Virus record (IMG/VR): IMGVR_UViG_2534682060_000015
Location: 1-28,894 of that record
Origin: a virus
Taxonomy: Duplodnaviria > Heunggongvirae > Uroviricota > Caudoviricetes
Strand: one strand, 5' to 3'
Length of the DNA: 28,894 bases
In this document: piece by piece, positions 1 through 28,894 of the stretch
Numbering within the stretch: position 1 is the stretch's first letter
How the letters are laid out: the number at the start of each line of letters is the position of its first letter
Notes under the pieces: model-generated
What the model was told of the DNA's origin: nothing
Database searches by the model: none
What the model saw: the letters and a program-made list of their open reading frames with translations, nothing else
Translations under genes and position numbers: made by a program

Positions 1-1254
1 ATGCTGGAACAAATGGGCATTGCCGCGAAGCAAGCCTCGTATAAATTAGCGCAACTCTCCAGCCGCGAAAAAAATCGCGTGCTGGAAAAAATCGCCGATG
101 AACTGGAAGCACAAAGCGAAATCATCCTCAACGCTAACGCCCAGGATGTTGCTGACGCGCGTGCCAATGGCCTTGGCGAAGCGATGCTTGACCGTCTGGC
201 ACTGACGCCCGCACGGCTGAAAGGCATTGCCGATGATGTGCGCCAGGTGTGTAACCTCGCCGATCCGGTGGGGCAGGTAATCGATGGCAGCGTACTGGAC
301 AGCGGCCTGCGTCTTGAGCGTCGTCGCGTACCGCTGGGGGTTATTGGCGTGATTTATGAAGCGCGCCCGAACGTGACGGTTGATGTCGCTTCGCTGTGCC
401 TGAAAACCGGTAATGCGGTGATCCTGCGCGGTGGCAAAGAAACGTGTCGCACTAACGCTGCAACGGTGGCGGTGATTCAGGACGCCCTGAAATCCTGCGG
501 CTTACCGGCGGGTGCCGTGCAGGCGATTGATAATCCTGACCGTGCGCTGGTCAGTGAAATGCTGCGTATGGATAAATACATCGACATGCTGATCCCGCGT
601 GGTGGCGCTGGTTTGCATAAACTGTGCCGTGAACAGTCGACAATCCCGGTGATCACAGGTGGTATAGGCGTATGCCATATTTACGTTGATGAAAGTGTAG
701 AGATCGCTGAAGCATTAAAAGTGATCGTCAACGCGAAAACTCAGCGTCCGAGCACATGTAATACGGTTGAAACGTTGCTGGTGAATAAAAACATCGCCGA
801 TAGCTTCCTGCCCGCATTAAGCAAACAAATGGCGGAAAGCGGCGTGACATTACACGCAGATGCAGCTGCACTGGCGCAGTTGCAGGCAGGCCCTGCGAAG
901 GTGGTTGCTGTTAAAGCCGAAGAGTATGACGATGAGTTTCTGTCATTAGATTTGAACGTCAAAATCGTCAGCGATCTTGACGATGCCATCGCCCATATTC
1001 GTGAACACGGCACACAACACTCCGATGCGATCCTGACCCGCGATATGCGCAACGCCCAGCGTTTTGTTAACGAAGTGGATTCGTCCGCTGTTTACGTTAA
1101 CGCCTCTACGCGTTTTACCGACGGCGGCCAGTTTGGTCTGGGTGCGGAAGTGGCGGTAAGCACACAAAAACTCCACGCGCGTGGCCCAATGGGGCTGGAA
1201 GCACTGACCACTTACAAGTGGATCGGCATTGGTGATTACACCATTCGTGCGTAA
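1..1254 (+). CDS. proA: gamma-glutamyl phosphate reductase (glutamate-5-semialdehyde dehydrogenase), full length 417 aa
   Basis: ORF 1..1254; translation recognised as enterobacterial ProA ([20 protein letters not shown]... ending ...[11 protein letters not shown]); stop TAA at 1252-1254; immediately followed by tRNA-Thr as in the E. coli proA-thrW arrangement (established knowledge). Confidence 0.93.
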
Positions 1255-1368
1255 ATAAAACCGGGTGATGCAAAAGTAGCCATTTGATTCACAAGGCCAT
1301 TGACGCATCGCCCGGTTAGTTTTAACCTTGTCCACCGTGATTCACGTTCGTGAACATGTCCTTTCAGG

Positions 1369-1444
1369 GCCGATATAGCTCAGTTGGTAGAGCAGCGCAT
1401 TCGTAATGCGAAGGTCGTAGGTTCGACTCCTATTATCGGCACCA
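1369..1444 (+). tRNA. thrW: tRNA-Thr (anticodon CGU)
   Basis: 76-nt sequence GCCGATATAGCTCAGTTGGTAGAGCAGCGCATTCGTAATGCG...GGTTCGACTCCTATTATCGGCACCA with acceptor stem pairing, D-loop AGCTCAGTTGGTAGAGC, anticodon loop with CGT, T-loop GGTTCGACTCC and 3' CCA; its position after proA matches thrW. Confidence 0.88.
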
Positions 1445-1445
1445 T
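1428..1445. repeat. attL core: 18-bp TCCTATTATCGGCACCAT at the 3' end of tRNA-Thr, repeated exactly at 15636..15653
   Basis: Exact 18-bp identity between 1428..1445 and 15636..15653 found by eye; the flanking bases differ (c/t upstream, t/c downstream). Classic duplication of a tRNA 3' end by site-specific integration. Confidence 0.75.
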
Positions 1446-1461
1446 TCTAACGTTTCCCCAA

Positions 1462-1546
1462 GTCTACTAAAGTTCACTGAAACCCCTTATACTCTGCGCT
1501 TTACAGCCCCTTTTAGTATTTCTACGTCTACTAAAGTTCCCTGAAA
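1462..1546. repeat. two direct 21-bp repeats GTCTACTAAAGTTC(A/C)CTGAAA (1462..1482 and 1526..1546), candidate integrase arm-type sites
   Basis: Near-identical 21-mers 64 bp apart, between the att core and the integrase gene. Confidence 0.45.
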
Positions 1547-1610
1547 TCTACGGTCGTTTGGGGGTACTTATGGGGGTATTTGTTGTTCGGTCTATAGGAG
1601 GTACCCCCAA

Positions 1611-2825
1611 GTGAAACTAAACGCCCGCCAGGTGGACACCGTCAAACCTAAAGATAAGCCTTACAAGCTGGCTGATGGTGGTGGTTTGTATCTCTTGATT
1701 AAACCTAATGGCGGCAAATACTGGCGGCTCAAGTATCGTGTAGCAGGCAAAGAGAAGCTGTTAGCGCTTGGCGTGTATCCTGAAGTCACATTGGCCGATG
1801 CTCGGGCAAAACGTGAAGAAGCCAAAAGGGGGATCGCTGGGGGTATCGATCCTATGGAAGCGAAACGGGAAGAAAAGATTGCCCGTGAAACTCAGTTAAA
1901 CAATACATTCAAAGATATTGCCCTTGAGTGGCACAGCAGCAAACTAAAAAAATGGTCTGCTGGGTATGCTTCAGACATCCTGGAGGCTTTCAACAAAGAT
2001 GTGTTCCCTTACATTGGCAAAAAACCAATAGCTGATATCAAACCGCTTGAACTGTTGAATGTGCTACGGCGCATTGAGGGGCGCGGCGCTACAGAAAAGG
2101 CCAAAAAGGTTAGGCAGCGCTGCGGGGAAGTTTTCCGTTACGCAATAGTCACCGGCCGTGCTGAGTATAACCCTGCTCCGGATCTCACCAGTGCGATGCA
2201 AGGGCATGACTCCAATCATTATCCTTTCCTCACACCAAAGGAATTGCCTGATTTCTTCAAGGCTTTGTCAGGATATACAGGAAGCGCGTTAGTAGTTTTA
2301 GCCGCTCGTCTGCTGATTATAACCGGCTTGCGTACCGGCGAACTCCGCGGGGCATTTTGGGATGAAATCAATATCAATAAGGCGGTCTGGGAAATACCAG
2401 CCTCACGCATGAAAATGCGTCGCCCTCATATAGTGCCATTGTCTGAGCAGGCTCTTTCGCTTATTGGGCAGATTAAAGAACTAACTGGCAATTATCCGCT
2501 TATGTTTCCTGGTCGTAATGATCCAAGAAAAACAATGAGTGAGGCCAGCATAAACCAAGTATTTAAGCGCATTGGTTATAACGGAAAGGTTACTGGCCAC
2601 GGTTTCCGACACACTATGAGCACCATTTTGCATGAGCAGGGCTATAACACTGCGTGGATAGAAACGCAGCTCGCGCACGTCGATAAAAACTCAATTCGTG
2701 GCACATACAACCATGCGCAATATCTGGATGGGCGGCGGGAAATGCTTCAGTGGTACGCTGATTATATGGATTCGCTCGAGCATGGCGGAAATGTGGTGCA
2801 TTGTGAGTTCGGAAAATGCGGGTGA
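1611..2825 (+). CDS. int: P4-type tyrosine integrase (404 aa)
   Basis: GTG start at 1611 with AGGAGG at 1596..1601; N-terminus MKLNARQVDTVKPKDKPYKLADGGGLYLLIKPNGGKYWRLKYR is typical of the P4-integrase arm-binding domain; C-terminal catalytic region contains HGFRHT...LAH...Y; located directly downstream of a tRNA. Confidence 0.9.
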   Translation: MKLNARQVDTVKPKDKPYKLADGGGLYLLIKPNGGKYWRLKYRVAGKEKLLALGVYPEVTLADARAKREEAKRGIAGGIDPMEAKREEKIARETQLNNTFKDIALEWHSSKLKKWSAGYASDILEAFNKDVFPYIGKKPIADIKPLELLNVLRRIEGRGATEKAKKVRQRCGEVFRYAIVTGRAEYNPAPDLTSAMQGHDSNHYPFLTPKELPDFFKALSGYTGSALVVLAARLLIITGLRTGELRGAFWDEININKAVWEIPASRMKMRRPHIVPLSEQALSLIGQIKELTGNYPLMFPGRNDPRKTMSEASINQVFKRIGYNGKVTGHGFRHTMSTILHEQGYNTAWIETQLAHVDKNSIRGTYNHAQYLDGRREMLQWYADYMDSLEHGGNVVHCEFGKCG

Positions 2826-2952
2826 CTGGTTGAGTATACAGTAGTAGACTTTGAGCGATTAAGAAAAGGCTGTGTCTAGGGTCGCTCCCGAAAATCCGTA
2901 CACCTCGGCGGACTGGCACAGCCACTACGGTAGAGGGCGCAGAGGTGTGCGT

Positions 2953-3723
2953 ATGGTTGATATTCATGCCGAATTAAATGAATACAAAAAAGAGTTTATT
3001 TATTTACGTGATTTTCTTGATGATGTATTTAAAGTTGTTGATGCTAATATTTCAGAAGTCATTACCTGGATACTCAAGAGAATAAATACAGTAAATCCAG
3101 GCATTACCCTGTACACAGTAAATTCATTAAATGAGGTGGAGCTTTATTCTTCGGATCCGTTTGAGTGGAGATCTGATTTTAACTTTCTTTATGCAAAACT
3201 GGATACGGTTAGGGAGCGTGGTTGTTTACCTTGTGAGAGGGATGAGAGTGGTTTTCTGGTATCTGGTTATTGGGAAGATGCCGAATTTGAGGCAATGGGA
3301 TTCAGAAGAAATGAAATTTTCGAAATTTTCCCAGAAATCCTTGACGGGTTAATGAATCTGGAATGTGCTGACTCTTCTGAAAATAACGAGGCGCAAGGAA
3401 GCAATATTGAACATAAAGAGTTGCGTACAGATGATGATTTTTTATCCCGAATTGCAATGCTGGAAAAAGAAAATGAATCGTTAAGGGCGCGGGTAAATCA
3501 GTTAGAAAAGGAGCGCCCGATTTTGTTAAAGGCGTATCGTGATGATGACCCATTGTATCTGGCTATCGATATTAGAAACAGAGAGTGGGCCAATTACGAC
3601 CCAGAGAATGATCGCGCAACTAGGGGAAACCAGGGCGCGATTACTACTGAGCTTGAAAAACGAGGTTTTACCTCCCGACAGGCCGCATCTATTGAGCTTG
3701 TCGCCTGTCCTATCAAACGATGA
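2953..3723 (+). CDS. hypothetical protein with coiled-coil segment (LEKENESLRARVNQLEKER); AT-rich orphan gene next to integrase
   Basis: ORF 2872..3723 in the track; ATG at 2953 preferred (agagg a few nt upstream); AT-rich codon usage contrasts with proA and int. No recognisable family. Confidence 0.5.
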   Translation: MVDIHAELNEYKKEFIYLRDFLDDVFKVVDANISEVITWILKRINTVNPGITLYTVNSLNEVELYSSDPFEWRSDFNFLYAKLDTVRERGCLPCERDESGFLVSGYWEDAEFEAMGFRRNEIFEIFPEILDGLMNLECADSSENNEAQGSNIEHKELRTDDDFLSRIAMLEKENESLRARVNQLEKERPILLKAYRDDDPLYLAIDIRNREWANYDPENDRATRGNQGAITTELEKRGFTSRQAASIELVACPIKR

Positions 3724-3762
3724 AGCCTTACCCTAGTGGTATCTCATGTTTTGTTCGCGTCT

Positions 3763-3842
3763 CACCCTAAGGGTAATCAGACCTCACCCTTAGGGTATTT
3801 TTGTATGCTTTCCCATCAATTTTACTATTACCCTTAGGGTAA
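3763..3842. promoter_or_regulatory. three copies of the palindromic motif (C/T)ACCCT(A/T)AGGGTA (3763..3776, 3785..3797, 3829..3842) upstream of the AlpA-like gene
   Basis: CCCTAAGGG/CCCTTAGGG self-complementary cores repeated three times in the intergenic region 3724..3943; candidate operator or activator binding sites. Confidence 0.5.
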
Positions 3843-3943
3843 AAATATTCCCGATAACCATTAGACCTGAGAGCATTAAAATATTCGTTATTTCTGTGCC
3901 ATGATTACCTCGTCAAATTGAGTAGACGTTATGAGGTAAATAT

Positions 3944-4141
3944 ATGTCAAATACGCTTATTCGTTTAACGGAAGTTCAGCGTAGAACTGGATATAGCAAG
4001 GCATGGATTTATCGCCTTATGGGGCAAGGTAAATTTCCTGCATCAGTTAAAATTGGCTCGCGAGCGATTGCTTTCGTTGAGAGTGAAATTGACGAGTGGA
4101 TTAATCAGCGTATTGCGGAATCACGCGGAACAGCTACCTGA
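3944..4141 (+). CDS. AlpA-family HTH transcriptional regulator / excisionase-like protein (65 aa)
   Basis: MSNTLIRLTEVQRRTGYSKAWIYRLMGQGKFPASVKIGSRAIAFVESEIDEWI matches the AlpA/Vis-type pattern (RL.EV...G.S...IYRL...G.FP...K.G.R...W...EI..W); gagg upstream of the ATG. Confidence 0.8.
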   Translation: MSNTLIRLTEVQRRTGYSKAWIYRLMGQGKFPASVKIGSRAIAFVESEIDEWINQRIAESRGTAT

Positions 4142-4219
4142 TTAAATGGCTACGGGGCCAGAAGTCCCAGCTATCCACCAGCAAATAAAAAGTAACTTAA
4201 TTCGATAGCAGGAGTTTTT

Positions 4220-5020
4220 ATGAAACTGCGAAAAACGCCCGTACAGGGGCAGGGCTTCGTTCGGCCTGAAAACCAGAGCCAACAAAATTTCTGCGAAATT
4301 ATCCCGGTTAGTTCCGGCGTTATTGGCGGGCGTGAAACCAATATTGTTAGCGCCAGAGCGTTGCATAAGGTGCTGGGTGTGAAGCGTGATTTCACAACTT
4401 GGATTAAAGGACGCATTGATGAGTACGGATTTAAAAAGGGCGTGGATTTTGAATTCGTAGAAAATTTGACCTCCCCCAATCCGGTGAGCGCAAAATCTCG
4501 CCAACGTGTAGAGCACGACTACCTGAGCACTATCAACATGGCGAAAGAACTGGCGATGGTCGAGCGCACCGAACAGGGGCGCGCCGTTCGTCAGTACTTT
4601 ATCAAATGCGAGGAGGAGCTACACAAGGTAGCGCCAGTGCGTTCCGCAGTGTTACGCCGGGAACTGAAAGCCCGTATCACAGTTGCCAGCTACTTTAAGC
4701 CAATGTGTGCCGCGCTGGAGGCGTACCGGGCTGAGCTGGGTAAAAACACTCTACAGCACCACTACACCACGGAAGCCAATATGCTGGCGCGTATCGTGCT
4801 GGGTGGCATGACTGCAAAACAGTGGGCGCAGGCGAACGGCATCACAGGCGAACCACGCGACCACATGAGCACGTTGCAGCTTGAGCATCTTTCTTACCTT
4901 AAGCAGAGCAATATCACGCTGATTGAGTTAGGCCAGGACTACCACCAGCGGAAAGCTGAATTAATTCGTCTTTCGCAGCGTTGGTTAGCCCGTCGCATGG
5001 AGGAAAACAGCCATGTGTAA
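4220..5020 (+). CDS. phage antirepressor-like protein (AntA/AntB-type N-terminal domain)
   Basis: Segment SARALHKVLGVKRDFTTWIKGRIDEYGFKKGVDFEF resembles the AntA/AntB antirepressor N-terminal domain; ORF 266 aa. Confidence 0.55.
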   Translation: MKLRKTPVQGQGFVRPENQSQQNFCEIIPVSSGVIGGRETNIVSARALHKVLGVKRDFTTWIKGRIDEYGFKKGVDFEFVENLTSPNPVSAKSRQRVEHDYLSTINMAKELAMVERTEQGRAVRQYFIKCEEELHKVAPVRSAVLRRELKARITVASYFKPMCAALEAYRAELGKNTLQHHYTTEANMLARIVLGGMTAKQWAQANGITGEPRDHMSTLQLEHLSYLKQSNITLIELGQDYHQRKAELIRLSQRWLARRMEENSHV

Positions 5021-5440
5021 CGCTCTGACCGTTACAAAAAGAAAAAGCGCCCCGTTGCCGGAGCGCCTTTGTGAACAAGTCGCTTACTGCGCCATATTGC
5101 TTACTGTCTACGAGGCAGATTATAGCGTTGTGGTCGTACAGAGTGAAGGCGCTGATCACTGTTATCACAGTAAGCCAGAAATGCAGAATATTTTGCTGCA
5201 AAATGCCGTTAGCCACGCTGTCCGGAAAGCAAAAAATACTGCTGGTGGTGCGACTGATGCAATTTCTTCTGGTCGTTCAGTGCTGAATAATCTGACATTT
5301 GATGCCGTTCTGGAGAAAACTAAGGCGACCGCAAAGTGGCACCGGTGGGTATTACGACAAATCAAACTTGAACATATTGCCAACAGCGGTGTATTTGCGG
5401 TCGGTGGGAAAAGCGTAACCGGAAGAAAATTCCGGTGGGG

Positions 5441-5656
5441 CTATTCCTGCTCTTTAATATCGCTATGTCGCGATGTTTTCCAGGTATGTGGCCCTAATTT
5501 TGTGCGCCTGTACTCTTTAAGGAACGTCTCAAGGACAAACGCACACGGCGCGAATTTGTCTGATTCATGCTCGTGCGTCATATTTTTGCGACGTCTCTTT
5601 CGGGTTTGTGATGGTATTTTTGTTAACTTTTTATTGTTCATAATGGCCTCCTGCAT
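5441..5656 (-). CDS. small basic hypothetical protein (up to 71 aa; true start uncertain)
   Basis: Minus-strand ORF directly downstream of the RHH-like gene, same orientation; lysine/arginine-rich (KRRRK). Confidence 0.3.
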   Translation of the reverse strand: MQEAIMNNKKLTKIPSQTRKRRRKNMTHEHESDKFAPCAFVLETFLKEYRRTKLGPHTWKTSRHSDIKEQE

Positions 5657-5704
5657 AGCAATGCGCCGTAGTTCCTCACATCACGGCACTGATAGTGGTT
5701 ATTC

Positions 5705-5878
5705 CTACTCTTTGGCCTTGCGCAGCTGGCGGTATTCAACTTCTCGCTTTAATGCTGCTGTAACAAACTGCCCTGTACTTTCACCTGGCATTTTTACCGC
5801 CTCAACATTGTTCATTACTTCATGCGGAACTCTTGCCGCAACGGTTTGTGATTTCGCGTTTACTGCTTTTGTCGCCAT
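5705..5878 (-). CDS. small ribbon-helix-helix-like DNA-binding protein (57 aa), candidate switch regulator
   Basis: Hand-translated minus-strand ORF below the 60-aa track cutoff: MATKAVNAKSQTVAARVPHEVMNNVEAVKMPGESTGQFVTAALKREVEYRQLRKAKE; RVPHEV...G.S...FV..AL pattern fits an Arc/CopG-type fold; divergent from the + strand operon starting at 6078. Confidence 0.45.
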   Translation of the reverse strand: MATKAVNAKSQTVAARVPHEVMNNVEAVKMPGESTGQFVTAALKREVEYRQLRKAKE

Positions 5879-5928
5879 GTTGTGTACCCCTCATGAAAAA
5901 CAAATGCAGTATGCAGAAAAAAAAATAA

Positions 5929-5980
5929 GTGTTCAACACTTGACGTGTTTAACACCTGAAATTAGATTGGTGTTCAACAC
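5929..5980. promoter_or_regulatory. three near-palindromic operator-like sites GTGTT(C/T)AACAC (5929..5939, 5945..5955, 5970..5980) in a divergent intergenic region
   Basis: Three copies of an 11-bp near-palindrome between the minus-strand RHH-like gene (start 5878) and the + strand gene starting 6078. Confidence 0.55.
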
Positions 5981-6077
5981 CTTGTTGAAGCAAGGTGCAG
6001 AAACGACGAAACCCGGCAGTGCGTCAACACTAACCGGGCTTCTAACCACCAACGATAACGAGAGTATCGAGGTAGCT

Positions 6078-6614
6078 ATGAGAAATCATACCACACACCC
6101 GCAAGGGCGGGACTCGCACAACCTGAATAAACCCGATGTAAAAAACCTGTTGCTCGCCACTGCCAGCCAAGGCTATGATTTATACGCACCAGCAAAATCT
6201 GGTGCCGGGATTGGCGTCCTGGTATTTAACGAAGCGCACAACACGCGCCCTGCGTGTTTTTTTGTGCCGGATAGTCACACCTTATCAATGGTGGGCTGTA
6301 TGGGGGCGGAGCAATCCGCGCCGGGTTCTTCGTTAACCGGTTACGCCAACCCCGTACAGTCCACCGCCAGCGAAATTGGCGTTTCCTGCGGTGGGTTTAT
6401 TAACCCTAACGAAGAGGCTGCCAATATGGCTACAGTCCCTACCCTTGTACATTCCCAAACTGCCTTTATCTGGCGCTTTATCATCTTTGGCGCGTCAGAA
6501 TCCCAAATCATCCACGTCACCGCCTGGACGGAACGCGAAGCGCGTAACCATTGCCCGTCCGGTTGTGTCGCTGTATTCGCCGCCCGTATTCGTCAGGAGG
6601 TGCGCCATGATTAA
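6078..6614 (+). CDS. hypothetical protein (178 aa from ATG 6078; possibly shorter, from ATG 6426)
   Basis: C-terminal part of the 533-aa track ORF; ATG 6078 has GAGG at 6069..6072; only the region from about 6078 on reads like protein (...IWRFIIFGASESQIIHVTAWTEREARNH...). The upstream part of the track ORF looks like non-coding read-through. Confidence 0.4.
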   Translation: MRNHTTHPQGRDSHNLNKPDVKNLLLATASQGYDLYAPAKSGAGIGVLVFNEAHNTRPACFFVPDSHTLSMVGCMGAEQSAPGSSLTGYANPVQSTASEIGVSCGGFINPNEEAANMATVPTLVHSQTAFIWRFIIFGASESQIIHVTAWTEREARNHCPSGCVAVFAARIRQEVRHD

Positions 6615-6900
6615 TCTGTCAATCTCTGACCTTAACCGCATTCAGTATGACGAGAAATTTACCGGGAGCGTAAAAGCATTGAGGAAGCAGGCTGGATGTG
6701 CACGACTTATTAAGCCGTTAAGGTGTCATCATGATGATGATCCGCACTTTACCGGACGTATGGTGAATCACTACAAAAAAGGCGTTGAGGTATCCTCTGA
6801 ACAGCTACGAGCTGGTTGCTGTTTCGGCACACCACCGGAATTTAGCGAACTGCTGACCCGTTGCGATTACCGGATCATTCAGGGGGAAAGTCATGGGTAA
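6607..6900 (+). CDS. hypothetical protein (97 aa)
   Basis: ATG 6607 with AGGAGG at 6595..6600; overlaps the previous stop (ATGATTAA); MINLSISDLNRIQYDEKFTGSVKALRKQAG... Confidence 0.55.
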   Translation: MINLSISDLNRIQYDEKFTGSVKALRKQAGCARLIKPLRCHHDDDPHFTGRMVNHYKKGVEVSSEQLRAGCCFGTPPEFSELLTRCDYRIIQGESHG

Positions 6901-7093
6901 TCAGCCAGCAACAATGACAATTACCCTGAATGTGCCAGATGATTTCACCGGGCGCGTACTGGTTTACCTGGATAAAGGGAAAGTGAAATCACAATGCCGA
7001 CTGCGAAATAATGAAATAGTAAGTACGGTAGAAGGCTTTTCTGAACTCTGTATTCGTGCAGGAATAAAACCGGAACTGCTGACAGGAAAATAA
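6893..7093 (+). CDS. hypothetical protein (66 aa)
   Basis: ORF start overlaps the upstream stop; part of a tightly packed + strand operon. Confidence 0.45.
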   Translation: MGNQPATMTITLNVPDDFTGRVLVYLDKGKVKSQCRLRNNEIVSTVEGFSELCIRAGIKPELLTGK

Positions 7094-7097
7094 AACC

Positions 7098-7388
7098 ATG
7101 AAAAAGAAAAATTCTGGCTTTACTGCCAGCGGCCTCTCTCGGTCTGCAATTCGCTCTGGCGATATTTACCGCGACACCAGACGTGGGGGACGAGTGGTTA
7201 TTCGTCACGTTACGCCAGGAAATATCACCTACCGCCGTGAGGCTTACGAATATGACTGCGTAATGCCGCGCCGTCAGTTTGAGCGTGATTTTATTCTGGT
7301 GGAAAACAAAGAACAGGCAGTAGCGAGACGTGCAGCCTCGAGTATTAAAAAAATCCGGGCAATGTTGGTAGCTGGGGGTAAGAAGTGA
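7098..7388 (+). CDS. hypothetical protein (96 aa)
   Basis: ORF with stop overlapping the start of the large ATPase gene (7385). Confidence 0.5.
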   Translation: MKKKNSGFTASGLSRSAIRSGDIYRDTRRGGRVVIRHVTPGNITYRREAYEYDCVMPRRQFERDFILVENKEQAVARRAASSIKKIRAMLVAGGKK

Positions 7389-9517
7389 AAAACGCGCCGA
7401 ATTTAAAATATCAGCCGAAGGATAAATTCACTGAGGCAATCATTTTTGCCGGGATGGATGCTTACGCTCACGCTCAACACTGGATTGAAAGCGAAGGACG
7501 GAAATATGGCGATAGCGTGCCGCCTGTTTACCTGGGGCCAAAGCAACTGGCAGATCTGGCTAATATCCGCATTGTCGACGATGAACGTCGTTTTGCGCGC
7601 GTCTATCTCGCGGGGGAGATCGAACCAATCCAGATTAATGCTATCGCTGAAAGGCTGGCGCTGGCTGGCGTAAAGGATGCGAAATTATACAAAGGTATCC
7701 CTGACCAGGATCCGGAGAACTGGCGCGACTACCTGCAACGGATCCGTGAACAGGCAGAGCGCGGGGAAACCCTGACTGAAGGAATCGGAATAGCTGGTGG
7801 CTCACCCGGTAAAACAGGCCCCATGAAACCGCATATTACCGAAAAAGACGGGGCGCTCTGGTATATCGAGCCAATCCCCAACACCAGGGCAGAGGAGATG
7901 AATTATAAAGAAACCTGGCTGAGTGACCGGATGCGCACGGCAGGTATTGGTAATGACGGAAGGGAGGCGTATCTGATTATTGAAATGATCCCGGAAGGGA
8001 CACAAAAAATTATTTACGAAGCGATGCCGCGCAATGAAATCGGTATGCCCGCAGGATGGGCGCGATTACGTGGGCGGGGAGTTGCAATCACTACCAGCGC
8101 CCATTTATTGAACAAACTGGCGGAATACCTGCAACGTCATGGAGATCGCACGGTGTGGGAGGTCACATCAACAGCAGGTTGGCATTGTGGAGCCTATGTT
8201 ATGCCTGATGGCGAGGTGATTGGTGTGCCTGATCGTCCCGTAGCATTCTGCGGCGGATCTGCCGCCATCAAAGGCTATATTGTCAGGGGCACGGTGCATG
8301 AATGGCGAAATAATGTTGCTTCTCTGATGCGTGGCAATCACTCAATGATGCTTGGGGTGCTGGTCGGGCTGGCAGCCCCGCTAAATTCCCTTGTGGGGGG
8401 TAGTTGTTTTGGTATTCATCTTTTCGCGCAGTCGTCAGCGGGGAAAACCACGACTGTGGAGGCCGCCACCAGCCTTTATGGCGACCCTGAAATGCTTAAA
8501 CTCTCGTGGGATGCCACCCGGCACGGGTTGACAGTGGAAGCAGCTGCACGTAATGACGGTTTTATCCCTATTGATGAAATTGGTCAGGGAGGAAGGGTTA
8601 ATGACATTGCGCAATCCGCCTACAGCCTGTTTAACGGTGTGGGCAGGATTCAGGGGCGCAAGGACGGCGGCAATCGTGCGGTAATGCGCTGGAAAATAGC
8701 GGCACTAAGCACCGGAGAAGAAGATTTTGAAACCTTCCTGTTAAAAGGGGGAATTGCCCCAAAGGCAGGGCAACTGGTGCGACTGCTAAGCATTCCCTTT
8801 ACCGATACAACGGTGTTTAACGGTTATGACGATGGTGATCAACATGCCAGGGCCATAAAGCGACTTTCATCAAATTATTGTGGCGCTGCGGGACGTGAGT
8901 GGGTGCGCTGGTTATCCGCTCACAAGGAGTTGGCTATCAACACCACTTCAGATAAAGAAAATGCCTGGCTGGGAAATCTGCCTGAAAATGCCTCGTCACA
9001 GGTAAGGCGAGTGGCATCGCGATTCGCCATGCTGGATGCAGCCGGAGAGCTTGCTACCGCAATTACTGGCTGGACAGCTGAAGAATGCCGGGAAGCAACG
9101 CAACGGGCTTTTGATGACTGGCTACAGGATTTCGGGCTGGAAAACCGGGAAAAATATCAGGTCATCAGTCGCGCCCGTGACTTTATTCAGCGCCATGCCC
9201 TGAGTCGTTTTCAGCCTTATACCTACGGGAAAAGCAATGGGGATATGGATAACCACTATGCATCCCGTATAAGCAATCTTGCAGGCTATCTTGTCAGCGG
9301 TAAGCGTGAGGATGGAAAACCCGAATATCACATTATCCCGTCAGTGTTTGATAGCGAAATTTTATGCGGTATATCCAGGAACTTTGGGTGTCAGGCGCTG
9401 GAAGAAGCCGGAATGCTGGTTTGTGCAGAACCTGGTCGCTGGACATCGAAAACAGTGAAGATTAACGGAACACAGCAGCGATTTATCGTGCTGATTGATC
9501 AGGCAGAAGACGAATAG
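7385..9517 (+). CDS. large replication protein, P-loop NTPase (primase/helicase-like, 710 aa)
   Basis: Walker A AQSSAGKTT and Walker B IPIDEIG in the central region; size and position (after regulators, before an iteron field) match the replication proteins of P4-like/PICI-type satellites. Could belong to the DUF927-type family, but that is not verified. Confidence 0.6.
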   Translation: MKNAPNLKYQPKDKFTEAIIFAGMDAYAHAQHWIESEGRKYGDSVPPVYLGPKQLADLANIRIVDDERRFARVYLAGEIEPIQINAIAERLALAGVKDAKLYKGIPDQDPENWRDYLQRIREQAERGETLTEGIGIAGGSPGKTGPMKPHITEKDGALWYIEPIPNTRAEEMNYKETWLSDRMRTAGIGNDGREAYLIIEMIPEGTQKIIYEAMPRNEIGMPAGWARLRGRGVAITTSAHLLNKLAEYLQRHGDRTVWEVTSTAGWHCGAYVMPDGEVIGVPDRPVAFCGGSAAIKGYIVRGTVHEWRNNVASLMRGNHSMMLGVLVGLAAPLNSLVGGSCFGIHLFAQSSAGKTTTVEAATSLYGDPEMLKLSWDATRHGLTVEAAARNDGFIPIDEIGQGGRVNDIAQSAYSLFNGVGRIQGRKDGGNRAVMRWKIAALSTGEEDFETFLLKGGIAPKAGQLVRLLSIPFTDTTVFNGYDDGDQHARAIKRLSSNYCGAAGREWVRWLSAHKELAINTTSDKENAWLGNLPENASSQVRRVASRFAMLDAAGELATAITGWTAEECREATQRAFDDWLQDFGLENREKYQVISRARDFIQRHALSRFQPYTYGKSNGDMDNHYASRISNLAGYLVSGKREDGKPEYHIIPSVFDSEILCGISRNFGCQALEEAGMLVCAEPGRWTSKTVKINGTQQRFIVLIDQAEDE

Positions 9518-9549
9518 CACAACCTACGCTCGCAGAGGGTCAAAAATCG

Positions 9550-9822
9550 CGGGATATGCGGGATATCGGGATATGAAAAATATATTGCAGAAATATCAGT
9601 TATTTATGTGTTGTTGTCGTATCCCGCTGTATCCCGCCGTATCCCGGTATTTAGGTTTACGAGTGGTTGTAAAACAAACAAAATAACCGTATCCCGGAAT
9701 GTATCCCGCAATATCTTATTGATGCATAAGCAAAAAAAAACTTACCGGGATATGGCGGGATATGAAAAATCACATAACACCATGAAATAAATAAGTTTTT
9801 TTGTTCATATCCCGATATCCCG
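9550..9822. repeat. iteron field: at least 13 copies of GGGATAT / ATATCCC in both orientations, putative origin of replication
   Basis: Direct GGGATAT repeats at 9551..9575 and 9747..9763; inverted ATCCCG copies at 9621, 9631, 9641 (exact 10-bp spacing), 9691, 9703, 9809, 9817; the 13-mer GGGATATGAAAAA occurs twice; interspersed A/T runs. Confidence 0.6.
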
Positions 9823-9974
9823 GTAAAAAATGTTTTTTTACGCCTTATAGAGTACAGAAAAAAGATTGTTCAAATTTTGTATTACGATTGACTACTGTCA
9901 GCCATCCCACCCGGAAAAGGCATAAAAGCTGACAGGTAACTGACAATGAGACAGTTTTATTTTTACGTGCCGAT

Positions 9975-10532
9975 ATGACGGCAACAATGATGGGGCAGAG
10001 CATGACAAAACTGACCATTAACAGAAAACCGAAAGGTATTTACGGCACGCCGCAGAAAACGACGCAGGCGGCACAGAAGCAGGATAAAACCACATCGGCA
10101 CATAAAGTGATGCCCGGTAACCAGAAAGCGCAGCAGAAGCCCACAGGGGCGACACCGTGGCGGCATATGACCAAACGCCAGCGCAAAAACCGCAGGCGCG
10201 TTAACCGCCTCACTGAGTTGTGGCCTGACTTATTCTGCAGGGAAGCACCGAAGCCACTTAAGGTGGGGATATTCAATGACCTGGTGCAGGATATCGCCGT
10301 CAGGGAGCTGGCATTCGGTCCAGGGGCATTACGTGCGTCACTGGCATCTTATGCGCAGTCACCGCGCTATTACCGAGCCCTGGTTGCTGGTGGGGTGCGC
10401 TATGACCTGAAAGGCCAGCCGTGCGGCGAGGTGACACCACAGAAACAGAACGAGGCAGAAATGCGGCTGATGGCGCTGAATGAGAAGCGCAAACGTCAGC
10501 GCCGGGCAGCAAAGGAGAAAACAGGCGCATGA
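9975..10532 (+). CDS. ProQ/FinO-domain RNA-binding protein with basic N-terminal extension
   Basis: LTELWPDLFCREAPKPLKVGIFNDLVQDIAV...LRASLASYAQSPRYYRALVAGGVRYDLKGQPCGEVTPQ aligns by eye with the E. coli ProQ N-terminal domain (FLAERFPHCF...RPLKIGIFQDLV...[35 protein letters not shown]). Start codon uncertain (ATGs at 9975, 9987, 10002). Confidence 0.7.
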   Translation: MTATMMGQSMTKLTINRKPKGIYGTPQKTTQAAQKQDKTTSAHKVMPGNQKAQQKPTGATPWRHMTKRQRKNRRRVNRLTELWPDLFCREAPKPLKVGIFNDLVQDIAVRELAFGPGALRASLASYAQSPRYYRALVAGGVRYDLKGQPCGEVTPQKQNEAEMRLMALNEKRKRQRRAAKEKTGA

Positions 10533-10816
10533 TTCACGACAGCAAAGCGGAAGCACTGGAAGCGCGTGGTCTGGACCGGAGAGCGGCGGAAAGATGGGCA
10601 GAAGTCATAATGCGAGTGGATGGTGATAAGGCTCGGGAGGAGGCGGCAAAACGTCGCGCGGAATGTATCCGCAAGGCAGCCCGCCCACCAGCAAAGCTGG
10701 ATAATTTCGAAGAGATGCGCGAAACCATCAGCCAGGCACATGCTGGTATGGGATTACATCAGCCCAATGGTAAGGCATTCAGGAAATACCCCGGGGCAAA
10801 AAATTACAATCCATGA
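10529..10816 (+). CDS. hypothetical protein (95 aa), start overlapping the FinO-like stop
   Basis: ATGA overlap at 10529..10532; charged, Ala/Arg-rich; no family recognised. Confidence 0.4.
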   Translation: MIHDSKAEALEARGLDRRAAERWAEVIMRVDGDKAREEAAKRRAECIRKAARPPAKLDNFEEMRETISQAHAGMGLHQPNGKAFRKYPGAKNYNP

Positions 10817-10820
10817 GAGA

Positions 10821-10846
10821 GGCCGGGATTTTACCCGGCTTTTTTG
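10821..10846 (+). terminator. rho-independent terminator
   Basis: GCCGGG (10822..10827), loop ATTTTA, CCCGGC (10834..10839), followed by TTTTTTGT. Confidence 0.7.
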
Positions 10847-11017
10847 TGTCAGCAAAAAAGCCCACAGACAGCAGTGTTGCGGGGGGTGTTTTCAGGTGGT
10901 TGAAGTCATTGGGAAGAACGTGAACATTACGCGCAAATGTTTCACAAATTGCAATAAAATGGATTGTTATTTCAGTTTATGCAATCATGAGCATTGCTTT
11001 GATCAGGAGAGATGATT

Positions 11018-11185
11018 ATGAGAAAAGCCAGCGTAAAACCCGTTTTACTCGCTCGTGAGCAGATTGAAGCATTACAGCGCATCCAGGACGAAGAGCGTCA
11101 AAAATCTGTGCTTGGTGTGGCCCCGTCGATTCATGTTATTGCCAGGCAACTGATGGACAAGGCACTTAAAGAGGTGAAACTGTGA
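11018..11185 (+). CDS. small hypothetical protein (55 aa)
   Basis: Hand-found ORF MRKASVKPVLLAREQIEALQRIQDEERQKSVLGVAPSIHVIARQLMDKALKEVKL with AGGAGA at 11005..11010; stop overlaps the GTG start of the next ORF. Confidence 0.45.
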   Translation: MRKASVKPVLLAREQIEALQRIQDEERQKSVLGVAPSIHVIARQLMDKALKEVKL

Positions 11186-11454
11186 AATTAAATATCAGAG
11201 TGGATAAACGCCAGCTATGGCAGAAAAAAGAGAACAGTGAGGCATTCAGGGATTTGCTGGTGGAAAATCTTCAGCACCGTTTCAGTGGAGAGCTGCCAGA
11301 CGCGCTGGGGAAAAAACTGGAATCTCTGACGGTGGAAATTGGCGATTATGGTTTTGTTGATGTTGAAAGCACGACTGCCAACACAGAAATCGTAAAACAG
11401 GTCGTCAACGATGTAATGAAAACCACGCTTAGCCAGCCATCCTGGCGTAACTGA
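11182..11454 (+). CDS. hypothetical protein (90 aa)
   Basis: Track ORF, translationally coupled to the upstream small ORF. Confidence 0.45.
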   Translation: MKLNIRVDKRQLWQKKENSEAFRDLLVENLQHRFSGELPDALGKKLESLTVEIGDYGFVDVESTTANTEIVKQVVNDVMKTTLSQPSWRN

Positions 11455-11553
11455 ATCCGCAAGGGGCGGTGATTGCCCCTCTCCGCCATACCCACAACGA
11501 ATTCCTTTTTCGCATGAAGTGAATGTTTATCGTATATGCATGAGGTGAGCCAC

Positions 11554-12078
11554 ATGTTGATGAGTAAAGCCGAATACGCCAAATACAAAGGTGTAAGCCG
11601 CCAGACAGTTTACGACTGGATCGAGAAAGGCGAGGTGGTCATGTCGGGTAAAAAAATTGATATGGAGGCTACAGAGTGGCGAAACAGCCCATCATCACAG
11701 GGAAAAGACACTGTTTCTGAAATGTGGCCTGAGAGAACGCTGGAAATGACGTGGGGCGAGTTCTGGAAAGCTGTCAGGGACAGAGACGGTAAAATTCCTG
11801 CGCCAGTAACGGACGATGACATAAAGCAGCGTGTGCAGGATGCAGCCGGGGAATTAGGCTGGGAAGCACACTTTCTTGATGATGGTGCTATCTGCCTTGA
11901 GGATGATGAAGGACAGCATTACTTTGAACAATACAATTTGCGGGGTAATGCCAGGCTGGCAATTCGTATGCTGCGCTGTGAACTCTGCTATGTTGCAGGT
12001 GATTATCCTGATGAACTTGAATCATGGAGCGAGGCAGGACTAAACGCCCTGGCTGAATGGGAGAAAACAGGTCATTAA
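11554..12078 (+). CDS. HTH DNA-binding protein, Nu1/TerS-like N-terminus (candidate packaging-redirection or site-recognition protein)
   Basis: SKAEYAKYKGVSRQTVYDWIEKGEVV resembles the winged-HTH N-terminus of lambda-type small terminase Nu1 (from memory); ATG 11554 with GAGGTGA at 11542..11548; track ORF begins at 11536. Confidence 0.45.
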   Translation: MLMSKAEYAKYKGVSRQTVYDWIEKGEVVMSGKKIDMEATEWRNSPSSQGKDTVSEMWPERTLEMTWGEFWKAVRDRDGKIPAPVTDDDIKQRVQDAAGELGWEAHFLDDGAICLEDDEGQHYFEQYNLRGNARLAIRMLRCELCYVAGDYPDELESWSEAGLNALAEWEKTGH

Positions 12079-12086
12079 CGGCCGCA

Positions 12087-12414
12087 AAAAGTGTCAAGTT
12101 GAGCAGCTTGCAAGGTTGACACTTTACACTCTGAACACGAAAAAGTGTCAACCTCGCTGTAAGCCCCGCCATTACTGGTCTTGCGCCATGTTTGCCACAT
12201 CAAAAGGCCGAAAAAATCGCGAAAAGTGTCAAGTTGCCATGCTTAGAAATGCTAAGTTTTGTTAAGGTTTTTCGCGGAAAAGTGTCAACTCAACCTAACG
12301 GATCTTAACGCTCACGCACAACAGCTGCAGCCAACGTGTAAAGGACTGATGCGAAGCAGGGCAGCTGTCAGCCTGTTATGGTTTGTTATGCCTTACCTGG
12401 GGAAAGTGTCAACC
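12087..12414. repeat. array of six copies of (C)GC(G)AAAAGTGTCAA(G/C) immediately downstream of the HTH gene
   Basis: Copies at 12087..12098 (+), 12116..12124 (inverted), 12141..12153, 12222..12233, 12277..12289 and 12402..12414; the extended 16-mer is conserved in three copies. Confidence 0.6.
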
Positions 12415-12621
12415 GCTACCGTTTCAGAAAGCTTCAATTGCAGAGCGTTGGCAGCACCTGTCAAAACTTGTCACCCGCCGGCACAGCCAGCGGGAATTTT
12501 TTGCTCTAAACGCTCTAAGTTACAGTTGATGTGATCTGTAAACTGCGGTTGCAACTAGTAATCGTATAAAACCATCAGTTGCAGTTTTACCTAACTATAA
12601 TCACAATGATAGTTTATATAA

Positions 12622-14121
12622 TTATACATTGTATGCGAGGTAATCATATAATGCTAAAAGTTTCCGATAATCAGTATGAGATTTGTCCTTAAACTCCCGG
12701 ACATGTTTTTCTAAATCTTCTAAGGGTATATGTTCATCATGAGCATTGAAGAAAATAATATTTTGTAATTTGCTATAACTATCAGAATGTTTAGCGTAAA
12801 TATCTTCAATGGTATGTTCTACTATTCTTTGATTCTTGGGTAACCTTGAATAGTTTAGATTTATTAATCTTTTTTGATTTTTCATTAATGATGTTAAGCA
12901 TTTAACACCTGGGCTGAATTTATGAAAAGCATAAGCTGGGAAATATGATCTTTTATTGATGGTGAACTTGTCAAGCAACTCGACAACATGTGATTCCTTA
13001 TTTGAAATTAGATCAAAATAGTTTTCCATCATCTCCTGAGGTGTTTGCATGTATATTTTTATAGAGTTAACAGAACCGACGGCTAGAACAAGCTCATCAT
13101 TTCTGAGTGTCTCCAAATCCCCAACAAGTTTTACTTTTATGTCTCCACCTTCCTTTATTTTACCAAAGATACTCTCTACTCTGCGTATATCCATTACCGA
13201 AACTGGTAAGTGGAGTTGAGCAAGTTCTTTATATATATCTGAGAAGTTATCTGTAACGATTTTATTAATGCTAATTAACCCTGCATCTTCTACTTCGAGA
13301 TCGTGAGAGACAATGTTTAAATTATCAATACCTTCTTCTCTTTCAATAAGAAGGAAGTTGTTTTTTATTTTTTCTGCAATTTTAGAACGAGGTGGTATGT
13401 ATGAGAATATTGTTTTTAATACTTTTTTTATATTCGGATCACCTATTCTATATCCCATAAATATAATCGGATTATGTATAAACAAGGATAGGAGTTGAGC
13501 ACGAATTAATTCATATTTTTTATCAAAATGAATATAGTCATCACTGGTTATTATTATGGATTCTGGTTTGCTAACGCATCCGTGAATTTTATAAACAGAA
13601 CCATAAGGATTGCTTAAAAGTATATCATTTCCAATAACAGGATTATAACCAATTGCACTTTCGATAAAATTATCATAGTTTGTCGTAATCACAGAGGCAA
13701 TGTTTTTTGAGGCCTTTACTAATTCAGATATTTCATCTTGAACTCCTAATTTTAAATCTGTGATATTAACCACCTGTGAAAGATAGATTTTAAATCTGCT
13801 GATATTTGAGGATATATCTTCCGACTCGTAGTATAAGTCATTGATATATTTGAACTTTCCATTCCTGTCTGCTTTTAGTGTTGCATCAAAAATTTGCTCT
13901 AATTGCGTTGCTACTTTTGGAAGGTCTACAATACCATCTTTATTGCTGTTTTCTCTGACAAGATCTTTATAGAGTTCATTAGAATTTGTCAGGTCAATAC
14001 TAATTTTCTCTAAGAGTGCCGGCCAGCTATAAGAAATTGATAAGTATCTCATGCTGAAACCTGCTCCAACAAATAATATTGGGTGGTTTCTGTAGCCTTT
14101 TAGAAAATCCGTTATATTCAT
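12622..14121 (-). CDS. SIR2-domain protein (499 aa): N-terminal SIR2-like NAD+ hydrolase domain plus unassigned ~300-aa C-terminal domain; candidate defence effector
   Basis: Rossmann motif PILFVGAGFS (aa 14-23), TTNYDNF (aa 146-152) and YKIHG (aa 178-181), the residue pattern of defence-associated SIR2 domains (ThsA/DSR-type Asn and His); GGAGG four nt upstream of the ATG (rc of 14122..14130); strongly AT-rich. Confidence 0.7.
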   Translation of the reverse strand: MNITDFLKGYRNHPILFVGAGFSMRYLSISYSWPALLEKISIDLTNSNELYKDLVRENSNKDGIVDLPKVATQLEQIFDATLKADRNGKFKYINDLYYESEDISSNISRFKIYLSQVVNITDLKLGVQDEISELVKASKNIASVITTNYDNFIESAIGYNPVIGNDILLSNPYGSVYKIHGCVSKPESIIITSDDYIHFDKKYELIRAQLLSLFIHNPIIFMGYRIGDPNIKKVLKTIFSYIPPRSKIAEKIKNNFLLIEREEGIDNLNIVSHDLEVEDAGLISINKIVTDNFSDIYKELAQLHLPVSVMDIRRVESIFGKIKEGGDIKVKLVGDLETLRNDELVLAVGSVNSIKIYMQTPQEMMENYFDLISNKESHVVELLDKFTINKRSYFPAYAFHKFSPGVKCLTSLMKNQKRLINLNYSRLPKNQRIVEHTIEDIYAKHSDSYSKLQNIIFFNAHDEHIPLEDLEKHVREFKDKSHTDYRKLLALYDYLAYNV

Positions 14122-14212
14122 TTGACCTCCGAGATATATTAGCGGTAATCATTAAAATTTGTAAGAACACAGCTCAAGTATGTATTTAGCTGTAGAGATA
14201 AGAATTTACTTG

Positions 14213-15340
14213 TTATTGACCATTTGGATAGTAAATTTTCATAAGCCTCTCTTTTTCTTTGTTGAATTCTTTATCAAAATCAAATTTTTTGTCTAAATTA
14301 GAATGTAAGTCATTTAACGCTTTAACAAGAACCCAAGCGCTGTGGTGGATGAATGGGTTTAATCCAATAATGTTTCCTGCAGAATTATCGTCAACTTTCT
14401 CAACTGCTAAAATCGCTTGGATTTTTTTACAGCTTTCCTGAATATTCCAATCTGAAACATGTAGTAATAATGCAGATAAAGCCATGAGTGGGTTGTTTGC
14501 TTTAATAGATGTAGGGGTGTAACTAATAATCATACGGAGTCGAGGGTGGTAGTCTCGAATCAGTCTCGCCATTCGAGTAGCTATCTCATATTTTTCGTTG
14601 AGAATTGATCTGTCAAATGTTGACGTCCCAGAGTCTTTAATTAATATAGTTCTTGCTTTTTTGACTACTGATTTAAGTCTTACATTCCAAAGCTCAGGAT
14701 TCTCATGACGGTCTAGATAGAATTGAGGATGCTTGAAATAAAGAGATTGATATACTTCCTCGTTGATATCGAACCAACTTTTGTTTATGGCGCTGAGATC
14801 GACAACATAATTATCATTGTTTCTCTTATATCTAATCAATGAGGCCTTTGCAAGGTAGATTATGTGAGGGCTTAAATTAAATGTAAAAGTGCCTTTTTCT
14901 CTTAAATCTAAGAACCATTGGCGCATGTTACGTATATCTTCTTGCGTAAAAATCTTCTCCTGAATTCCCGCACAGACCATAAGACCTATTAAGCGTGTCG
15001 CTTCAGAACCCGAGCGCATAAAATCAATTTGGCCTTCATTTGAAACAACGTTCAACTTATCATCGCCAGTATAAAAATCACAAAATGGGAGGTGAGAGTC
15101 TTTACCTAGATTGTCTCGAAATGCAAAGTGTGCTTGCTTTACAACTTTGCCGTTACTGAGAGATCTTCCTTCCGAAACGTAATAACCACCAGAAACATTG
15201 CATGCCGGGCATTCAACATCCTCTTTAACAAAATCTCTAAAACTTAGAGAAGGATCTGAGTTGCTACGTTCGAAAAGGTTTTCCAACTGCTTAGCATCCA
15301 GCTCACGCTTAAATTTTCTAGAATAGGCCGTTATCGTCAT
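14213..15340 (-). CDS. hypothetical protein (375 aa from ATG 15340; track ORF extends to TTG 15406), upstream partner of the SIR2 gene
   Basis: ATG at 15340 has AAGGAG 6 nt upstream (rc of 15347..15352); no Walker A, TIR or other motif recognised by eye; contains CPAC and PFCDFY cysteine motifs; ~90-bp gap to the SIR2 gene, same strand. Confidence 0.6.
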   Translation of the reverse strand: MTITAYSRKFKRELDAKQLENLFERSNSDPSLSFRDFVKEDVECPACNVSGGYYVSEGRSLSNGKVVKQAHFAFRDNLGKDSHLPFCDFYTGDDKLNVVSNEGQIDFMRSGSEATRLIGLMVCAGIQEKIFTQEDIRNMRQWFLDLREKGTFTFNLSPHIIYLAKASLIRYKRNNDNYVVDLSAINKSWFDINEEVYQSLYFKHPQFYLDRHENPELWNVRLKSVVKKARTILIKDSGTSTFDRSILNEKYEIATRMARLIRDYHPRLRMIISYTPTSIKANNPLMALSALLLHVSDWNIQESCKKIQAILAVEKVDDNSAGNIIGLNPFIHHSAWVLVKALNDLHSNLDKKFDFDKEFNKEKERLMKIYYPNGQ

Positions 15341-15365
15341 TTCGGTCTCCTTTCGAAGGGAGCTT

Positions 15366-15393
15366 AACTTTATCATAGGATGATCATAAAGGG
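15366..15393 (-). promoter_or_regulatory. imperfect palindrome CTTTATCATAGGATGATCATAAAG just upstream of the cassette RBS
   Basis: Arms CTTTATCA / TCATAAAG with one mismatch; holds two TATGAT hexamers on the minus strand; 14 nt upstream of the AAGGAG RBS. Confidence 0.35.
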
Positions 15394-15635
15394 AGCTGTA
15401 CGGCAAACATCACTAAGGTTGGGCCTGAAACACAAATTCCCTAAGTGCAATTTTGACGTCTAACTTACTTGATGTGCTTCAAGGCGGTTCTTACATTGTG
15501 GTATCAACAACAATAGAATGTTTTTTAAACAATTTAGATAGCAACAAGCAAGTCTGGGGGTACTTTTGGGGGTATCTAATGATTGCGTAATAGTTTTTTT
15601 ATATACATATCAATGTGTTGATTTCTACAATTTGT

Positions 15636-15653
15636 TCCTATTATCGGCACCAT
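15636..15653. repeat. attR core: second copy of TCCTATTATCGGCACCAT
   Basis: Exact 18-bp copy of tRNA-Thr 3' end (1428..1445); the 21-bp motif GGGGGTACTT(A/T)TGGGGGTAT lies inside the island near both cores (1560..1580 and 15556..15576). Confidence 0.75.
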
Positions 15654-16261
15654 CAAGAAAATCAATAACTTAGCTTAGCTTCTCTAAGAAATTGTATCTT
15701 CTGTTATCACTTACAAACGCCTATACGTTGTTATGGGCTTTGGTAGTGTAACACGTATGGGCGAGTAGTTCCCAGGCTCAACCTCGTAACAAGTTCCTTT
15801 GAAGCTGGAAGACGTGCCACCGTCTCTAAACCTTCTACCAAAACTCTTAGCAAGATGTTCCACACCTGGCGCGGTGTCCAATGATGCTACACGTCGAGAT
15901 GACGTTGCAGAGGATAAACAGGCTAAATGATGGGAAGAGTAGTTTTAAGTGCATAGTGGATTAAAGCCCACCTCTTCAAAACCTAACTTGATCGGGAAAG
16001 AATCAAGCTCTAGCACGGTTTCGTCCACCGGAGTACAACGGGTGCCTGATAAGAGAAGAACTGCTAAGACTTCATAGCTTTTGTGAAAAAGCCCTTTTTA
16101 GTGGATACGCCTACGGCGCTTATTTTTTGGGGTAGCCCATCAAAGGCGCTTTATGGCTCCTATTGTCTTGAAAATGTATCTTTACTTGTATTGTGTTTTA
16201 TGCGTAGTCTCCCTGTGTAGTATGTAACTTGTTAATTTTCATATGAATACAGAGGCACACG

Positions 16262-16414
16262 ATGAAAAACATTGCAGCTATCAAACGTAATAACCGCAAG
16301 ATTCACGCTCGTAAGTTCCTGTCTACGCCAGAAGGAAAAGCCTGGCTAGAGCGTAAACAGAGAGAGAACGAAGAAAGAAAACTCCTTAGTGAGTTGAAAT
16401 GGCTTAAGGATTGA
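16262..16414 (+). CDS. small basic hypothetical protein (50 aa)
   Basis: Hand-found ORF MKNIAAIKRNNRKIHARKFLSTPEGKAWLERKQRENEERKLLSELKWLKD with AGAGG 6 nt upstream; followed by a long hairpin. Confidence 0.35.
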   Translation: MKNIAAIKRNNRKIHARKFLSTPEGKAWLERKQRENEERKLLSELKWLKD

Positions 16415-16428
16415 ATCACCAGTAGGCG

Positions 16429-16476
16429 CATAACACATCCAGCGATCAAAGATGTGTTTATGCGCCTGATAGTGAA
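16429..16476. terminator. long near-perfect hairpin (16-bp stem) between convergent small ORFs
   Basis: AGGCGCATAACACATC (16429..16445) pairs with GATGTGTTTATGCGCCT (16460..16476); no clear U-tract on either side. Confidence 0.35.
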
Positions 16477-16480
16477 ATTA

Positions 16481-16639
16481 TTAAAGTCGTTTAGTTAACA
16501 TCGCCATTGCTTGAGCAATAATTGCAACAGCGTCCATCTCTTCACTGGAAGCGATGCAAATGCGGTAACTAATAGCCACAATGAATACATCAATAACGAG
16601 AAAGTGAATAGTGTGAAGATGTTTTGAAAGTAAATGCAT
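16481..16639 (-). CDS. small hydrophobic hypothetical peptide (52 aa)
   Basis: Hand-found ORF MHLLSKHLHTIHFLVIDVFIVAISYRICIASSEEMDAVAIIAQAMAMLTKRL with GGAGG 5 nt upstream (rc of 16645..16649); convergent with 16262..16414. Confidence 0.3.
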   Translation of the reverse strand: MHLLSKHLHTIHFLVIDVFIVAISYRICIASSEEMDAVAIIAQAMAMLTKRL

Positions 16640-17033
16640 AACTTCCTCCGGTTTTGGGATAGGAGGATTAGAACATGCATTAAATGATGTTGCAAGAATG
16701 GCAATTTACCCTAATAGTCTACTATTCACCTCAATCTACGTCAACCAATATTTGATGTAGATTTAATTTTCTTTTAAAAACAATATGTTGTTATTTGTTG
16801 AATTTTGGGGTTAGGTTGTTTTTTGAACGTTTTCATCAAGTGTAAAGATACGTTTAGCCTTCATAGTGAGTTCAGTTACTGTCTTTTTCTCTGAAATCGG
16901 CGCAAACGTGATCATCGCTTGAGGTTGCTGCTCTTACTTCTCAAATTGTGATGGAGAACGATAAAGGTTAGAGGGCACTTTTATTTTTTTAAGCAAGTGT
17001 ATAGCATAAGAATAATCTAAAAAGGGAGGTTAT

Positions 17034-17585
17034 ATGCGCAGGTCTGCATTTGTGAGGATGATGATTTTTACAACGTTGTTTGTAGGGGGAACTTCTACCG
17101 CAGTTGCTAAAAACTGCAAAAAAGGAATACCTTGTGGTAACTCGTGTATAGCTGTTGGTAAGACGTGCCGGATTGGCTCTTATGCCCCTTCATCTTATAA
17201 AAATCATTCATACTCTTATCCTTCATCCTCTATTCGAAGCTCGCAATCAAATAATTCACGAAAAACTGAAGGAGTGAAAACGACTCCTGCTGCCAAAAAT
17301 TATCTTTGCCAATACTCTATTGCATCAATCGAAAACGGACGTTTAGGGGCATTACGTGTTCAGGGATACGCACAAGTAACTTTATATGCAGATAGCTTCA
17401 AGGCTAACAGATTAAATGGAACATATTTGATATCGCCAAAACTGAATGCTAACGGCAAGTTTATGATGGCAGATGATAAAAGCAAGGTTTATGCTTATGA
17501 TTCTTGGCTATTAAATTTTGCAATAAGCGATCGTATCACAAGAACGACAGAACAATGGGATCGATGTAAGCTCAATCAAAAATAA
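17034..17585 (+). CDS. secreted hypothetical protein with Sec-type signal peptide (183 aa)
   Basis: N-terminus MRRSAFVRMMIFTTLFVGGTSTAVA-KN (basic n-region, hydrophobic core, AVA cleavage motif); GGGAGG 4 nt upstream; Cys-rich mature N-terminus. Confidence 0.55.
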   Translation: MRRSAFVRMMIFTTLFVGGTSTAVAKNCKKGIPCGNSCIAVGKTCRIGSYAPSSYKNHSYSYPSSSIRSSQSNNSRKTEGVKTTPAAKNYLCQYSIASIENGRLGALRVQGYAQVTLYADSFKANRLNGTYLISPKLNANGKFMMADDKSKVYAYDSWLLNFAISDRITRTTEQWDRCKLNQK

Positions 17586-17603
17586 CAGTTAGAGAAGCTC
17601 TTG

Positions 17604-17660
17604 TAGAGGCATTATTGAGTTATTGATTTTAATATTTTTGTGCCTCTATGGGCTTTTTTT
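17604..17660 (+). terminator. terminator-like hairpin plus T-run after the secreted-protein gene
   Basis: TAGAGGCA (17605..17612) pairs with TGCCTCTA (17641..17648) over a long loop, then GGGCTTTTTTT (17651..17660). Confidence 0.35.
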
Positions 17661-18740
17661 GCCTTTTTGCAAAGTAGGAGAGAGCACAGGAATCGTTAAA
17701 ATTAATTATTGGGGTATTTAAGGTTATTTTCAGGTGGTTTAAGGGTATTAAACTTGATTTAATTGATTAAAATATAAACAGATAGTCCTGTATCTTATTG
17801 ATTTATAAGGTTATTTTTAAATTAAGGTAAATAAAAAATAAATAGCCATAAATAGCTATAAATACATCTAAATACCTTTATCCCTTCCCTTATGGCTAGA
17901 TTGCGAGAAGTGCTTAACGCGATTTTCACCGCCCCCCGATCTGGAAAATCCAGAATCCCCAAATATCAGCAAGGAATTTTCTTGCGTAATCAACATCGTT
18001 TTTACCAATTAAATCATTACACAGAAAGCCTTTCTGTAATGTCTCTCACTAAACTTTCACTAAACACGAGAATGATCGGTTTTATGTCGGATCAGATGCT
18101 AGAAACAGCACCACGTCTCACAAGGGCTGTAAGCGATGAAACCAGTGTTTATGCGGGTGCAGGTCAAAATATGGGCCAAAATCCATTTAACATAATAAGC
18201 GTAATATGCACTAAGGAACACATAGAACGCCTTGAGTTGATGTATAAGGGGAAAAGTGGTGGATTTTTTACGTAGGAGCACGAGAGGGCTTCTATTGACT
18301 TTTGTATGCTATGAAATATAATAGAAGGTTTTTATTTTTATGTTGATAGTGATTGCACATTAAAGATTGAAAGCAAATTTAAACATAAATTTTCAACACG
18401 TGAAAGAACTTGTTCGACAAATGATAGAACGTTTATTGAGCAACAATTTTGCAGTGATGCGCTATATGCCGCATAACATAAGGCTTTGCTGATGATGACG
18501 CAAAAGTGAAGAAAGCTAACATTGCACTTTTTAAGCTACTTTTCATTGGATTTTTACGTAGGAATTACACAGGGATTAATCATCAATTACATTGAATTTA
18601 AGCCTGTTTTAGATGTTTAATTTTGGTAGCAAGAAACACTTTTAGAAGATCATTGCACAGATGTTATGTGATGATTGGATGTAACGGTAGGTCACTGTGA
18701 GCTACCCCTATCAAGTCTGATACCCGATAAGTATAAATAA

Positions 18741-18843
18741 CACCTGGGAAATGAGTTCCGATCTATTTAGGAAATAACCGTGGAAGTGGTTTCCTACCTA
18801 CCTAGGAAATGAGTTCCTATCACCTAGGAAATGATTTCCGACA
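18741..18843. repeat. cluster of palindromic repeats (CACCT)(A/G)GGAAATGA(G/T)TTCC in a long ORF-free region
   Basis: Copies at 18741..18763, 18801..18817 and 18821..18843, plus the related GGAAATAACCGTGGAAGTGGTTTCC between them; each unit carries inverted GGAA/TTCC half-sites. Confidence 0.55.
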
Positions 18844-19704
18844 ATACTATAATTAAACTACAATTAAACTATATAATATAATTCTTTTTTATCTTTATAA
18901 GAATAATTATAGGGATACCCGTTAGGGAGTCTAACGACTATCCCTTAATCTATTGGCATTCGCCAGAACCTTGCACAAGTTAGAGTGTTAGTCGTTAGAC
19001 TGCTTGTCATAACACATAGTTTTTGTTTGTTGATGTTAGTTAGTAGATCTATGTTCGCTAATGCCGCTCACAACGAATATGTAATCTACTATGTGCAAAT
19101 AGCCTACGGCTTGCGTAAGGCTAAATAGTCTTGCGCTGTGCGCTGTGCGCTTCAATAGTTCCATTGATGAGGCTTACGCCAATCTAACGATCATCAATCT
19201 ATTTAAGAGAAAATCTATTGTGCAATACTCTGACGAGTGCAATAACCTTGTGTGCTACGCGTTAGCGATGTTAGCACATAGACACAGACAACAACCAACA
19301 ACAAACAAAAAAGAATGGTTTTAGTAGTTGAAGGTTAAATAAGTTTCTACCGCTTAAATCAAGCCGTAGGCGAGCTAAACGTATATAAGGCAGGGAAACC
19401 TTAGCGGTAATAGATTAGCTCATTATAGAGCTTCTGAGGAGCTTTACAGGTATTTTATAAGGTGTCTGAAATTAGAGTTTATCTATCATCTCCTTTTCAT
19501 ATACCTAACAAATACAAAATAAGCCCCTTAAATAAACCTCTGGCGAGCTAAACTGTCATTACATAAGGGAATGTATTGTTTTTATCAAAACCTCGTTAGA
19601 ACGCGTTTTAGAGAATAAGGAAGAATAGCATCACACAGAAGAGCACGAATTGCTAAGTAAAATCATAACATACTGAAAAATGATTAATATTTTATGGGCG
19701 GGGG

Positions 19705-19733
19705 TTGACAAAAGCCTTTAGTTATGGTAAAGT
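19705..19733 (+). promoter_or_regulatory. sigma70-like promoter (TTGACA, 17-bp spacer, TAAAGT)
   Basis: Perfect -35 TTGACA at 19705..19710, 17-nt spacer, -10-like TAAAGT at 19728..19733; about 120 nt upstream of the small ORF at 19857. Confidence 0.4.
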
Positions 19734-19856
19734 AATATTAGGGGCAGGAAAACATTCCTATCCTCTAAATAATTAAACCAATGCACCGCACTTTGAAGCC
19801 CAAGAGGCTTGCAAGGTGTCTTTTTCTTTTAACCAAATAGAATAGGAGGTTAATTA

Positions 19857-20033
19857 GTGAAGTATTTCACTTCTCAAGATGTAGTTGAAGCCTGGAAACG
19901 TGGTGAGATCAACCGCTTTAGGGTAAGAATGAATAGGAACACAGCGCGACGCTGTGGTTATCCAGAGCGTGAAAAATGTTTTGACGATGCACTAAAAATT
20001 ATTGATGAACTGCGTAAAGCAGAGAAAGAATAA
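19857..20033 (+). CDS. small hypothetical protein (58 aa)
   Basis: GTG start with AGGAGG at 19845..19850; VKYFTSQDVVEAWKRGEINRFRVRMNRNTARRCGYPEREKCFDDALKIIDELRKAEKE. Confidence 0.4.
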   Translation: MKYFTSQDVVEAWKRGEINRFRVRMNRNTARRCGYPEREKCFDDALKIIDELRKAEKE

Positions 20034-20056
20034 TAACAGGAGAAGGAGAAAACCAA

Positions 20057-20245
20057 ATGAATATTAATTTTGATTCTGCAACTTATAACGCGTTGTTAAA
20101 TCGTGCAAAGGCAGAAGGGAAATCAATTCCAAAACTTGTTAATGAATTACTAATTACAGTCCTTACAAAGGAGGAACTAAATGATCAAAAATATCAAAAC
20201 AATTGCCGAAGCGAAAGCCAAATGTCTAAATCAGAAAGATGGTAA
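20057..20245 (+). CDS. ribbon-helix-helix (CopG/Arc-like) DNA-binding protein
   Basis: MNINFDSATYNALLNRAKAEGKSIPKLVNELLITVL follows the beta-strand/helix/helix pattern of RHH regulators; AGGAGAAGGAG upstream. Confidence 0.55.
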   Translation: MNINFDSATYNALLNRAKAEGKSIPKLVNELLITVLTKEELNDQKYQNNCRSESQMSKSERW

Positions 20246-20849
20246 ACAAAAATATGTAGTCGTTGAGCAGTGGTTGAAGATGTTTAAAAAGTGGTTCTCA
20301 CCGTCAGGTAATGAATACACCGCTACACTGCCAGCCGTTGAAATCTATAGCTATATAGCTGGATTCAATGAACAAGGGCAAGAATGTTACGCCACTCAAA
20401 AAACATTATCTAATATTGGAATGGTTAGTGATCGCCAGGTTCGCAATATTATAAATATGTTTGTTGATATGGGAGTTCTTTCTGTAGAGGCTCGGGACGG
20501 GCAAACATCACTCTATAAAGCATTACCATTCACAGATGCACATATTACTCCCCCTGGAGAGTCATCACTACCTGATCCTTCTGAGAAAGAAGACGAATCT
20601 AATGAAATATTGAATGTTTCAGAAATCATCATTGAAGAAGAAACACAGGAATCAGAGTTCCCTGAGCGGCCCGAAATTTTTACTTGGCTTCTTTCCCTTG
20701 ATAAGAAGAAACCACCGCACGAAGAAACAGAAGATTTTGTAAAACGAGCATTAGATTCAAAGAATATCTATCTTGAGAAACAGGCTTTTCACGATCTGAT
20801 AATATCTCTAAGAGAAAAAAGTGAAATATACGATTCAATACCATTCTAA
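20181..20849 (+). CDS. winged-HTH protein resembling N-terminal domains of phage/plasmid replication initiators, acidic C-terminus
   Basis: YATQKTLSNIGMVSDRQVRNIINMFVDMGVLSVEARDGQTSLYK is an HTH-like segment; AAGGAGG 6 nt upstream of ATG 20181; acidic tail. Confidence 0.45.
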   Translation: MIKNIKTIAEAKAKCLNQKDGKQKYVVVEQWLKMFKKWFSPSGNEYTATLPAVEIYSYIAGFNEQGQECYATQKTLSNIGMVSDRQVRNIINMFVDMGVLSVEARDGQTSLYKALPFTDAHITPPGESSLPDPSEKEDESNEILNVSEIIIEEETQESEFPERPEIFTWLLSLDKKKPPHEETEDFVKRALDSKNIYLEKQAFHDLIISLREKSEIYDSIPF

Positions 20850-21032
20850 GGAGAGTAAATGACTTATAACAGCACTACATTTCGTCTTTTGAAATTAAAC
20901 AAAGATTTTGAATTGTTTATCACAAACAATCAATAACAACAGATCGGGCAATACATATGGCAAATGCATTTATGGCGATATTCATCGTAACTATGGCATT
21001 AAGTTTTTATAATCCACATAAAAAGAGGGAAA

Positions 21033-21419
21033 ATGGGAAGAAAGAAAAAGAACAACTTAAAACGTATTGAAAAAAACAGTAATTTCAATTCAACAAGACA
21101 ACGTCCACCGACACATACCAATAACGAAATTCCAGGGGAAGAGATAATCTTCATTTTAGAATCTAACAGCCCACCACTTACAAACGAAGAATTAGAAATT
21201 ATTCAATCAATGGGTGATGGTGTGTATTTCAAACCCAGAACAAGAAAGACAACGATTATAGAACCTGGCACATTAAAGAAATGGCAGCTGTTAAATTTTA
21301 CCAGCTACAGGCACTATATCGGTTTTAATAGTTTCAACAATCAGGTAGGCGGCGTTACAGAAACAGATCTGATGCAGCACCTGATCGACACTCTCGCATC
21401 TAACAAACGTTCAAACTAA
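21033..21419 (+). CDS. hypothetical protein (128 aa)
   Basis: Track ORF; first gene of a tightly packed three-gene block. Confidence 0.4.
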   Translation: MGRKKKNNLKRIEKNSNFNSTRQRPPTHTNNEIPGEEIIFILESNSPPLTNEELEIIQSMGDGVYFKPRTRKTTIIEPGTLKKWQLLNFTSYRHYIGFNSFNNQVGGVTETDLMQHLIDTLASNKRSN

Positions 21420-21436
21420 AAATAAAAGGAACAACA

Positions 21437-21640
21437 ATGATCGACCATATACAGGAAACACAATTATTTCAGATGATCTTGTCTGATGCAAAAAACTATG
21501 CTGAGTTAATTCGGCTGGCAAAAGAAACAGAAGACTACGAAGCATTAGAGCGTTACCGTGATGAAGTGCTGACGCTCAAGACACCTTTTAACATCGTATT
21601 GAATATGATTAATGATGCATTACAAGGAGAATACGCATAA
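21437..21640 (+). CDS. hypothetical acidic protein (67 aa)
   Basis: Track ORF; stop overlaps the next start. Confidence 0.4.
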   Translation: MIDHIQETQLFQMILSDAKNYAELIRLAKETEDYEALERYRDEVLTLKTPFNIVLNMINDALQGEYA

Positions 21641-21948
21641 TGGAAGAAGATATTAGCAATGCAATGGAACAACTTTTAGATCTGACTATCTCACTACAAA
21701 CAAGAATAAATCAAGCCTATTCAGATTTATGCGATTACACGCTCTCTCAATGCGTTATTAGCTTAATGAAGGTGAATGTAAGCCTTGACGATTTTATCTC
21801 TCTGGTGAGCGATTTAGAGCTAATTGAGGACGATGCCAAGATGTGCACTCAAACCATCACAGACACCGCCAGCACGTTAAAGGCTGCAAGTGAAGAGATT
21901 CAGCAATTAGTAGATGATTTAGCAAAAAGTGCTATTTTCTCTAAATGA
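21640..21948 (+). CDS. hypothetical acidic protein (102 aa)
   Basis: Track ORF, translationally coupled to the upstream ORF. Confidence 0.4.
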   Translation: MEEDISNAMEQLLDLTISLQTRINQAYSDLCDYTLSQCVISLMKVNVSLDDFISLVSDLELIEDDAKMCTQTITDTASTLKAASEEIQQLVDDLAKSAIFSK

Positions 21949-22852
21949 TAATGAAAATCATTTGCATTTATAACGATTTCATTATATAATGATATTAGGG
22001 GTAGATAAAAAGGTTTTGACTGGTGTTAATCCTTTTCCTGTCATAAATCCCTGCATATGGAAGGTGATAGCCTCAAAGGTTGAATGGCATTAACCTCTAA
22101 CAAATATTACCTTCCATCCCCTCAAGAAGTTTTAGAATAATCATAACTCCCTCTTTGATTGTTGATTGTTTCTACGTTGTGTTGATGAATGTTGTTAGGC
22201 ATTGTGCTTAATTTTGATAAAAGCGGGTAGGTGTTATCTCCTTGCCCTTCCCGCTCTTATTTTTCATCTATGCTTATCCTAAAGCTCCTTATTTTGTCCG
22301 AAAACATTAAAGAGCCTTACACTGATAGTTATATTTTATAACTATTTACTAACATCATTAAACTCTTATTTAATGACAGAAGTTAGTAACAGAATAATCT
22401 ATTAAGTTGTTGTCAAAAACAATCATCTGCATAGCGTTAGCCGCAAGCAGAGAGAGTTTAGCTAAGAATTGTGCAATAACCTTTGGAAATATTGATAGCA
22501 AAACGGGTTTTATAGACTGCAAATCTATAATCTTTGGTTGTAAAAAAGCTTTTTCTGAAACGGTAGATTACTGTTGGTGTAGTTAATCCCTATTAAAATT
22601 TAATCTGTGAGTAGATTGGAACAGTGATTCCTTAAAATCTGACTGGTGCATCCACACCATGAAAGATAGCGGTTAGCCACCGCGCCCCGAATAGATATTC
22701 CTGATTGATTCCGCATGTTTTCCTAAGAGCATGTTTTCAGGAATATCTGTTCACCCTTTAAACCTATCTTTAAGCATGTTTAATAAGCATTCTTAGAGAT
22801 ACGTTTAAAACCTCCTCAAGGTTTTACTTATCGCTGTGTATTGCCCGACACG

Positions 22853-22912
22853 TTAATAAATCCCCCTCGCTATTGTCAGATTGAACCTCTTATAGCCTGG
22901 GGGATTTATTAA
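22853..22912. promoter_or_regulatory. perfect 14-bp inverted repeat TTAATAAATCCCCC / GGGGGATTTATTAA upstream of the structural gene block
   Basis: Arms 22853..22866 and 22899..22912 separated by 32 nt; about 30 bp upstream of ORF 22941. Confidence 0.45.
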
Positions 22913-22940
22913 ATTCCAACATAATGGAATCGTTATATAA

Positions 22941-23150
22941 ATGAAACAAGAAATTATCCTGAAATATGGCAATGAAAAGTTAACACTAACTGAAGATGTG
23001 TTGAATGCTACAGCCTACGCGCTTGGCATCACTCCCACAGAATTAAAGAAACAGTGTGAACGTCTTTATAAGGCTGAAAGCAATAAACCATCTCACCAAG
23101 ATTTGATTAATGCTAAAGCTCAACAAATCAAACAATCTAAGGAAAAATAA
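22941..23150 (+). CDS. hypothetical protein (69 aa)
   Basis: Track ORF; stop overlaps the start of the next gene. Confidence 0.4.
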   Translation: MKQEIILKYGNEKLTLTEDVLNATAYALGITPTELKKQCERLYKAESNKPSHQDLINAKAQQIKQSKEK

Positions 23151-23524
23151 TGGCTATTTTAAAATTAAGCGATGTTTTCCCACATCGTAAAAGCATCACT
23201 GACGTAGTGAGCTATGCAACCGACCCTTACGCGGCTGTAGAAAGCAAAAAATTTGCAGCACTTGCACAAGATGTAACGTGCGGCGACCTCATTGATTCAT
23301 CCGGCGCTAAATATGTTAGCGGCGCTGATGTTCTTGTCGTTGTGTCTGACTTCGTAACTGCTGATTCAAATAAAACAGTTAACGTGCTTCGTGCTAATGC
23401 CGGACTTGTTTGCATCAAAGCTGATGCCCTGAATGCCGAAGGCGCTGTAAAAGAAGCTGCTATTGCAGCTCTCGCTGCTAAAGGCTTCCAGCTTGAAGGC
23501 TTCCACTCTGTTTTCACATCTTAA
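23150..23524 (+). CDS. putative phage head protein (decoration- or scaffold-like, 124 aa)
   Basis: Ala/Val-rich small protein immediately upstream of the capsid-like gene; functional call is by position and size only. Confidence 0.3.
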   Translation: MAILKLSDVFPHRKSITDVVSYATDPYAAVESKKFAALAQDVTCGDLIDSSGAKYVSGADVLVVVSDFVTADSNKTVNVLRANAGLVCIKADALNAEGAVKEAAIAALAAKGFQLEGFHSVFTS

Positions 23525-23540
23525 GAAGGAATAAATAATA

Positions 23541-24569
23541 ATGATTATCGGAAATGAAGTGGTTGATCTTGCTCCACTGTTCGAATTAAACGACTCACGC
23601 AATTACCTACTGTCTACTCTGGATTTTACTGATCCTGTGCCTGTAGAAAGTCACAAAGTGGCTGTTTCCCAGCTTATCGAGAGCAATGAATCTCTGTTCA
23701 ACCATCCTACAAGCCGTTTTAGCTCTGAGCATAACGTTACTAAGCGTGAGAACGGGGAAGAATGGCTGATTGAAATCCCTTACTTCCTGCGTGAAGACCT
23801 GATCAAACCGCAGGACGTGCAAGGCAAACGCAAAGCCGGAAGCTCTATTGAAGAAACACTGCCGGATCTGTATGCGGAATATATCGCTAAACACAATGTT
23901 GCATTCCAGCGCACTAAAGAAAGCATCCTCGCGGCTTCTCTGTTCTCTGGCAAGACACATACCCCGAAAACTGACGATGTTCTGATCGATTACAGCATTC
24001 TGTTCGGTGTGTCTCCAATGACTGCAACCGTTGACGCATCCAGCACCAACACAATGACCGTATTCAAGCAATTTGATCAGATGCATACGGATATGATTGC
24101 TAAGGCACAAAGCCAGGCTGCAACCATTGAGCGTGTTGTTGTGTTCTGTAAACCTGCGGCATTCAACGCTATTCGTTACAGCGTTGGCATGGTTAATGCG
24201 TTCCAGTATGCAAGCCCTGTAGACGATGCAAACGTGGTGTTTAATGTGCGTTCTCTGCTGCCTGGTGTAACTACTTTCACCATTCCAGGAACTAACATTG
24301 ATCTGATCAAAGTGACTGATCCGCTGCTGCTGGCACATATGACCGCAGACGCTGTAGCTGTTCCTAAATTCGCTAAAGGTGCAGGTGTTTACCAATCTAT
24401 TTATGGCGCTCCTTCCAGTTCCTTCGATCTGCTGTCCCAAGGTGCAAAAGAGTATTACAGCTATGCTTTCGAATCGAATCGCGGCGACGCAGTGCACGTA
24501 GTGACCGAGAATAGCTCGCTTGTGGTTAACCACGGTGTTGGTTTCTCTGTTCAGATTACAGTGGCGTAA
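23541..24569 (+). CDS. putative phage major capsid protein (342 aa)
   Basis: Size and position after a small head-like protein; C-terminal segment ...VVNHGVGFSVQITVA resembles the C-terminus of lambda-type major capsid protein E as I recall it. The antisense 337-aa ORF on the opposite strand is treated as spurious. Confidence 0.45.
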   Translation: MIIGNEVVDLAPLFELNDSRNYLLSTLDFTDPVPVESHKVAVSQLIESNESLFNHPTSRFSSEHNVTKRENGEEWLIEIPYFLREDLIKPQDVQGKRKAGSSIEETLPDLYAEYIAKHNVAFQRTKESILAASLFSGKTHTPKTDDVLIDYSILFGVSPMTATVDASSTNTMTVFKQFDQMHTDMIAKAQSQAATIERVVVFCKPAAFNAIRYSVGMVNAFQYASPVDDANVVFNVRSLLPGVTTFTIPGTNIDLIKVTDPLLLAHMTADAVAVPKFAKGAGVYQSIYGAPSSSFDLLSQGAKEYYSYAFESNRGDAVHVVTENSSLVVNHGVGFSVQITVA

Positions 24570-24737
24570 ATAAAGCGTTAATAGACGATTCCCCATCGTC
24601 TGGAAATAATCGGGGGGCAATAAGGGTAAAGGGATTAACTAACCTGTAGGCGCAAATACAGTAACGAATCTCTTTGCCCTTATTGTTTTTCTACTGTCTA
24701 CAAACCCAAATAAAAATATATATGTGAGAGAAAACCA

Positions 24738-24935
24738 ATGAATACAGAAAATTCACAGGCATTAATTCTTAAATCTGTAAAAGAACTGGCAGCTATTAGC
24801 GATGACTCAATAATCAATGTCAGTGCCTTATGCAGAATGCTTTCAATTGATGCAAATAATGTGCGCCAGCGTGTCTTTCAGACTGGGTGCAGCACTTTCG
24901 AAGCAATTCAATACTATTGCTCTAAAAAACAATAA
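24738..24935 (+). CDS. hypothetical protein (65 aa)
   Basis: Track ORF between the capsid-like gene and the 613-aa gene. Confidence 0.35.
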   Translation: MNTENSQALILKSVKELAAISDDSIINVSALCRMLSIDANNVRQRVFQTGCSTFEAIQYYCSKKQ

Positions 24936-24969
24936 TAAACAACAATCATAATACAGGGAAACAATTAGC

Positions 24970-26811
24970 ATGTTAGACCTTACCGTCAGCCGCTTATCAA
25001 ACGTTGTCACCTTCCAGGTTGATCGACCATCATTAGAGAAAGCAAAAGCAGAAGTAGAAAAACTTCGTAAACAAATGGCGGCTGTGAAAGATATAGAATT
25101 GCGTGTTAAGACACATAAACAATCAACCGCTAAAGCAAAAAAAGACGTAGACGATATTGCTAAAAAGCAAGCACAGGCTGATAAAGCTAATGCTAAAGCA
25201 CAATTAGCCGCTCAACGTGTAGTTGCAAGAGAACAAAAAGCCCTGGCAGCACGCAAAGAGAAGGCAGACTTAAAACTGTTAGACGTTGGATCAAGCATTA
25301 GTGCATTGCACCGCCTTTCTGTAGCGGAACAATATAAAGCTATTGCACAGGCTAGAGAAATTGCCCTCCAATATGAAAGAGGAGCTATTAGTCTGGCACG
25401 TATGAATAGCCAAATGAAACGCCTACAACAGCAACAACGTAAGATTAATGGCAATCGTAACGCTCACGCTAAAGCCTATGCACCTGTTAAGGGTAGCGGG
25501 AGTATTGGCGGCGGTGCTGCGGCTGTTATGCTGGGTGGCTTAGGCGCTGGCGCTACGTATATGGCTATGAGCAAAGCCTCTGAATTTGTTACTAACAGCT
25601 TTGCGAATGCTGAAACGCTGGGTGAATTGTATAGCCGTGCCAAGCTGGGCGGTGTAGACGTTAACCAGATGAACAATATTGAGCAATGGGCATATAAAAA
25701 CGGCGTTGATTCAATGATGGGGGATCAAGGTCGTAGGAAGTATCTCGATCAGATGAAAGATGTACGGGAGAAGGCTACTAAATCTTATGATGAGGCTGAA
25801 TATGTAGTTGATAAGAAAACTGGTAAAGGAGAATGGAAGGGCGGCGATAGCGGCATCAATACTTTAATGAATGAAAGATTCCTAACTAAAAAGGATCTAA
25901 AAGACTTTGCTGATAATCCGGCTGGTCTGGTTAGTAAAGCAGTTCAGGGAATGGTAGCTAAAGGCTATTCAGATGCACAAATCGGTAGTCGTCTGGAAGA
26001 TCTGGCTGATGATTTGATGCTCACCTCTAAATACTGGACACGCTCCGCTAAAGAAGTGGAACAATCAGCACGAGAACAACGAGAATCAGGGCGCTGGGTA
26101 ACGCAGGCACAACAGGAAAGCGTTATTAAATTCCGTGAACTGAATAATGCACTTAGTGGGCTTTCTGACTCACAAGGGATCGCCTTTGTTGATGGCTTTA
26201 TGAAATCTCTTGATCCGAAAGTGATTGAAGAGTTTAAAAAGAGCATGGTTGCAATGCTGCCAATGTTTACCAAATTAGGCGAGGCTATCGGCGGATTGGT
26301 TAACGCTGTAATGAAAGCAATCAACTGGCTGATGAAAAACGACGAGAAGACGGCAGCTATTCAAAAGAATTTAGGGGATGCACCGCCACTATCTAACGAA
26401 GGAATGAAGCAGAATCTTTCTAATCTCACTCCTGATCAATATAAAGGCGCTGGCACCGGAACAACTAAGCCAGATAACAGCAATTCCCTGGTTAACACTA
26501 TTAAAAGCTGGTTTATGCCAGAAGAAACGGTAGGTGGGGCGCAGGCTGTAAATCAATACAGTCTCGAAGGACAAAACATTGCAAATCTGAAACAGAGTGC
26601 AGCACAACAAGCTCTCAAGGCTCCTTCTTACACCTTTGCACCTGTTATTAACTTCAATCCAGAATTACAAGTAAATGCAGAAGTGCCGCTAACTATCGAA
26701 TCAGACACCGGACGATTGAGCGAATTTATCGACTTCAAATCAAAGGCATCCTCCGCTGAGTTTAGCAAGCTATTAACGCTGGGTGTTATGTCAGGCGGGT
26801 CAACCTATTAA
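24970..26811 (+). CDS. phage structural-type protein with N-terminal coiled coil and glycine-rich hydrophobic segment (tape-measure-like or ejection/internal protein, 613 aa)
   Basis: Long Lys/Ala/Gln-rich predicted coiled coil (aa ~20-170), then GSGSIGGGAAAVMLGGLGAGATYMAMS glycine-zipper segment. Confidence 0.4.
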   Translation: MLDLTVSRLSNVVTFQVDRPSLEKAKAEVEKLRKQMAAVKDIELRVKTHKQSTAKAKKDVDDIAKKQAQADKANAKAQLAAQRVVAREQKALAARKEKADLKLLDVGSSISALHRLSVAEQYKAIAQAREIALQYERGAISLARMNSQMKRLQQQQRKINGNRNAHAKAYAPVKGSGSIGGGAAAVMLGGLGAGATYMAMSKASEFVTNSFANAETLGELYSRAKLGGVDVNQMNNIEQWAYKNGVDSMMGDQGRRKYLDQMKDVREKATKSYDEAEYVVDKKTGKGEWKGGDSGINTLMNERFLTKKDLKDFADNPAGLVSKAVQGMVAKGYSDAQIGSRLEDLADDLMLTSKYWTRSAKEVEQSAREQRESGRWVTQAQQESVIKFRELNNALSGLSDSQGIAFVDGFMKSLDPKVIEEFKKSMVAMLPMFTKLGEAIGGLVNAVMKAINWLMKNDEKTAAIQKNLGDAPPLSNEGMKQNLSNLTPDQYKGAGTGTTKPDNSNSLVNTIKSWFMPEETVGGAQAVNQYSLEGQNIANLKQSAAQQALKAPSYTFAPVINFNPELQVNAEVPLTIESDTGRLSEFIDFKSKASSAEFSKLLTLGVMSGGSTY

Positions 26812-26858
26812 TCATCACTGTGGGGCGGTTTAGCCCCCTTAAATAAGGATTACAAATT

Positions 26859-27536
26859 ATGGCAATGGGTCCGTTAACCATTGGTCGCCCGACTGAGGCG
26901 AAAATCAACAGCACAAGCAACGATAGCAACGGTAGAACAACTAAAGGGGGTAACGGCTTTGCGATCATTACCTCTAACCTCGGCAGTGGTGCAAATGCTG
27001 CTTACAATGACTACCAGGCATTATCATTTGATAGCGTGGAATCGACGAAAGTTAGCCGAAATGCAGACGTTACAAGCTATGCCGTCGAATCAGGATCAGA
27101 AGTTAGTGATCATGTTCAAATACGGAATAACAAGTTCACATTACAAGGGCGTATCTCTGAAACCGTATTGAAGCTCAATCCCGATATGATTAAGAATGCG
27201 GGAATTAACGGCAATCGACGTATGCTTATGCTTGAATACCTAAATCAGTTGATGGACAGTCGCCAACCTTTCCTACTTGTCACTGAGTTAAAAAATTATG
27301 ACAACGTTGTGTTAGTTGGCATGTCTTATGAAGAAGAAGCAAGCGAAAGTCTATTGTTTACTCTTGATTTTGAGCAAATCCGTCTTGTCTCTAAAGCAAC
27401 TACAAGCGCAATTGCGGTAAAAACAGCACCAAATAAATCTGTAGGGGGACAGGTTAAAATGCAGGTAAATACAACAGAACAGAAAAATCAAAAAAGCCCA
27501 GGGCAAGACGTTGTAACGCCAGTATTTAAACAATAG
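26859..27536 (+). CDS. hypothetical protein, possibly virion-associated (225 aa)
   Basis: Track ORF following the structural genes; Ser/Thr/Asn-rich N-terminus. Confidence 0.35.
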   Translation: MAMGPLTIGRPTEAKINSTSNDSNGRTTKGGNGFAIITSNLGSGANAAYNDYQALSFDSVESTKVSRNADVTSYAVESGSEVSDHVQIRNNKFTLQGRISETVLKLNPDMIKNAGINGNRRMLMLEYLNQLMDSRQPFLLVTELKNYDNVVLVGMSYEEEASESLLFTLDFEQIRLVSKATTSAIAVKTAPNKSVGGQVKMQVNTTEQKNQKSPGQDVVTPVFKQ

Positions 27537-27616
27537 CCTTAAACGCCTATGAAACGCTCTGTAACGAGATAATCATAAAAGAGGCATCAGTCTATATTGA
27601 AGCCTCTTTATTACGT

Positions 27617-28894
27617 CTATAGCGTTGTTTTACGCCTTAAATTTGATTTTTTATTGATTGATAAGCCTTTCTCTATTTCAGGGTAGCGTAAAAGCTCAAT
27701 ATATTTTTTAAGCTCTATTGGAGAAGCTGCATTTTTGCTATATGTGCGGAATGTTTCTGTATTGCCGCGTGTATGGCCCAGGAGAAGGGCGATCCTGTCT
27801 TCTGGAATTTGATTTCGATCAAGAAGCTGTGCTACTCCGTGTCTCAGAGAATGAAACACTTTCCTTTCTGTTCCCTTTTCCCCTAAAGCCTTTCGTTTAG
27901 CTCTTGTAAATCGTTGTGTATGCCACGTAGAGCGTTTACCGTCAGCACGCTCTGTAATGCTGGCGTGATAGAACAAAAAGCCATTGTGAGGCTTTTCACG
28001 AAGAGATAACACCAATGGAGTGATAAGGCTATGCACAGGCACAAGACGTGCCGCAGCTTTCGTTTTTCCCTGTGTGATTTCAAAACACAGCACACCTTCG
28101 ATCTCTTTCACATCGTCTATTGTGAGACTTGCTATCTCATTGATCCGCATCCCTGTATATAAACCGATAAGACATAAAGCCGTCATTTCTTTGTTTTCTG
28201 CTGAATTACCGGAAAATACTTGCAACACCTGCAATAGCTCTTTGTTAGAAAATGCCTCGTAGCTCTCTCTACTTTGTGCCACATCAAGCCTATGCCCTCG
28301 CCAGGGGGAGAGCGCCCTTTCTGGCGCATCGTGGTAACGTGATGAAGCTAATTCCCATAGCTGGGCCATTGGGCTGATATAATTTGCAATTGATTGTTGT
28401 GAAAGAGTTTTTTGCATGTGTTCAATCCAGCCTGTAACAGTGGTGCGGCTTACATCTTGCAATGCAATATCAGGCTTTTTACGGTAGGAGAGAAACATCT
28501 CTACCGCTTTTCTTGCCTTAGCTAAAGTGGCTGGCTTCTTCTTCGTGCTGTTAATTGTCAGGTAGATTTCAAGAATTTTAAGCAATGACGGACACGAAGA
28601 CGCTGTATCTTGCATTCTGGTAGCTGTTTTGGCGTATTTAGCCTTACTGCGTAACAGTTCCAGCGTGTTTTCTATTGTGCTGTTTACAGGGGCAACACTC
28701 TCCCGTAAGCAATGGTATTCATCTGCAATCTGATCACGCTTTCTACGTGCAACACGAAGATTACTTGTGTGCAGACTTCTGACAAACGTCCTTTTTCCTT
28801 CAAAAAAGGGCTGCATATACACAGGCAGCGTGATCCTTAAATAGTAGTTACCGTAAGAATCACAGATTAAGTATTGGTTAGGCTTGTATCTCAT
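27617..28894 (-). CDS. tyrosine recombinase / phage integrase (425 aa), start codon at the window edge
   Basis: C-terminal catalytic signature FHSLRHGVAQLL...LLGHT...TFRTYSK (HxxR, catalytic Tyr); RINEIASLTIDD segment typical of the family; the reverse complement of the last window bases is ATGAGATAC. Confidence 0.8.
   Translation of the reverse strand: MRYKPNQYLICDSYGNYYLRITLPVYMQPFFEGKRTFVRSLHTSNLRVARRKRDQIADEYHCLRESVAPVNSTIENTLELLRSKAKYAKTATRMQDTASSCPSLLKILEIYLTINSTKKKPATLAKARKAVEMFLSYRKKPDIALQDVSRTTVTGWIEHMQKTLSQQSIANYISPMAQLWELASSRYHDAPERALSPWRGHRLDVAQSRESYEAFSNKELLQVLQVFSGNSAENKEMTALCLIGLYTGMRINEIASLTIDDVKEIEGVLCFEITQGKTKAAARLVPVHSLITPLVLSLREKPHNGFLFYHASITERADGKRSTWHTQRFTRAKRKALGEKGTERKVFHSLRHGVAQLLDRNQIPEDRIALLLGHTRGNTETFRTYSKNAASPIELKKYIELLRYPEIEKGLSINKKSNLRRKTTL

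Follow-up and report, generated by a model that had tools for sequence, protein, structure and literature searches.

A predicted PICI-type phage satellite bounded by repeats of the thrW 3' end and its candidate integrase arm-type sites

[quoted passage not shown] A first-pass annotation had proposed that an 18-bp direct repeat defines attL and attR of an element of ~14.2 kb. When TCCTATTATCGGCACCAT was searched for, exactly two matches were found in the window, both on the + strand, even with 2 mismatches allowed (chance expectation 0.01), and these were the proposed copies (Table 1). The first 17 nt of the repeat are the 3'-terminal nucleotides of the tRNA and its last base lies just outside the gene, and its identity is exactly 18 bp, with mismatching bases flanking it on both sides. 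Upstream of thrW, proA was found at 1-1254, as in all the compared genomes. The comparison with genomes that have an empty thrW site, which the first-pass annotation had called for, was then carried out with a reconstructed empty site in which thrW is joined to the yagP'/paoD flank. This was matched at 100% identity and 100% coverage, and an empty site was present in 948 of 5426 complete E. coli genomes (coverage of at least 80% of the reconstructed site). In strains M9682-C1 and OkiPb01707, thrW is directly joined to the DNA found here after 15636, and the match begins exactly at the core. The exact island is carried by only 5 complete genomes; in BCE049, the island is 99.3% identical and a different lambdoid prophage comes next, in 55989, a sister island is the only element at thrW, and in O104:H4 both elements are found in the opposite order. 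The empty sites, the neighbor swaps and the direct junctions between thrW and the second element all agree with the proposed ends, and the boundaries, the empty site and the modularity of the locus were established in this way. On these genome comparisons, 1446-15635 is a real and precisely bounded mobile island in the thrW 3' end.

The DNA beyond attR had been suspected of tandem accretion at thrW, and it is indeed a separate element of the CP4-6 family with an unrelated integrase. Judged by sequence, two unrelated elements that share the thrW core are thus arranged in tandem. The attR of this second element falls outside the window; in two related loci (L002 and L003), ~145 bp separate the start of the integrase gene from the right-hand thrW copy beyond it. 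The attR copies also allowed us to narrow the position of strand exchange. In BCE049, this copy reads TCCTATTATC followed by catttaaa, and in 55989, O104:H4, and MP1 it reads TCCTATTATC-GCACCATT. Because these variants diverge after position 10, the crossover probably falls within the 10-11 bp with which the 18-bp repeat begins, at 1428-1437/8, i.e., TCCTATTATC[G]. The authors who described the satellite EcCIMP1 give TCCTATTATC as its core (PMC11773190).

Table 1. Features of the thrW locus, with positions in the window.
Feature	Position	Strand	Basis or remark
thrW, tRNA-Thr(CGT)	1369..1444	+	ARAGORN; Rfam tRNA 71.8 bits; 3' end is the integration target
attL core, 18-bp identity block	1428..1445	+	Exact repeat of 15636..15653; thrW 3' end
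P' arm (A/G)TCTAC repeats	1462..1551	+	GTCTACTAAAGT at 1462-1473 and 1526-1537; TTCTAC 1520-1525; ATCTAC 1546-1551
P' arm GGGGGTA sites	1560-1566, 1572-1578 (direct), 1602-1608 (inverted)	+	Predicted integrase arm-type sites
int, heterobivalent tyrosine integrase, 404 aa, P4/IntS type	1611..2825	+	Pfam domains
int-alpA RNA motif (Rfam RF02996)	2869..2936	+	cmscan 45.8 bits vs gathering score 35.8
alpA, putative master activator and/or excision factor of the island	3944..4141	+	Pfam Phage_AlpA 2.4e-19
AntA/AntB-family antirepressor	4220..5020	+	Pfam AntA 8.4e-23; PHROG anti-repressor Ant
Immunity-type region, Ash-like and Icd-like coding segments	5967..6614	+	BCE049 RefSeq annotation, Rfam
isrK sRNA	6186-6262		Rfam 80 bits
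C4 antisense RNA	6284-6371		Rfam 76.4 bits
DUF4222 protein	7098-7388	+	Pfam; replication module 7098..9517
DUF927 primase/helicase	7385-9517	+	Pfam DUF927; PHROG_1139 DNA primase 7.6e-85
Candidate replication origin	9550..9822	.	12 CGGGATA copies, both orientations, flanking AT-rich DNA
ProQ/FinO	9975-10532	+	Pfam ProQ
PerC	10529-10816	+	Pfam PerC
Two small ORFs	11012-11454	+	
180-aa HTH protein	11536-12078	+	Weak HTH_17; weak PHROG small-terminase N-terminal match
SIR2-domain protein	12622-14121	-	Pfam SIR2_2; PADLOC PDC-S25 1.9e-139
397-aa partner	14213-15406	-	Matches phrog_12525
P arm GGGGGTA sites	15556-15562, 15568-15574	+	Predicted integrase arm-type sites (15556..15574)
AT-rich spacer (77% AT)	15575..15635	+	IHF-consensus match TATCAATGTGTTG at 15608-15620
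attR core of the island	15636..15653	+	Doubles as left junction of the next element
Second, independent element, CP4-6 family	15654..28894	.	Capsid-E-like and Dit-like proteins, unrelated integrase
Integrase of the second element	27617-28894	-	Unrelated to island int; DUF6538 + SAM_5

The gene content of the island was also established, and runs from int through alpA, antA, the C4/isrK RNAs with Ash/Icd-like ORFs, the DUF927 primase, iterons, ProQ, and PerC to the cargo. As proposed, the integrase adjoins attL; its ORF begins with a GTG codon, encodes the domains Arm-DNA-bind_3, Phage_int_M, and Phage_integrase, and has intact R, HxxR, and Y motifs. The protein is 100% identical to Int of the BCE049 island, and ~47% identical to IntS and to the phage integrases of Sf6, HK620, and Kapi1. 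RefSeq annotates an ash family pseudogene in the BCE049 island, together with an Icd-like protein. The motif CGGGATA was found 15 times in the window, where 2.05 occurrences would be expected, and 12 of the copies cluster in a 273-bp stretch that also contains the inverted repeats I2 and I7, and this stretch may serve as a replication origin. The SIR2 gene and its partner beside attR have a low GC content (32-35% in 12622..15406), travel as a pair, and are also present in a different backbone; they are exchangeable cargo, probably with an anti-phage function.

Next, we analyzed the repeats just inside both ends. GGGGGTACTTWTGGGGGTAT was found at 1560-1579 and 15556-15575, with 19/20 identical positions (chance expectation 0), and the pair can be lengthened on the left to 24 nt with 92% identity (repeat family D11). 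The first-pass annotation was correct on the presence and place of this motif but not on its length, which is 20 nt rather than 21. The heptamer GGGGGTA occurs 9 times in the window against 1.4 expected, with five copies in the two arms and 4 elsewhere. The five include an inverted copy directly before the int GTG that the first-pass annotation lacked, and this copy overlaps the ribosome-binding region of int. Three tRNA targets (Thr, Arg, and Gly) are represented among the 33 of 80 relatives in which the P' blocks are invariant, at -51/-39/-9 relative to the int start, and the variants GGGGGCA, GTGTATAG, and GGGGGCC replace all the sites in concert in lineages with a diverged Int N-terminal domain. 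At the other end, the P arms of the window, 55989, and MP1 are otherwise unalignable, yet the 21-nt block with the arm sites is perfectly conserved. In the 10 relatives with both ends visible, the double P-arm site precedes the attR core copy by 58-62 nt, and its variant type is that of the P' sites in every case (10/10), including the GCA-type L028 at thrW and the GTGTATAG-type L073. Across the 10 P arms, the AT content of the spacer is 73-85%, and only 4 of these arms have an exact IHF consensus. Moreover, a natural domain swap was found: between L016/L017 and L018/L019/L022, Int residues 91-404 are 94-96% identical and the TCTAC-repeat DNA is nearly identical, whereas residues 1-90 are only 65.6% identical and the sites switch from GGGGGTA to GGGGGCA. 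The covariation of sites and protein domain was thereby established. Across the 80 relatives, both arms change together, following the Int N-terminal domain and not the tRNA target, which makes it very probable that the GGGGGTA repeats are integrase arm-type sites to which Int would bind; the earlier proposal of candidate arm-type or accessory sites thus has strong comparative evidence behind it. The P' sites physically adjoin the codons for the Int N-terminal domain. Part of the covariation on that side could be linkage because of this, and only the far P-arm sites escape this caveat.

The two direct repeats reported between attL and int were likewise present, at 1462-1482 and 1526-1546 (20/21 identical; family D17), but only their first 12 nt are conserved in relatives. 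The positions of the (A/G)TCTAC repeats are conserved in 22 aligned relatives. A close AlpA homologue was present in 31 of 42 elements with TCTAC-type repeats and in 0 of 8 with TCAAC-type repeats, and the repeat type was independent of the Int arm-site type. Because repeat type tracks AlpA type, the TCTAC repeats may be sites for AlpA as a recombination directionality (excision) factor. In KplE1, five TorI sites occupy the same location in attL (PMC3509656).

An alternative for the GGGGGTA repeats is that they are not arm sites at all, and instead form an int 5'-leader hairpin (GGGGGUA...UACCCCC) hiding the ribosome-binding site, or are operators for another island regulator, with the attR-side copy as a by-product. 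The second direct copy and the inverted copy, which abuts the Shine-Dalgarno sequence and the start codon, can indeed pair as RNA (-36.8 kcal/mol, z = -2.57 vs shuffles), and they change compensatorily across lineages, from GTA/TAC to GCA/TGC to GTGTATAG/CTATACAC. However, only two of the five sites would be required for a hairpin, and the first P' copy and both P-arm copies, 7-14 kb away and with no inverted partner, still covary, with concerted change at a fixed distance from the attR core in all ten elements. In addition, the motif type changes with the Int N-terminal domain, with AlpA and the remainder of Int still about 90-96% identical, and the homologous GGGTAAAA sites of KplE1 are established IntS arm sites that mediate autorepression (PMC2951348; PMC3509656). 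We therefore consider this alternative quite improbable, and favor arm-type sites. Hairpin and arm-site functions are not mutually exclusive.

Two further alternatives concern the element itself. It might be a fixed, immobile remnant in which the repeat is the fossil of an old integration and excision and transfer were lost: a helper phage and a packaging function were not found, one ash-family gene is a pseudogene in BCE049, nearby thrW islands in other strains are clearly decayed (e.g., the adjacent island in MP1), and few complete genomes carry the exact island. Against this, the int ORF with its catalytic motifs, alpA, the primase, and the iterons are intact, the five arm sites and both cores are perfect, and the occurrence in unrelated strains, with different neighbors and in both tandem orders, implies recent independent integrations. 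The closest studied relative, EcCIMP1, is mobile: helper-induced excision, a sequenced circular junction, and transfer by helper phage Kapi1 were shown experimentally, with the integrase needed for excision at the same thrW core and alpA for excision and transfer (PMC11773190). A remnant is thus unlikely. The element might also be a P4-like satellite dependent on a P2-type helper and not a PICI. It shares with P4 and P4-like elements the integrase family, integration at a tRNA 3' end, an AlpA/Vis-type regulator, epsilon/Ash-like and kil/Icd-like ORFs, a CI/C4-type antisense RNA, a large primase, and variable defense cargo near the att site, P4-like elements being known to have defense hotspots beside int and att. 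However, no ORF matched Psu, Delta/Ogr, or Sid in Pfam or PHROG, the primase is of another family (DUF927), PerC is typical of E. coli PICIs, and EcCIMP1, the nearest characterized relative, is mobilized by a P22-like phage and classed as a PICI. We regard a P4-like satellite as very improbable; by its gene content, the island is a PICI-type phage satellite closely related to EcCIMP1.

Collectively, we consider it highly probable that this PICI-type satellite uses a heterobivalent Int with GGGGGTA arm sites and AlpA-dependent excision, in tandem with the CP4-6-family element. In this model, integration would restore the tRNA gene at attL, because attP would carry the thrW 3' end, and would leave a partial copy at attR. 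Strand exchange would take place inside the first 10-11 bp, with the catalytic and core-binding domains of Int recognizing the thrW core and the N-terminal Arm-DNA-bind_3 domain binding the GGGGGTA repeats. The P arm would comprise the pair of direct repeats found 62-80 bp to the left of the core, with an AT-rich, probably bent spacer between, and the P' arm the two direct repeats and the inverted one 132-180 bp right of the core. Since the P' sites lie immediately upstream of int, over its ribosome-binding region, Int autorepression is probable, as for IntS in prophage KplE1; an overlap of the arm sites with an int promoter is an assumption of ours, and a search upstream of int found no sigma-70 consensus promoter. 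Excision would require AlpA, induced by a helper phage and acting probably in part via the (A/G)TCTAC repeats that separate the core from the arm sites; in EcCICFT073, int expression is not controlled by AlpA, which counts against the model. The excised circle would replicate from the CGGGATA iterons via the DUF927 primase, and would then be packaged by a helper phage.

Compared with known systems, the island shares its thrW core with the CP4-6 cryptic prophage of E. coli K-12 (thrW ... intF-ptwF) and is otherwise unrelated to it in integrase family, arms, and gene content; in the second element described here, which is of the CP4-6 family, the integrase lies at the far end beside a thrW pseudo-copy. 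With classical E. coli PICIs such as EcCICFT073 (Fillol-Salom et al. 2018, 2019; PMC6092414, PMC6739421), it shares the int-alpA-primase order, unidirectional rightward transcription, a PerC homologue, a size of ~12-15 kb, iterons beside the primase gene, and the lack of structural or lysis genes, none being found among the island ORFs by Pfam, PHROG, or annotation. It differs from them in its P1/P4-like C4/isrK-icd-ash region and AntA antirepressor, and in packaging redirection, as no Rpp or TerS gene and no cos site were identified in the island and the 180-aa HTH protein had no match to Rpp. Moreover, its att site is common to prophages, which also use thrW, against one classical PICI criterion. 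From P4, the island is set apart by the lack of matches to sid, psu, and delta and by its primase family. The KplE1/CPS-53 module, with IntS and TorI at argW (Panis et al. 2010, PMC2951348; PMC3509656), has the same Int domain architecture and the same tRNA-to-int arrangement. A double direct arm site precedes its attR core by ~55-60 nt, further arm sites, direct and inverted, come just before the int start, and directionality-factor sites, for which the island has candidate counterparts, lie between the core and the P' sites. The mechanism proposed for the island, Int autorepression included, is modeled on this module. The arm motif and the tRNA target are different, and the TorI gene lies at the far end of a prophage, whereas the island, a satellite, has alpA 1.1 kb after int. 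PICI-type phage satellites at thrW have already been published: EcCIMP1 of E. coli MP1 (Pick, Stadel & Raivio, ISME J 2025, PMC11773190) occupies the same site, thrW between proA and yagU. At 20 kb it is larger than the island and has a second alpA-like excisionase as well as P22-like genes for ejection and morphogenesis, all absent from the island, while the ProQ and SIR2/PDC-S25 cargo is found only in the latter, and the backbone DNA is mostly unalignable by megablast. Nevertheless, both have alpA (81% identical), antA, ash, icd-like, DUF4222, DUF927-family primase, and PerC genes. The relevant passages of the EcCIMP1 paper describe only the 10-bp core and leave arm-type sites unmentioned; the two elements share this core, the tRNA-to-int orientation, and identical P and P' arm sites, and their Int proteins are 93.6% identical.

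Two exact copies of the 18-mer TCCTATTATCGGCACCAT, both on the + strand, were present at 1428-1445 and 15636-15653 of the 28.9-kb window, and no third copy was detected even when two mismatches were allowed (0.01 expected by chance). Since the tRNA-Thr(CGT) gene ends at 1444, the left copy comprises the tRNA 3' end and one additional base, and the identity spans exactly 18 bp because the bases flanking the two copies differ on each side. The first-pass annotation had taken this repeat as the limits of an island (island 1; 14.2 kb between cores), and both the two-copy repeat and comparative genomics agreed with it. That annotation had also proposed a comparison with genomes in which thrW, this tRNA-Thr gene and a well-known integration hotspot, is empty. 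A synthetic empty-site query of 328 nt, joining thrW to the yagP'/paoD flank, was matched at 100% identity across all 328 nt, and such sites, at least 80% covered, were present in 948 of 5426 complete genomes. The window corresponds to the E. coli proA-thrW region, for which five configurations were found among complete genomes. In M9682-C1 and OkiPb01707, thrW was directly joined to the DNA that lies here to the right of 15636, with the match starting exactly where the core does. BCE049 carried the same island at 99.3% identity; there, the island stopped at the core, after which an unrelated lambdoid prophage began. In 55989, thrW and the yagP' flank enclosed only a sister island, which shared about 93% identity with the backbone up to 12288 and held other cargo. 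The O104:H4 strain C227-11 had the island and the second element in reverse order. These configurations indicated that 1446-15635 is a discrete, independently inserted module, and no complete genome was found with this segment split or otherwise bounded.

The attR copies of other genomes retained only TCCTATTATC; in BCE049 it was followed by catttaaa, and in 55989, O104:H4 and MP1 a one-base deletion gave TCCTATTATC-GCACCATT. Given this divergence, strand exchange must, judging from the sequences compared, fall inside the first 10-11 bp of the repeat, which matches the 10-bp core of EcCIMP1, the phage-inducible chromosomal island (PICI) of E. coli MP1, in the available sections of its description (PMC11773190). 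A candidate overlap region for strand exchange would be TCCTATTATCG, and the predicted attP junction of the circular form is ...CAATTTGT-TCCTATTATCGGCACCAT-TCTAACG...

Next, we analyzed the kind of element. The order int, alpA and DUF927 primase of PICIs was present, all on the + strand, and Pfam and PHROG scans of the island ORFs of at least 57 aa taken as genes found no structural or lysis families. Island 1 thus showed the lack of structural and lysis genes and the size (about 12-15 kb) by which Fillol-Salom et al. 2018 define PICIs; a further PICI trait, an att site free of prophages, does not hold here, as thrW houses a lambdoid prophage (BCE049) and CP4-6-family elements. The occupants of thrW had different integrases and a common core. 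A P4-like satellite was also considered, as island 1 has an integrase, AlpA, Ash/epsilon and a CI/C4-type RNA, but none of the island ORFs matched sid, psu or delta in Pfam or PHROG, and this classification was rejected for their absence. The gene organization of island 1 is that of Gram-negative PICIs. The annotated position of the integrase next to attL was borne out, with three integrase domains in the protein, intact catalytic motifs and 93.6% identity to the EcCIMP1 integrase. With a coverage cut-off of 80%, int plus the P' arm (the attL side, near int) had relatives in no fewer than 505 of 5426 complete E. coli genomes; relatives of int were also found across Enterobacterales. According to the available sections of its description, EcCIMP1 occupies the same site with the same core, circularizes upon induction of its helper phage Kapi1, with the junction sequenced, requires int and alpA for circularization, and has been shown to be transduced (PMC11773190). 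Island 1 is an EcCIMP1-related PICI-type satellite at thrW, a kind already known; as far as those sections cover, helper-dependent induction and transfer are demonstrated for the relative EcCIMP1 only (PMC11773190).

Features located in the window, with position, strand and supporting details
Feature	Position	Strand	Details
tRNA-Thr(CGT)	1369-1444		ARAGORN and Rfam
int	1611-2825	+	404 aa, GTG start; Arm-DNA-bind_3 (4.3e-28), Phage_int_M, Phage_integrase
int-alpA RNA motif	2869-2936	+	Rfam RF02996, 45.8 bits
ORF			no assigned family; between int and alpA
AlpA	3944-4141	+	
AntA antirepressor			downstream of alpA
isrK sRNA	6186-6262	+	overlaps Ash-like/Icd-like ORFs
C4 antisense RNA	6284-6371	+	overlaps Ash-like/Icd-like ORFs
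DUF4222			precedes the primase
DUF927 primase	7385-9517	+	
CGGGATA repeats	9550-9822		12 copies, both orientations, around AT-rich DNA
ProQ/FinO, PerC, two small ORFs			among the last backbone genes
180-aa HTH protein	11536-12078		among the last backbone genes
SIR2 protein and 397-aa partner (phrog_12525)	12622-15406	-	32-35% GC
Element 2 (CP4-6 family)	15654-28894		
Capsid-E-like	23541-24569		element 2
Dit-like	26859-27536		element 2
Integrase of element 2	27617-28894	-	

The int-alpA RNA motif lay directly 3' of the int stop codon and overlapped the start of an ORF at 2872-3723. A 533-aa ORF at 5013-6614 (+), which contains isrK, C4 and the Ash-like and Icd-like segments, is probably spurious; this region resembled the P1 immI or P4 immunity type, here inside a PICI. 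The 12 CGGGATA repeats stood within 273 bp immediately 3' of the primase gene, when about two would be expected by chance in the whole window, and this segment is a candidate replication origin. The 180-aa HTH protein, the last of the backbone, gave a weak PHROG match to the small-terminase N-terminus. When it was examined as a possible Rpp or TerS, phmmer and a five-sequence profile against the PDB found no significant match to RppC or TerS, and its single-sequence AlphaFold model (pLDDT 45.7) was too low in confidence for a fold search.

Beyond attR, the DNA had been read as a sign of tandem accretion at thrW, and it indeed proved to be a separate element of the CP4-6 family (element 2). Its integrase belongs to an unrelated family (DUF6538 and SAM_5), and the window ends at the start codon of this gene. 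Genomes with element 2 alone had a further thrW copy about 145 bp beyond the integrase gene, which in the window would lie past its end; the copy at 15636, therefore, closes island 1 as its attR and at the same time forms the left junction of element 2. Neither the integrase nor the arms of island 1 are related to those of element 2, so excision of island 1 by itself is expected. In the MP1 locus (L006), the published 'adjacent unclassified island' to the right of the EcCIMP1 attR started with a same-family P' arm and a truncated integrase, with the double arm site collapsed to tgAGGGGAt; this is a decayed sibling. Similarly, a 145-nt segment at the 3' end of the SIR2 gene (12593-12737) was matched at about 92% identity in some 540 genomes, adjoining truncated 'Arm DNA-binding domain' integrase pseudogenes, as in Nissle 1917, which suggests widespread decayed relatives arising via internal deletion.

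The SIR2 protein matched the PADLOC candidate PDC-S25 at 1.9e-139, and ThsA over the SIR2 domain only; its 397-aa partner had no PADLOC match. This gene pair is a candidate defense system, PDC-S25 itself being only a PADLOC candidate, and a literature search for PDC-S25 returned one unrelated preprint. The two genes were always found together, and strain 4/2-1 also carried them, along with the P arm (the attR side), on another PICI backbone at thrW (L088, 16287-19005). The pair sits where sister islands hold PARIS: AriA/AriB (PADLOC 5e-43 and 3.6e-22) occupied the same cargo position by attR in 55989 (L004, 22499-24455) and O104:H4 (L005, 21074-23030). The position next to attR as an exchangeable defense hotspot fits the known satellite-hotspot concept.

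Inside the two ends, a second motif was found at 1560-1579 and 15556-15575, with one mismatch between the copies; its presence and positions were as annotated, and its length was 20 nt instead of 21. A third, inverted GGGGGTA (1602-1608) abuts the int GTG start, giving five GGGGGTA sites in two arms, repeated on each side of the core and distinct from it in sequence. By analogy with KplE1, the K-12 prophage with IntS and TorI at argW, these sites would be P1 and P2 (15556-15574) and P'1-P'3 (1560-1608). The P-arm block TGGGGGTACTTTTGGGGGTAT was perfectly kept in the window, 55989 and MP1, within otherwise unalignable DNA. We then compared 80 loci with integrases 58-95% identical, taken as species representatives across Enterobacterales. 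GGGGGTA-N5-GGGGGTA was present upstream of int in 33 of the 80 loci, mostly near -51/-39 relative to the int start, accompanied by the inverted TACCCCC at about -9, and these 33 loci lay at tRNA-Thr, tRNA-Arg and tRNA-Gly. At the same three positions, other lineages had GGGGGCA/TGCCCCC, GTGTATAG/CTATACAC, TGTATAG or GGGGGCC. When GGGGGTA was present (n = 33), Int residues 1-90 averaged 78% identity to the window Int and the remaining residues 73%; when it was absent (n = 47), the averages were 63% and 66%, respectively. A natural swap of the Int N-terminus was found between L016/L017 and L018/L019/L022 (9820-10270): Int 91-404 was 94-96.5% identical and Int 1-90 only 65.6%, and all three P' sites changed from GGGGGTA to GGGGGCA, while the P' DNA through the TCTAC repeats was nearly identical and AlpA about 90% identical.

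The P' sites adjoin the codons of the Int N-terminus, so linkage could be a partial cause of their covariation with Int, and the decisive comparison is with the distant P arm. There, the class of the double site agreed with that of the P' sites in all ten elements with a visible attR, and in all ten it stood 58-62 nt upstream of a tRNA 3'-end copy at least 10 nt long. The named P-arm elements were, for the GTA type (GGGGGTA), the islands of the window, BCE049, 55989, C227-11 and MP1, plus L011, L017, L026, L034, L035, L039 and L088; for the GCA type (GGGGGCA), L028 and L083; and for the GTGTATAG type, L073. Matching classes on both arms indicated that the motif class goes with the N-terminal domain of Int rather than with the core, and such tracking is, at the sequence level, the signature of arm-type sites. 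The conserved positions and covarying class on both arms, across the 80 relatives, were in line with the first-pass annotation, which had proposed candidate arm-type integrase sites. Alternatively, P'2 and P'3 may base-pair in the RNA and form a hairpin that covers the Shine-Dalgarno sequence, a possible extra layer of int control; the predicted hairpin had -36.8 kcal/mol (z = -2.57), and the concerted P'2/P'3 changes are also compensatory for its pairing, but it leaves P'1 and the distant P-arm sites unexplained. Regarding the arm-type reading, a literature search for GGGGGTA with integrase and attP returned unrelated primer matches only.

Between the core and the arm sites, the 21-nt direct repeats annotated between attL and int were both located, at 1462-1482 and 1526-1546, although only their first 12 nt, GTCTACTNAAGT, were conserved. 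With TTCTAC (1520) and ATCTAC (1546), these copies form an (A/G)TCTAC family that was independent of the Int arm class and was replaced by (A/G)TCAAC in some lineages. Among loci with enough downstream sequence, a close AlpA homologue was encoded in 31 of 42 of the TCTAC type versus none of 8 of the TCAAC type, and the 6-mer was over-represented in the 60 nt preceding alpA (25 of 39 distinct regions versus 4 of 39 controls). In the available sections of the PICI literature, AlpA of other PICIs autoactivates at this alpA-upstream location (PMC11773190, PMC6092414, PMC6739421). We tentatively assign the (A/G)TCTAC repeats as sites for AlpA or a directionality factor, and give this slightly less than an even chance because the supporting counts are not phylogenetically independent and the alpA-proximal copy lies within a leader inverted repeat. 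This repeat, CTCGTAA...TTACGAG, was conserved in the window (3890-3943) and relatives across the alpA ribosome-binding region; within it, at -20 to -32 relative to the alpA start, is a (G/A)TAGAC motif. A third GTCTACT-like copy at 3916-3927 was not kept as a 12-mer in relatives; it is only suggestive, since just the 6-mer is enriched, inside this leader inverted repeat.

A broader possibility, to which we lean not quite halfway, is that integrases of this large enterobacterial clade of satellites and islands use a two-part, independently swappable address, in which matched N-domain/arm-site classes are exchanged apart from the catalytic domain and tRNA core, tandems are orthogonal, and AlpA-matched repeats set directionality. 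The arm classes may include GGGGGTA, GGGGGCA, GTGTATAG and GGGGGCC, and the tRNA cores Thr, Arg, Gly, SeC and others. If this were true, islands at one tRNA core with different arm classes would be mutually orthogonal, tandem neighbors would not cross-excise, and directionality would be determined by another class of repeats matched to AlpA (TCTAC versus TCAAC). In the Photorhabdus tandems at tRNA-Arg, L035 (~17097-17430) and L039 (~17114-17450), the first island carried GGGGGTA and the second GGGGGCA, which is compatible with arm classes keeping neighbors orthogonal. The available sections of the PICI papers make no mention of an arm-site/N-terminal-domain code, and our literature search returned no description of one; a search for thrW with PICI returned nothing. 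As an island call, our result is routine, as a PICI with a near-identical integrase and the same core already excises and transfers. Its modest added value is twofold: a narrower crossover segment, and comparative evidence that points to a modular arm-site/N-terminal-domain code. The comparison provides a testable recombination-site map for a very common integrase family (crossover, five arm sites, spacer and candidate excision-factor sites), and the natural swaps, tying arm variants to the Int N-terminal domain, could guide the engineering or prediction of integrase specificity and the automatic delimitation of tandem islands.

The nearest phage integrases, about 47% identical, were those of the IntS group (Sf6, HK620, Kapi1 and KplE1). 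In KplE1, attL overlaps the intS promoter, the IntS arm-type P' sites share TAAA, intS is repressed by IntS and TorI, the recombination directionality factor, and a 135-bp attR is enough in vitro (PMC2951348; PMC3509656); five cooperative TorI sites lie in attL (PMC3509656). By this analogy, Int would bind the arm sites, excision would need an excision factor and IHF, Int autorepression is predicted, and the AT-rich P-arm spacer is proposed to act as a bend. An IHF consensus was found in 4 of 10 P arms (window, at 15608-15620, 55989, L011 and L088); we do not claim a strict IHF site as a conserved P-arm feature, since it was absent from the other six. A sigma-70 scan of 1300-4300 returned 0 sites versus 5.1 expected, so the int promoter could not be placed. 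In the K-12 sequence of KplE1, we found GGGTAAAAtagcGGGTAAAA some 55 nt before the attR core, and GGGTAAAA with two inverted TTTTACCC just before the intS ATG. KplE1 has the same site architecture as island 1 with a different motif, and its IntS contains the same three Pfam domains as the window Int.

Follow-up and report, generated by a model that had tools for sequence, protein, structure and literature searches.

A candidate ribbon-helix-helix repressor/operator module nested within an eta-like reading frame in the early control region of a P4-related phage satellite

Within the 28,894-nt stretch of viral DNA that was analysed (hereafter the window, meaning the whole stretch), a short leftward gene, three palindromic sites and two divergent predicted promoters are packed inside a long rightward reading frame that also carries small RNAs and a nested terminal gene (Table 1). 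The original prediction of a real 57-aa gene on the minus strand, divergent from a rightward operon, agrees with our findings, as PGAP annotates the identical E. coli sequence (WP_000201460.1, 'YlcI/YnfO family protein'); its ATG at 5878 is preceded by the Shine-Dalgarno sequence GAGGGG. The gap described there as about 200 bp measures 199 bp from this start to the first plus-strand ATG at 6078 and holds all three palindromes, and the operon said to lead into the replication genes is indeed a gapless run from 6078 to a DUF927 primase/helicase gene at 7385-9517. The second leftward gene, orf66, is a full-length match to phrog_21027 (E 2.4e-30), and its E. coli homologues are 70-91% identical; in EcCICFT073 a homologue comes after the RHH gene, and in strain W12-1 PGAP calls both orf66 and a short Kil/Icd-like form. 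The region is best explained as the early control of a phage satellite of PICI type that is related to P4 and integrated at tRNA-Thr.

Table 1. Features of the early region, with positions in the window.
Feature	Position	Strand	Description
eta-like ORF	5013..6614	+	533 aa; contains RHH gene and orf66 (both antisense), both promoters, operators, IsrK, C4; Kil/Icd-like end
orf66, leftward gene	5441..5641	-	66 aa; AGGAGG Shine-Dalgarno; optional partner of RHH gene
RHH-type gene, candidate repressor	5705..5878	-	57 aa; nested antisense within eta-like ORF
PL, predicted promoter of RHH gene	5908..5936	-	TTGAAC (5936->5931), 17-nt spacer, CATACT (5913->5908)
O1, candidate operator	5929..5939		GTGTTCAACAC; adjoins PR -35; holds PL -35 TTGAAC (5936->5931)
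PR, predicted promoter	5940..5968	+	-35 TTGACG (5940-45), 17-nt spacer, -10 TAGATT (5963-68)
O2, candidate operator	5945..5955		GTGTTTAACAC; from last -35 base of PR, fills spacer
O3, candidate operator	5970..5980		GTGTTCAACAC; spans PR -10 to +1 stretch
SymR-like cis-antisense RNA, predicted	6000..6090	-	RNA ~6077 -> ~6000; extended -10 TGGTATGAT, hexamer 6090->6085
Candidate second rightward promoter (PLE/PisrK equivalent)	6150..6179	+	TTGCTC, 18-nt spacer, TATGAT; by eye
IsrK RNA, P4 seqA counterpart	6186..6262	+	Rfam RF01394, 80 bits; intrinsic terminator
C4 antisense RNA, P4 CI immunity RNA counterpart	6284..6371	+	Rfam RF01695, 76.4 bits
Kil/Icd-like terminal gene	6427..6614	+	61 aa; nested at eta-like ORF end; NCBIfam NF033153

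The 57-aa protein matches NCBIfam NF041551, an N-terminal model of 42 residues with a curated cutoff of 30 bits, at 59.7 bits (E 2e-16) over residues 9-50. In a monomer model it has an N-terminal strand, helix A, a G-x-S/T turn and helix B within a domain of about 45 residues, the topology of the Arc/MetJ/CopG class, and on this model the fold is of ribbon-helix-helix (RHH) type; its structural neighbours include the RHH antitoxins TacA, ParD and CopA_SO. The RHH-like label it had been given stands for topology; sequence and profile matches to RHH families are not significant. No Pfam family rose above threshold for the protein or for 33 family members, with sub-threshold hints of CB_ParB_C, PSK_trans_fac and DUF7557 in a few members only; hhalign with Arc and CopG gave probabilities of 3-5% (5% for Arc); and Foldseek against the PDB gave nothing significant. 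Sequence and profile searches of the PDB returned chance matches only, such as DNA polymerase beta and designed cages. A tblastn search of 50,697 phage records, P4 among them, found no match to the protein, and P4 and the lambdoid phages thus appear to lack this RHH subfamily.

The three 11-bp palindromes that had been noticed between the divergent genes are exact copies of GTGTTYAACAC (O1-O3). Allowing for one mismatch brings up no further site in the 28.9-kb window, and the observed count was reached in none of 100 shuffles. PR scored 9/12 and is the sole sigma-70-like site that the scanner found in 5300-6700; its transcript is expected to start near 5975, and O3 extends over -6 to +5 of this promoter. 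The arrangement of PR (TTGAnn, 17-18 nt, TAnnnT) is kept in 23 of 24 loci, the exception being L023 with CACGAT. PL, with 8/12 matches, falls under the scanner threshold and was read directly from the sequence. It is predicted to be a weak promoter, with a start expected near 5901. Other loci have TATACT at the position of the PL -10 and, directly after it, an extra operator, OL (+22), that is degenerate in the window.

How protein and sites change together was followed in 24 genome loci, 78 IMG/VR loci, EcCICFT073 and three additional E. coli alleles. In this set of more than 100 related loci, the offsets of the sites from the repressor start are fixed at +22, (+51), +67 and +89 to +93. Beyond the window, the O1 position (+51) is used by L002, L004 and close relatives only, the O2 position (+67) is kept in nearly all loci, and the O3 position (+89 to +93) is kept as well, overlapping the last -10 bases in many of them. 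In each locus all site copies have one core in common, and sites with at most one mismatch are restricted to this intergenic region. Between loci, the outer GTG...CAC bases are nearly constant and the remainder of the RHH protein is conserved, and the core differs in step with residues 11-15 of the N-terminal strand, giving at least 11 classes. For example, QTVAA goes with GTGTTCAACAC, KKLEA with GTGGCTGACAC, QSLKS and QALKA with GTGGGCCACAC, QK[VL]Q[AT] with GTGGAGTCCAC, QKMSA with CTGGGTGCCAG, QMTTV with GTGTATTTCAC and QQLNA with GTGCGATTCAC, while KRFDV and KRIDA go with GTGTCCGACAC in Pectobacterium as well as in E. coli. The fixed positions and the co-variation of core and residues support a cognate, autoregulated pair of repressor and operators. 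Part of the co-variation could be linkage, protein gene and sites being adjacent and co-inherited; the concerted change within loci, and the fact that one pairing turns up again in other backgrounds, speak against this, short of proof of binding. The co-variation also lends indirect support to a dimer that would insert a two-stranded antiparallel sheet into the major groove of the palindrome.

The 533-aa ORF across the region, which the original prediction had set aside as a probable artefact, proves to be anything but one, given its P4 Eta domain order, its start/stop coupling and the selection that keeps it free of stops. Its ATG follows a GGAGG Shine-Dalgarno sequence, and the ORF overlaps the antA stop (5018-5020). 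ATGA/GTGA or short overlaps with the upstream gene recur in seven loci (L005, L006, L018, L019, L022, L025 and L030), and translational coupling to the upstream alpA-type gene is predicted from this arrangement. The frame runs for 541 codons without a stop, against 18-33 stops in each of the other five frames, and the composition-based probability of such a stop-free frame is about 1e-11. At critical synonymous third positions, the base that would create a stop was found in 0/143 and 0/295 cases (0/438 in total), compared with T at 21-22% elsewhere, and on these sequence statistics selection is shown to hold the ORF stop-free through the antisense repressor gene. An open frame is retained in 77 of 78 IMG/VR loci and in 16 of 21 diverged loci; in the other 5/21 it is shortened, so read-through translation would not be universal.

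In the domains that it encodes, a Phage_ASH region (aa 391-481) followed by an Icd-like region (aa 485-528), the ORF resembles the P4 ORF at 8812..8168, where Phage_ASH (37-161) also precedes an Icd-like segment (161-208). As in the nested eta/kil architecture of P4, its start lies upstream of an internal early promoter, Phage_ASH is in the middle and Kil (Icd-like) is at the end, and by this order of parts it is the counterpart of P4 eta. P4 Kil matches NF033153 at 76 bits; BLASTP of the Icd-like end of the window against P4 Kil gave no alignment, so the two Kil-like sequences are related at the family level only. The N-terminal 355 aa of the ORF matched no family. Part of the translation is rich in Cys, Ser and Phe and looks antisense. 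A P4-like escape from Rho-dependent termination through translation of the ORF may be envisaged, with indirect backing from the selection against stop codons.

The predicted cis-antisense RNA is complementary to the ribosome-binding site ahead of the ATG at 6078. It is a full-length match to Rfam RF01809 (SymR) at 33.9 bits, under the gathering score of 61, and is therefore filed here as SymR-like rather than as a member of that family. Compensatory changes occur in 15 of its 19 pairs among 22 loci, and the alignment holds 40 G-U cells that are valid on the minus strand only against no A-C cells, which assigns the RNA to the minus strand. The fold of that strand has an energy of -35.1 kcal/mol (z -4.4), compared with -20.5 (z -1.9) for the plus strand. 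The antisense -10 lies at the K-12 symR position in 23/25 loci and 6 nt nearer the start codon in the window and L002. The candidate has the architecture of SymR as judged from its sequence, namely a promoter within the opening codons of the target ORF, a covered ribosome-binding site and two hairpins.

A P4-type RNA immunity is indicated by IsrK followed by C4, each above its gathering score, between the early promoter and kil. The scanner marked a terminator-like site at 6240-6258 in IsrK. The candidate second promoter ends 6 nt before the 5' end of IsrK; it was missed by the scanner, and its -35 matches at 3/6 positions. In Salmonella, IsrK is transcribed from its own promoter (PMC4825925). 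We had at first suspected that repression of PR would entail loss of the C4 RNA, a concern eased by this separate promoter-like site, seen by eye only. In 20 related loci that carry the RHH gene there is no IsrK/C4 pair.

Taken together, these features suggest a model in which an RHH/operator switch acts on PR, read-through along the eta-like ORF bypasses it and RNAs back it up, and we put the probability of this model as a whole at about 0.65. The 57-aa protein would be made from the weak leftward PL, and its dimers would bind the 11-bp palindromes. Occupancy of O2 (spacer) and O3 (-10/+1), with O1 beside the -35, would block RNA polymerase at PR, and the Icd/Kil-like gene and the primase operon downstream would stay off. 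Because O1 contains the PL -35, the protein would also limit its own synthesis; in most relatives, OL after the PL -10 would take over this autoregulatory role. By analogy with P4, following the summary of Forti et al. (1999) in PMC10111431, firing of the helper-activated alpA/antA operon would send transcription and coupled translation across the eta-like ORF. Such read-through could bypass the switch, evade the controls that act on transcripts from PR and extend to the replication genes; in converging on PL it could also shut down the repressor gene, and the change would then reinforce itself. The SymR-like RNA, lying over the ribosome-binding site that serves the first ATG downstream of PR, may be a back-up to the protein switch, and the IsrK/seqA and C4/CI RNAs, probably with a promoter of their own, a second RNA layer that only this island has. 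The idea of a switch controlling induction is thus kept as a candidate repressor/operator layer but was incomplete, with a SymR-like RNA inside the very interval that had been flagged and IsrK/C4 immunity downstream of it.

Perhaps the RHH protein and its sites act instead as a transient Cro- or Arc-like damper, which turns PR down after induction or sets its level rather than maintaining quiescence. A small protein with a weak predicted promoter and predicted autoregulation would suit such a role, and P22 immI has RHH regulators of both kinds, but we think this reading unlikely. The RHH gene is transcribed away from the induced operon and lies outside it, eta-like read-through would meet it head-on and counteract its expression during induction, and most relatives have neither IsrK/C4 nor another recognisable repressor of PR. 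The damper would also fit the finding that overexpression of AlpA alone induces EcCICFT073 (PMC6092414), which means in any case that the RHH protein is not an absolute block.

The remaining alternatives are far less probable. In one, the RHH protein and orf66 would form a two-gene, toxin-antitoxin-like cassette, with the former as antitoxin or autoregulator and the palindromes there for its own promoter only; TacA, ParD and CopA_SO as structural neighbours, and an adjacent orf66 with a Shine-Dalgarno sequence of its own and conservation in EcCICFT073, would fit. Yet two of the three sites lie on PR rather than PL although the regulator comes first, and family searches matched orf66 to no toxin family. 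A conserved downstream partner was sought, and orf66 is missing from almost all loci outside E. coli, where the RHH gene and the sites persist; as a general explanation the cassette was rejected. It is just as hard to credit that another factor (AlpA, a Bro/AntA protein, or a host or helper-phage protein) binds the palindromes and that the RHH protein has its target elsewhere. A common factor could read the near-constant GTG...CAC, but the core follows the strand residues of the RHH protein and not the identity of the upstream gene (AlpA in some loci, of Bro/AntA type in others), and one core is paired with the same strand residues in more than one genus. Equally improbable is a stand-alone divergent switch crossed by a chance ORF: the unmatched N-terminal 355 aa and the Cys/Ser/Phe-rich, antisense-looking part would be expected of one, whereas the improbability of a stop-free frame, its retention across loci, the avoidance of stop-creating synonymous choices and the domain order of P4 Eta are not.

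The RHH/operator module is present in about 10% of complete E. coli genomes, EcCICFT073 included, where it had previously gone unrecognised. No repressor has been reported for Gram-negative PICIs (Fillol-Salom 2018), whose transcription is held in print to run rightward only, and for EcCICFT073 the searchable literature describes rightward-only transcription and no known repressor. The module is thus a concrete candidate repressor for this model island, carried by about one in ten complete E. coli genomes, and, if our model is correct, a function could be assigned to the uncharacterised YlcI/YnfO-like family. It would also offer a natural set of orthogonal repressor/operator pairs whose apparent recognition code is simple. 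It is moreover a clear example of one bacterial gene lying antisense within a second ORF, and the codons give evidence that selection acts on both strands. The origin of symE/symR could in turn be linked to the early leaders of phage satellites. It is tempting to join all of this into a wider reading, which we offer tentatively as possible rather than probable: the YlcI-like RHH protein would be the missing maintenance repressor of Gram-negative PICI-type satellites, that of EcCICFT073 among them, with a dozen or more hetero-immune specificities set by two strand residues; the translated eta-like ORF would house a convergent-transcription toggle, in which transcription driven by a helper or by AlpA would get around the repressor and also shut off its gene; and the SymR-like RNA would be a translational back-up and the evolutionary source of K-12 symE/symR.

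Among known systems, YlcI (DLP12) and YnfO (Qin) of E. coli K-12 (DUF3950) share the NF041551 family and a small N-terminal strand-helix-helix region with the 57-aa protein but are only 22% identical to it. The context of K-12 ylcI also differs, as the gene sits close to the cos of a lambdoid prophage and diverges from nohD, and comparable repeated palindromes were looked for there and not found; with such identity and no such palindromes, it was uninformative as a guide to the module. A literature search found no published function for YlcI/YnfO. The symE/symR locus of K-12 is alike in its leader, its ribbon of hairpins, the position of the antisense promoter (-10, 7 nt, AGYCAT) and its alignable first codons. 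Its target is the type I toxin SymE of a toxin-antitoxin pair, whereas that of the module is an Icd/Kil-like gene, and the RHH gene and matching palindromes are both absent from the K-12 locus. The symE promoter is under LexA control.

The immI region of P22 has the RHH repressors Mnt and Arc, the divergent promoters Pant and Pmnt, and the sar antisense RNA. Here too a small RHH repressor is divergent from the promoter it would repress, operators lie over both promoters, and the first gene of the operon under repression has its ribosome-binding site covered by a small cis-antisense RNA, a predicted one in the window. There is no detectable sequence relationship, however, and an antirepressor is regulated in P22 but a satellite replication operon here, in a cassette embedded in an opposite-strand ORF that is predicted to be translated.

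P4 (NC_001609) shares with the window a long ORF coupled to an upstream alpA-type gene and ending in a Kil/Icd-like region, an internal rightward promoter, IsrK/seqA and C4/CI RNAs in the same order inside that ORF, and a primase operon downstream. Its immunity and early region, according to the summary of Forti et al. (1999) in PMC10111431, comprises PLL-vis-eta/kil, the internal promoter PLE, seqA and CI RNA. In contrast to the window, P4 lacks a protein repressor at this place; the window ORF is some 320 codons longer, with the antisense RHH gene, orf66, operators and a second promoter added, and most relatives with the RHH module lack the IsrK/C4 that P4 carries. Finally, the Stl/Rpr repressors of SaPIs and Gram-positive PICIs are likewise transcribed divergently and lie where the int side meets the replication operon (PMC6092414), although they are large HTH proteins relieved by helper-phage proteins, compared with the 57-aa RHH-type protein of the module. 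Its position and the placement of its operators would make the latter a candidate for this class of PICI master repressors.

The minus-strand ORF of 57 aa is called a 'YlcI/YnfO family protein' by PGAP in E. coli E21845/O/A, whose sequence is 100% identical to window 5441-6640, and it matches NCBIfam NF041551 at 59.7 bits. Divergent from it lie three exact GTGTTYAACAC palindromes (O1 to O3); the window otherwise holds no such site at up to one mismatch, and the observed count was reached in 0 of 100 shuffles, so the small divergent gene and three palindromes of the original prediction are confirmed. The rightward promoter, PR, is the sole sigma-70-like site reported by the scanner within 5300-6700, and the positions of its elements put O1 directly next to the -35, O2 across the spacer and O3 over the start region. 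For the candidate ribbon-helix-helix (RHH) gene itself, a putative and weaker leftward promoter, PL, can be read from the sequence.

Features of the switch region (window coordinates, or distance from the RHH start codon)
Feature	Strand	Position	Elements or placement	Basis or scope
RHH gene	minus	5705..5878		
O1, O2, O3		5929-39, 5945-55, 5970-80		exact sites
PR	+	5940-45, 5963-68	TTGACG, spacer 17 nt, TAGATT	sigma-70-like scanner match
PL (putative)	minus	5936->5931, 5913->5908	TTGAAC inside O1, spacer 17 nt, CATACT	read from sequence
SymR-like RNA	minus	6077->6005		Rfam
Antisense -10	minus	7 nt before 6077	extended -10, TGGTATGAT	window
Candidate IsrK promoter		6150-6179	TTGCTC, spacer 18 nt, TATGAT; ends 6 nt before IsrK 5' end	by eye
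IsrK		6186-6262		far above Rfam threshold
C4		6284-6371		far above Rfam threshold
Palindrome		+22	immediately 3' of leftward-promoter -10	24 genome loci
Palindrome		+67	begins within rightward-promoter -35	24 genome loci
Palindrome		+89 to +93	at or overlapping rightward-promoter -10	24 genome loci
Palindrome		+51	extra site	few loci, including window

Assignment of the protein to the RHH family by Pfam, PDB sequence and profile searches, Foldseek, and hhalign against Arc/CopG was in every case negative or weak. An AlphaFold model built on an alignment of 33 sequences (mean pLDDT 81.7; above 90 from residue 21 onward) has an extended N-terminus followed by two helices. An RHH fold is also compatible with the G32-E33-S34 turn, which is invariant, and with the hydrophobic pattern alternating at residues 13, 15 and 17. 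Such a fold is supported, although not proven.

Homologues of the RHH protein occur in Salmonella, Klebsiella, Serratia, Pectobacterium, Proteus, Xenorhabdus, Edwardsiella and others, in a small family of 82 cluster representatives (E <= 1e-3, among 1.84 billion proteins). A single upstream architecture, with palindromes at constant distances from the RHH start codon, is common to 24 genome loci; the gene, its sites, their placement on promoter elements and the conservation of that placement are established at the sequence level. Each locus has one palindrome core, common to all its copies, and the core varies between loci together with RHH residues 11-15, the remainder of the protein being conserved. 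Recurring pairings include R12/D14 with GTGTCCGACAC, in Pectobacterium and E. coli alike, and K12/Q14 with an inner GGAnTCC, in two lineages whose outer bases are not the same. The pairings were seen again in 78 IMG/VR contigs, many of them satellite-sized (8-15 kb), and in three additional E. coli alleles, and at least 11 classes can be distinguished. Part of this co-variation is linkage, because gene and sites are adjacent. If the protein is a cognate DNA-binding protein of diversified ('hetero-immune') specificity, one would expect both the concerted change within loci and pairings that recur from one background to another.

Individual loci add further observations. In Edwardsiella hoshinae (L002 2800-3400), the operators match the three of the window exactly and the RHH protein shows 98% identity, but the flanks differ and IsrK/C4 is absent; this pattern points to a recent cross-genus exchange of the RHH module alone. 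Operators are degenerate or deleted in L009 (O2 degenerate) and in L012 and L016 (the segment between O2 and O3, or the whole promoter, missing), and these loci may be decayed switches.

The plus-strand frame across the window's switch region, 4989-6614, runs for 541 codons without a stop, against 18-33 stops in each of the remaining five frames. Its eta-like ORF (5013..6614) has a GGAGG just upstream of its ATG, overlaps the antA stop, and matches Pfam Phage_ASH at aa 391-481, in DNA that also encodes IsrK and C4, and the NCBIfam Icd-like model at aa 485-528. P4 ORF 8812..8168 has the same domain order, and P4 Kil matches the same Icd-like model. Of 21 diverged loci, 16 have a plus frame free of stops across the whole RHH antisense, as do 77 of the 78 IMG/VR loci, the three further E. 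coli alleles and the satellite EcCICFT073; it usually runs from the stop of the preceding alpA- or Bro-type gene, across the operators, to the Icd-like ORF. In this phase, a plus-strand stop can arise only from a T (or T/C) as the last base of an RHH codon that precedes one for His, Gln or Tyr. Among 26 distinct genes this choice was made at 0 of 143 sites, and among 49 additional genes at 0 of 295, with T at 21-22% of other third positions. The codon-level test shows selection on the plus frame; the RHH gene therefore lies antisense within an ORF that is kept translatable. Frame length, antA overlap, P4-like domain order and codon choice together refute the earlier view of the long ORF as a probable artefact.

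Codons 1-140 of the eta-like ORF (5013-5440) have no opposite-strand gene and look like real protein, and gave no Pfam, NCBIfam or PHROG family match. The PF10554 'Ash protein family' match (6183-6456) coincides with IsrK and C4 DNA here and in P4, and may largely mirror RNA-gene conservation within a translated frame. PGAP calls at 6078-6614 vary among genomes that are nearly identical: in one of them 6078 opens a single 178-aa 'Icd-like' CDS; a second carries a 63-aa Icd-like CDS and, starting within the RHH start codon, an 'ash family protein' pseudogene. The full eta-like ORF is called in neither. Also antisense within this ORF is orf66 (minus strand, 5441-5641; counterpart L122 4743-4916), which matches phrog_21027 and has a basic KRRRK stretch followed by FAPCAFxLExFLKEYR; it directly follows the RHH gene in the window island and EcCICFT073 and is absent there in other genera.

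Two RNA layers accompany the switch. The whole Rfam SymR model matches the minus strand at a sub-threshold 33.9 bits. Across a 22-locus alignment, its two hairpins have compensatory changes at 15 of 19 pairs, with 40 G-U cells that pair on the minus strand only and no A-C cells; the folding energy is -35.1 kcal/mol (z -4.4) on the minus strand and -20.5 kcal/mol (z -1.9) on the plus strand. A TAnnnT hexamer lies within the first codons of the plus-strand ORF in all loci examined, as far from the start codon as the K-12 symR promoter in 23 of 25 loci, and 6 nt closer in the window and E. hoshinae. The leader, antisense promoter position and first codons of K-12 symE/symR (L035 5780-6070) can be aligned with those of the satellite Icd-like gene (window 6000-6090), a correspondence that suggests a satellite early leader as the source of both the symE 5' region and SymR.

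IsrK and C4 correspond to P4 seqA and CI, respectively. They were found in 0 of 20 related RHH-bearing loci, and in the Edwardsiella locus with the 98% identical protein the leader passes straight into the Icd-like ORF; they are therefore an added module in the window. This module probably has its own promoter, a candidate missed by the scanner because its -35 matches at only 3 of 6 positions, which would make the IsrK/C4 RNAs independent of the RHH-controlled promoter.

The window's satellite-type island adjoins tRNA-Thr(CGU) and comprises an integrase, int-alpA RNA, alpA, an AntA-type gene, the switch region, small ORFs, a DUF4222 gene, a DUF927 primase/helicase, ProQ/FinO, PerC and a SIR2-like gene. 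The E21845/O/A island, identical otherwise, fails to align with the window in the alpA region (window about 3900-4200; L001 4539-4727); AlpA ORF coordinates and length differ, and the window's island is therefore mosaic upstream of antA. The SIR2-like gene and a neighbouring 397-aa ORF (12622-15406, minus strand) resemble defence-type cargo, and a major-capsid-protein-E gene farther right (23541-24569) could be part of the island's late zone or of a second element.

Among 5,426 complete E. coli genomes, 574 have the RHH/operator segment, in every case on the chromosome. The module also occurs in EcCICFT073, the model Gram-negative PICI, recognised from the presence of int, alpA, primase, SSB and PerC together with the capsid and head-decoration genes c1499 and c1500. 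There the RHH allele is 59 aa long and accompanied by an orf66 homologue, GTGGGCCACAC sites stand at +67 and +90, and the eta-like frame has 433 codons. According to the EcCICFT073 paper (PMC6092414), transcription in Gram-negative PICIs is unidirectional and rightward, AlpA acts as an activator, and a global repressor is unclear; the module bears directly on this question. The literature searched yielded no publication on YlcI/YnfO function or on an RHH regulator in such satellites.

Co-variation of site cores with strand residues, the nested stop-free eta-like frame and a strand-specific conserved RNA structure are likewise established from sequence. We propose that RHH dimers would bind the palindromes, repress PR, thereby keeping the Icd/Kil-like and replication genes off, and autoregulate PL. 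The main alternative is that the RHH protein damps PR instead of maintaining its silence. Read-through from the alpA/antA operon, together with translation, might bypass RHH control, and convergence would silence the RHH gene. The antisense RNA would mask the ribosome-binding site of 6078, the first ATG after PR, and block initiation there, which may favour premature termination, as CI does on kil in P4. The original prediction is supported in part: its reading of the region as a switch agrees with the proposed model, its view of the long ORF does not, and the SymR-like antisense RNA and IsrK/C4 are layers that it did not mention.

According to the summary of Forti et al. (1999) in PMC10111431, the P4 promoter PLE sits within eta, and eta translation blocks termination of transcripts from the upstream promoter. 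The locus combines known kinds of system, an RHH repressor/operator switch and the P4 eta/kil architecture, and its unusual feature is a candidate repressor nested antisense within the read-through ORF.

What the first reader, a model, noticed from the sequence alone, without database searches (positions are those of the whole stretch)
9518..9974. Dense GGGATAT iteron field immediately downstream of the replication ATPase gene
At least 13 copies of GGGATAT/ATATCCC occur in both orientations, including three inverted copies at exact 10-bp (one helical turn) spacing and a duplicated 13-mer GGGATATGAAAAA, with flanking A/T tracts. This is the architecture of an iteron-type origin bound by the adjacent initiator/helicase, as in P4 ori and PICI ori sites.
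Basis: partly seen in the sequence, partly recalled or inferred. Interest (0 to 1): 0.5.

Follow-up and report, generated by a model that had tools for sequence, protein, structure and literature searches.

The report
Replication origin of a chromosomal island
The repeat field is very probably the replication origin of a 14-kb phage-satellite-type island in E. coli, built like the known origins of such islands, so it is a clean but ordinary example of a known kind.

Summary
The repeats are real, but the count and the word need correcting. There are 12 copies, not 13 or more, of an invariant 7-mer, CGGGATA. Position 8 is T in 7 copies and C in 5. The copies form five clusters at 9550-9822, starting 32 bp after the stop codon of a 710-aa DUF927 protein. 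Two pairs of opposed clusters each flank a 45-bp spacer that is 73-78% A+T.

The protein is a predicted structural homologue of the SaPIbov1 Rep initiator-helicase and of SCCmec Cch, and it ends in a winged helix. The same layout follows its relatives in 73 of the loci examined from other genomes. The repeated word differs between protein clades; I found at least 10 words. Where it could be localised, the word tracks one short segment, the wing of the C-terminal winged helix. In one E. coli allele all 12 copies read GTGGATA at the same positions.

The island has int, alpA, rep and ori, 18-bp att repeats at tRNA-Thr, and spans about 14.2 kb. Its gene order matches EcCICFT073, whose rep-ori has been shown experimentally to drive replication.

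Verdict: this is a PICI/SaPI-type origin, a new member of a known kind. Its function is inferred, not demonstrated. The P4 analogy holds for position (P4's crr), not for family membership.

The parts
7385..9517 (+). rep: 710-aa DUF927 initiator-helicase. Walker A is at aa 350-357 and Walker B (DE) at aa 397-398.
   Evidence: Pfam DUF927, E 2e-40. phmmer against the PDB hits SaPIbov1 Rep 8tch and SCCmec Cch 5dgk at E 2e-6. Foldseek of the AlphaFold model gives 5dgk at E 1e-20 and 8tch at E 1e-17.
9209..9496 (+). Part of rep that encodes the C-terminal winged helix (aa 609-704). The wing is aa 675-704 (nt 9407-9496) and is the predicted iteron-reading element.
9550..9574 (+). Iteron cluster A: three CGGGATAT copies starting at 9550, 9559 and 9567, pointing towards spacer 1.
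9575..9619 (.). Spacer 1: 45 bp, 73% A+T. Candidate DNA-unwinding element.
   Evidence: The equivalent spacer in 73 related loci has a median length of 47 bp and a median A+T of 82%.
9620..9646 (-). Iteron cluster B: three copies (TATCCCG on the + strand) at 9620, 9630 and 9640, with exact 10-bp spacing.
   Evidence: Strain ZF8-1 has five copies here, an insertion of 20 bp or two units.
9690..9708 (-). Iteron cluster C: two copies at 9690 and 9702.
9746..9762 (+). Iteron cluster D: two copies at 9746 and 9756.
9763..9807 (.). Spacer 2: 45 bp, 78% A+T. Second candidate unwinding element.
9808..9822 (-). Iteron cluster E: two copies at 9808 and 9816.
   Evidence: The 14-mer TATCCCGATATCCC is also present once in phage P4, next to crr.
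7098..7388 (+). DUF4222 gene that overlaps the start of rep. The same gene precedes the Pri-Rep gene of EcCICFT073.
   Evidence: Pfam hit. 51% identity to the CFT073 homologue.
3944..4141 (+). alpA-family regulator of the island.
   Evidence: Pfam Phage_AlpA, E 2e-19
1611..2825 (+). Tyrosine integrase of the island.
   Evidence: Pfam Phage_integrase and Arm-DNA-bind_3
1428..1445 (+). attL core, TCCTATTATCGGCACCAT, at the 3' end of tRNA-Thr(CGT) (1369-1444).
15636..15653 (+). attR core, an identical 18-mer. It sets the island length at about 14.2 kb.

Best explanation
The field at 9550-9822 is the vegetative replication origin of a roughly 14.2-kb PICI-type island integrated at tRNA-Thr. It is recognised by the protein encoded immediately upstream.

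Proposed mechanism (inferred):
1. After induction, the DUF927 Rep protein is made.
2. The winged helix at its C-terminus reads the 7-8-bp word CGGGATAY, mainly through the beta-hairpin wing.
3. Opposed clusters place Rep on both sides of a 45-bp AT-rich spacer: A against B around spacer 1, and D against E around spacer 2.
4. Rep assembles there as a self-loading ring helicase, probably as two hexamers as proposed for SaPI Rep, and melts the spacer.
5. It then unwinds outward, and host enzymes do the priming and synthesis. No primase domain or gene was recognised in the island.

What is shown here: the anatomy, the purifying selection on the word, the co-variation of word and protein, and the predicted fold homology to SaPIbov1 Rep.

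What is inferred: binding, melting, hexamer geometry and autonomous replication.
For: Anatomy.
- There are 12 exact CGGGATA copies in five clusters, beginning 32 bp after the rep stop codon.
- Two opposed cluster pairs each flank a 45-bp spacer of 73% or 78% A+T.

Selection on the word.
- In two diverged E. coli alleles the core positions changed at 1/84 and 0/84, against 33/207 and 32/207 outside the cores (Fisher 9e-5 and 1e-5).
- Copy number changes by whole 10-bp units.

Concerted switch.
- E. coli 2013C-3033 has a Rep about 72% identical. The 12 copies keep their positions and orientations.
- All of them read GTGGATA. That is exactly 2 changes per copy. The other five positions changed at 0/60, against 93/207 outside (p 1e-13).

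Generality.
- In 73 loci from other genera, the first copy lies 19-49 bp after the stop codon, the first orientation flip spans a median 47-bp spacer of 82% A+T, and within-cluster spacing is 8-11 bp.
- 53 of the 73 have at least 8 copies of one 6-mer, against 0.3% of 316 control windows.
- At least 10 different words occur, each paired with its own wing sequence.
- The TGAACCAACA and GAGACAACA classes are interleaved in every protein segment except the wing (within-class 85%, between-class 67%).
- The field accompanies the rep gene whether or not DUF4222, ProQ or PerC are nearby.

Protein.
- Sequence and predicted fold match SaPIbov1 Rep and Cch, including the C-terminal winged helix.
- Published SaPI Reps bind 6-12 iterons placed directly downstream of rep, in opposed sets around an AT-rich centre, through a C-terminal winged helix (PMC9371898; PMC7581432).

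Context.
- The island has the gene order of EcCICFT073. The rep-ori of EcCICFT073 sustained a conditional plasmid (PMC6092414).
- Rep shares its first 130 aa with the CFT073 Pri-Rep at 47% identity.
- Two closed circular 'plasmid' records of 10.5 and 16 kb are in fact int+alpA+DUF927 islands with the same kind of field. DUF927 is their only recognisable replication gene.
Against: - Nothing here is experimental. No DUF927-type rep-ori of a Gram-negative island was found tested in the papers I read.
- No primase domain or gene was recognised in the island. The N-terminal 130 aa have no Pfam hit and no profile similarity to the Toprim N-termini of longer homologues.
- The island lacks the capsid module of the classical E. 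coli PICIs (compared), so its status as a mobilisable satellite is not established.
- The nested dyad symmetry also gives a very stable single-strand fold (z -8.3). That is a trivial consequence of inverted copies, but a DNA structure cannot be excluded.
- The field lies upstream of the ProQ/PerC genes, so the same sites could also regulate them.
Confidence: 0.85

Rival explanations
1. The repeats are an operator array. They would control transcription of the downstream ProQ/FinO-PerC genes, or terminate and insulate the rep operon. They would be bound by Rep or by another island regulator, without any origin function.
For: The field fills the intergenic region upstream of the ProQ/FinO gene at 9975-10532 and PerC at 10529-10816. 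Initiators often autoregulate through their own sites (general knowledge).
Against: The same kind of field follows rep in loci that lack ProQ and PerC altogether, for example the Xenorhabdus loci. The conserved design of opposed clusters around a 45-47-bp spacer of about 80% A+T is that of an unwinding element, not of a promoter. The promoter scan found no + strand candidate. A regulatory role in addition to origin function is not excluded.
Confidence: 0.06
2. The field is a P4-type crr. It would be one of two cis sites and insufficient alone, with the true origin elsewhere in the island.
For: P4 crr lies immediately 3' of the alpha gene and consists of 8-bp type-1 repeats in both orientations. 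P4 even carries the 14-mer of cluster E next to crr.
Against: The island has no second cluster of the word. Only isolated copies occur at 3443, 4300 and 9334. The protein has no similarity to P4 alpha and belongs to the SaPIbov1 Rep/Cch fold. The one-site EcCICFT073 rep-ori fragment is sufficient for replication.
Confidence: 0.03
3. The field acts through nucleic-acid structure, as a cruciform, as single-strand hairpins, or as a non-coding RNA, rather than as protein-binding sites.
For: Nested inverted repeats are present: 9559-9580 with 9801-9822, and 9630-9649 with 9743-9762. Single-stranded DNA fold: -55 kcal/mol, z -8.3.
Against: All 12 copies keep the same word, including copies in the same orientation that cannot pair with each other. 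Copy number is asymmetric between arms in ZF8-1, with 5 copies against 2. Many relatives have only a 2+3 arrangement. No Rfam family approaches its threshold; only eukaryotic miRNA-hairpin models score, at 17-26 bits against thresholds of 62-117.
Confidence: 0.03
4. The field is a packaging site (pac or cos), or a partition or centromere-like site, of the island.
For: Short repeated sites in clusters also occur at centromere-like and pac sites (general knowledge).
Against: No partition ATPase or terminase gene is nearby. The 180-aa HTH protein at 11536-12078 is not related to the PICI TerS of IHE3034. The word co-varies with the wing of the Rep protein.
Confidence: 0.02

Closest known systems
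SaPI (Staphylococcus aureus pathogenicity island) Rep-ori modules, especially SaPIbov1 Rep (PDB 8tch)
   Different: The host is Gram-negative. The word is 7-8 bp (CGGGATAY) rather than 5-6 bp. There are five clusters with two AT-rich spacers instead of one centre. No primase gene or domain is adjacent. An extra N-terminal domain of about 130 aa has unknown function. Sequence identity is only about 13-14%.
EcCICFT073 pri-rep-ori (Gram-negative PICI; Fillol-Salom et al. 2018, PMC6092414)
   Same: The island gene order is the same: int, alpA, Icd-like, small ORFs, DUF4222, rep, ori, PerC. The origin lies in the intergenic region directly after rep, with short words in both orientations (GTCTACC/GGTAGAC). 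The first 130 aa of the two Rep proteins are 47% identical.
   Different: The helicase body belongs to another family ('DNA primase family protein', with no similarity beyond residue 130). The word is different. EcCICFT073 carries capsid genes where this island carries a SIR2 defence gene. Its origin has been tested; this one has not.
Phage P4 alpha protein with ori and crr
   Same: It is a satellite of E. coli. Octamer repeats in both orientations lie immediately 3' of the initiator-helicase gene, in crr. From my own knowledge, not tested here: the initiator binds them through a C-terminal winged helix.
   Different: P4 needs two sites 4.5 kb apart, whereas this island has one cluster. Alpha is unrelated in sequence and is a primase plus helicase of another class (from my own knowledge).
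Iteron plasmids (RepA/pi/TrfA class: pPS10, R6K, RK2, F)
   Same: Repeated initiator-binding sites lie next to an AT-rich unwinding element, and the initiator reads DNA with winged helices (PMC4980987 is listed; the details are from my own knowledge).
   Different: Those iterons are 17-22 bp, directly repeated and helically phased. Their Rep proteins are not helicases and depend on DnaA, DnaB and DnaC. DnaA boxes are part of those origins, and none is present here.
SV40 large T antigen and papillomavirus E1 origins
   Same: An initiator that is itself the replicative helicase binds short words arranged as inverted repeats next to AT-rich DNA and assembles as a double hexamer. The analogy is drawn in PMC7581432.
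   Different: The DNA-binding domain is N-terminal in those proteins, and the protein families and hosts are unrelated.

Membership tests
PICI/SaPI-type Rep-ori module | The origin lies immediately 3' of the rep gene. | tested here: met
   The first copy starts 32 bp after the stop codon at 9517. The distance is 19-49 bp in 73 related loci.
PICI/SaPI-type Rep-ori module | Six to twelve short iterons. | tested here: met
   12 exact copies of CGGGATA, which is 7-8 bp and slightly longer than the 5-6 bp of SaPIs.
PICI/SaPI-type Rep-ori module | At least two iterons on each side of an AT-rich region, pointing in opposite directions. | tested here: met
   A(+++)/B(---) flank a 45-bp spacer of 73% A+T. 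D(++)/E(--) flank a 45-bp spacer of 78% A+T.
PICI/SaPI-type Rep-ori module | Rep is an initiator-helicase with a C-terminal winged-helix domain. | tested here: met
PICI/SaPI-type Rep-ori module | The iteron word is specific to the cognate Rep allele. | tested here: met
   This rests on co-variation only. All 12 copies are switched in 2013C-3033. At least 10 word/wing pairs were found. Only the wing segment separates the two classes compared.
PICI/SaPI-type Rep-ori module | Rep binds the iterons, and rep-ori drives autonomous replication. | not testable with these tools
   This needs EMSA or footprinting and a conditional-vector assay. The only indirect support is the two closed circular records of related islands.
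Gram-negative PICI (island level) | int, alpA and rep transcribed in one direction, a size of about 8-15 kb, and a specific att site. | tested here: met
   int is at 1611-2825, alpA at 3944-4141 and rep at 7385-9517, all on the + strand. The 18-bp att repeats are at 1428 and 15636, giving about 14.2 kb at tRNA-Thr.
Gram-negative PICI (island level) | Capsid-morphogenesis or packaging-redirection genes, and helper-phage induction. | tested here: not met
   No capsid, head-decoration or terminase homologue lies inside 1428-15653. Induction cannot be tested. The island is therefore 'PICI-like'. This does not affect the origin call.
Phage P4 alpha/ori/crr system | An alpha-type initiator. | tested here: not met
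   BLASTP against P4 alpha gives E 0.13. Pfam finds only DUF927.
Phage P4 alpha/ori/crr system | Two cis sites (ori and crr) that share the same octamer. | tested here: not met
   There is a single cluster. Outside it the island has only isolated copies at 3443, 4300 and 9334. Compare the P4 annotation.
Iteron plasmids (Rep_3/RepA class) | Direct iterons of 17-22 bp with helical phasing, a non-helicase Rep, and DnaA boxes. | tested here: not met
   The word is 7-8 bp and occurs in both orientations with 8-12-bp spacing. The protein is helicase-like. There is no TTWTNCACA match in 9500-9990.

The most novel reading that the evidence does not exclude
The DUF927 Rep family of Enterobacterales satellites may carry a compact, readable specificity code. 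A stretch of about 10-30 residues in the wing of the C-terminal winged helix would set which 7-10-bp word is used. The family has diversified into at least 10 orthogonal word/wing pairs, and whole arrays are rewritten in concert (CGGGATA to GTGGATA in all 12 copies at 72% protein identity). On this reading the pairs are replication-specificity (incompatibility) groups. They would let several satellites coexist in one cell without cross-firing, and they could be re-engineered by wing swaps.
Probability: 0.45. Interest if true: 0.45.

Novelty: new member of a known kind. Interest (0 to 1): 0.3.

Why it matters
The result annotates the replication module of an island that RefSeq labels only 'DUF927 domain-containing protein' followed by an unannotated gap. 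The island is present in 26-28 of 5426 complete E. coli genomes, including strain 55989 and the O104:H4 outbreak lineage. It carries a SIR2 defence gene and a PerC-family regulator.

Knowing the origin and its specificity determinant makes three things directly testable: island induction, copy-number amplification, and compatibility with co-resident satellites. The comparative set of about 80 loci, at least 10 words and a wing-localised switch is a ready-made design table for origin-specificity swap experiments. The feature itself would not surprise a specialist in phage satellites.

Tried and rejected
- **Rfam.** A permissive scan of 9300-10200 gave only eukaryotic miRNA-hairpin models far below threshold. 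I found no RNA family.
- **Promoters and terminators.** The scan found no + strand promoter and no terminator in the field.
- **Host-factor sites.** 9500-9990 has no DnaA box (TTWTNCACA), no GATC and no strict IHF site. One relaxed IHF-like match lies at 9594.
- **ORFs in the field.** The ORFs 9495-9686 and 9608-9790 are not annotated in any RefSeq genome. The 20-bp indel in ZF8-1 would shift their frame. I rejected them as genes.
- **N-terminal domain as an inactivated Toprim.** MAFFT placed it opposite the Toprim of longer homologues. hhalign found no similarity (probability 0.5%) and Pfam found nothing, so I make no such claim.
- **TerS.** The 180-aa HTH protein at 11536-12078 is not related to the PICI TerS of IHE3034.
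- **P4 alpha homology.** None was found.
- **Literature.** A search for a PICI at thrW in E. coli returned no papers. The iteron words of Fig. 2a of PMC6092414 are not in the held text or supplements. I could not check whether CGGGATAY has already been drawn there.
- **ED1a PICI.** The record is not in the collection.

Full report
**Where the window comes from.** It is E. coli chromosome. proA ends at 1254 and tRNA-Thr(CGT) lies at 1369-1444. An 18-bp direct repeat, TCCTATTATCGGCACCAT, sits at the 3' end of the tRNA (1428-1445) and again at 15636-15653. It delimits an island of about 14.2 kb. On the + strand the island encodes:
- a tyrosine integrase at 1611-2825;
- an AlpA-family regulator at 3944-4141;
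- AntA- and Ash-like proteins, and a DUF4222 protein at 7098-7388;
- a 710-aa DUF927 protein at 7385-9517;
- the 457-bp gap under study;
- a ProQ/FinO-domain protein and a PerC-family regulator.

On the - strand it encodes a SIR2 protein that matches PADLOC PDC-S25/ThsA. The same locus occurs in 26-28 of 5426 complete E. coli genomes, including 55989 and O104:H4. RefSeq annotates nothing in the gap.

**Checking the observation.** The repeat field is real, but the word and the count need correcting. GGGATAT/ATATCCC occurs exactly 7 times in the gap. The invariant unit is CGGGATA, with 12 exact copies between 9550 and 9822 and no one-mismatch copies. Position 8 is T in 7 copies and C in 5, and position 9 is G in 8 of 12. 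Shuffles of the window give 2.05 +/- 1.56 copies against 15 observed. Only 3 copies lie outside the 273-bp field (Poisson P about 6e-28).

The copies form five clusters:

| Cluster | Start positions | Strand |
|---|---|---|
| A | 9550, 9559, 9567 | + |
| B | 9620, 9630, 9640 (exact 10-bp steps) | - |
| C | 9690, 9702 | - |
| D | 9746, 9756 | + |
| E | 9808, 9816 | - |

The A-B and D-E gaps are both exactly 45 bp and are 73% and 78% A+T. The 15-mer CGGGATATGAAAAAT is duplicated, and the clusters form nested dyads.

**Selection on the word.** I aligned the gap with three other E. coli alleles (counted).
- In ZF8-1 and in the STEC383 remnant, the 84 core positions changed at 1 and 0 sites. The 207 non-core positions of the field changed at 33 and 32 sites (Fisher 9e-5 and 1e-5).
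- ZF8-1 has five copies instead of three in cluster B, an insertion of exactly two 10-bp units.
- In strain 2013C-3033 the DUF927 protein is about 72% identical. All 12 copies sit at the same positions and in the same orientations, but each reads GTGGATA. That is 24 changes, exactly two per copy. The other five core positions changed at 0/60 while the surrounding DNA changed at 93/207 (p 1e-13).

An array rewritten in concert, with its layout kept, is what one expects of sites read by one protein whose specificity has shifted.

**Generality.** A scan of one genome per species returned 80 loci that encode relatives of the protein.
- In 73 of them, one 6-mer occurs at least 5 times in the 450 bp after the stop codon. 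In 53 it occurs at least 8 times. The corresponding figures for 316 control windows from the same loci are 10% and 0.3%.
- The design is constant. The first copy lies 19-49 bp after the stop (median 26). Then come 2-3 copies, a spacer of median 47 bp (IQR 45-49) and 82% A+T, and 3-5 copies in the opposite orientation. Within-cluster spacing is 8-11 bp. A second module is often present but is absent in many loci.
- The word is not constant. I found CGGGATA, GTGGATA, (C/T)GGGATAA, TGGGATAAGT, TGAACCAACA, GAGACAACA, TGAGACAAC, TGGGACAAC, ACGGGTTAT, GTGGGTTAT and CGTGGTTC.
- The field follows the rep gene whether or not DUF4222, ProQ or PerC are nearby.

**Which part of the protein reads the word.** Relatives with a Zn-ribbon/Toprim N-terminus in place of the window's N-terminal domain still use GGGATA-type words. 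The EcCICFT073 Pri-Rep shares the window's N-terminal 130 aa at 47% identity but uses GTCTACC. The N-terminus is therefore not the determinant.

The TGAACCAACA and GAGACAACA classes are interleaved in every segment of the protein: between-class identity equals within-class identity, and reaches 100% in one segment. The exception is residues 675-704, where within-class identity is 85% and between-class identity 67%. The difference is concentrated in QRKSPRI(D/N)G against QGRVREDG. Each word class listed above has its own sequence in this segment.

**What the protein is.**
- phmmer against the PDB finds SaPIbov1 Rep (8tch) and SCCmec Cch (5dgk) at E 2e-6.
- An AlphaFold model built from 56 sequences (pLDDT 78) matches 5dgk at E 1e-20 and 8tch at E 1e-17.
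- Residues 675-704 form the beta-hairpin wing of that domain.
- Walker A (S350 S351 G353 K354 T355 T356) and Walker B (D397 E398) are invariant.

**Comparison with what is known.** Published work describes SaPI Reps as self-loading initiator-helicases. A C-terminal winged helix recognises 6-12 short iterons placed immediately downstream of rep. An AT-rich region lies near the centre, with at least two iterons on each side pointing in opposite directions (PMC9371898; PMC7581432). PMC7581432 also states that DUF927-containing Cch is related to SaPIbov1 Rep.

Fillol-Salom et al. (PMC6092414) showed that Gram-negative PICIs have the same origin organisation directly 3' of pri-rep. They showed that the EcCICFT073 rep-ori fragment maintains a conditional plasmid, and that E. 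coli PICIs carry four Pri-Rep alleles. EcCICFT073 has the gene order of the present island, and its intergenic origin shows GTCTACC/GGTAGAC words in clusters of both orientations. Other listed PICIs use yet other rep families. The field therefore meets every sequence-level criterion of a PICI/SaPI-type origin. The biochemical criteria cannot be tested here.

**P4.** In P4 the element directly 3' of the alpha gene is crr (4291-4590), with 8-bp type-1 repeats in both orientations. The ori lies 4.5 kb away. The island has no second cluster, and alpha is unrelated in sequence. The window field thus resembles P4 crr in position but is not a member of that system.

**Indirect support for episomal life.** Two closed circular records filed as plasmids are in fact int+alpA+DUF927 islands. 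They are K. aerogenes pYD-K10_2 (10.5 kb) and K. pneumoniae FDAARGOS_1323 unnamed2 (16 kb). Both have the same kind of field after rep, with words GGGATAA and TGAACCAACA, and no other replication gene.

**Rivals.**
- An operator array for the downstream genes is unlikely as the sole role, because the field is independent of those genes and is built around an AT-rich spacer.
- A structural DNA or RNA element is not favoured. Same-orientation copies keep the same word, arm copy numbers are unequal, and Rfam finds nothing. The strong single-strand fold (z -8.3) follows from the inverted copies.
- Packaging or partition roles have no supporting genes.

**Verdict.** This is very probably the replication origin of a PICI-like island, read by the wing of the C-terminal winged helix of the adjacent DUF927 Rep (confidence 0.85). 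It is a new member of a known kind. The most interesting by-product is the comparative evidence that a short wing segment encodes origin specificity and that whole iteron arrays are rewritten in concert.

**Open points.** There is no experimental test. No primase was recognised. The N-terminal domain is unexplained. The island has no capsid or packaging genes, so its mobilisation route is unknown.

Noticed in passing
L088 (phage P4, NC_001609) 4591-4604; window 9808-9821: P4 carries TATCCCGATATCCC, wedged between the alpha terminator and crr. This 14-mer is identical to iteron cluster E of the window. It is the only such pair in P4, and P4 alpha is unrelated to the window protein. It may be a relic of recombination between satellite replication modules.
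   Followed up: partly
window 7385-7774 (aa 1-130 of the DUF927 protein); L002 5242-5630: An alpha/beta N-terminal domain of about 130 aa is shared at 47% identity with the EcCICFT073 Pri-Rep, whose helicase body is unrelated. In other homologues a Zn-ribbon/Toprim primase takes its place. It has no Pfam hit and no profile similarity to Toprim. Its function is unknown. It may be a docking module, perhaps for the DUF4222 protein encoded just upstream in both islands.
   Followed up: partly
window 12622-15406, - strand: This is the accessory module of the island. A 499-aa SIR2 protein matches PADLOC PDC-S25 (E 2e-139) and ThsA-like models. Next to it is a 397-aa protein with no family. It is a likely anti-phage defence cargo and sits where classical E. 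coli PICIs carry capsid genes.
   Followed up: partly
window 15654-28894: A second mobile element lies in tandem right after attR. It has an HTH_36 protein (20181-20849), a major capsid protein E homologue (23541-24569), a Dit-like tail protein (26859-27536) and a tyrosine integrase on the - strand (27617-28894). The corresponding stretch of strain BCE049 holds different, CPS-53-like genes.
   Followed up: no
L085 3303-3787 (E. coli 2013C-3033): The variant word of this allele, read as (T/A/G)TATCCACC, comes close to the DnaA box TTATCCACA (the consensus is from my own knowledge). I did not examine whether host DnaA is recruited there.
   Followed up: no
L083 (E. coli STEC383) about 2990-3480: This is a decayed island at the abgR-smrA site. 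It keeps the complete 12-copy field with 0/84 core changes, and the ProQ/PerC genes, but it has lost the rep gene and most of the integrase.
   Followed up: partly
window 9975-10532: A ProQ/FinO-domain RNA-binding protein is encoded directly after the origin, here and in 13 of 86 sequences compared. No partner RNA was found in the gap.
   Followed up: partly
L092 (NZ_CP142848.1) and L093 (NZ_CP069874.1): Two records deposited as non-mobilizable plasmids are circular forms of int+alpA+DUF927 satellites. One of them has a full capsid, portal and terminase set.
   Followed up: partly

Follow-up and report, generated by a model that had tools for sequence, protein, structure and literature searches.

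FinO-domain proteins rank among the three major classes of RNA chaperones in bacteria, and in enterobacteria we know of identified clients for ProQ, FinO, FopA and PcnR only. Proteins of this family bind RNA 3' ends, stabilise RNAs and promote RNA pairing (PMC9977716, PMC9674577), and basic N-terminal extensions confer duplexing and strand-exchange activity as well as specificity on them (PMC9977716). F-plasmid FinO (PDB 1DVO; NF010317) is encoded at the end of the tra operon, together with the FinP/traJ pair, while FopA (pCol1B9) and PcnR (IncI2) control plasmid replication through the antisense RNA Inc (PMC7491321, PMC9977716). ProQ of E. coli and Salmonella (PDB 5NB9) is the product of a core chromosomal gene, in which the FinO domain is followed by a linker and a Tudor-like C-terminal domain. 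RocC of Legionella (7RGU), with its long C-terminal extension, and NMB1681 of Neisseria (3MW6), with almost no extensions, are both chromosomal regulators. In satellites, FinO-family genes have been annotated in the Enterobacter cloacae PICI AVS0889 (PMC13612085) and in the episomal cf-PISP elements of Vibrio (PMC13230959), their likeness to the gene described here being one of annotation only. The literature on FinO-like genes in satellites and islands yielded such annotation-level mentions only, and a functional paper on this protein or a close relative was not found.

The gene was studied in a window of 28,894 nucleotides (the whole stretch of DNA that was analysed), the features of which are collected in Table 1. 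The host element is classified as a thrW-integrated PICI-type satellite of E. coli from its integrase, AlpA, primase-helicase with an iteron origin, size class (~10-15 kb) and att repeats at a tRNA gene; a full set of phage structural or lysis genes is absent from the gene list of the island. The FinO gene is located directly downstream of the replicase and the 12-copy iteron origin. The origin-like iteron field described in the initial annotation is confirmed, the motif TATCCCG being present in 15 copies in the whole window versus 2.2 expected. The gene was also said to lie between the replication module and packaging-like genes, and this holds well beyond the present island, since the order replication module and origin, FinO, packaging-like genes recurs in more than 80 related islands. 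The FinO stop and the perC start share the sequence ATGA (10529-10532), which suggests translational coupling of the two genes. Terminator T1, detected by a scan for hairpins followed by U-runs (fold z=-2.2) and kept in related loci, is predicted to end the rep-FinO-perC transcription unit.

Table 1. Location of the FinO-type gene and of the surrounding features in the window
Feature	Position	Strand	Evidence and remarks
PICI-type island (host element), 14.2 kb, at tRNA-Thr (thrW)	1428..15653	.	18-bp direct repeats, 1428-1445 and 15636-15653
AlpA	3944-4141		PF05930, E=2e-19
IsrK-like sRNA	6186-6262	+	Rfam RF01394, 80 bits; ends in an intrinsic terminator
C4-like antisense RNA	6284-6371	+	Rfam RF01695, 76 bits
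DUF4222 gene	7098-7388		Upstream of the replicase, overlapping its start
DUF927 primase-helicase-type replicase	7385..9517	+	PF06048, E=2e-40; RefSeq annotation
Origin iterons, 12x TATCCCG/CGGGATA	9550..9822	both orientations	Around AT-rich DNA
GGGG run, Shine-Dalgarno-like	9992..9995	+	6-9 nt 5' of ATG 10002
FinO-type RNA chaperone gene, putative, 176 aa	10002..10532	+	PF04352, homologue alignment, AF2, Foldseek, dN/dS
perC-family gene	10529..10816	+	PF06069, E=2e-29; ATG overlaps the FinO stop
Intrinsic terminator T1	10822..10847	+	GCCGGG-ATTTTA-CCCGGC then U-run; -11.4 kcal/mol
Hairpin T2, bidirectional terminator-like, with A-run and T-run flanks	10854..10893	.	Degenerate in the window

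The maximal open reading frame, 9975-10532 (+), encodes 185 aa, and the motifs on which the FinO-domain claim had been founded (PLKVGIFNDLV, LRASLASYAQSPRYY and RYDLKGQPCGE) were all found in its translation. Translation almost certainly begins at ATG 10002 rather than at 9975 and yields a protein of 176 aa: all homologues in the alignment begin with MT[KT]LTINRKPKG at this ATG, RefSeq WP_000164227.1 uses the same start, and the GGGG run is the sole upstream sequence kept across all FinO-gene contexts compared.

The profile search that had been proposed as a check of domain assignment gave a match to PF04352 (ProQ/FinO) far beyond chance (E=3e-24; 85.5 bits, gathering cut-off 27; positions 5-108 of the 109-position profile). 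The phmmer matches of the protein included the ProQ N-terminal domain (9e-13) and FinO (1e-9), as well as NMB1681 and RocC. For structure prediction, the single-sequence AF2 model was poor (pLDDT 52) and was discarded in favour of an alignment-based AF2 model, in which pLDDT exceeded 90 across approximately aa 55-165. This model has the alpha-helical FinO fold, and Foldseek searches against the PDB returned RocC, FinO and NMB1681 at probability 1.0, the top 26 matches all being RocC, FinO, NMB1681 or Legionella ProQ (E 3e-6 to 1.5e-4, probability 1.0). The core was matched most closely in structure by RocC and NMB1681 (TM 0.6-0.83 on target length, probability 1.0), at 25-28% sequence identity.

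Contact residues were transferred from the RocC-RNA structure to the island protein via sequence alignment (PMC9674577), placing Gly52 at G89, Tyr87 at Y123, Arg97 at R133 and Arg75 at R111. In RocC, Gly52, Tyr87 and Arg97 form the pocket for the RNA 3' nucleotide (PMC9674577). In an alignment of 20 homologues, G89 never varies, Y123 and R133 hardly ever do, and R111 is replaced in four; in some Citrobacter-type alleles both R111 and R122 are changed to Cys. By this alignment, the pocket for the RNA 3'-terminal nucleotide is intact in the island protein (G89, Y123, R133), together with the N-cap arginine R111. The N-cap itself reads G106-P107-G108-A109-L110-R111 versus the canonical S-K-x-x-L-R or S-[KH]-x-x-L-R, with Ser replaced by G106, Lys by P107 and the second Lys by A109, R111 and the helix start being retained. 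Glycine and proline are still able to start a helix. The canonical N-cap grips the backbone of the hairpin, and the RocC lysine equivalent to one lost here has a ~12-fold effect (PMC9674577). By sequence, predicted fold and pocket residues, the island protein is a ProQ/FinO-family RNA chaperone. The gene is already correctly annotated in public databases and its presence is unsurprising, its E. coli homologues all being labelled "ProQ/FINO family protein" in public genomes.

The lysine/arginine-rich N-terminal extension noted at first inspection was recovered (residues 1-72, 19 K+R vs 2 D+E, pI 12) and, on alignment and model evidence, is more than low complexity. Residues 1-13 form a conserved motif common to the island protein and F-plasmid FinO, residues 14-50 a variable linker that is predicted to be disordered (pLDDT <50), and residues 58-73 a basic helix (DSSP on the AF2 model). 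The motif L-T-x-[KN]-R-K is also present in F-type FinO (translated from pE94-2), and intermediate homologues bridge the two versions, for example MTEQKRPTLTIKRKPK versus MTEQKRPVLTLKRKTEG in FinO. Judged from the aligned sequences, the overall build is that of plasmid FinO and not that of ProQ: F-plasmid FinO shares the (MTEQKRP)xL[TS][IL][KN]RK motif, the disordered basic stretch, the long basic helix, the core and the C-terminal helix, and it superimposes on the island model with Foldseek E=2.8e-6 and an rmsd of 1.9 A over 102 columns. The FinO profile of NCBIfam covers aa 39-181. FinO R121 (N-cap) and R165 (pocket), both named in PMC9674577, correspond to island R111 and R133, and both proteins are carried by mobile elements. 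The two nevertheless differ, with 27% identity overall and 33% in the core, an NF010317 score of 62.8 bits that is below the cut-off of 136, an N-cap reading SHKKLR in FinO and GPGALR here, and a chromosomal location in a satellite without a FinP/traJ pair.

The resemblance to ProQ that had been claimed along the length of the protein stands for the FinO domain and fails for the protein as a whole. For the FinO domain, the closest sequence match is to ProQ (E=9e-13, 40% identity over 88 aa), whose residues R58, R69, Y70, R80 and D82 have equivalents in the island protein, whereas K54 and R62 do not. In a BLASTP comparison the alignment is confined to ProQ residues 17-103, the linker and C-terminal Tudor domain of ProQ being absent from the island protein, and the NF003434 (ProQ) score of 61.9 bits is below the equivalog cut-off of 127. 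ProQ moreover lacks the FinO-type extension that the accessory, mobile island gene encodes. FopA and PcnR are, by description, similarly small FinO-domain proteins of mobile elements with a basic N-terminus, and their link to replication control recalls the position of the island gene beside a replication module. However, the N-terminal domain of FopA is described as unlike that of FinO (PMC7491321), which the island protein possesses.

The distribution of the gene was drawn from IMG/VR and from complete E. coli genomes, because a scan of genome contigs yielded two loci only. Homologues were present in 1158 of 5426 complete E. coli genomes (21%), in 1587 copies, all chromosomal, with up to 8 copies per genome. 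No close plasmid copies were found in PLSDB, true plasmid matches reaching at most ~43% over the core only, and no close phage copies were found, with matches of at most 42% over the core. Higher 'plasmid' matches were rejected, as they comprised one chromosome-sized record of 4.8 Mb and a few others that were fragmentary or badly annotated and gave split alignments. The gene keeps the same slot whether the neighbouring replicase is DUF927, D5_N or another type and whether or not SSB is present, in classical as well as capsid-forming PICIs and in relatives that are only 37-45% identical; the FinO gene very often directly follows the island SSB gene. FinO and PerC are neighbours in most related loci, though their order varies, and perC also occurs in PICIs of the E. 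cloacae collection that includes AVS0889 (PMC13612085).

The same FinO allele family is found beside unrelated replicases and iterons, the iteron sequence changing with the replicase type, and in many loci the iterons abut the FinO ribosome-binding site. The related island L008 and EcCICFT073 are 87% identical at the nucleotide level up to SSB and diverge exactly at the perC/FinO segment. The FinO gene is missing from two experimentally functional PICIs, EcCICFT073 and EcCIMP1, which are inducible and transferable, and from which the helper-phage-dependent cycle is known (PMC6092414, PMC11773190). The FinO gene is considered accessory on four grounds: its upstream flank changes, its downstream flank is also found in FinO-less EcCICFT073, IsrK and C4 do not track with it, and two PICIs work without it. 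As judged from these locus comparisons, FinO and the overlapping perC are an optional, exchangeable two-gene accessory module of the satellite.

Probably, this module of a full-length FinO-type chaperone and perC ends the PICI replication operon, with a client RNA in trans and a tuning role. From the gene layout, FinO would be transcribed from the upstream operon through the origin upon derepression of the island and made together with PerC. The protein may clamp one or a few RNAs by their terminator hairpin and U-tail and so protect them, and its basic N-terminal region may speed pairing with a complementary RNA, by analogy with FinO, FopA and PcnR. The client would not come from the adjacent intergenic DNA. 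Most likely, the targets are regulatory RNAs that carry a terminator and are supplied in trans by the island, the helper prophage or the host; among these, IsrK-class RNAs are the strongest lead at present, as candidates only. It would thereby tune the satellite cycle or the interaction with host or helper, in a cycle that presumably does not require it. Four observations weigh against this reading: the GPGALR N-cap, the alleles with R111 and R122 changed to Cys, the mismatch with IsrK/C4, and the close association of the gene with the replication module and SSB, which could point to a replication role instead.

An unlikely reading makes the island's own IsrK-like and C4-like RNAs the dedicated clients, through which FinO would act on icd-replicase read-through in a P1/P4-style RNA immunity. 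Both RNAs have full Rfam scores just 5' of icd and the replication operon, the IsrK-like tail is a hairpin followed by U7, of the type that FinO domains bind (PMC9674577), IsrK figures among the sRNAs associated with ProQ in Salmonella (PMC5391140), and FinO is distal in the same operon, making feedback possible. The Rfam survey of 13 loci argues against it, since four FinO-bearing loci (L004, L008, L039 and L082) lack IsrK and C4 even at E<0.05 and FinO-less EcCIMP1 carries both. FinO and the two RNAs thus fail to co-occur, whichever way the comparison is made, and the survey rules out an obligate link. A link with the int-alpA RNA motif was likewise rejected, the motif following the integrase type and not FinO.

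It is also doubtful that FinO and a co-translated PerC-type regulator of enterobacterial phage satellites form a weapon or tuning device in the conflict between satellite, helper and host, capturing terminator-bearing immunity or antisense RNAs after induction. The captured RNAs would be of the IsrK/C4 class or plasmid FinP-like, from the helper prophage or co-resident elements, and helper induction, its timing or competitor transfer would be altered. Were it true, E. coli would possess a fourth FinO-domain lineage with a distinct function, and an RNA chaperone would for the first time have been shown to act in satellite biology.

Rather improbable is a role as a replication accessory factor, in which the protein would work alongside SSB and the primase-helicase at the origin (for example on primer RNA, R-loops or origin transcripts) instead of regulating expression. 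The gene always comes right after the replicase and origin, even at 37-45% identity, and a FinO-bearing transcript must cross the iteron inverted repeats. Yet EcCICFT073 replicates without FinO, with a primase-orf85-SSB block in the region shared with L008 (PMC6092414), one allele family is kept beside unrelated replicases and iterons, and FinO-domain proteins are described as 3'-end binders, stabilisers and pairing promoters.

The mechanism first suggested, in which FinO controls satellite replication with a small or antisense RNA from one of its flanks (9518-9974 or 10817-11017), is now very unlikely, despite the precedent of FinO, FopA and PcnR, which work with antisense RNAs made in cis, in two cases directed at the mRNA of a replication initiator (PMC9977716, PMC7491321). 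The upstream flank consists of the iteron origin and a non-conserved spacer that are replaced wholesale in other islands, where iterons reach the FinO ribosome-binding site, so that no upstream element travels with the gene; an sRNA in 9518-9974 was rejected on this basis. The downstream flank comprises T1, T2 and a TTGCAAT-motif region (94% column identity among related loci). Hairpin T2 could in principle end a minus-strand transcript, but no promoter-like site was found in this flank on either strand, and T2 is not FinO-specific, since an equivalent element is present in FinO-less EcCICFT073. The same arrangement of T1, T2 and TTGCAAT follows perC there, and a FinO-specific sRNA or antisense RNA in 10817-11017 was therefore also rejected. 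Rfam searches of both flanks gave no match, with sub-threshold miRNA-like noise only in the upstream flank, and apart from T1 the flanks folded no better than shuffles (z -1.6 to +0.3; upstream -1.1 to -1.6, downstream ~0). Within the FinO gene there is no suppression at synonymous sites and hence no sign of an embedded RNA. Minus-strand 'terminators' inside the gene (10210, 10114) and elsewhere were rejected, 8 being counted versus a shuffle expectation of 6.9. In the window, Rfam gave no FinP or other antisense-family match besides the C4-like RNA, and no Inc-like antisense RNA was found with the gene. Control of satellite replication as such is weakened by the functional PICIs EcCICFT073 and EcCIMP1, which replicate without the gene.

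Equally slim is the chance that the protein targets competitors or the host, acting on FinP/traJ or competing with ProQ as regulatory cargo alongside PerC. Its full FinO architecture, including the N-terminal motif, the 40% identity of its core to the E. coli ProQ domain, its accessory distribution and its pairing with PerC, a family that alters host virulence-gene expression (PMC11773190), would fit such a role; its 27-33% identity to F FinO, the high selectivity reported for FinO-family proteins (PMC9977716) and the lack of a FinP-like RNA in the window speak against it. That the gene is a decaying or functionless passenger is extremely improbable: some alleles are truncated or frameshifted (e.g. 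P0113, and partial matches in the genome census) and some lack the conserved arginines, but the gene is under purifying selection as estimated from a median dN/dS of ~0.25 over 53 pairs, linker included, key residues are invariant, and synteny is kept over deep divergence in a gene of this prevalence.

These comparisons define a further FinO-domain lineage, which is confined to phage satellites, shows the complete FinO architecture and is always chromosomal. Roughly one in five complete E. coli genomes carries it, at a fixed place between the replication and packaging modules and usually coupled to PerC. Its clients, if found, would show whether RNA-level control by a satellite acts on the satellite itself, its helper phage or its host, and they would also provide a natural setting in which to test how FinO domains in one cytoplasm keep their ligand sets separate.

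In the remainder of the island, a minus-strand hairpin at 5918-5957 considered as an antisense terminator was rejected, as it corresponds to three GTGTTRAACAC palindromes in a divergent promoter region. PADLOC gave no defence-system match for FinO or PerC; the cargo of the island is SIR2/PDC-S25. A search of the PDB with orf180 (11536-12078) gave no solved homologue such as a packaging-redirection protein; this frame has a weak TerS-like or excisionase-like N-terminal HTH.

The window is E. coli chromosome, in which proA and a tRNA-Thr gene (thrW, 1369-1444) are followed by the island, a 14.2-kb element delimited by 18-bp direct repeats at 1428-1445 and 15636-15653 (the repeat is TCCTATTATCGGCACCAT, i.e. 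the 3' end of the tRNA-Thr gene and its copy). The organisation of the element is that of enterobacterial PICIs. A 533-aa ORF at 5013-6614 (+), spanning the ash pseudogene, the IsrK-like and C4-like RNAs and the icd-like gene, was discarded as spurious; its Icd-like family match is confined to the last ~44 residues. The DNA directly to the right of the island opens with another integrase and a prophage of lambdoid type, so that two tandem elements occupy thrW.

Features of the thrW island in element order, from the integrase to the SIR2 cargo, followed by two reading frames from related islands
Feature	Position	Strand	Remarks
Integrase, P4-type			first in island
int-alpA RNA motif	2869-2936	+	Rfam RF02996, 45.8 bits; directly 3' of integrase gene; also in related island L004, which has the same integrase family
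AlpA			after int-alpA RNA motif
AntA antirepressor			after AlpA
ash pseudogene region and divergent control region			after AntA
Two small ORFs near palindromes	5705-5878 and 5441-5656	-	
IsrK-like RNA	6186-6262	+	Rfam, 80 bits (full score)
C4-like antisense RNA	6284-6371	+	Rfam, 76 bits (full score)
icd-like gene, then DUF4222 gene			3' of IsrK/C4-like RNAs
DUF927 replicase			after DUF4222 gene
Iteron origin			12 copies, between replicase and FinO gene
FinO gene, then perC-family gene			perC ATG overlaps FinO stop
Intrinsic terminator			after perC
Three small genes			after terminator; last with weak TerS-like HTH
SIR2-type defence cargo (SIR2-domain protein and 397-aa partner)	12622-14121 and 14213-15406	-	island right end
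FinO-stop-overlapping ORF, L039	10036-10284		82 aa; capsid-forming PICI; no family assignment
FinO-stop-overlapping ORF, L004	9479-9895		138 aa; L004 type; no family assignment

The ORF at 9975-10532 (+) is real, and the motifs quoted for it in the initial annotation are present in its translation; the ProQ/FinO assignment made there was borne out by a profile search, the product matching Pfam PF04352 over nearly the full profile (E=3e-24, 85.5 bits for a gathering score of 27). Sequence comparisons place the functional start at 10002, and not at 9975, because MT[KT]LTINRKPKG is the common N-terminus at this codon in 20/20 homologues (53-88% identity), a GGGG run 6-9 nt 5' of it is the sole upstream sequence kept in all genomic contexts, and RefSeq entry WP_000164227.1 gives a 176-aa product (named 'ProQ/FINO family protein').

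The alignment-based AlphaFold model of this product has pLDDT >90 over approximately residues 55-165, residues 1-45 being disordered, and its best PDB matches are all FinO-domain structures (RocC 7RGT/7RGU, FinO 1DVO, NMB1681 3MW6 and Legionella ProQ 6S10; prob 1.0 each). In sequence searches, the core has its nearest match in the N-terminal domain of E. coli ProQ (E=9e-13, 40% over 88 aa), and FinO comes next (E=1e-9, 33% over 106 aa). RNA-contact residues were transferred by sequence alignment from the RocC-RNA contacts, which include a 3'-terminal nucleotide pocket (G52, Y87, R97) and the N-cap residue R75 (PMC9674577). In this alignment the pocket is intact (G89, Y123, R133) and the critical N-cap arginine is kept (R111), while the canonical S-K-x-K of the N-cap is replaced by G106-P107-G108-A109. 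In Citrobacter-type alleles (homologues P0088, P0093 and P0111 of alignment A1), R111 and R122 are both changed to Cys (ALCA..., RRPCY) and Y123 and R133 are kept; hairpin binding might be altered or lost through this double substitution.

The N-terminal half is more than basic filler. Residues 1-72 hold 19 K+R versus 2 D+E, and the conserved motif in residues 1-13 recurs at the start of F-plasmid FinO; distant relatives begin with MTEQKRPTLTIKRKPK, FinO with MTEQKRPVLTLKRKTEG. On comparison with ProQ, the ProQ linker and Tudor domain are absent, and the protein scores below the NCBIfam cut-offs of both FinO and ProQ. It is thus a lineage of its own in the FinO family, with the architecture of plasmid FinO, and lies outside both equivalog families. 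The protein resembles FinO, FopA and PcnR (the latter two compared by description only) as a small mobile-element chaperone with a basic N-terminal extension.

By homology and from the conserved contact residues, the protein would clamp a terminator hairpin at its base and enclose the end of the U-tail (3'), thereby protecting the RNA. FinO-family extensions supply duplexing and strand-exchange activity as well as specificity (PMC9977716), and the basic N-terminal helix and disordered tail would provide such activity here and make the protein more specific. Upon island derepression, FinO would be produced together with PerC, both being encoded last in the replication operon, and would likely act in trans on a few terminator-bearing regulatory RNAs, which might belong to the island, to the helper prophage or to the host. 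Action in trans is proposed because related satellites work without the gene and no partner travels with it. Fold, residues, position, distribution and selection are established by the data; RNA binding, the timing of expression and the identity of the clients are deduced.

The prototype PICI EcCICFT073 has a primase-orf85-SSB block 87% identical (nucleotides) to that of the FinO-bearing island L008, followed by a perC allele, FinO being absent; it is also absent from EcCIMP1, located at the same thrW site. Both elements are inducible and transferable by experiment (PMC6092414, PMC11773190), which makes the FinO gene an accessory module rather than a core function of satellites.

As RNA partners, the IsrK-like and C4-like RNAs (6186-6371) are more attractive candidates than the flanks of the gene. 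A 6-7 bp hairpin and a U7 tail form the 3' end of the IsrK-like RNA, and IsrK is among the ProQ-associated sRNAs listed for Salmonella (PMC5391140). A chaperone dedicated to these RNAs is considered unlikely; neither RNA gave a match, even at E<0.05, in the FinO-bearing islands L004, L008, L039 and L082, and EcCIMP1, without FinO, carries both.

More than 80 fetched loci have, in this order, icd, DUF4222, a replicase (DUF927, D5_N or other), iterons, optionally orf85 and SSB, FinO with PerC, and a terminator. The FinO-PerC order is flipped in one clade, the order primase, SSB, FinO, PerC is unchanged in a metagenomic relative despite just ~45% identity of its protein, and FinO precedes the capsid genes in a capsid-forming PICI. 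The iterons vary with the replicase and often reach right to the FinO ribosome-binding site, so that RBS, FinO, PerC and terminator recombine as one unit, and transcription of FinO probably comes from the upstream operon, across the origin. A replication factor linked to the origin or to SSB (present in part of the loci) is a distinctly improbable reading. In islands with no PerC gene directly after FinO, the FinO stop codon is overlapped by a different small ORF, so that FinO seems in general to be translationally coupled to a small protein encoded 3' of it. In L089, an IMG/VR satellite, two tandem divergent FinO-domain genes (6539-7207 and 7339-7668; sharing 37% and 45% identity with the window's FinO protein) lie 3' of SSB.

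The initial annotation had also proposed an sRNA partner from 9518-9974 or 10817-11017, which was not supported: the former consists of origin DNA and a spacer not conserved with the FinO gene, and the latter contains terminator T1, the bidirectional hairpin T2 and the TTGCAAT region, all three of which also follow perC in FinO-less EcCICFT073. In both flanks, promoter-like sites do not exceed chance, Rfam gives no match and folding stability is ordinary, and the FinO gene has no synonymous-site suppression that would indicate an embedded RNA. No obligate cis-encoded partner was identified among flanks, gene and IsrK/C4 RNAs, and a flank-encoded one has very little probability. Of 5426 complete E. 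coli genomes, 1158 carry the gene family; its 1587 occurrences all lie on chromosomes, each under the name ProQ/FINO family protein, and the phage and plasmid collections hold no close copy. A mimic of FinO or ProQ directed at plasmids or host is very doubtful. With a median dN/dS of 0.25 (53 comparisons, linker included), the FinO gene is therefore a selected, functional gene, and a decaying passenger is hardly conceivable.

In the literature consulted on PICIs and islands, ProQ/FinO-like genes appear as annotations only (PMC13612085, PMC13230959, PMC6174562), and no functional study of such a satellite or island gene was found. The gene and its annotation are already on public record; what is new is the definition, by comparative inference, of a putative satellite-specific lineage with FinO architecture, coupled to PerC.

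Concerning island control, the palindrome GTGTT[GA]AACAC occurs three times within 5929-5980 (0.02 expected), in the divergent region that separates a leftward-reading ORF of 57 aa from the rightward ash/IsrK/C4/icd operon and that is widely kept among related islands (73-95% nt). The 57-aa ORF has no Pfam match, its ribbon-helix-helix repressor look being judged by eye; the region looks like the island operator and divergent promoter region. The IsrK-like and C4-like tandem upstream of the icd-like ORF and replication genes is a P1/P4-style RNA immunity leader within a PICI. A repeated TTGCAAT / TGCAATCAT motif, located 5' of the small-gene (packaging-like) operon at 10940-11000 and at ~10330-10420 in the related island L095, is shared by EcCICFT073 and several intergenic variants. 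No promoter of the sigma-70 consensus type was seen there, and the motif might serve as the operator of an island activator, e.g. PerC or AlpA. The defence cargo is convergent with the island operon; the 397-aa partner has a faint DUF7516 match only, and the SIR2-domain protein matches PADLOC candidate system PDC-S25 (E=2e-139) and ThsA-like STALD models.

Follow-up and report, generated by a model that had tools for sequence, protein, structure and literature searches.

A winged-HTH protein and its array of 10-bp sites: a candidate packaging-specificity module of enterobacterial PICI-type satellites

A gene for a 174-aa protein with an N-terminal winged helix-turn-helix (HTH) and a cluster of 10-bp AAAGTGTCAA sites next to it recur together in at least 10 enterobacterial genera, and we infer from this joint distribution that the two are a cognate pair in which the protein would bind the sites. 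The pair was analyzed in a 28.9-kb stretch of DNA (the window) and is undescribed in the sources searched, no description of the protein, the motif, or the module being found in the full-text literature. We tentatively read it as a packaging-specificity module consisting of an adaptor and a recognition array, a reading that we rate at somewhat below an even chance and whose functional steps we infer throughout.

The repeat array and the adjacent HTH gene

The window contains six exact copies of AAAGTGTCAA, all of them at 12088-12412, and no further copies when one mismatch is allowed. Chance expectation is 0.08 copies, and six were reached in 0 of 100 shuffles. The original prediction of a six-copy array beside an HTH gene was therefore right, coordinates included, and needs amendment in its orientation and consensus: five copies are direct, the second (S2) is inverted, and the 11-mer AAAAGTGTCAA is kept in only four of the six.

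The array starts 10 bp past the stop codon of the gene with S1 (12088-12097, +), and this distance stays within 8-17 bp in every genus examined. S2 (12116-12125, -) has an extended form, GGTTGACACTTT, that is kept across genera, and is followed by S3 (12142-12151, +), S4 (12223-12232, +), and S5 (12279-12288, +). Cross-genus conservation additionally delimits two elements that are not repeats. Element B, GCCATTACTGG (12168-12178), is a near-palindrome between S3 and S4 that becomes a perfect palindrome, GCCAGTACTGGC, in Serratia aquatilis (locus L015), while element A, ATGCTAAGTTTTGTTAAGGT (12249-12268), lies between S4 and S5 and is the same in Pantoea (L014) despite a protein identity of 59%. 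Element A and S5 make up a unit of about 40 bp, and a second, diverged unit of element A plus site (12374-12413, +; 73% to 12250-12289) holds S6 (12403-12412). S5 is the exact end of homology with most related E. coli islands, the break falling at 12288 where variable cargo begins, and the S6 unit sits in a strain-specific segment.

The ORF upstream of the array spans 11536-12078 (+), with an alternative ATG at 11536. In RefSeq the identical gene of E. coli AH01 starts at 11554 (WP_000930135.1, "hypothetical protein," 174 aa), and this start is supported since the N-terminus MLMSK is invariant in 36 homologs. The predicted ORF is thus real, with a product of 174 aa from 11554 (11554-12078, +) instead of the 180 aa first proposed.

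An AlphaFold2 model of the protein (pLDDT 88.8) consists of a winged HTH (residues 1-45), a disordered linker (46-55), and an alpha/beta domain (58-170). As modeled, the winged HTH belongs to the Xis/MerR/Nu1 fold class, and its structural matches include excisionases and regulators as well as TerS. The best match in PHROGs is the Nu1-type TerS (phrog_57), limited to residues 4-45, which bears out the Nu1-like N-terminus noticed at the outset. Pfam HTH_17 scores 22.3 bits, under the 27-bit cut-off, and hhalign aligns about 30 HTH residues with both RppA (29 residues, probability 36%) and lambda Nu1 (probability 21%). The 174-aa protein has no RppC match by phmmer against the PDB at E<=1, where a genuine RppA, used as a control, matches 6hlk (RppC) at 5e-31. 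The C-terminal domain has no relatives outside its own family in three fold libraries, including the PDB and BFVD, or in a profile search of 5.8 billion proteins, and it has no likeness to a TerS, Rpp, or terminase-binding domain. Profile comparison with the TerS/Nu1 families, the check proposed with the original prediction, therefore recovers the HTH fold and nothing in the rest of the protein. Since the C-terminal domain matches nothing known, we regard the protein as a member of neither the TerS nor the Rpp family, and since the TerS, RppA, and Nu1 alignments are restricted to the HTH, "Nu1-like HTH" is a fair description of the fold. The two halves also differ in conservation, with pairwise identity averaging 80% over residues 1-41 and 46% over the C-terminal domain, and the recognition helix VSRQTVYDW is almost invariant among homologs.

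The host island and the distribution of the pair

An 18-bp direct repeat, TCCTATTATCGGCACCAT, at 1428-1445 (attL) and 15636-15653 (attR) bounds an island of 14.2 kb. This repeat is the 3' end of tRNA-Thr (1369-1444) and contains TCCTATTATC, the same core as reported for EcCIMP1. The island encodes a P4-type integrase with an adjoining AlpA gene, an AntA antirepressor, DUF4222, a DUF927 primase-helicase, ProQ/FinO, and PerC. Two small ORFs follow, and the gene of the HTH protein closes the core ahead of the cargo. This backbone is common to EcCICFT073 and EcCIMP1, and from its sequence the island is a PICI-type satellite, having the size, att sites, int, AlpA, and primase with an origin, and no full virion gene set. 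The two small ORFs, of 57 aa (11012-11185, +) and 90 aa (11182-11454, +), are co-oriented with the HTH gene, and the first is a conserved late-module marker of related satellites that is present without sites in EcCIMP1. Between the 90-aa ORF and the HTH gene, which are 100 bp apart, there is a hairpin, GGGGC-GGTGATT-GCCCC (11463-11479), with no T-tract.

On the opposite strand past the HTH gene are a SIR2 gene and then a gene for a 397-aa protein, which together form the cargo (12622-15406, -; GC 0.27-0.41). The convergent SIR2 gene that had been proposed is confirmed at 12622-14121 (-) and is PADLOC candidate PDC-S25 (E 2e-139), while the 397-aa protein has no PADLOC match. The inverted repeat noticed just before the SIR2 gene, at 12538-12590, exists but folds only weakly as RNA (-18.4 kcal/mol, z -1.74). 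It belongs to the variable cargo beyond the 12288 break and probably ends the SIR2 gene. Sister islands carry SEFIR, or a methyltransferase with DUF262 and HEPN, or other genes in the same place, and this exchange of cargo points to a defense hotspot starting at S5. A second, unrelated element stands in tandem after attR (15654-28894), parts of which match 785 E. coli genomes. It encodes a homolog of major capsid protein E (23541-24569), a Dit-like tail protein (26859-27536), and an integrase (27617-28894, -), and is possibly another satellite or a cryptic prophage.

The cargo also separates the array from the attachment site, the attR core being 3.2 kb away. If the protein were a Xis-like factor acting at attR, the array would be a set of excisionase sites. 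The fold agrees with that of excisionases and other recombination directionality factors (RDFs; HTH_17, AlpA, Xis), while the size and the position of the sites, which in that group are on the att arms, do not. Typical RDFs are less than half the size of this protein, and the island already encodes an AlpA beside int. Proteins of the P2 Cox, 186 Apl, BldC, and Xis type are shorter, at 55-90 aa, and the repeats that they bind at promoters or att are contiguous and helically phased, whereas here there is an extra 115-aa domain and the sites are dispersed and far from att. We consider an excisionase role very improbable.

Directly 3' of the primase gene, at 9540-9830, about 14 (G)CGGGATAT iterons in both orientations surround AT-rich tracts (GC 0.37), and from this arrangement the region is probably the replication origin of the island. 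A related CGGGATAAGT set adjoins the DUF927 gene in Buttiauxella (L011, 7526-7760), apart from the array. Because this separate and canonical origin is present, the array is not taken to be the origin, and it is indeed 9540-9830, not the array, that has the features of an iteron-type PICI origin. The array might instead be a second replication or maintenance site, either an iteron-like enhancer (cf. crr of P4) or a centromere for single-protein partition of the pSK1 Par type. This is improbable, given that origins with different iterons lie directly past the primase gene both here and in the Buttiauxella island, that the array is not AT-rich (GC 0.46-0.49), that three unrelated primase/helicase families are found alongside it, and that an element replicating only after induction has no evident need of partition.

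The gene is present in 184 of 5,426 complete E. coli genomes and in many Enterobacterales, and the same motif is found 3' of it in Escherichia, Pantoea, Raoultella, Rouxiella, Buttiauxella, Erwinia, Serratia, Scandinavium, and Klebsiella. The layout S1(+) S2(-) S3(+) B S4(+) A S5(+) is kept across genera, while the spacers diverge in both length and sequence, the spacing of S1 and S2 ranging from 20 to 48 nt. Among 33 distinct E. coli-type arrays, 49 of 50 positions are invariant in the sites versus 81 of 159 in the spacers; on this comparison the sites are under strong constraint. Gene and sites may also be displaced from one another, by an IS91-family transposase gene in Erwinia and by cargo genes in Serratia aquatilis. 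The protein in the latter island (L015, 6001-10800) has 215 aa, with the same HTH (80% over 41 residues) and another C-terminus; the island has a D5-type primase, and SMEK plus DUF2326/AAA cargo separates the gene from the main site cluster (10298-10782).

When IMG/VR was scanned for S1 paired with S2, 66 loci came up, about 48 of them with the gene adjacent and about 8 with a second family. This second family (family B; 186-195 aa) has an HTH region in common with the first (family A; hhalign probability 96%) and another C-terminus. In E. coli this family, too, occupies the final core position, in a PICI with a DUF927 primase, PerC, and the 57-aa marker ORF. Its sites, six to nine in both orientations, fill a 290-bp gap upstream of its own start codon. 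Both proteins are absent from EcCIMP1 and EcCICFT073, which share the backbone, and neither island contains any sites. The primases found alongside the array belong to three unrelated families, and the integrases are likewise of several kinds. Since primases, integrases, and C-termini vary and islands without the protein have no sites, the HTH is the sole constant partner of the motif.

The distribution of the sites also bears on whether the array could be an RNA element, in which S1, S2, and S3 would pair into alternative hairpins within the 3' UTR of the late mRNA. The predicted fold of 12076-12175 (-29.3 kcal/mol, z -2.83) and the ProQ/FinO-family RNA chaperone encoded in the island would be consistent with this. 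S4-S6, however, are unpaired direct copies, the S1-S2 spacing varies as given above, the sites are invariant and do not covary, the array has no Rfam match, and family B has its sites upstream of the gene in both orientations, all of which makes an RNA element barely credible.

More can be said for a transcriptional or architectural regulator that would bind the array to repress or insulate transcription, be it in autoregulation, as a roadblock where the late operon ends, or as a shield of the core operon against the convergent cargo gene. The fold class includes regulators of the P2 Cox, BldC, and MerR types that bind direct repeats, the motif contains TTGACA, and two Pantoea members carry the automatic UniRef name "Repressor." In family B the array precedes the gene, and the proximal site gives a conserved, -35-like GGGTTGACA about 45 nt before the ATG. 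In family A, however, the array is 3' of the gene, where it cannot control the SIR2 promoter because it faces the 3' end of that convergent gene. A promoter and terminator scan of 12080-12420 yielded no promoter-like or terminator-like site. The array, moreover, stays the same from one island to the next as the cargo changes its genes and their orientation, and an operator role leaves unexplained why the array can stand on either side of the gene. We consider a regulatory function, the main rival of the packaging reading, unlikely, though with a sizable residual chance.

Packaging and comparison with known systems

A site for a DNA transaction is favored over an operator because the array is downstream of the gene in family A and upstream in family B. 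Packaging is favored among such transactions since replication (the separate origin) and integration/excision (att and AlpA) are already accounted for, since it is the only satellite core function without an assigned determinant here, and since the module occupies the cos1-rppA position of EcCICFT073 and is found alongside neither in any of 63 loci. Under the packaging reading, the invariant winged HTH would bind each 10-bp site as a monomer-type unit, and a multi-protein complex spanning about 250-330 bp would form on the satellite where the late operon ends. This complex would mark the satellite DNA and thereby serve as the packaging-specificity determinant. On this reading, the near-palindromic element B is a candidate for the point of cleavage. 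The variable orphan C-terminal domain would recruit the terminase of the helper phage, with divergent versions contacting different helper terminases. In this way the module would do the job of cos1 and RppA in EcCICFT073-type PICIs, or of the satellite TerS and pac in SaPIs.

Judged from sequence, the pair would work most like cos-Rpp or cosB-Nu1, yet it belongs to neither. The cos1 and RppA of EcCICFT073-type PICIs have been described (PMC6739421, Fillol-Salom 2019; PMC9026076, Murialdo & Feiss 2022), and in EcCICFT073 cos1, GGGCGGCGACCT (L021, 15559-15570), and rppA are the last core module before the accessory genes. In both systems the last core gene encodes a small satellite protein whose N-terminus is a Nu1-like winged HTH, and this gene adjoins a noncoding recognition region; the backbone of int, AlpA, Icd-like, DUF4222, primase, and PerC is alike. 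The homology with RppA is not detectable past the approximately 30 HTH residues, and the C-terminus is an unrelated alpha/beta fold where that of RppA consists of dimerization helices. Unlike in EcCICFT073, the gene has neither cosQ nor cosN ahead of it, and where cos1-RppA has one R3-like site upstream, five to six dispersed 10-bp sites are found here downstream. The protein resembles lambda gpNu1 in its N-terminal winged-HTH DNA-binding domain and differs from it in lacking regions for TerL binding and self-assembly, in having neither terL nor cosN beside its gene, and again in the downstream position of its sites.

The two modules look like alternatives at one position, as far as gene content indicates. 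Neither rppA nor the CFT073 capsid gene nor lambda cosN occurs at any of the 63 loci that encode the HTH protein, many of which carry a CFT073-type primase (43-71% identity). The island itself contains no lambda, phi80, or P2 cos, no cosN-like sequence common to any phage, and no TerS, Rpp, capsid, or terL gene. Only its thrW att region matches phages, the array having no significant phage match even at E<=10, and homologs of either protein family are absent from 50,697 phage genomes. We know of no helper phage for the thrW island. The only near-match to lambda cosN in the window is GTGCGGCGACCT (23278-23289; 11 of 12 bases), which lies in the second element, in the ORF just upstream of the capsid gene, and may mean nothing since about 0.8 such matches are expected by chance.

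Three further lines were set aside. EcCIMP1 is an experimentally mobilized PICI at the same att site, and data on it are not transferable since it lacks both gene and sites. The motif TTGACAC is similar to the proposed R3-PICI of EcCICFT073 (GGTGACAC, bp 49-56), with an overlap that falls outside the conserved bp 55-63 and is within chance, and is kept as no more than a lead. The third line concerns one group of metagenomic podoviruses, which are unrelated to Enterobacterales and encode no such HTH. In contigs of this group (L100, 11175-11870; also L117, L125, L132, and L156), 22-25 copies of AAAGTGT(C/A)AA lie 1.2-1.9 kb upstream of a terS-like/terL/portal operon, and the TerL is 45% identical to that of Pseudomonas phage Rollin. 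These 10-mers are either coincidence or the use of the same word by an unrelated phage.

The Klebsiella and Serratia members of the family are encoded last or nearly last in satellites that lie inside the late genes of Mulock/E217-like myovirus prophages. The Klebsiella satellites are inserted in the capsid gene (L089 and L091, 10515-11355), the right junction being placed by homology to Mulock-like phages, and a direct-repeat search of these loci found no att repeats. The Serratia satellite (L094, 9001-9700) is probably inserted in a Mu-F-like gene. These embedded satellites carry baseplate or tail-fiber genes of their own. At two of the three Klebsiella loci (L089 and L091), a DUF5681 gene of the satellite stands 45 nt past S1-S3, and at the third (L090) it is truncated after 32 codons. 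DUF5681 homologs occur in 231 matched phage records, and in several of those listed they sit at one end of the genome, directly before terL or overlapping it. In Klebsiella phage Mulock, a close relative of the host prophage, the TerS candidate is unrelated and the surroundings of the terminase genes are free of sites.

The packaging-recognition idea of the original prediction thus finds partial support, from the constrained sites and their cos-rppA position, and is limited by the lack of TerS/Rpp membership and of a cosN. In weighing it, we counted the Nu1-type TerS as best PHROG match and the DUF5681-terL neighborhood in its favor. Counted against it were the absence of a shared cosN, a C-terminal domain unlike TerS or Rpp, the absence of homologs from phage genomes, the winged HTH matching excisionases and regulators as well, site spacing that is not conserved between genera, the cargo between gene and main array in Serratia aquatilis, and the state of phage Mulock, without sites and with its own TerS candidate.

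Implications for satellite biology

Many Gram-negative PICI-like satellites have no identifiable cos, TerS, Rpp, or capsid-remodeling gene. PICIs such as the one studied here have been termed "Type C," with their packaging stated as not known (PMC11773190), and the authors of the EcCIMP1 study raise the question. It is possible, if doubtful, that the pair represents a new class of satellite packaging adaptor, in which a monomer-type winged HTH would coat an array and an orphan, fast-evolving C-terminus, of which there are two unrelated versions, would recruit various helper terminases. Such an adaptor would be the missing determinant of the abundant Type C PICIs of enterobacteria, including the satellites in prophage late genes, and would do so without copying the cos or pac of a helper.

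The two HTH families with their AAAGTGTCAA array provide an easily recognized candidate for a packaging determinant in these satellites. The module also marks the left border of their defense-gene hotspot, which makes it useful for annotation. If its function should be regulatory, the pair would still be a new DNA-protein recognition system.

Follow-up and report, generated by a model that had tools for sequence, protein, structure and literature searches.

The closest described systems are built around SIR2 domains. In Thoeris, ThsA carries a ligand-binding domain C-terminal to SIR2 (SLOG in type I, or Macro) and ThsB a TIR domain. SIR2-HerA (Nezha) includes a hexameric HerA-type ATPase, and PD-T7-2 is, according to its authors, a diverged SIR2/HerA system (PMC9519451). 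SPARSA combines a short pAgo (MID-PIWI) with a SIR2 protein bearing an APAZ domain, Kongming contains the free-standing SIR2 subunit KomC as part of the multigene KomABC, and in Avs5 the SIR2 domain is fused to STAND NTPase modules. ThsA, KomC, Avs5, and human FAM118B are filament-forming relatives. DSR1 and DSR2 are single polypeptides in which an N-terminal SIR2 NADase is followed by a C-terminal, noncatalytic, and presumably phage-sensing region; DSR proteins comprise 1000 to 1200 aa, with large helical-repeat sensors. In addition, PADLOC lists the candidate PDC-S25, a stand-alone SIR2 protein of ~500 aa. In PADLOC naming, the prefix PDC-S designates a single-gene candidate.

The DNA stretch analyzed here (28,894 nucleotides as a whole; referred to as the window) contains a 14.2-kb E. 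coli island that is integrated at tRNA-Thr (thrW) and harbors a cassette of two minus-strand genes. One encodes a 499-aa SIR2 protein of the PDC-S25 type, and the other, located upstream, encodes a 375-aa protein. Our results suggest that these are probably two separable, horizontally acquired cargo genes, placed back to back in the attR-proximal slot, with an autonomous SIR2 protein and a nonobligate neighbor. The features of the window are as follows.

1428-1445, plus strand: attL of the first island, within the 3' end of the tRNA-Thr gene (1369-1444)
1611-2825, plus strand: tyrosine integrase of the first island (Pfam Arm-DNA-bind_3, Phage_int_M, and Phage_integrase)
12622-14121, minus strand: SIR2 protein, 499 aa, PADLOC PDC-S25 member (range includes the stop codon; PADLOC, Pfam, and phrog matches)
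13237-14121, minus strand: N-terminal immune-type SIR2 domain (predicted NADase), approximately aa 1-295
14053-14067, 13678-13680, and 13582-13584, minus strand: codons for GAGFS, Asn148, and His180 in the SIR2 domain
12625-13236, minus strand: conserved C-terminal region, approximately aa 296-499, with a flexible linker (aa ~310-357) followed by a helical domain
14122-14212, minus strand: intergenic spacer of 91 bp, in which GGAGG serves as the ribosome-binding site for SIR2
14213-15340, minus strand: 375-aa protein, phrog_12525 family, with an N-terminal CxxC…H…C motif
15209-15211, 15200-15202, 15092-15094, and 15080-15082, minus strand: codons for Cys44, Cys47, His83, and Cys87 of this motif
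14351-14377, minus strand: GNIIGLNPF, a further motif of the 375-aa protein, in addition to IRNMRQWF (aa 136-143)
15341-15362, minus strand: 5' leader preceding the 375-aa coding sequence; its AAGGAG Shine-Dalgarno sequence lies inside a palindrome with a 6-bp stem, CTCCCTTCGAAAGGAG
15636-15653, plus strand: attR of the first island and attL of a second, tandem island (18-nt copy of the tRNA-Thr 3' end)

The two attachment sites of the first island are 100% identical copies of the 18-nt direct repeat TCCTATTATCGGCACCAT and bound the 14.2-kb island. In a strain with the second island only, homology to the window begins at the repeat shared by the two islands. The backbone of the first island extends to ~12.5 kb and encodes AntA, Ash, DUF4222, a DUF927 primase-like protein, ProQ/FinO, and PerC. 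The original prediction had described the cassette as AT-richer than the island, antiparallel to its remaining genes, and placed at the attR end, in an accessory-cargo slot of a satellite-like island. These points agree with our data: the cassette ends ~300 bp inside attR, the gene strands are opposed, and the GC content drops from 0.484 in the backbone to 0.368 in the 375-aa gene and 0.315 in the SIR2 gene; the assignment as a cargo slot is likewise supported.

In the list of open reading frames, the upstream gene spans 14213-15406 and starts with TTG, yielding 397 aa. Its true start is the ATG at 15340, which is also used in RefSeq; it is preceded by the Shine-Dalgarno sequence at a distance of 7 nt, and Met1 is invariant across 56 homologues. 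A consensus scan of the spacer revealed neither a terminator nor a strong promoter, only a weak promoter-like match. When either gene is compared with its relatives elsewhere, nucleotide homology extends no further than the ends of that gene's own CDS, and thus the spacer is peculiar to this cassette.

The SIR2 signature that had been predicted for the 499-aa protein is present in full, with GAGFS at residues 19-23, TTNYD at 146-150 (including Asn148), and HG at 180-181. Moreover, G19, G21, S23, Asn148, and His180 do not vary among 41 family members from several phyla. The PADLOC model PDLC04968 (PDC-S25) matched with an E value of 1.9e-139 and 464 bits, residues 2-498 being aligned to profile positions 9-515 of 517. 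Further matches were obtained with a second PADLOC model, PDLC04967 (E = 1.8e-51), with phrog_2695 (E = 1.8e-120), and with Pfam SIR2_2 (PF13289; 80.2 bits at a gathering threshold of 24.5). The best PDB sequence matches were DSR2, ThsA, and KomC. The catalytic Asn and His align to the catalytic region of DSR2, and in its fold the protein resembles anti-phage SIR2 proteins more closely than it does sirtuins. Judging from its sequence, the 499-aa protein is an immune-type SIR2 and may well have NADase and anti-phage activity.

A housekeeping function of this protein, as a sirtuin or deacylase in a metabolic cassette, is hardly conceivable. The Pfam match is to SIR2_2 and not to the sirtuin family, the architecture is that of PDC-S25 over the full length, and the top neighbors in sequence and structure are all immune NADases. 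The very low GC content, the rarity of the gene among E. coli genomes (21 of 5426), and the location of homologues on prophages, at SCC-type sites, and on islands also argue against a housekeeping role. The profile placement in SIR2_2 and PDC-S25 thereby confirms the earlier assignment as a defense-type SIR2.

By their defining features, Thoeris, SIR2-HerA/Nezha, PD-T7-2, SPARSA, and Kongming were rejected as the identity of the cassette. In contrast to ThsA, the 499-aa protein has no SLOG domain, and the ThsA model matches only its positions 102-275 of 478. Unlike ThsB, the 375-aa neighbor has no TIR match in Pfam or PADLOC, and unlike HerA, it has neither a Walker A motif nor an ATPase match in these two collections. 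Pfam and PADLOC gave no pAgo or APAZ match, the similarity to PsSIR2 being confined to the SIR2 domain, and the arrangements of KomABC and Avs5 are absent. The original prediction had noted that the upstream protein has no Walker A motif and no recognizable TIR motifs and is too short for a typical short pAgo, which agrees with the Pfam, PADLOC, NCBIfam, and PDB searches. The 499-aa protein resembles the DSR proteins in its organization, and DSR2 is its best PDB sequence match (E = 2.8e-10), but this match covers residues 138-237 only, i.e., ~100 residues of the SIR2 core. PDC-S25, in contrast, shares the architecture and the stand-alone habit and is matched over the full length by its HMM. 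The difference is that here the SIR2 gene lies directly 3' of the 375-aa gene, which the PADLOC definition omits.

Because PADLOC already has an entry for this type of SIR2 protein, PDC-S25, the original description of the system as undescribed was too strong, but apparently no test of PDC-S25 has been published. Since we found no experiment on PDC-S25, on the 375-aa family, or on the RefSeq accessions in the literature, the proposed anti-phage role rests on homology and context. A PICI-borne SIR2 system was not found in the literature either; a PICI-derived "HP + SDH" system is among the entries of DefenseFinder but was not used as evidence.

The PDC-S25-type family is large, with at least 1654 clusters of full-length homologues of ~500 aa in Firmicutes, Bacteroidota, and Proteobacteria. 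This very widespread architecture is found at SCC-type sites and in staphylococcal, listerial, lactococcal, and enterobacterial prophages. The homologues from Flavobacterium and Pectobacterium stand alone, as does that of Staphylococcus aureus, which adjoins rlmH. A homologue with 73% identity lies alone in a prophage, where it is flanked by an antiterminator-Q-like gene on one side and by holin/lysis genes on the other. Another one, with 86% identity, is also located in a prophage; the adjoining, divergent 394-aa gene is unrelated to the 375-aa family. The only recurrent neighbors in 80 IMG/VR SIR2 loci are phage core genes, e.g., those for SSB and DNA polymerase A. In 85 SIR2 loci, no conserved neighbor was detected, the recurrent ones being lineage-specific phage core genes, in line with a single-gene organization. 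The E. coli copy, which is located on a small, clonable island, offers a handy entry for validating PDC-S25 and the sensing by its C-terminal region.

Most likely, the SIR2 protein acts by itself, as sensor and effector in one. The N-terminal domain, with the NAD pocket at GAGFS and with Asn148 and His180, would hydrolyze NAD+. The C-terminal half had been called unrecognizable, and indeed a profile of this part retrieved nothing from the PDB. By analogy to ThsA, KomC, Avs5, and FAM118B filaments, this family-specific region of ~200 aa would bring about activation by sensing an infection cue and/or driving oligomerization. Hydrolysis of NAD+ would then lead to growth arrest or abortive infection.

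The 375-aa protein had no match in Pfam, PADLOC, NCBIfam, or PDB sequences, except for a subthreshold Pfam hit to DUF7516. Its family is rare and of fixed length (212 clusters). None of the 212 cluster representatives is fused to an effector domain; all are single-domain proteins, those of full length having ~340 to 440 aa. The CxxC…H…C motif is invariant in the family and constitutes a putative zinc-binding site. The predicted structure (pLDDT of 91) consists of a small β/zinc module and helices, and no structural relative of this model was found. Paralogy with the unknown genes that flank its homologues was also considered, and none was found. Members of the family are carried by plasmids, phage-plasmids (SSU5), prophages, and defense islands, and their gene neighbors are highly variable. 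Gabija is present within ~5 kb in 12 of 103 loci, and an OLD/AAA_15 ATPase is nearby in 24 of 103. At four loci, Gabija and a distant homologue of the 375-aa gene are codirectional, with gaps of ~70 to 230 bp, and one locus adjoins RnlAB and Kiwa. As a small family with a confident model that has no known relative and with recurrent proximity to Gabija and OLD-type systems, the 375-aa gene is the more original lead of the two. It could represent a new defense gene or a modular accessory, if it is not simply unrelated cargo.

The original prediction had joined the two genes into one system of a SIR2 effector and a sensor partner. As an obligate arrangement, this is unsupported: none of the 72 species-level genome loci of the 375-aa family contains this SIR2, and the PDC-S25 SIR2 accompanies the family at only 1 of 30 noncassette IMG/VR loci. 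Conversely, about 80 noncassette SIR2 loci, including those of the 86% and 73% identical homologues, are devoid of a 375-aa family gene. Across lineages, the pairing of the two families is hence not conserved. Since the 375-aa gene usually occurs without SIR2, we are probably dealing with two neighbors and not with one two-part system, and adjoining cargo genes in island hotspots need not form one system.

A two-gene system could nevertheless operate in this lineage, with both components being modular elsewhere. The 375-aa protein would then sense infection, or restrain or license the SIR2 protein, and the latter would deplete NAD+. The shared strand and the short, terminator-free gap are consistent with this. 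Furthermore, both genes are always coinherited in E. coli (20 to 21 genomes, two alleles), and the two alleles have codiverged (nucleotide identity of 96.2% for the 375-aa gene and 95.0% for the SIR2 gene); strict coinheritance and codivergence also apply to Klebsiella. Even in decayed relics of the cassette, detected in about 550 genomes, a piece of each gene is kept. Outside the cassette, which is at least 96% identical, the two families come together at a single one of 110 viral loci, the L185 prophage. There, a PDC-S25 SIR2 gene (27% identical) is followed after 50 bp by a 375-aa homologue (31% identical). This second adjacency is independent of the first, involves members of the two families that are deeply divergent, and could reflect a functional link. 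However, the gene order is reversed with respect to the cassette, homology breaks at each CDS end, and P0104, the closest examined relative of the L185 375-aa homologue (37% identical), has no adjoining SIR2. Along with the numerous loci that have only one of the genes and the PADLOC classification of PDC-S25 as a single-gene candidate, these data make a two-gene system unlikely.

The proximity of distant homologues to Gabija or OLD/AAA_15, in some cases directly side by side, would fit a portable accessory. It is possible, if somewhat doubtful, that the 375-aa family, rare and of unprecedented structure, is a portable defense module. Such a module would either provide anti-phage protection by itself, as a new protein of this kind, or serve varied effectors as an accessory or sensor; these effectors would be the PDC-S25 SIR2 in this cassette and in L185, and in alphaproteobacteria Gabija or OLD-type ATPase systems. 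If so, the 375-aa protein would tune or broaden the NAD+ depletion by SIR2 in this cassette.

A nondefense role of the 375-aa gene, as a mobile-element establishment or anti-defense gene merely carried beside SIR2, would be compatible with the SSU5 phage-plasmid homologue, which is located in the accessory/early region amid small plasmid-type genes (DUF1380, Eaa). Homologues on plasmids and near relaxase genes, and the lack of a recognizable enzymatic or effector domain in Pfam, PADLOC, and NCBIfam, point in the same direction. However, chromosomal homologues are frequently adjacent to Gabija, OLD-type systems, toxin-antitoxin pairs, and other defense genes, and in the island analyzed here the gene shares the cargo slot with a defense candidate. 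At 375 aa and with a fixed architecture, the protein is also larger than most known anti-defense proteins. We therefore regard a nondefense role as very unlikely. Under the favored reading of two separable cargo genes, the 375-aa gene is most likely an independent defense-related gene whose link to SIR2, if any, would be that of a facultative accessory; it would have been juxtaposed with SIR2 in one enterobacterial lineage. The palindrome in its leader, which encloses the Shine-Dalgarno sequence, might have a regulatory role.

An 18-nt copy of the tRNA-Thr 3' end (TCCTATTATCGGCACCAT) is present a second time at 15636-15653, and positions 1428-15653, 14.2 kb in all, were therefore taken as an integrated island. 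The backbone genes of this island are located on the plus strand and encode a P4-type tyrosine integrase, AntA, an Ash-family protein, DUF4222, a DUF927 primase-like protein, ProQ/FinO, and PerC, a gene set that is satellite-like (PICI/P4-like). The SIR2 gene and the gene upstream of it are the final genes ahead of attR and lie on the minus strand. Their GC contents are 0.315 and 0.368, respectively, versus 0.484 for the backbone. Thus, the original prediction of an AT-rich gene pair near attR, antiparallel to the rest of a satellite-like island and occupying its accessory-cargo site, held in all particulars. The upstream gene was also present as predicted, but its extent had to be amended to 375 aa, beginning with the ATG at 15340. 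AAGGAG lies ahead of this start, which RefSeq also uses and which yields a Met1 that is invariant among the homologues. The relevant features are as follows.

Window start: proA, followed by tRNA-Thr
1369-1444: tRNA-Thr
12622-14121, minus strand: SIR2 gene (499 aa)
14213-15340, minus strand: upstream gene (375 aa)
15636-15653: attR, direct repeat of the tRNA-Thr 3' end
15654-28894: second element, AT-rich (GC, 0.39), integrated at the duplicated att site
27617-28894, minus strand: integrase of the second element

The AAGGAG Shine-Dalgarno sequence is the 3' arm of a perfect 6-bp hairpin (15347-15362; CTCCCTTCGAAAGGAG, coding strand), which could occlude the ribosome-binding site of the 375-aa gene. 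The palindrome also scored as terminator-like in a plus-strand scan.

The 499-aa protein matched the PADLOC profile PDLC04968 of the single-gene defense candidate PDC-S25 from end to end (E value, 1.9e-139), Pfam SIR2_2 (80 bits; cutoff, 24.5), and phrog_2695. By sequence, its closest solved structures are DSR2, ThsA, and KomC. The defense-type motifs GAGFS, Asn148, and His180 were confirmed and are invariant in 41 homologues from several phyla. Based on these matches, this kinship, and these invariant residues, the protein is assigned by sequence to the immune-type SIR2 proteins, following the SIRim/sirtuin division (bioRxiv 10.1101/2024.09.18.613514); the profile searches proposed as a check thus placed it with PDC-S25 and SIR2_2, on the immune side. 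The C-terminal ~200 residues are conserved family-wide, with 15 invariant columns. Sequence profiles revealed no relative of this region in the PDB and structure comparison no separate fold match, in line with its predicted lack of recognizable similarity. The family comprises at least 1654 clusters (90% identity), and ~500-aa members at ~48% identity occur in Firmicutes, Bacteroidota, and Proteobacteria. In a literature search, PDC-S25 was found as a "phage defence candidate" listed in strain inventories, and no test was found. With the SIR2 gene, a catalogued candidate family gains a further member, which is ordinary for a hotspot.

The protein combines an immune-type SIR2 fold and a complete set of catalytic residues with a C-terminal region that is conserved and specific to the family. 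We propose a mode of activation modeled on ThsA, KomC, Avs5, and FAM118B, all of which are reported to be activated by filament formation. By this analogy, the SIR2 protein would be held inactive until its C-terminal region senses an infection cue or nucleates assembly, and would then hydrolyze NAD+, aborting the infection.

The 375-aa protein belongs to phrog_12525. As anticipated, neither its single sequence nor a profile gave a significant match in Pfam, PADLOC, NCBIfam, or the PDB, and no structural relative was found. Across 56 homologues, Cys44, Cys47, His83, and Cys87 are invariant or near-invariant and probably form a zinc site; the motifs IRNMRQWF and GNxxGxNPF are conserved to the same degree. 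When 1.84 billion cluster representatives were searched exhaustively with a profile, only 212 relatives were retrieved. None of these is fused to another domain, and the full-length members have one full-length match apiece (about 340-440 aa). The protein is uncharacterized and is the more interesting of the two. The predicted novelty is too strong for the SIR2 gene, which is already catalogued.

Co-occurrence of the two families was examined from both sides. At 72 loci of the 375-aa family (one per species; alpha-, beta-, and gammaproteobacteria and cyanobacteria, several on plasmids), no PDC-S25 gene (0/72) and no conserved neighbor were detected. Loci whose protein is 62 to 66% identical to that of the window also lacked PDC-S25. 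Among 34 such loci on viral contigs, 4 harbored the same cassette (≥96% identity) and one other harbored both families. Conversely, SIR2 homologues at 86%, 73%, 57%, and ~48% identity stand alone in small islands and prophages; in one prophage, the gene lies between an antiterminator-Q-like gene and holin/lysis genes. A Staphylococcus aureus homologue lies directly 3' of a SPOUT methyltransferase gene (L008-L010), which is presumably rlmH/orfX, the site of SCC attachment. At 80 viral SIR2 loci, the recurrent neighbors were only phage core genes, such as those for Enc34-type SSB and DNA polymerase A. Furthermore, nucleotide homology of each cassette gene to its relatives stops no more than a few bases from the ends of its coding sequence, and the 91-bp spacer is unique to the window cassette. 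Since the families seldom occur together in either direction and homology ends at each coding sequence, we conclude that the two genes are probably separable modules that came to lie side by side in one lineage, the pair being restricted to E. coli and Klebsiella. A conserved two-gene system is not supported, and neither, as stated, is the idea of a SIR2 effector with a sensor partner.

In one prophage lineage in IMG/VR (L101-L121), the PDC-S25 gene is located between the genes for the Enc34-type ssDNA-binding protein and the family-A DNA polymerase.

We also considered a facultative link between the two genes, which we regard as unlikely. In E. coli, they always occur together, their two alleles have codiverged (nucleotide identity, 96.2% for the 375-aa gene and 95.0% for SIR2), and they are codirectional with no terminator between them. 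Both families also meet at one divergent locus, L185.

L185:693-3526: SIR2 gene and homologue of the 375-aa gene, adjacent (50-bp gap), at one end of a GC-rich prophage, beside a baseplate-spike gene

Here, the PDC-S25 protein (27% identical to that of the window; PDLC04968 E value, 1.1e-160) and the 375-aa homologue (31% identical) are encoded in the reverse order, both at ~0.40 GC against a background of 0.63. Two deep, differently arranged adjacencies could be due to chance among hotspot cargo. A rough, unquantified estimate puts the expected number of chance adjacencies in the sample at one or fewer. Of the relatives examined, the one closest to the L185 375-aa homologue (P0104; 37% identical) has no adjoining SIR2 gene.

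For the 375-aa family, a full Gabija system was found within ~5 kb in 12 of 103 noncassette loci: at 4 loci the family member is 3' of gajB, codirectional, with a gap of ~70 to 230 bp, and at 3 it is convergent with Gabija at ~130 bp. An OLD/AAA_15-type ATPase is nearby at 24 of the 103 loci, and RnlAB, Kiwa, YhcG nuclease, RES-Xre, integrases, and transposases are further neighbors. Distant homologues (27 to 32% identity, mostly alphaproteobacterial; L029-L035, L047, L048, L052, L054, L063, L074, and others) lie beside GajA/GajB in at least three arrangements or beside OLD/AAA_15 ATPase gene pairs; no description of this association was found in the literature. Further homologues are carried by E. 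coli plasmids and by the phage-plasmid SSU5, in its accessory region. Such surroundings are typical of defense-island or mobile-element cargo, and they support, without proving, a defense-related role, next to which anti-defense or establishment is a minor alternative. That the protein is a portable accessory or a new defense protein is a tentative suggestion. Our sole commitment is to an autonomous defense-island protein with a probable zinc site.

In ~550 of 5426 complete E. coli genomes (e.g., UTI89, ATCC 25922, ABU 83972, and NRG 857C), only two unannotated relics of the cassette were detected, corresponding to nt 195-295 of the 375-aa gene and nt 1385-1500 of the SIR2 gene. In HG994850 (L092; NZ_HG994850.1, 3852779-3859373), the one genome in which both were located, they keep their original order at a distance of ~6.4 kb, and between them are an IS1 remnant, the gene for the vat autotransporter toxin, and a MarR-family regulator. 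The vat island at thrW therefore seems to have taken the place of the cassette interior.

An unrelated second element, which carries a separate integrase, lies in tandem with the first from 15654 onward. Its annotated genes include those for a major capsid protein, a flotillin-family protein, and a phage baseplate protein, and it may be a capsid-encoding satellite. In strain OkiPb01707, it is present alone at tRNA-Thr. It contains three copies of a 22-nt repeat (ACCTGGGAAATGAGTTCCGATC; 82 to 100% identical; 18742-18843), two of them directly tandem, which look like iterons or operators.

In the first island, a 533-aa ORF (5013-6614) carrying an Ash-family domain at its C terminus is missing from the annotated genes of the otherwise similar island of strain E21845/O/A. 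At the backbone end, immediately ahead of the AT-rich cargo, there are two pairs of short direct repeats with a common core, AAAAGTGTCAA (12083-12101 and 12218-12236; 12138-12152 and 12275-12289), and a separate 21-nt repeat pair adjoins attL (1462-1482 and 1526-1546). These repeats may be recombinase or regulator binding sites marking the cargo insertion point.

Follow-up and report, generated by a model that had tools for sequence, protein, structure and literature searches.

Layout of the region and of the element that carries it

The window analysed here is the complete 28,894-nucleotide stretch of an IMG/VR virus record, and the region under study, 17586-19856, lies inside an integrative element of ~13.3 kb that runs from about 15636 to beyond the end of the window at 28894. 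Its boundaries are marked by a tyrosine integrase and by a repeated copy of the tRNA-Thr 3' end, the tRNA itself lying at 1369-1444. The position of its left end can be seen from a related locus, L001, where window 1396-1445 maps to 18022-18071 and the window from 15636 onwards maps from 18054 on; metagenome contigs also end at the left attachment repeat. Metagenome contigs of 12.5-14.6 kb had no terminal overlap and so point to neither a circular nor a packaged form, a result that says nothing for or against packaging. The region is conserved along with the element in 736 of 5426 complete Escherichia coli genomes, or about one in seven. Carriers include ATCC 43886 and E2528-C1, both with 98% identity to the region. 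Its features are listed in the table below.

Along with the integrase, the element encodes a putative replication initiator, Rep, and proteins distantly homologous to the head and tape-measure proteins of Stephanstirmvirinae. The best phage matches of the capsid-like protein include the major head proteins of Phapecoctavirus and Justusliebigvirus (24% identity along its entire length, E 1e-7), and Pseudomonas phages match it as well. A 613-amino-acid protein is 30% identical to the tape-measure proteins of the same two genera (E 6e-25), and a Dit-like protein was also recognised. No terminase was found with Pfam or PHROGs among the ORFs scanned, and several small ORFs matched nothing at all. 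The C4, isrK and int-alpA RNAs and the DUF927 primase present at 2869-9517 belong to an adjacent island outside this element. We also noted that a block at 21950-22940 is very strongly folded in this lineage.

Table. Features of the region 17586-19856 and its surroundings (window coordinates)
Feature	Position	Strand	Remarks
Left attachment repeat (context, outside the region)	15636-15653	+	18-bp copy of the tRNA-Thr 3' end at 1428-1445
Module A, swappable, probable packaging cassette	17653-18359	+	Found alone in other contexts; replaced in most relatives
AT-rich DNA, 23% GC	17690-17890		Just upstream of the putative cut-site mimic
127-aa ORF (97 aa from TTG 17982)	17892-18275	+	Overlaps the junction mimic; core 18005-18195 nearly invariant in DNA
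Mimic of candidate helper terminal-repeat junction	17895-17970	-	Reverse complement of the phi92 DTR-end/unique-sequence junction
Terminator-like hairpin	18272-18295	+	Right end of cassette
Near-consensus promoter-like site	18295-18322	+	TTGACT-16-TATAAT; right end of cassette, toward the origin; -35 is TTGACA in L005
Conserved non-coding block B1	18407-18704		Common to all lineages; many 1-nt indels; no excess folding
Iteron cluster, four dyad-symmetric 13-mers	18741-18843		18747-18759, 18782-18794, 18805-18817, 18827-18839; half-site near 18768
AT-rich block, presumed DNA-unwinding element	18844-18912		11.6% GC; directly after the iterons
Hairpin- and palindrome-dense conserved block R1	18913-19385		Holds the 12-bp inverted repeat, TGGCATTCGCCA and TAGCCTACGGCTTGCGTAAGGCTA
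Optional segment between direct repeats	19386-19523		Absent from many relatives
Conserved block upstream of promoter	19524-19704		Sequence conservation
Early promoter	19705-19733	+	-35 TTGACA, extended -10 TG-n-TAAAGT, 17-nt spacing
Leader RNA (predicted)	19738-19831	+	5' hairpin 19738-19768; intrinsic terminator stem 19788-19819, U-run to ~19831
Extra iteron-like site GGAAATCAATTCC (context, outside the region)	20118-20130		2 mismatches; 51 bp before the Rep start
Putative Rep initiator (context)	20181-20849	+	Variable N-terminal winged-helix domain, conserved C-terminal part

A preliminary description of this DNA had reported some 2.3 kb without a convincing ORF. The region is indeed almost ORF-free, all six frames being closed by 48-68 stops each, but it does contain the 127-aa ORF and a 60-aa ORF on the minus strand. 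The 97-aa version of the former is annotated by the NCBI pipeline as a hypothetical protein in some genomes, and since it starts at a TTG (17982) that, read directly from the sequence, follows an AAGGA by ~6 nt, the earlier statement that no ORF has a plausible RBS was too strong. Substitutions in the 127-aa ORF fall at codon positions 1, 2 and 3 in the ratio 2:6:4, its homologues are confined to Escherichia and Shigella and vary from 74 to 154 aa with C-terminal frame changes, and no domain or protein family was found in Pfam or PHROGs. It could be a small-protein gene that overlaps the junction mimic; we regard its status as a coding gene as doubtful.

A swappable cassette and its match to phage genome ends

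Most relatives of the element have a different cassette of ~0.85-1.3 kb in place of module A, and at least three or four versions of the cassette exist. Module A is ~95% identical between element lineages whose identity elsewhere is only 70-75%, and the cassette assorts independently of Rep type. Because it moves between diverged element lineages in this way, we consider the cassette to be probably a helper-specific packaging site.

In phage phi92, the inner boundary of the direct terminal repeat (DTR) has a sequence that is copied in the element at 17895-17970. It can be seen from the alignments that window 17895-17940 is 91% identical over 46 bp to 46 phi92-like phages, and that the matching segment in phi92, positions 318-363, straddles the annotated boundary of the 343-bp DTR (343/344). 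The mimic reads GAGAAGTGCT|TAACGCGA, with the shared CAAATATCA at 17960-17968, and a cut equivalent to that of the phage would fall between 17914 and 17915. Over the junction site the sister elements L001 and L016 are identical to phi92 at 40 of 40 positions. The alternative cassette of L006 instead matches 65 phAPEC8-like phages (81% identity over 85 bp); in phage WPEC4 this match lies at 273-357, again across the boundary of the DTR, here of 328 bp (328/329), which was derived independently from the identical ends of the record, whereas that of phi92 is an annotated one. The motif GTTR|AGCAC is common to both DTR boundaries of both phages, and the element carries its reverse complement. Some 45 bp inside the boundary, CAAATATCA is nearly invariant in three phages and five satellite variants; within it AAATATC never varies, and Tr1 is the only one to end in C. 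We infer that the match at the DTR junction marks the site at which a helper terminase cuts. This match to a phage genome end had been missed in the preliminary description, and it changes what the region is about.

The similarity to phi92 is restricted to this site: alignment to the phi92 ends revealed no other similarity in the region, and the sharing of 11-mers between the region and 52.6 kb of phi92 was at background level. A position-weight scan found one copy of the cut motif per element, compared with one at each DTR boundary in the phage, and so gave no further helper cut site. At 18251-18260, GAAAAGTGGT bears a weak resemblance to the motif, and its distance from the first site, 346 bp, is close to the 343-bp length of the phi92 repeat; because it is not conserved, we do not claim it as a second cut motif. 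Among the other cassettes, that of L009 arose by recombination between the two site types, and the variant found in L081 matched no known phage. A serine recombinase encoded in alternative cassettes shares 28% identity with phi92 gp053, indicating that genes have been exchanged with phi92-type phages.

Phased A-tract DNA had been described upstream of the mimic. The stretch is AT-rich, and a local run of four AAATA units at 17840-17875 is phased at 10 bp, but phasing across 17690-17890 as a whole is not significant, since 24% of shuffled sequences reach the observed power at 10-11 bp.

Putative origin repeats, conserved spacers and predicted leader

The palindromic repeats at 18741-18843 proved to be real and non-random, with six matches against 0.63 expected and none of 100 shuffles reaching six. 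GGAAATGAGTTCC occurs, within two mismatches, at 18747, 18805 and 18827, and the fourth copy, at 18782, is GGAAGTGGTTTCC. In relatives this position is occupied by three other repeat types, and the four types pair with four types of the Rep N-terminal winged-helix domain in all 21 of the 21 classifiable loci, across the ~1.3 kb of conserved DNA that separates the repeats from Rep. Loci L013 and L014 have the same RHH gene as type II loci but a type IV Rep and type IV repeats; therefore the partner of the repeats is Rep, and the RHH protein, which we had also considered, is ruled out. RHH type, promoter allele and R1 allele showed no link to any other module in the alignments.

Rep matches HTH_36 with 23.3 bits, and the Pfam scores across the Rep types are 19.9-24.9, against a curated cut-off of 25 bits. 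Comparison with the PHROG replication-initiator, O-like and DnaD-like families gave E-values of 3.5e-6 to 1e-3, and all four Rep types match HTH_36 and the phage replication-initiator and O-like families through the variable domain. Neither the DnaA box TTWTNCACA nor the IHF motif WATCAANNNNTTR is present in 17586-19856; such sites are common but not universal in iteron-type origins. These observations support the view that the palindromes and the AT-rich block that adjoins them form a predicted iteron-type origin matched to Rep, and so favour the origin hub that was one of the options envisaged earlier. The further iteron-like site upstream of Rep is possibly autoregulatory.

Beyond the origin, cassette and promoter parts there is ~1.1 kb of conserved DNA (18407-18704 and 18913-19704). 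Block B1 ends in TAACGGTAGGTCACTGTGAGCTA, adjoining the iterons. R1 also holds the TGCGCTGTGCGC motif (19132-19150) and TGCAAT-N11-TGCAAT (19221-19243), and the direct repeats around the optional segment, at 19353-19380 and 19524-19553, have the core GGCGAGCTAAAC. Two of the repeats described previously in R1 are indeed present. The 12-bp inverted repeat can be extended to 18 nt at 89% (18928-18945 and 18984-19001), but it is not a conserved hairpin, as each arm varies independently of the other or is singly deleted in some otherwise intact elements. Likewise, the TGCGCTG run is formed by TGCGCTGTGCGC at 19132 and 19139; in relatives two copies of TGCGCTGTGCGC flank a unit of ~100 bp, and the run is better read as a deletion scar between two copies than as a functional triple repeat. 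We tentatively read the conserved spacer blocks, rich in short palindromes, as protein-binding or accessory sites.

The sigma70-like promoter noted previously was confirmed as TTGACA-17-TAAAGT with an upstream TG, and its -35 element does not vary among 25 distinct sequences. Downstream of the promoter lies a sequence that folds with z = -2.99 and includes a 13-bp stem (19788-19819) with CUUUUUCUUUU; the lower stem is invariant, although this terminator was the search pattern with which part of the sequence set was collected and its conservation is partly by construction. The G.U pairs of the stem work on the plus strand only, and in the 5' hairpin compensatory changes affect two pairs. An RBS (AGGAGG, 19844-19849) and a GTG start at 19857 lie downstream. 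The evidence supports a predicted promoter-proximal leader of ~90 nt (19741-19830) that would end in an intrinsic terminator. The suggestion that the region holds ncRNA genes survives in the form of this leader; it does not extend to the hairpin-rich block at 18905-19385, whose pairs are not kept in relatives.

Interpretation and comparison with known satellites

We consider it reasonably probable, at about 0.7, that 17586-19856 serves a phage-derived integrative element, most likely a satellite of Stephanstirmvirinae, as its cis-acting control region and is not a product of decay. The most likely candidate helpers, judging from the terminal-repeat matches, are the large virulent Stephanstirmvirinae myophages of the phi92-like and phAPEC8-like groups. 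A helper terminase would recognise and cut the replicated element at 17895-17970, leading to its packaging into helper-derived particles, and exchange of the cassette would change which helper is exploited. Replication would begin with binding of the four origin repeats by the N-terminal winged-helix domain of Rep, with 18844-18912 serving as the unwinding block, and read-through of the leader terminator may set the expression of the operon of small genes and Rep.

Decay of a former coding region, its genes broken by mutations, had been raised as a possibility and is scarcely credible. The 127-aa ORF persists and has been annotated, and in other elements a recombinase gene sits at the position of module A, yet tblastn with that recombinase, the one gene tested, found no remnant anywhere in the region, and the density of stops in every frame also argues against decay. 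So do blocks that are conserved, with 1-nt indels, over hundreds of genomes, the same ORF-poor layout of ~2 kb kept in a lineage with only 70-75% identity, and the specific sub-features to which cis-acting roles can be assigned. An improbable, though less strained, alternative is that ~18905-19400 encodes one or more large structured ncRNAs of which the previously described repeats are helices. Whichever strand is taken, the segment 18905-19385 folds far better than shuffled sequences (z -4.85 and -4.50); the L009 lineage has a non-homologous block at this position that is structured too (z -3.57), and two hairpins (the TGCAAT-N11-TGCAAT spacer and 19252-19280) keep their shape between alleles via double changes. 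However, pairs of the minimum-free-energy fold are kept in only 31% (plus strand) and 27% (minus strand) of variant states, compared with 32-55% for slid controls, 37 of the 146 pairs of the consensus fold are broken in at least one sequence with neither strand favoured, and the block is not bracketed by a conserved promoter or terminator; the independent behaviour of the inverted-repeat arms points the same way. Covariation has little power in R1, because its variation consists essentially of two haplotypes. The structure search proposed in the preliminary description gave no known RNA family either: across the window nothing reached the Rfam gathering score, and a search of 15400-23200 at E<=10 gave no credible match. 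The non-coding regions of L006, L009 and L058 gave none either, a tRNA in the flank and a sar RNA beyond the element being all that Rfam matched around these three loci.

The two central assignments also have to be weighed against other roles. It is quite improbable that the palindromic repeats are operators for a repressor and that the winged-helix protein is a regulator. Each repeat is dyad-symmetric, as operators are, but the iterons of lambda O and of PLE RepA are likewise dyad-symmetric (PMC8263062). The copy 51 bp before the Rep start and the generic nature of a helix-turn-helix match that stays below its curated cut-off would also fit a regulator; against this, four clustered repeats are followed directly by a block of very low GC content, no gene is placed for control by them, the next one lying 1 kb downstream behind its own promoter, and the best phage-family matches of all four Rep variants are to replication initiators and O-like or DnaD-like loaders. 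Less easily set aside, but still unlikely, is that the phage-end match is a recombination relic, a terminase decoy used in defence or a shared regulatory site, and not a packaging signal. The single junction motif per element, the metagenome contigs with no sign of a packaged or circular form, the recombinant cassette of L009 and the gene exchange with phages attested by the serine recombinase are all compatible with such a role. A relic, though, would be unlikely to stay identical to the phage at 40 of 40 positions amid unrelated surroundings, to turn up again at the corresponding junction of a second phage genus, or to sweep as a cassette between element lineages. Decoy and packaging roles, for their part, are not mutually exclusive, and known satellites do both.

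If the satellite interpretation is correct, phages of the phi92 and phAPEC8 types have a parasite that resides in around one in seven complete E. coli genomes. The element could blunt such phages and move DNA between strains in their particles, and it could confound host-range and therapy work, the Stephanstirmvirinae genera including phages considered for therapy. The mimic would then also supply a candidate terminase recognition and cut site for the phage subfamily, GTGCT|TAACGCGA followed after ~40 bp by CAAATATCA. More tentatively, and at somewhat less than an even chance, the elements may constitute an undescribed E. coli family of Stephanstirmvirinae satellites in which the exchanged cut-site cassette sets helper range and the remaining conserved non-coding DNA, namely 18407-18704, 18913-19704 and the block at 21950-22940, consists of regulatory elements of a new kind. 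We found no prior description of the element in the literature searched, which included only a minority of subscription journals. Should the satellite interpretation be wrong, the region would still be a well-delimited, conserved 2 kb non-coding hub containing a putative origin whose specificity pairing is directly testable.

P4 and the PICIs that carry cos or pac have a copy of the packaging site of their helper, so that the helper terminase packages the satellite, and these helpers are temperate cos or pac phages. The present element resembles them in having a short cis site copied from the presumed helper and in its integration at a tRNA gene by a tyrosine integrase. It differs in that what is copied is the DTR junction of virulent phages of ~150 kb, carried on a cassette with several versions. 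The hallmarks of P4-like satellites are the alpha primase-helicase, a CI/C4-type immunity RNA and a P2-type cos; unlike in P4, the hallmark RNAs and primase of the window belong to the neighbouring island. Like the cfPICIs, this is a small integrative satellite, if our reading holds, that encodes its own capsid protein, but the head and packaging genes of cfPICIs form a complete set, with terminase, portal, protease and connectors, whereas in the present element we recognised capsid-like, tape-measure-like and Dit-like proteins only, and no terminase in the ORFs scanned.

A parallel to the exchange of modules is offered by PLE of Vibrio cholerae, an integrative satellite of the virulent myophage ICP1, whose origin of semi-palindromic iterons lies in a non-coding region and whose replication module is exchanged, its initiator variants having been shown experimentally to be specific for their cognate origins (PMC7145576, PMC8263062). 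The element described here likewise would exploit a virulent myophage from an integrated state, and has a predicted origin of semi-palindromic iterons in non-coding DNA and an initiator-origin specificity that is indicated by the covariation in 21 of 21 loci where in PLE it is experimental. The host and the presumed helper are different, the phage matches being to E. coli Stephanstirmvirinae and not to ICP1. Its putative initiator is a winged-helix protein of the HTH_36 or O-like kind with no RepA_N match, the element encodes capsid-like and tape-measure-like proteins of its own, and we can cite no counterpart in PLE of a helper-junction mimic on a swappable cassette. The exchanges of cassette and of Rep with its iterons would, if our reading is right, amount to a natural experiment on the switching of helper and replication specificity that parallels PLE and ICP1.

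The putative origin itself also resembles that of lambda, in which four dyad-symmetric iterons also adjoin an AT-rich block. As in lambda O, an N-terminal domain appears to set iteron specificity and the C-terminal part is conserved, and Rep matches the PHROG 'replication initiation O-like' families, albeit weakly (E 1e-3 to 1e-5). The lambda origin, however, lies inside the O gene, whereas the repeats described here are found 1.3 kb upstream of Rep in non-coding DNA.

Probable replication origin and early promoter

The comparison set was built from 16 related loci found through Rep, the initiator-like protein of the element, then from loci retrieved via a DNA pattern, and then from metagenome contigs. 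Across these relatives the stretch under study (17586-19856) is a mosaic of conserved blocks and replaced segments (table). The segment at 18705-18843 always contains repeats, which are of four unrelated kinds, and that starting at 20053 encodes a small ribbon-helix-helix (RHH) protein along with the ~110-residue N-terminal part of Rep. Four unrelated kinds of Rep occur as well, and the C-terminal part is conserved in all of them. We found that repeat kind and Rep kind agreed in 21 of 21 classifiable loci, with 1.3 kb of conserved DNA separating the repeats from Rep and with the other modules shuffled. Loci L013 and L014 have the RHH gene seen in type II loci yet have a Rep type and repeats of their own, and they separate the two candidate partners of the repeats, RHH and Rep. 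The 222-aa Rep-like protein of the element matches HTH_36 and the PHROG replication-initiator, O-like and DnaD-like families, and every Rep type matches the same initiator families via its variable winged-helix part.

Coordinates of features in the window
Feature	Position	Strand	Remark
tRNA-Thr	1369-1444		
P4-like island integrase	1611-2825		
int-alpA RNA	2869-2936		Rfam gathering score
isrK RNA	6186-6262		Rfam gathering score
C4 antisense RNA	6284-6371		Rfam gathering score
Two cargo genes at P4-like island end	12622-15406	minus	
Replaced segments	16412-18406; 18705-18843; 20053 to about 20524		
Conserved blocks	18407-18704; 18843-19380; 19524-20053		
127-aa ORF	17892-18275		starts inside junction mimic
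Match to phi92-like phages	17895-17940		
Reverse complement of phage edge motif	17905-17922		GAGAAGTGCT|TAACGCGA
Repeat kinds	within 18705-18843		GGAAAnnnTTTCC; GTAACGnnnCGTTAC; TAACAGAAnnCTGTTA; direct GGGGGTAGGTCA
Palindrome-rich block	18913-19385		
Optional segment	19386-19523		flanked by direct repeats
Promoter	19705-19733		
Predicted transcript start	near 19741		
Second ORF-free gap	21950-22940		
Promoter-like site	21961-21990		
Swapped segment	22957-24564		124-aa ORF and capsid-like gene
Capsid-like protein	23541-24569		Phage_cap_E
Tape-measure-like protein	24970-26811		613 aa
Tyrosine integrase of element	27617-28894	minus	at window end

In the window the repeats are directly followed by 69 bp of 11.6% GC, and together the repeats and this adjoining AT-rich DNA have the layout of an iteron origin. 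A search of the stretch for DnaA and IHF consensus sites found none, and an additional iteron-like site is located 51 bp upstream of the start of Rep. An origin was one option raised in the preliminary description, and it is supported by the repeat-Rep agreement and the adjacent AT-rich block; we put the probability that the stretch contains a replication origin at about 0.8. Rep would bind the repeats and open the AT-rich block. For the Vibrio cholerae satellite PLE, initiator/origin pairing and module exchange have been shown experimentally, and its origin lies in a non-coding region with semi-palindromic iterons (PMC8263062; PMC7145576); the same kind of pairing and module exchange, and a putative origin in non-coding DNA, are seen here from sequence comparison.

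Five copies of GTGCAAT fall within 900 bp on either side of the putative origin (18352-19243): the three to the left are on the minus strand and the two to the right on the plus strand. This clustering was noticed post hoc, and over the whole window the count (10, with 5.9 expected) lacks significance.

The -35 hexamer of the promoter is invariant in 25 distinct sequences, and there are a few -10 variants. The leader would form two structures, a 5' hairpin with compensatory changes at two pairs and a terminator with a 13-bp stem that includes G.U pairs and is followed by a U-run, which end about 15 nt before the RBS of the first gene. Because the terminator is part of the DNA pattern used in the locus search, conservation is independent for the promoter and the 5' hairpin only. 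We consider it likely that the stretch contains an early promoter with a terminated leader. Terminator read-through would gate the small-gene/Rep operon, and the short leader transcript may have an RNA function of its own. The divergent lineage keeps an ORF-poor layout of about 2 kb upstream of the promoter.

Phage terminal-repeat junctions copied in a cassette

High-stringency comparison of the stretch with phage records gave no match. A sensitive search of phage records returned one short match, 91% identical to 46 phi92-like phages (Justusliebigvirus, virulent myophages of about 148 kb). In phi92 it covers 318-363, straddling the inner boundary of the left terminal repeat, which is annotated at 343 bp, and sister elements are identical to phi92 at 40/40 positions of the junction site; a comparison of 7.6 kb of the element with the phi92 ends gave no other similarity. 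Module A, the cassette that carries this sequence, is replaced in L006-L008 and related loci by one with an 85-bp match (81% identity) to 65 phAPEC8-like phages (Phapecoctavirus, of the same subfamily). The match in WPEC4 (273-357) also straddles the inner edge of a terminal repeat, of 328 bp, derived from the identical ends of the phage record.

The motif GTTR|AGCAC(C/T)T is common to both terminal-repeat edges in both phages, and the element has its reverse complement. When three phages and five satellite variants were aligned, the cut motif was followed by ~40 variable bases that follow phage type and then by a nearly invariant CAAATATCA, with AAATATC invariant in 8/8 sequences. The junction of locus L009 is a recombinant of the phi92 and phAPEC8 types. 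Another relative (L081 1155-1250) has a variant cassette with the cut motif GAACGGTTCAGCACGA, a different next ~40 bp and AAATATCA retained; it had no match among the phages in the collection and could reflect an unsampled helper or a decayed site. Cassette type assorts freely with Rep type, and in the second element lineage the cassette is about 95% identical whereas other parts are 70-75% identical to the window, which points to recent horizontal exchange.

The element also encodes capsid-like, tape-measure-like and Dit-like proteins, and no terminase or portal was recognised among the element ORFs scanned. The capsid-like and tape-measure-like proteins have distant homologues in the very phages whose terminal-repeat junction is copied in the cassette: the former is 24% identical (E 1e-7) to the Phapecoctavirus/Justusliebigvirus major head protein, with head proteins of these genera among its best phage matches, and the latter 30% identical (E 6e-25) to their tape-measure proteins, its closest phage relatives. 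Judged from sequence, the element is most simply read as a satellite of phi92/phAPEC8-type phages, for which the copied junction would be the packaging site. One junction site was found per element, at which the helper terminase would cut, and the mimic probably serves packaging. Satellite control regions that combine an origin with a packaging site are of a known kind; what appears to be new, within the literature searchable, is this family of elements, its apparent helpers and the swappable cassette with the terminal-repeat junction.

The phAPEC8-type cassette additionally carries a serine recombinase/invertase gene abutting the mimic (L006 720-1277, minus strand; L009 7027-7566), the product of which is 28% identical (E 4e-9) to phi92 gp053, annotated as a resolvase/invertase. 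In many relatives the segment at 22957-24564 is swapped for a different sequence of ~1.6 kb, independently of cassette type and Rep type.

Coding, structured RNA and decay as alternatives

The preliminary description had found no convincing ORF in the stretch and had proposed ncRNA genes or a decayed coding region as alternatives to an origin or operator hub. The stretch is indeed nearly ORF-free, with 48-68 stops in every frame, but a 127-aa ORF is present in module A. NCBI annotation has a 97-aa form in some genomes, and homologues of 74 to 154 aa at >=75% identity occur solely in Escherichia and Shigella. The ORF has no domain or PHROG match, its N-terminal part changes with the cassette variant, its C-terminal part shifts frame between relatives, and 12 substitutions among five cassette copies fall at codon positions 1, 2 and 3 in the ratio 2:6:4. 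That it encodes a protein is unlikely. The interval 17915-18300 shows no notable folding (z -1.3 and -0.7), and the block at 18407-18704, conserved across both element lineages, has frame-breaking indels and no excess folding.

A conserved RNA was considered for the palindrome-rich block, whose folding on either strand is much stronger than that of shuffles and in which two small hairpins keep their shape between two alleles. L009 has an unrelated sequence at this position that also folds much better than its shuffles. Slid controls retain pairs more often than the window fold does, many pairs of the consensus fold are broken, with neither strand favoured, and sub-elements are deleted in otherwise intact relatives. 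Pair loss, broken pairs and deletions argue against one conserved RNA, and the block is therefore a field of short palindromes. No Rfam family matched the stretch. The palindromic repeats, 12-bp inverted repeat, TGCGCTG run and promoter of the preliminary description were all located where it had placed them; its phasing of the A-tracts was not significant overall. The TGCGCTG triplet was discounted as the remnant of a deletion that removed a ~100-bp unit lying between two TGCGCTGTGCGC copies. Of 5426 complete E. coli genomes, 736 have a match to the stretch, which is nearly always unannotated in them. We conclude that the stretch is a functional non-coding hub.

Neighbourhood and a second structured gap

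The window runs from a chromosomal gene and tRNA-Thr through a P4-like island, which also encodes a DUF927 primase, to the second, lower-GC element (mostly about 31-47% GC), which starts at 15636, where 18 bp of the tRNA 3' end are repeated, and extends beyond the window end. The int-alpA, isrK and C4 RNAs are part of the adjacent island, outside the element under study. At the island end, a 499-aa SIR2_2 cargo protein matches PADLOC PDC-S25, a candidate defence family (E 2e-139), and its 397-aa partner has no PADLOC match. In E. coli E-93 the same element directly adjoins the tRNA and the P4-like island follows on the far side, so that a single attachment site is shared by the two stacked elements. 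Contigs from metagenomes (12.5-13.4 kb) start and stop at the element limits. The 112-nt 'tRNA-Ser' annotated at the left end of the element in E-93 (L001 17959-18070), the 3' 50 nt of which are identical to the window tRNA-Thr, looks like a hybrid from stacked integrations and not a normal tRNA.

The second ORF-free gap folds extremely strongly, with z = -11.5 on the plus strand (-285.9 kcal/mol against -209.9 +/- 6.6 for shuffles) and z = -8.0 on the minus strand, which is 17 kcal/mol weaker. It has no Rfam match, and the divergent lineage (L058) is without it. Among 13 distinct relatives, plus-strand pairs were retained in 52% of variant states (minus strand 33%) and showed 13 double changes against 4-9 in slid controls. 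Lying between the replication and structural genes, the gap is a candidate for a large structured RNA or a hairpin array.

Follow-up and report, generated by a model that had tools for sequence, protein, structure and literature searches.

A thrW-integrated island with its own capsid and tail core genes, most likely a phage satellite of an undescribed kind

Introduction

The cf-PICIs steal only tails; everything for the head and for packaging, from both terminase subunits to portal, protease, and connectors, is encoded by the element. In Enterobacteria, they are reported to build capsids from a protein of their own, not from a remodelled helper protein, and derive the missing parts from a helper (10.1101/2022.09.08.507074). 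The island described here resembles cf-PICIs in being integrated and of ~10–15-kb satellite scale, in encoding an HK97-fold capsid protein of its own and in presumably taking the rest from a helper (10.1101/2022.09.08.507074). It differs from cf-PICIs in having no portal, terminase, or protease and in carrying a decoration gene and tail-core genes (tape measure and tube initiator). Its capsid belongs to the lambda-E type (PF03864), and its proposed helpers are virulent ~150-kb myoviruses.

PLE of Vibrio cholerae is not known to encode a capsid or tape measure protein, whereas the island encodes both. PLE is a satellite of the virulent myovirus ICP1, and its small capsids are reported to consist of ICP1 coat protein and the scaffold TcaP (PMC10002752). 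The island is PLE-like in being a chromosomal island that appears tied to one virulent myovirus lineage, with its own integrase and replication functions, and in genetic exchange, module turnover, and an expected interference with helper head and tail assembly, from which we infer a similar lifestyle. No protein homology between the island and PLE was seen.

The helpers of the Streptomyces satellites MulchMansion and MiniFlayer are siphoviruses, and we know of no tape-measure/tube-initiator pair described for these satellites. They are reported to carry their own encapsidation genes and miss other essential functions (PMC10690885). In this the island is comparable, with different hosts and different helpers. 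No published satellite was found to have the gene set of the island, and the satellite model therefore rests on analogy.

The chromosomal site and GC content of the island are those of VAT-PAI (PAI-APECO1-thrW), a ~20-kb island of ExPEC with 41% GC at thrW (PMC7545054). In APEC strain PE144 the element corresponds to the first ~13.5 kb of the VAT-PAI region, and vat lies outside the right repeat, in a separate remnant; the literature searched treats the region as a pathogenicity island, defined by its toxin gene. The literature searched, to which the original 2003 paper did not belong, makes no mention of a satellite-like backbone of VAT-PAI.

Results

Boundaries and Gene Content

The window (the whole 28,894-nt stretch of DNA analysed, an IMG/VR virus record) had been described in an earlier note, which singled out a capsid-type gene block at 22941–27536. 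All the open reading frames (ORFs) it reported there exist, as does the integrase on the minus strand, and the block, a morphogenesis module, makes up the right half of an island of ~13.4 kb that is integrated in Enterobacteriaceae (Table 1). The island runs from 15654 to ~160 nt past 28894 and is bounded at both ends by thrW-derived repeats. The left repeat, TCCTATTATCGGCACCAT, is an exact copy of the thrW 3′ end (1428–1445). The right repeat, CCTATTATCG-CACCA, lies ~160 nt past the integrase start, outside the window; its position, and therefore the element size of ~13.4–13.6 kb, comes from the minimal island of strain M9682-C1 (L001), which supplies the boundary that the note had sought beyond 28894. 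The island is independent of the satellite adjoining it. As had been noted, the block ends at a convergent integrase, which adjoins the right end of the island (dN/dS 0.03–0.18), and is preceded by about 1 kb of ORF-free DNA.

The same chromosomal site holds the island in about one-fifth of complete E. coli genomes, a pattern for which vertical inheritance would be another explanation. The attP junction of an excised form was not found in the metagenome or viral contigs searched, and no complete E. coli genome record covers at least 80% of it; the IMG/VR matches are proviral regions, not ~13-kb free genomes.

The absence of an ORF of portal or large-terminase type, on which the note had remarked, extends over the whole window. 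Its large ORFs (about 400 aa and above) comprise, besides proA and the tape measure gene, two integrases, the remnant of an Ash-family gene, a primase with DUF927, and a SIR2 gene together with a partner of 397 aa. The gene content of the island includes no portal, terminase, protease/scaffold, sheath, tube, baseplate, or fibre gene, nor was a pac or cos site recognised in it, or any protein resembling a small terminase or able to redirect packaging.

Table 1. Features of the island, with positions in the window.
Feature	Position	Strand	Basis or remark
attL, left attachment repeat	15636..15653	.	TCCTATTATCGGCACCAT
Candidate structured RNA, ~450 nt	15669..16125	+	Ends in hairpin, then T-run; left end of island
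Conserved basic 50-aa ORF	16262..16414	+	Just 3′ of structured RNA
Variable cargo region	17034..18275	+	183-aa protein and 127-aa ORF
Candidate replication origin or operator	18742..18910	.	Repeats and AT-rich tract
Conserved 58-aa protein, regulatory operon gene 1	19857..20033	+	Homologues across genera
62-aa protein	20057..20245	+	Common to island and helper-type phages
222-aa winged-helix protein	20181..20849	+	HTH_36, PHROG
128-aa core protein, no assigned function	21033..21419	+	Homologue in 39 of 40 loci
Two small acidic helical proteins, 67 and 102 aa	21437..21948	+	Escherichia-type islands only
ORF-free leader upstream of capsid operon	21949..22940	+	Longest ORF ≤59 aa
69-aa HTH-like protein, capsid operon gene 1	22941..23150	+	ORF call
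Head decoration protein, gpD/SHP-like fold, 124 aa	23150..23524	+	AlphaFold, Foldseek, profile
Major capsid protein, 342 aa, lambda-E-type HK97 fold	23541..24569	+	Pfam Phage_cap_E, PF03864
Hairpin, 19-nt arms, just 3′ of capsid stop	24618..24685	+	phAPEC8 has a terminator annotated here
65-aa HTH-like protein, precedes tape measure gene	24738..24935	+	Conserved in most lineages
Tail length tape measure protein, 613 aa	24970..26811	+	PHROG 16051, 2e-31
Tail tube initiator, Dit-like baseplate protein, 225 aa	26859..27536	+	Pfam Dit_like, 97 bits
Tyrosine integrase	27617..28894	−	DUF6538, SAM-like, and catalytic domains; convergent with structural genes

Capsid Operon and Tail Genes

The 342-aa protein, previously called major-capsid-like, matches Phage_cap_E over its whole length (68.4 bits; cut-off 22.9), and its family profile matches solved capsid proteins, including Phi92_gp124 (E 1.5e-17); it aligns over the full length with both Phi92_gp124 and phAPEC8 gp114 and is 24% identical to the latter, with a dN/dS of 0.06–0.16. 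The 124-aa protein, for which a decoration- or scaffold-like role had been proposed, has no match in sequence-family searches. Its AlphaFold model (pLDDT 77) has a decoration fold: Foldseek ranks first the Sf14 (E 6e-4, TM 0.63), Bas63, and PhiTE decoration proteins, which are also the three best matches of the family profile in the PDB, followed more weakly by YSD1, the SHP of phage 21, and lambda gpD (pD). Its gene has a dN/dS of 0.12–0.21 in comparisons with appreciable divergence.

The leader of this operon contains a promoter-like site (21961–21990) and a hairpin with 21-nt arms (22853–22912) that lies 29 nt upstream of the first start codon. A non-coding gap of ~560 nt is also kept upstream of the capsid operon in other lineages, and in each lineage a terminator-like hairpin, whose sequence is itself not conserved, lies just before the small first ORF (alignment read by eye). 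The 69-aa protein has no family match and has positional equivalents in other lineages that share an ILKY(K/G)(D/N)E motif. The hairpin that follows the capsid gene has a counterpart in phAPEC8, where a terminator is annotated directly after the capsid gene. The profile of the 65-aa protein gives only a weak match, to sigma-factor region 4 (E 0.03).

The tape-measure-like identity of the 613-aa protein was upheld by further matches to Phi92_gp134 (2e-20) and phAPEC8 gp104 (2e-23). It shares its N- and C-terminal motifs with the tape measure proteins of these phages (phAPEC8 gp104), and its middle has diverged; the gene (dN/dS 0.18–0.31) is interrupted by IS insertions in some strains. The assignment of the 225-aa protein, which had been counted as part of a capsid-type block, is refined to tail tube initiator: it corresponds to Phi92_gp135 (7e-54), and its homologues carry that annotation in BASEL phages. 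It shares 53% protein identity with phAPEC8 gp103, with stretches at 83% nucleotide identity; its dN/dS is 0.06–0.19, and islands of Klebsiella, Serratia, Kluyvera, and Citrobacter do not have it. All matches of the block are to phage proteins, and its capsid protein is of the HK97/lambda-E type.

Left Half of the Island

The RNA block at the left end retains 70–80% nucleotide identity between islands whose capsid proteins share only 52–59%. RNAalifold predicted 91 pairs, 27 of them with compensatory changes, with 96.8% of cells paired and a covariation score of 0.312, compared with ≤0.085 in slid controls, from an alignment that represents only ~3 independent lineages; one-sided G-U changes point to the plus strand. 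The single-sequence z-score is just −0.45, and there is no match in Rfam, even at E ≤ 10. The adjacent 50-aa ORF is 78–100% identical across Escherichia and other genera and has no family match. The cargo region, found in some islands only, encodes a 183-aa protein with a hydrophobic N-terminus resembling a signal peptide and with matches to PHROG 2578 and 14768, both without assigned function; a 46-nt stretch in this region (~17895–17941) is 91% identical to Justusliebigvirus-type phages.

The candidate origin or operator contains three 22-nt direct repeats and one imperfect palindrome with a common GGAAAT...TTCC core (6 matches vs. 0.63 expected), followed by an AT-rich tract; a 35-nt motif beside it (18702–18736) is 91–100% conserved in other genera. 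A promoter scan placed a σ70-like promoter (19705–19733) before the 58-aa gene, whose homologues are 33–98% identical across genera (dN/dS 0.04–0.16 in unsaturated E. coli and Klebsiella comparisons). The 62-aa protein, which reads like a putative ribbon-helix-helix DNA binder, is 98% identical to gp101 of Bas60 PaulScherrer, and its gene shares 97.6–98.2% nucleotide identity over 167 nt with Justusliebigvirus phages. The 222-aa protein is a candidate replication initiator or regulator: its HTH_36 score is slightly under the Pfam cut-off, it matches PHROG replication initiators (3.5e-6), and its residues 30–122 are 88% identical (93.6% at the nucleotide level) to a 328-aa early protein of Phapecoctavirus Mt1B1_P17 that comprises two HTH_36 domains and MUG113.

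The 128-aa core protein has a homologue in 39 of the 40 loci compared, the sole exception being a Serratia locus; it falls into ~700 sequence clusters, and all named matches among 120 listed are from Enterobacteriaceae (dN/dS 0.15–0.32). Its AlphaFold model was unusable (pLDDT 60). The 67- and 102-aa proteins have no family match, and a scaffold-like or inhibitor-like role for them is speculation.

Distribution and Link to Stephanstirmvirinae

The same gene order, (small ORF)–decoration–capsid–(small ORF)–tape measure–(tube initiator)–convergent integrase, was found in ~40 fetched loci from seven genera (Escherichia, Klebsiella, Citrobacter, Kluyvera, Buttiauxella, Scandinavium, and Serratia), and homologues of island proteins reach further genera. 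These loci use at least three integrase types and, in E. coli, at least two insertion sites. The structural genes are intact and under purifying selection (dN/dS 0.06–0.31 overall).

The island's capsid, tape measure, and tube initiator have sequence homologues in phi92, namely gp124, gp134, and gp135, respectively. The tape measure matches 134 of 50,697 phage records, and those listed with taxonomy all belong to Stephanstirmvirinae; identity to this subfamily is 40–42% for the tape measure of a Klebsiella island and 53–60% for the tube initiator, some alleles of which are slightly nearer to Phapecoctavirus and others to Justusliebigvirus. Two excerpts of the morphogenesis cluster of phAPEC8 have a gene order that the island mirrors; in length, the island is about a tenth of the phage genome. 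Two of its regulatory genes share 88–98% protein identity with Stephanstirmvirinae early genes, and because the nucleotide identity is 93.6–98%, DNA was exchanged recently between the island and these phages.

Discussion

The island is most likely a phage satellite of a kind not yet described. The earlier note had offered two readings, a satellite module that remodels capsids and the remnant of a prophage. The satellite part of the former is now better supported, given a compact att-bounded element, a partial gene set kept across genera, purifying selection, and recent exchange of DNA with one subfamily of virulent phages, while the island does not resemble a remodelling module of the Sid, CpmAB, or TcaP type, as it encodes its own capsid, decoration, tape measure, and tube initiator proteins. 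The remnant reading, in which a formerly complete temperate phage left behind capsid and tail genes that were kept by chance beside its integrase, is very improbable and close to refuted. Phage-type structural genes do adjoin an integrase at a tRNA gene, some copies have IS elements in the tape measure gene, and the AT-rich ORF-free stretches could be eroded genes; however, the same partial gene set is intact and in the same order from Serratia to Escherichia with a dN/dS of 0.06–0.3, the element ends are defined at ~13.4 kb, no neighbouring gene is pseudogenised, and PHROG and Pfam searches of all ORFs gave no pseudogene fragments of portal, terminase, or sheath genes. Moreover, the 51 capsid homologues at ≥39% identity are all ~343 aa or truncated versions, those named are all from Enterobacterales, and every context inspected is island-type.

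By analogy with the systems above, we give slightly better than even chances to a more specific proposal, that the island represents a new satellite family of the virulent ~150-kb Stephanstirmvirinae (phAPEC8/phi92-like) myoviruses, supplying its own shell and tail core and using the portal, terminase, and remaining tail of the helper. A different, possibly temperate, helper that is nearer to the island capsid and tape measure, with the Stephanstirmvirinae matches reflecting ancestry and occasional recombination, seems unlikely. It would account for capsid and tape measure identities of only 24–42%, for a capsid profile that scores about equally against PhiTE, Sf14, Bas63, and Pseudomonas phages (large myoviruses), and for a second capsid allele weakly nearest to Aeromonas phage capsids. 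Yet segments of 93.6–98% nucleotide identity are shared with Stephanstirmvirinae only, the tape measure matches listed with taxonomy come solely from this subfamily, with end motifs present in phAPEC8 gp104, and neither the 50,697 phage records nor the 80 best IMG/VR loci include a nearer phage. It is likewise doubtful that the island serves defence alone, its divergent capsid, tape measure, and tube initiator being dominant-negative decoys, made on infection, that spoil the assembly of helper heads and tails and shield nearby cells with no transfer in particles. Interference with tail and capsid assembly is a known defence strategy of satellites and islands (PMC11364771, PMC12987554); helper-type termini could admit the tape measure to helper tails, no packaging function was found in the island, and the thrW locus stacks defence elements such as the neighbouring SIR2 PDC-S25 cargo. 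On the other side, co-assembly with the helper lattice is unlikely for a capsid protein of 24% identity, a matching decoration protein is sensible only if the island builds its own shell, PADLOC gave no match for the seven island proteins scanned, and the integrase, att sites, likely origin, and spread across sites, integrases, and genera indicate a mobile element.

If the island is a satellite of Stephanstirmvirinae, infection by such a phage would trigger it via the regulators common to both, and the island would excise and replicate from the repeats and AT-rich region near 18.7–18.9 kb. Its capsid and decoration proteins, with portal and scaffold supplied by the helper, would then form shells of a size to hold 13 kb, which would keep out the 148-kb helper genome; the fit with helper portal and scaffold is uncertain, since the capsid is only 24% identical to that of the proposed helper. 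The tape measure, which retains helper-type N and C termini, and the tube initiator would seed tails on helper baseplates, and island DNA would be packaged by the helper terminase. The helper would suffer interference as a by-product, and this would protect the host population. Capsid, tape-measure, tube-initiator, and winged-helix modules have been exchanged between islands with 98–99% identical integrases, in one case for a capsid allele only 20% identical, a pattern that fits an arms race.

Element Boundaries and Integration Sites

The window is E. coli chromosome, with proA at its left edge (1–1254) followed by the tRNA-Thr gene thrW (1369–1444). The 18-nt 3′ end of thrW (1428–1445) is repeated exactly at 15636–15653; two elements therefore lie here in tandem, element A and, from 15654, element B (the island), which carries the head and tail genes and ends with a convergent integrase gene (27617–28894, minus strand). 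In strain BCE049, element A is followed by a lambdoid prophage instead of element B, and element A is therefore independent of element B. In strain M9682-C1, element B directly adjoins thrW, and its right end is an imperfect copy of the repeat ~160 nt past the integrase start; element B is ~13.4–13.6 kb in size, and its right end is just outside the window. The SIR2 gene in the cargo of element A has a low GC content (32%), and GGGGGTACTT(A/T)TGGGGGTAT repeats are found near both ends of that element (1563–1582 and 15556–15575).

Features of the two elements, with positions in the window
Feature	Position	Strand	Description
Element A	1445–15635		P4/PICI-type satellite in thrW; integrase, AntA/B, Ash, Icd, DUF927 primase, ProQ/FinO, PerC
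SIR2 gene and 397-aa partner	12622–15406	−	Cargo of element A; SIR2 gene matches PADLOC candidate system PDC-S25
Candidate structured RNA	15669–16125	+	~450 nt, left end of island; covariation, terminal hairpin and T-run
Three 22-nt direct repeats and one imperfect palindromic site	18742–18843		GGAAAT...TTCC core (GGAAATGAGTTCC-type), then AT-rich tract (to 18910)
Promoter-like site	21961–21990		Before capsid operon; a long leader follows
Hairpin	22853–22912		29 nt before first start codon of capsid operon

In E. coli the island family is integrated at two positions at least: at thrW, and next to the gene for a LysM/M23 peptidase and the type III secretion genes of ETT2. Three E. coli assemblies from Logan (L107–L109) have the same decoration and capsid module but a 406-aa integrase, a 633-aa tape measure protein and a 218-aa tube initiator; their island occupies the second of these positions, and Klebsiella islands have the LysM/M23 left flank in common with them. 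Recurrent ~13.6-kb contigs in public assemblies were considered as free circles, a reading rejected because the three places inspected include flanking chromosome and reveal a second integration site. No record spanning the attP junction was found in metagenome contigs, viral contigs or complete E. coli genomes, and partial matches to the junction look like tandem arrays of thrW islands.

Head and Tail Proteins

All of the ORFs named in the earlier note are present in the window, as is the 992-nt ORF-free stretch before the block at 22941–27536, and the convergent integrase is as that note described it. The proposed pairing of a decoration-like with a major-capsid-like gene is borne out, the latter by a Pfam match and the former by a structure model. 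The 342-aa protein is predicted from sequence to be an HK97-fold major capsid protein of the lambda gpE type: it matches Pfam PF03864 at 68.4 bits (cut-off 22.9), with residues 19–341 aligned to positions 14–329 of the 329-position profile, and also matches PHROG 29 (major head protein). Against solved capsids, a profile of its family matches 9zbi_A (1e-17) and, at full length, Phi92_gp124 (1.5e-17), as well as the capsid proteins of PhiTE, Bas63 and Sf14. Its identity to the capsid protein of the proposed helper is 24%.

The 124-aa protein has no sequence-family match and no sequence similarity to the phAPEC8 decoration protein gp115, and its identity as a decoration protein therefore came from a structure model (25 homologs; pLDDT 77). 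Foldseek places the model with the decoration chains of Sf14, Bas63 and PhiTE (E 6e-4 to 1e-2; TM ~0.6) and, more weakly, with YSD1, phage 21 SHP and lambda pD; the three best matches of the protein's profile in the PDB, all weak, are decoration proteins of the same capsids that are matched by the 342-aa protein. The gene lies directly upstream of the capsid gene, in the order of gp115 and gp114 in phAPEC8. As modeled, the 124-aa protein is a head decoration protein of the gpD/SHP type.

The 613-aa protein is a predicted tail length tape measure protein, with matches to PHROG 16051 (2e-31), phAPEC8 gp104 (2e-23) and Phi92_gp134 (2e-20); it is shorter than its phage counterparts (613 vs. 659–662 aa). 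In island tape measure proteins, N-terminal MLEINxSKIxNxVTFxVD and C-terminal LTLxxxSGQSxxGG motifs occur as in gp104 while the middle diverges, a pattern that fits the one expected of a protein docking into phAPEC8-type tail machinery. The gene for the 613-aa protein is immediately upstream of that for the 225-aa protein, a predicted tail tube initiator that matches Pfam Dit_like (PF21821; 97 bits, cut-off 24.2) and Phi92_gp135 (7e-54), the latter in the same PDB entry as Phi92_gp134; it also matches the tube initiators of PhiTE and Pam3 and is 53% identical to phAPEC8 gp103.

Virion Genes Absent from the Island

PHROG and Pfam comparisons of the ORFs in the 13.4-kb island revealed no portal, terminase, protease, sheath, tube, baseplate or fiber genes. 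As the earlier note had stated, none of the ORFs in the whole window resembles a portal or a terminase gene. Neither a terminase-redirecting protein nor a packaging signal was found in the island, and no match was returned by NCBIfam for the ten island proteins scanned or by PADLOC for the seven scanned. With its own integrase and att repeats and an incomplete set of virion genes, the island fits the part of the general satellite definition that concerns integration and gene content; for induction, replication and packaging by a helper the evidence is indirect, namely the recent DNA exchange with Stephanstirmvirinae.

Two known satellite types were considered and rejected. The island is not a cf-PICI, as neither it nor the related islands examined contain a small or large terminase, portal, protease or head-tail connectors; it is not a P4-like satellite, as 15654–28894 has no match to Psu, Delta, Sid, the alpha primase or a cos-type site. 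P4/PICI-type genes sit in the neighboring element A.

Conservation and Module Exchange

Relatives of the capsid protein number 51, with identities of 39–99% and lengths of ~343 aa or truncated versions of that length; those named are from Escherichia, Cronobacter, Klebsiella, Citrobacter, Enterobacter, Dryocola, and Serratia, and contigs of 4–5 Mb carry several of these. Across ~40 loci from genomes and IMG/VR, representing seven genera, gene order is constant: in the left half a small basic ORF, variable cargo, 58-aa and 62-aa ORFs, a winged-helix gene, a 128-aa ORF and a non-coding gap; in the right half a small ORF, decoration, capsid, a small ORF, tape measure, an optional tube initiator and the convergent integrase. 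The AlphaFold model of the 128-aa core protein is poor (pLDDT 60, pTM 0.26). Values of dN/dS against orthologs (Nei-Gojobori) are 0.06–0.16 for the capsid protein, 0.12–0.21 for the decoration protein, 0.18–0.31 for the tape measure protein, 0.06–0.19 for the tube initiator and 0.03–0.18 for the integrase. A degraded prophage was rejected because the ORFs are intact, dN/dS is 0.06–0.3 and all seven genera have one and the same subset of genes.

At least three integrase types occur in the island family. Among islands with 98–99% identical integrases, alleles are 73–99% identical for the capsid, 61–99% for the tape measure, 59–100% for the tube initiator and 32–96% for the winged-helix protein. 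In one common E. coli variant, the capsid-like protein is only 20% identical to that of the island and has its own 127-aa partner; this alternative head module (15519–17150 in the M9682-C1 record, L001, corresponding to window 22941–24569) encodes proteins of 65, 127, and 343 aa and is common in E. coli islands with 98–99% identical integrases and tape measure proteins. Its capsid-like protein has no Pfam match, and its nearest phage matches, which are weak, are Aeromonas myovirus capsids. Among 5,426 complete E. coli genomes, 34 have the exact module combination of the window at ≥80% query coverage, 583 contain at least a portion of the block, and 1,249 at least a portion of 12300–28894. Strains OkiPb01707 and ETEC4068 are examples with the exact module.

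Relationship to Stephanstirmvirinae

The proposed helpers, Stephanstirmvirinae, are virulent ~150-kb myoviruses (phAPEC8/phi92-like; Phapecoctavirus and Justusliebigvirus). The morphogenesis cluster of phAPEC8 begins with terminase, portal, gp116, decoration gp115 (132 aa) and capsid gp114 (333 aa), followed by sheath, tube, chaperone, gp105 (72 aa), tape measure gp104 (662 aa) and gp103 (233 aa); the island has counterparts of two excerpts from this cluster, matching in size and order. Compared by sequence, the 65-aa island protein has no similarity to gp105. The tape measure protein matches only 134 of 50,697 phage records, and all those listed with taxonomy are Stephanstirmvirinae; that of a Klebsiella island is 40–42% identical to Stephanstirmvirinae tape measure proteins. 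The tube initiator of the window is slightly nearer to Phapecoctavirus (53% vs. 50%), and another E. coli allele is nearer to Justusliebigvirus (60% vs. 56%).

The phage link is seen most tellingly in the regulatory half of the island, where some of the DNA is almost identical to phage early genes. The product of the 62-aa ORF, which looks like a ribbon-helix-helix DNA binder in its sequence, has 98% protein identity to Bas60 gp101, and the 222-aa winged-helix protein matches a protein of phage Mt1B1_P17 at 88% identity over residues 30–122 (93.6% at the nucleotide level). Near-identical early-gene DNA reflects recent exchange; island and phage therefore meet in the same cells. The Mt1B1_P17 protein (L009 3725–4711) has two HTH_36 domains and a C-terminal MUG113 domain, which is GIY-YIG-like (T5orf172); it is possibly a homing-endonuclease-like or regulatory early protein of Stephanstirmvirinae. 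Within ~17895–17967, a 127-aa ORF begins with a 46-nt stretch that matches many Justusliebigvirus-type phages at 91% identity; the counterpart in phage Antha sits in a run of tiny annotated ORFs.

A Proposed Satellite of Virulent Phages and Its Alternatives

The favored reading, somewhat more likely than not, makes element B a phage satellite with Stephanstirmvirinae as its helpers. What the data show is an integrase with att repeats, a partial structural gene set that is under selection and homologous to phi92 gp124/134/135, no other virion genes, and recent exchange with the phages. Beyond this, the helper would induce the island through regulators common to both, and the island would excise and replicate; island capsid and decoration proteins would use the portal and scaffold of the helper to form shells with room for ~13 kb, island tape measure protein and tube initiator would seed tails on helper baseplates, and the helper terminase would package island DNA, with collateral inhibition of the helper. 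Weak points of this reading are that no packaging signal or terminase-redirecting protein was found, that capsid identity to the helper is only 24%, that the assemblies searched contain no excised form, and that a private tape measure protein has no rationale.

An island that serves only in defense, as a decoy, is unlikely, being disfavored by a dedicated decoration protein and by the mobility of the element. A satellite of some other, closer helper is likewise improbable in light of the near-identical DNA segments and the subfamily-specific matches of the tape measure protein. The earlier note offered a capsid-remodeling satellite module or a remnant prophage: the satellite half is supported in the modified form set out here, while the remnant half, contradicted by conservation and selection, is very improbable.

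On a wider reading, plausible but tentative, the satellite of Stephanstirmvirinae would be the first recognized member of a widespread Enterobacteriaceae family that parasitizes these virulent ~150-kb phages. Such an element would supply its own shell (capsid and decoration proteins) and tail core (tape measure protein, with or without tube initiator) and steal portal, terminase, scaffold, sheath, tube, baseplate and fibers; it would be regulated by DNA-binding proteins copied from the helper, encode a new ~450-nt structured RNA, and form, as a satellite, the backbone of the classical VAT-PAI of extraintestinal pathogenic E. coli (ExPEC).

Comparison with Known Satellites and Pathogenicity Islands

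Most of what is known about satellites of virulent phages comes from Vibrio (PLE and PICMI). Among known systems, the island most resembles a combination of cf-PICIs and PLE: like the former it would build its own capsid, but it lacks portal, terminase and protease; like the latter it is proposed to parasitize a virulent myovirus, but the island and PLE have no homology. The satellite strategy would be unlike any described. A private capsid and tape measure protein without portal or terminase would constitute a new division of labor between satellite and helper, and the island a natural experiment that bears on which parts of a virion need to be compatible.

Phages of the phAPEC8/phi92 type have been used and proposed for therapy against avian pathogenic E. 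coli (APEC), ExPEC, and Klebsiella. If the proposal is correct, a satellite family is tied to these phages in E. coli, Klebsiella, Citrobacter, and Enterobacter, and a resident island that hijacks or blocks therapy phages could explain gaps in host range. It would also provide a transfer route for a pathogenicity-island backbone that about one in five complete E. coli genomes contains.

The only description of the thrW region in the literature searched is as a ~20-kb, 41%-GC pathogenicity island of ExPEC/APEC (PMC7545054). Within that literature, an incomplete sample, the region is nowhere described as a satellite and no satellite of Stephanstirmvirinae is reported. In the APEC strain PE144 (L106 15573–21126), the toxin gene vat and the gene for its MarR-type regulator are located by an integrase fragment, beyond the island integrase and right repeat. 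As vat is outside the right repeat in this strain, it was rejected as island cargo, and the classical VAT-PAI thus combines the island with a separate remnant.

Candidate Origin, Capsid Operon Leader and Structured RNA

The direct repeats and adjoining AT-rich tract have a typical origin layout and are a candidate origin. The repeat motif is absent from the phage loci examined and, in IMG/VR, occurs only in proviral-type contigs; the 222-aa winged-helix protein has weak matches to replication initiators. Just upstream of the repeats, a 35-nt motif (18702–18736) is 91–100% identical in Citrobacter islands and metagenome-derived loci, and in one related locus (L013) it is itself repeated three times.

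Between lineages, the ORF-free ~1 kb ahead of the capsid operon lacks sequence conservation. Judged from the alignment, all that other lineages have in common here is a terminator-like hairpin ahead of the first ORF, with a different sequence; the hairpin at this position suggests control by read-through. A further hairpin follows the island capsid gene, as in phAPEC8.

The block at the left end of the island is a candidate new structured RNA, and with it a candidate new RNA class. Its nucleotide identity (70–80%) is above the between-genera conservation of island proteins. The consensus has 91 pairs, 27 of them with compensatory double changes, and pairing extends to 96.8% of cells; it scores 0.312 for covariation, compared with ≤0.085 in slid controls, with ~3 lineages contributing and a single-sequence z-score of −0.45. 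In no shuffle was the covariation score or the share of paired cells as high as observed. One-sided G-U changes and the terminal hairpin with its T-run favor the plus strand. Rfam returned no match to the island or to the RNA block, for the latter even at E ≤ 10. Just after the RNA, a basic 50-aa ORF (16262–16414, plus strand) is 78–100% conserved across genera and is faced by a hydrophobic 52-aa ORF (16481–16639, minus strand), the RefSeq counterpart of which is annotated as a hypothetical protein in M9682-C1 (L001 8843–9001); these ORFs could encode a protein partner that binds the RNA, or form a small toxin pair.
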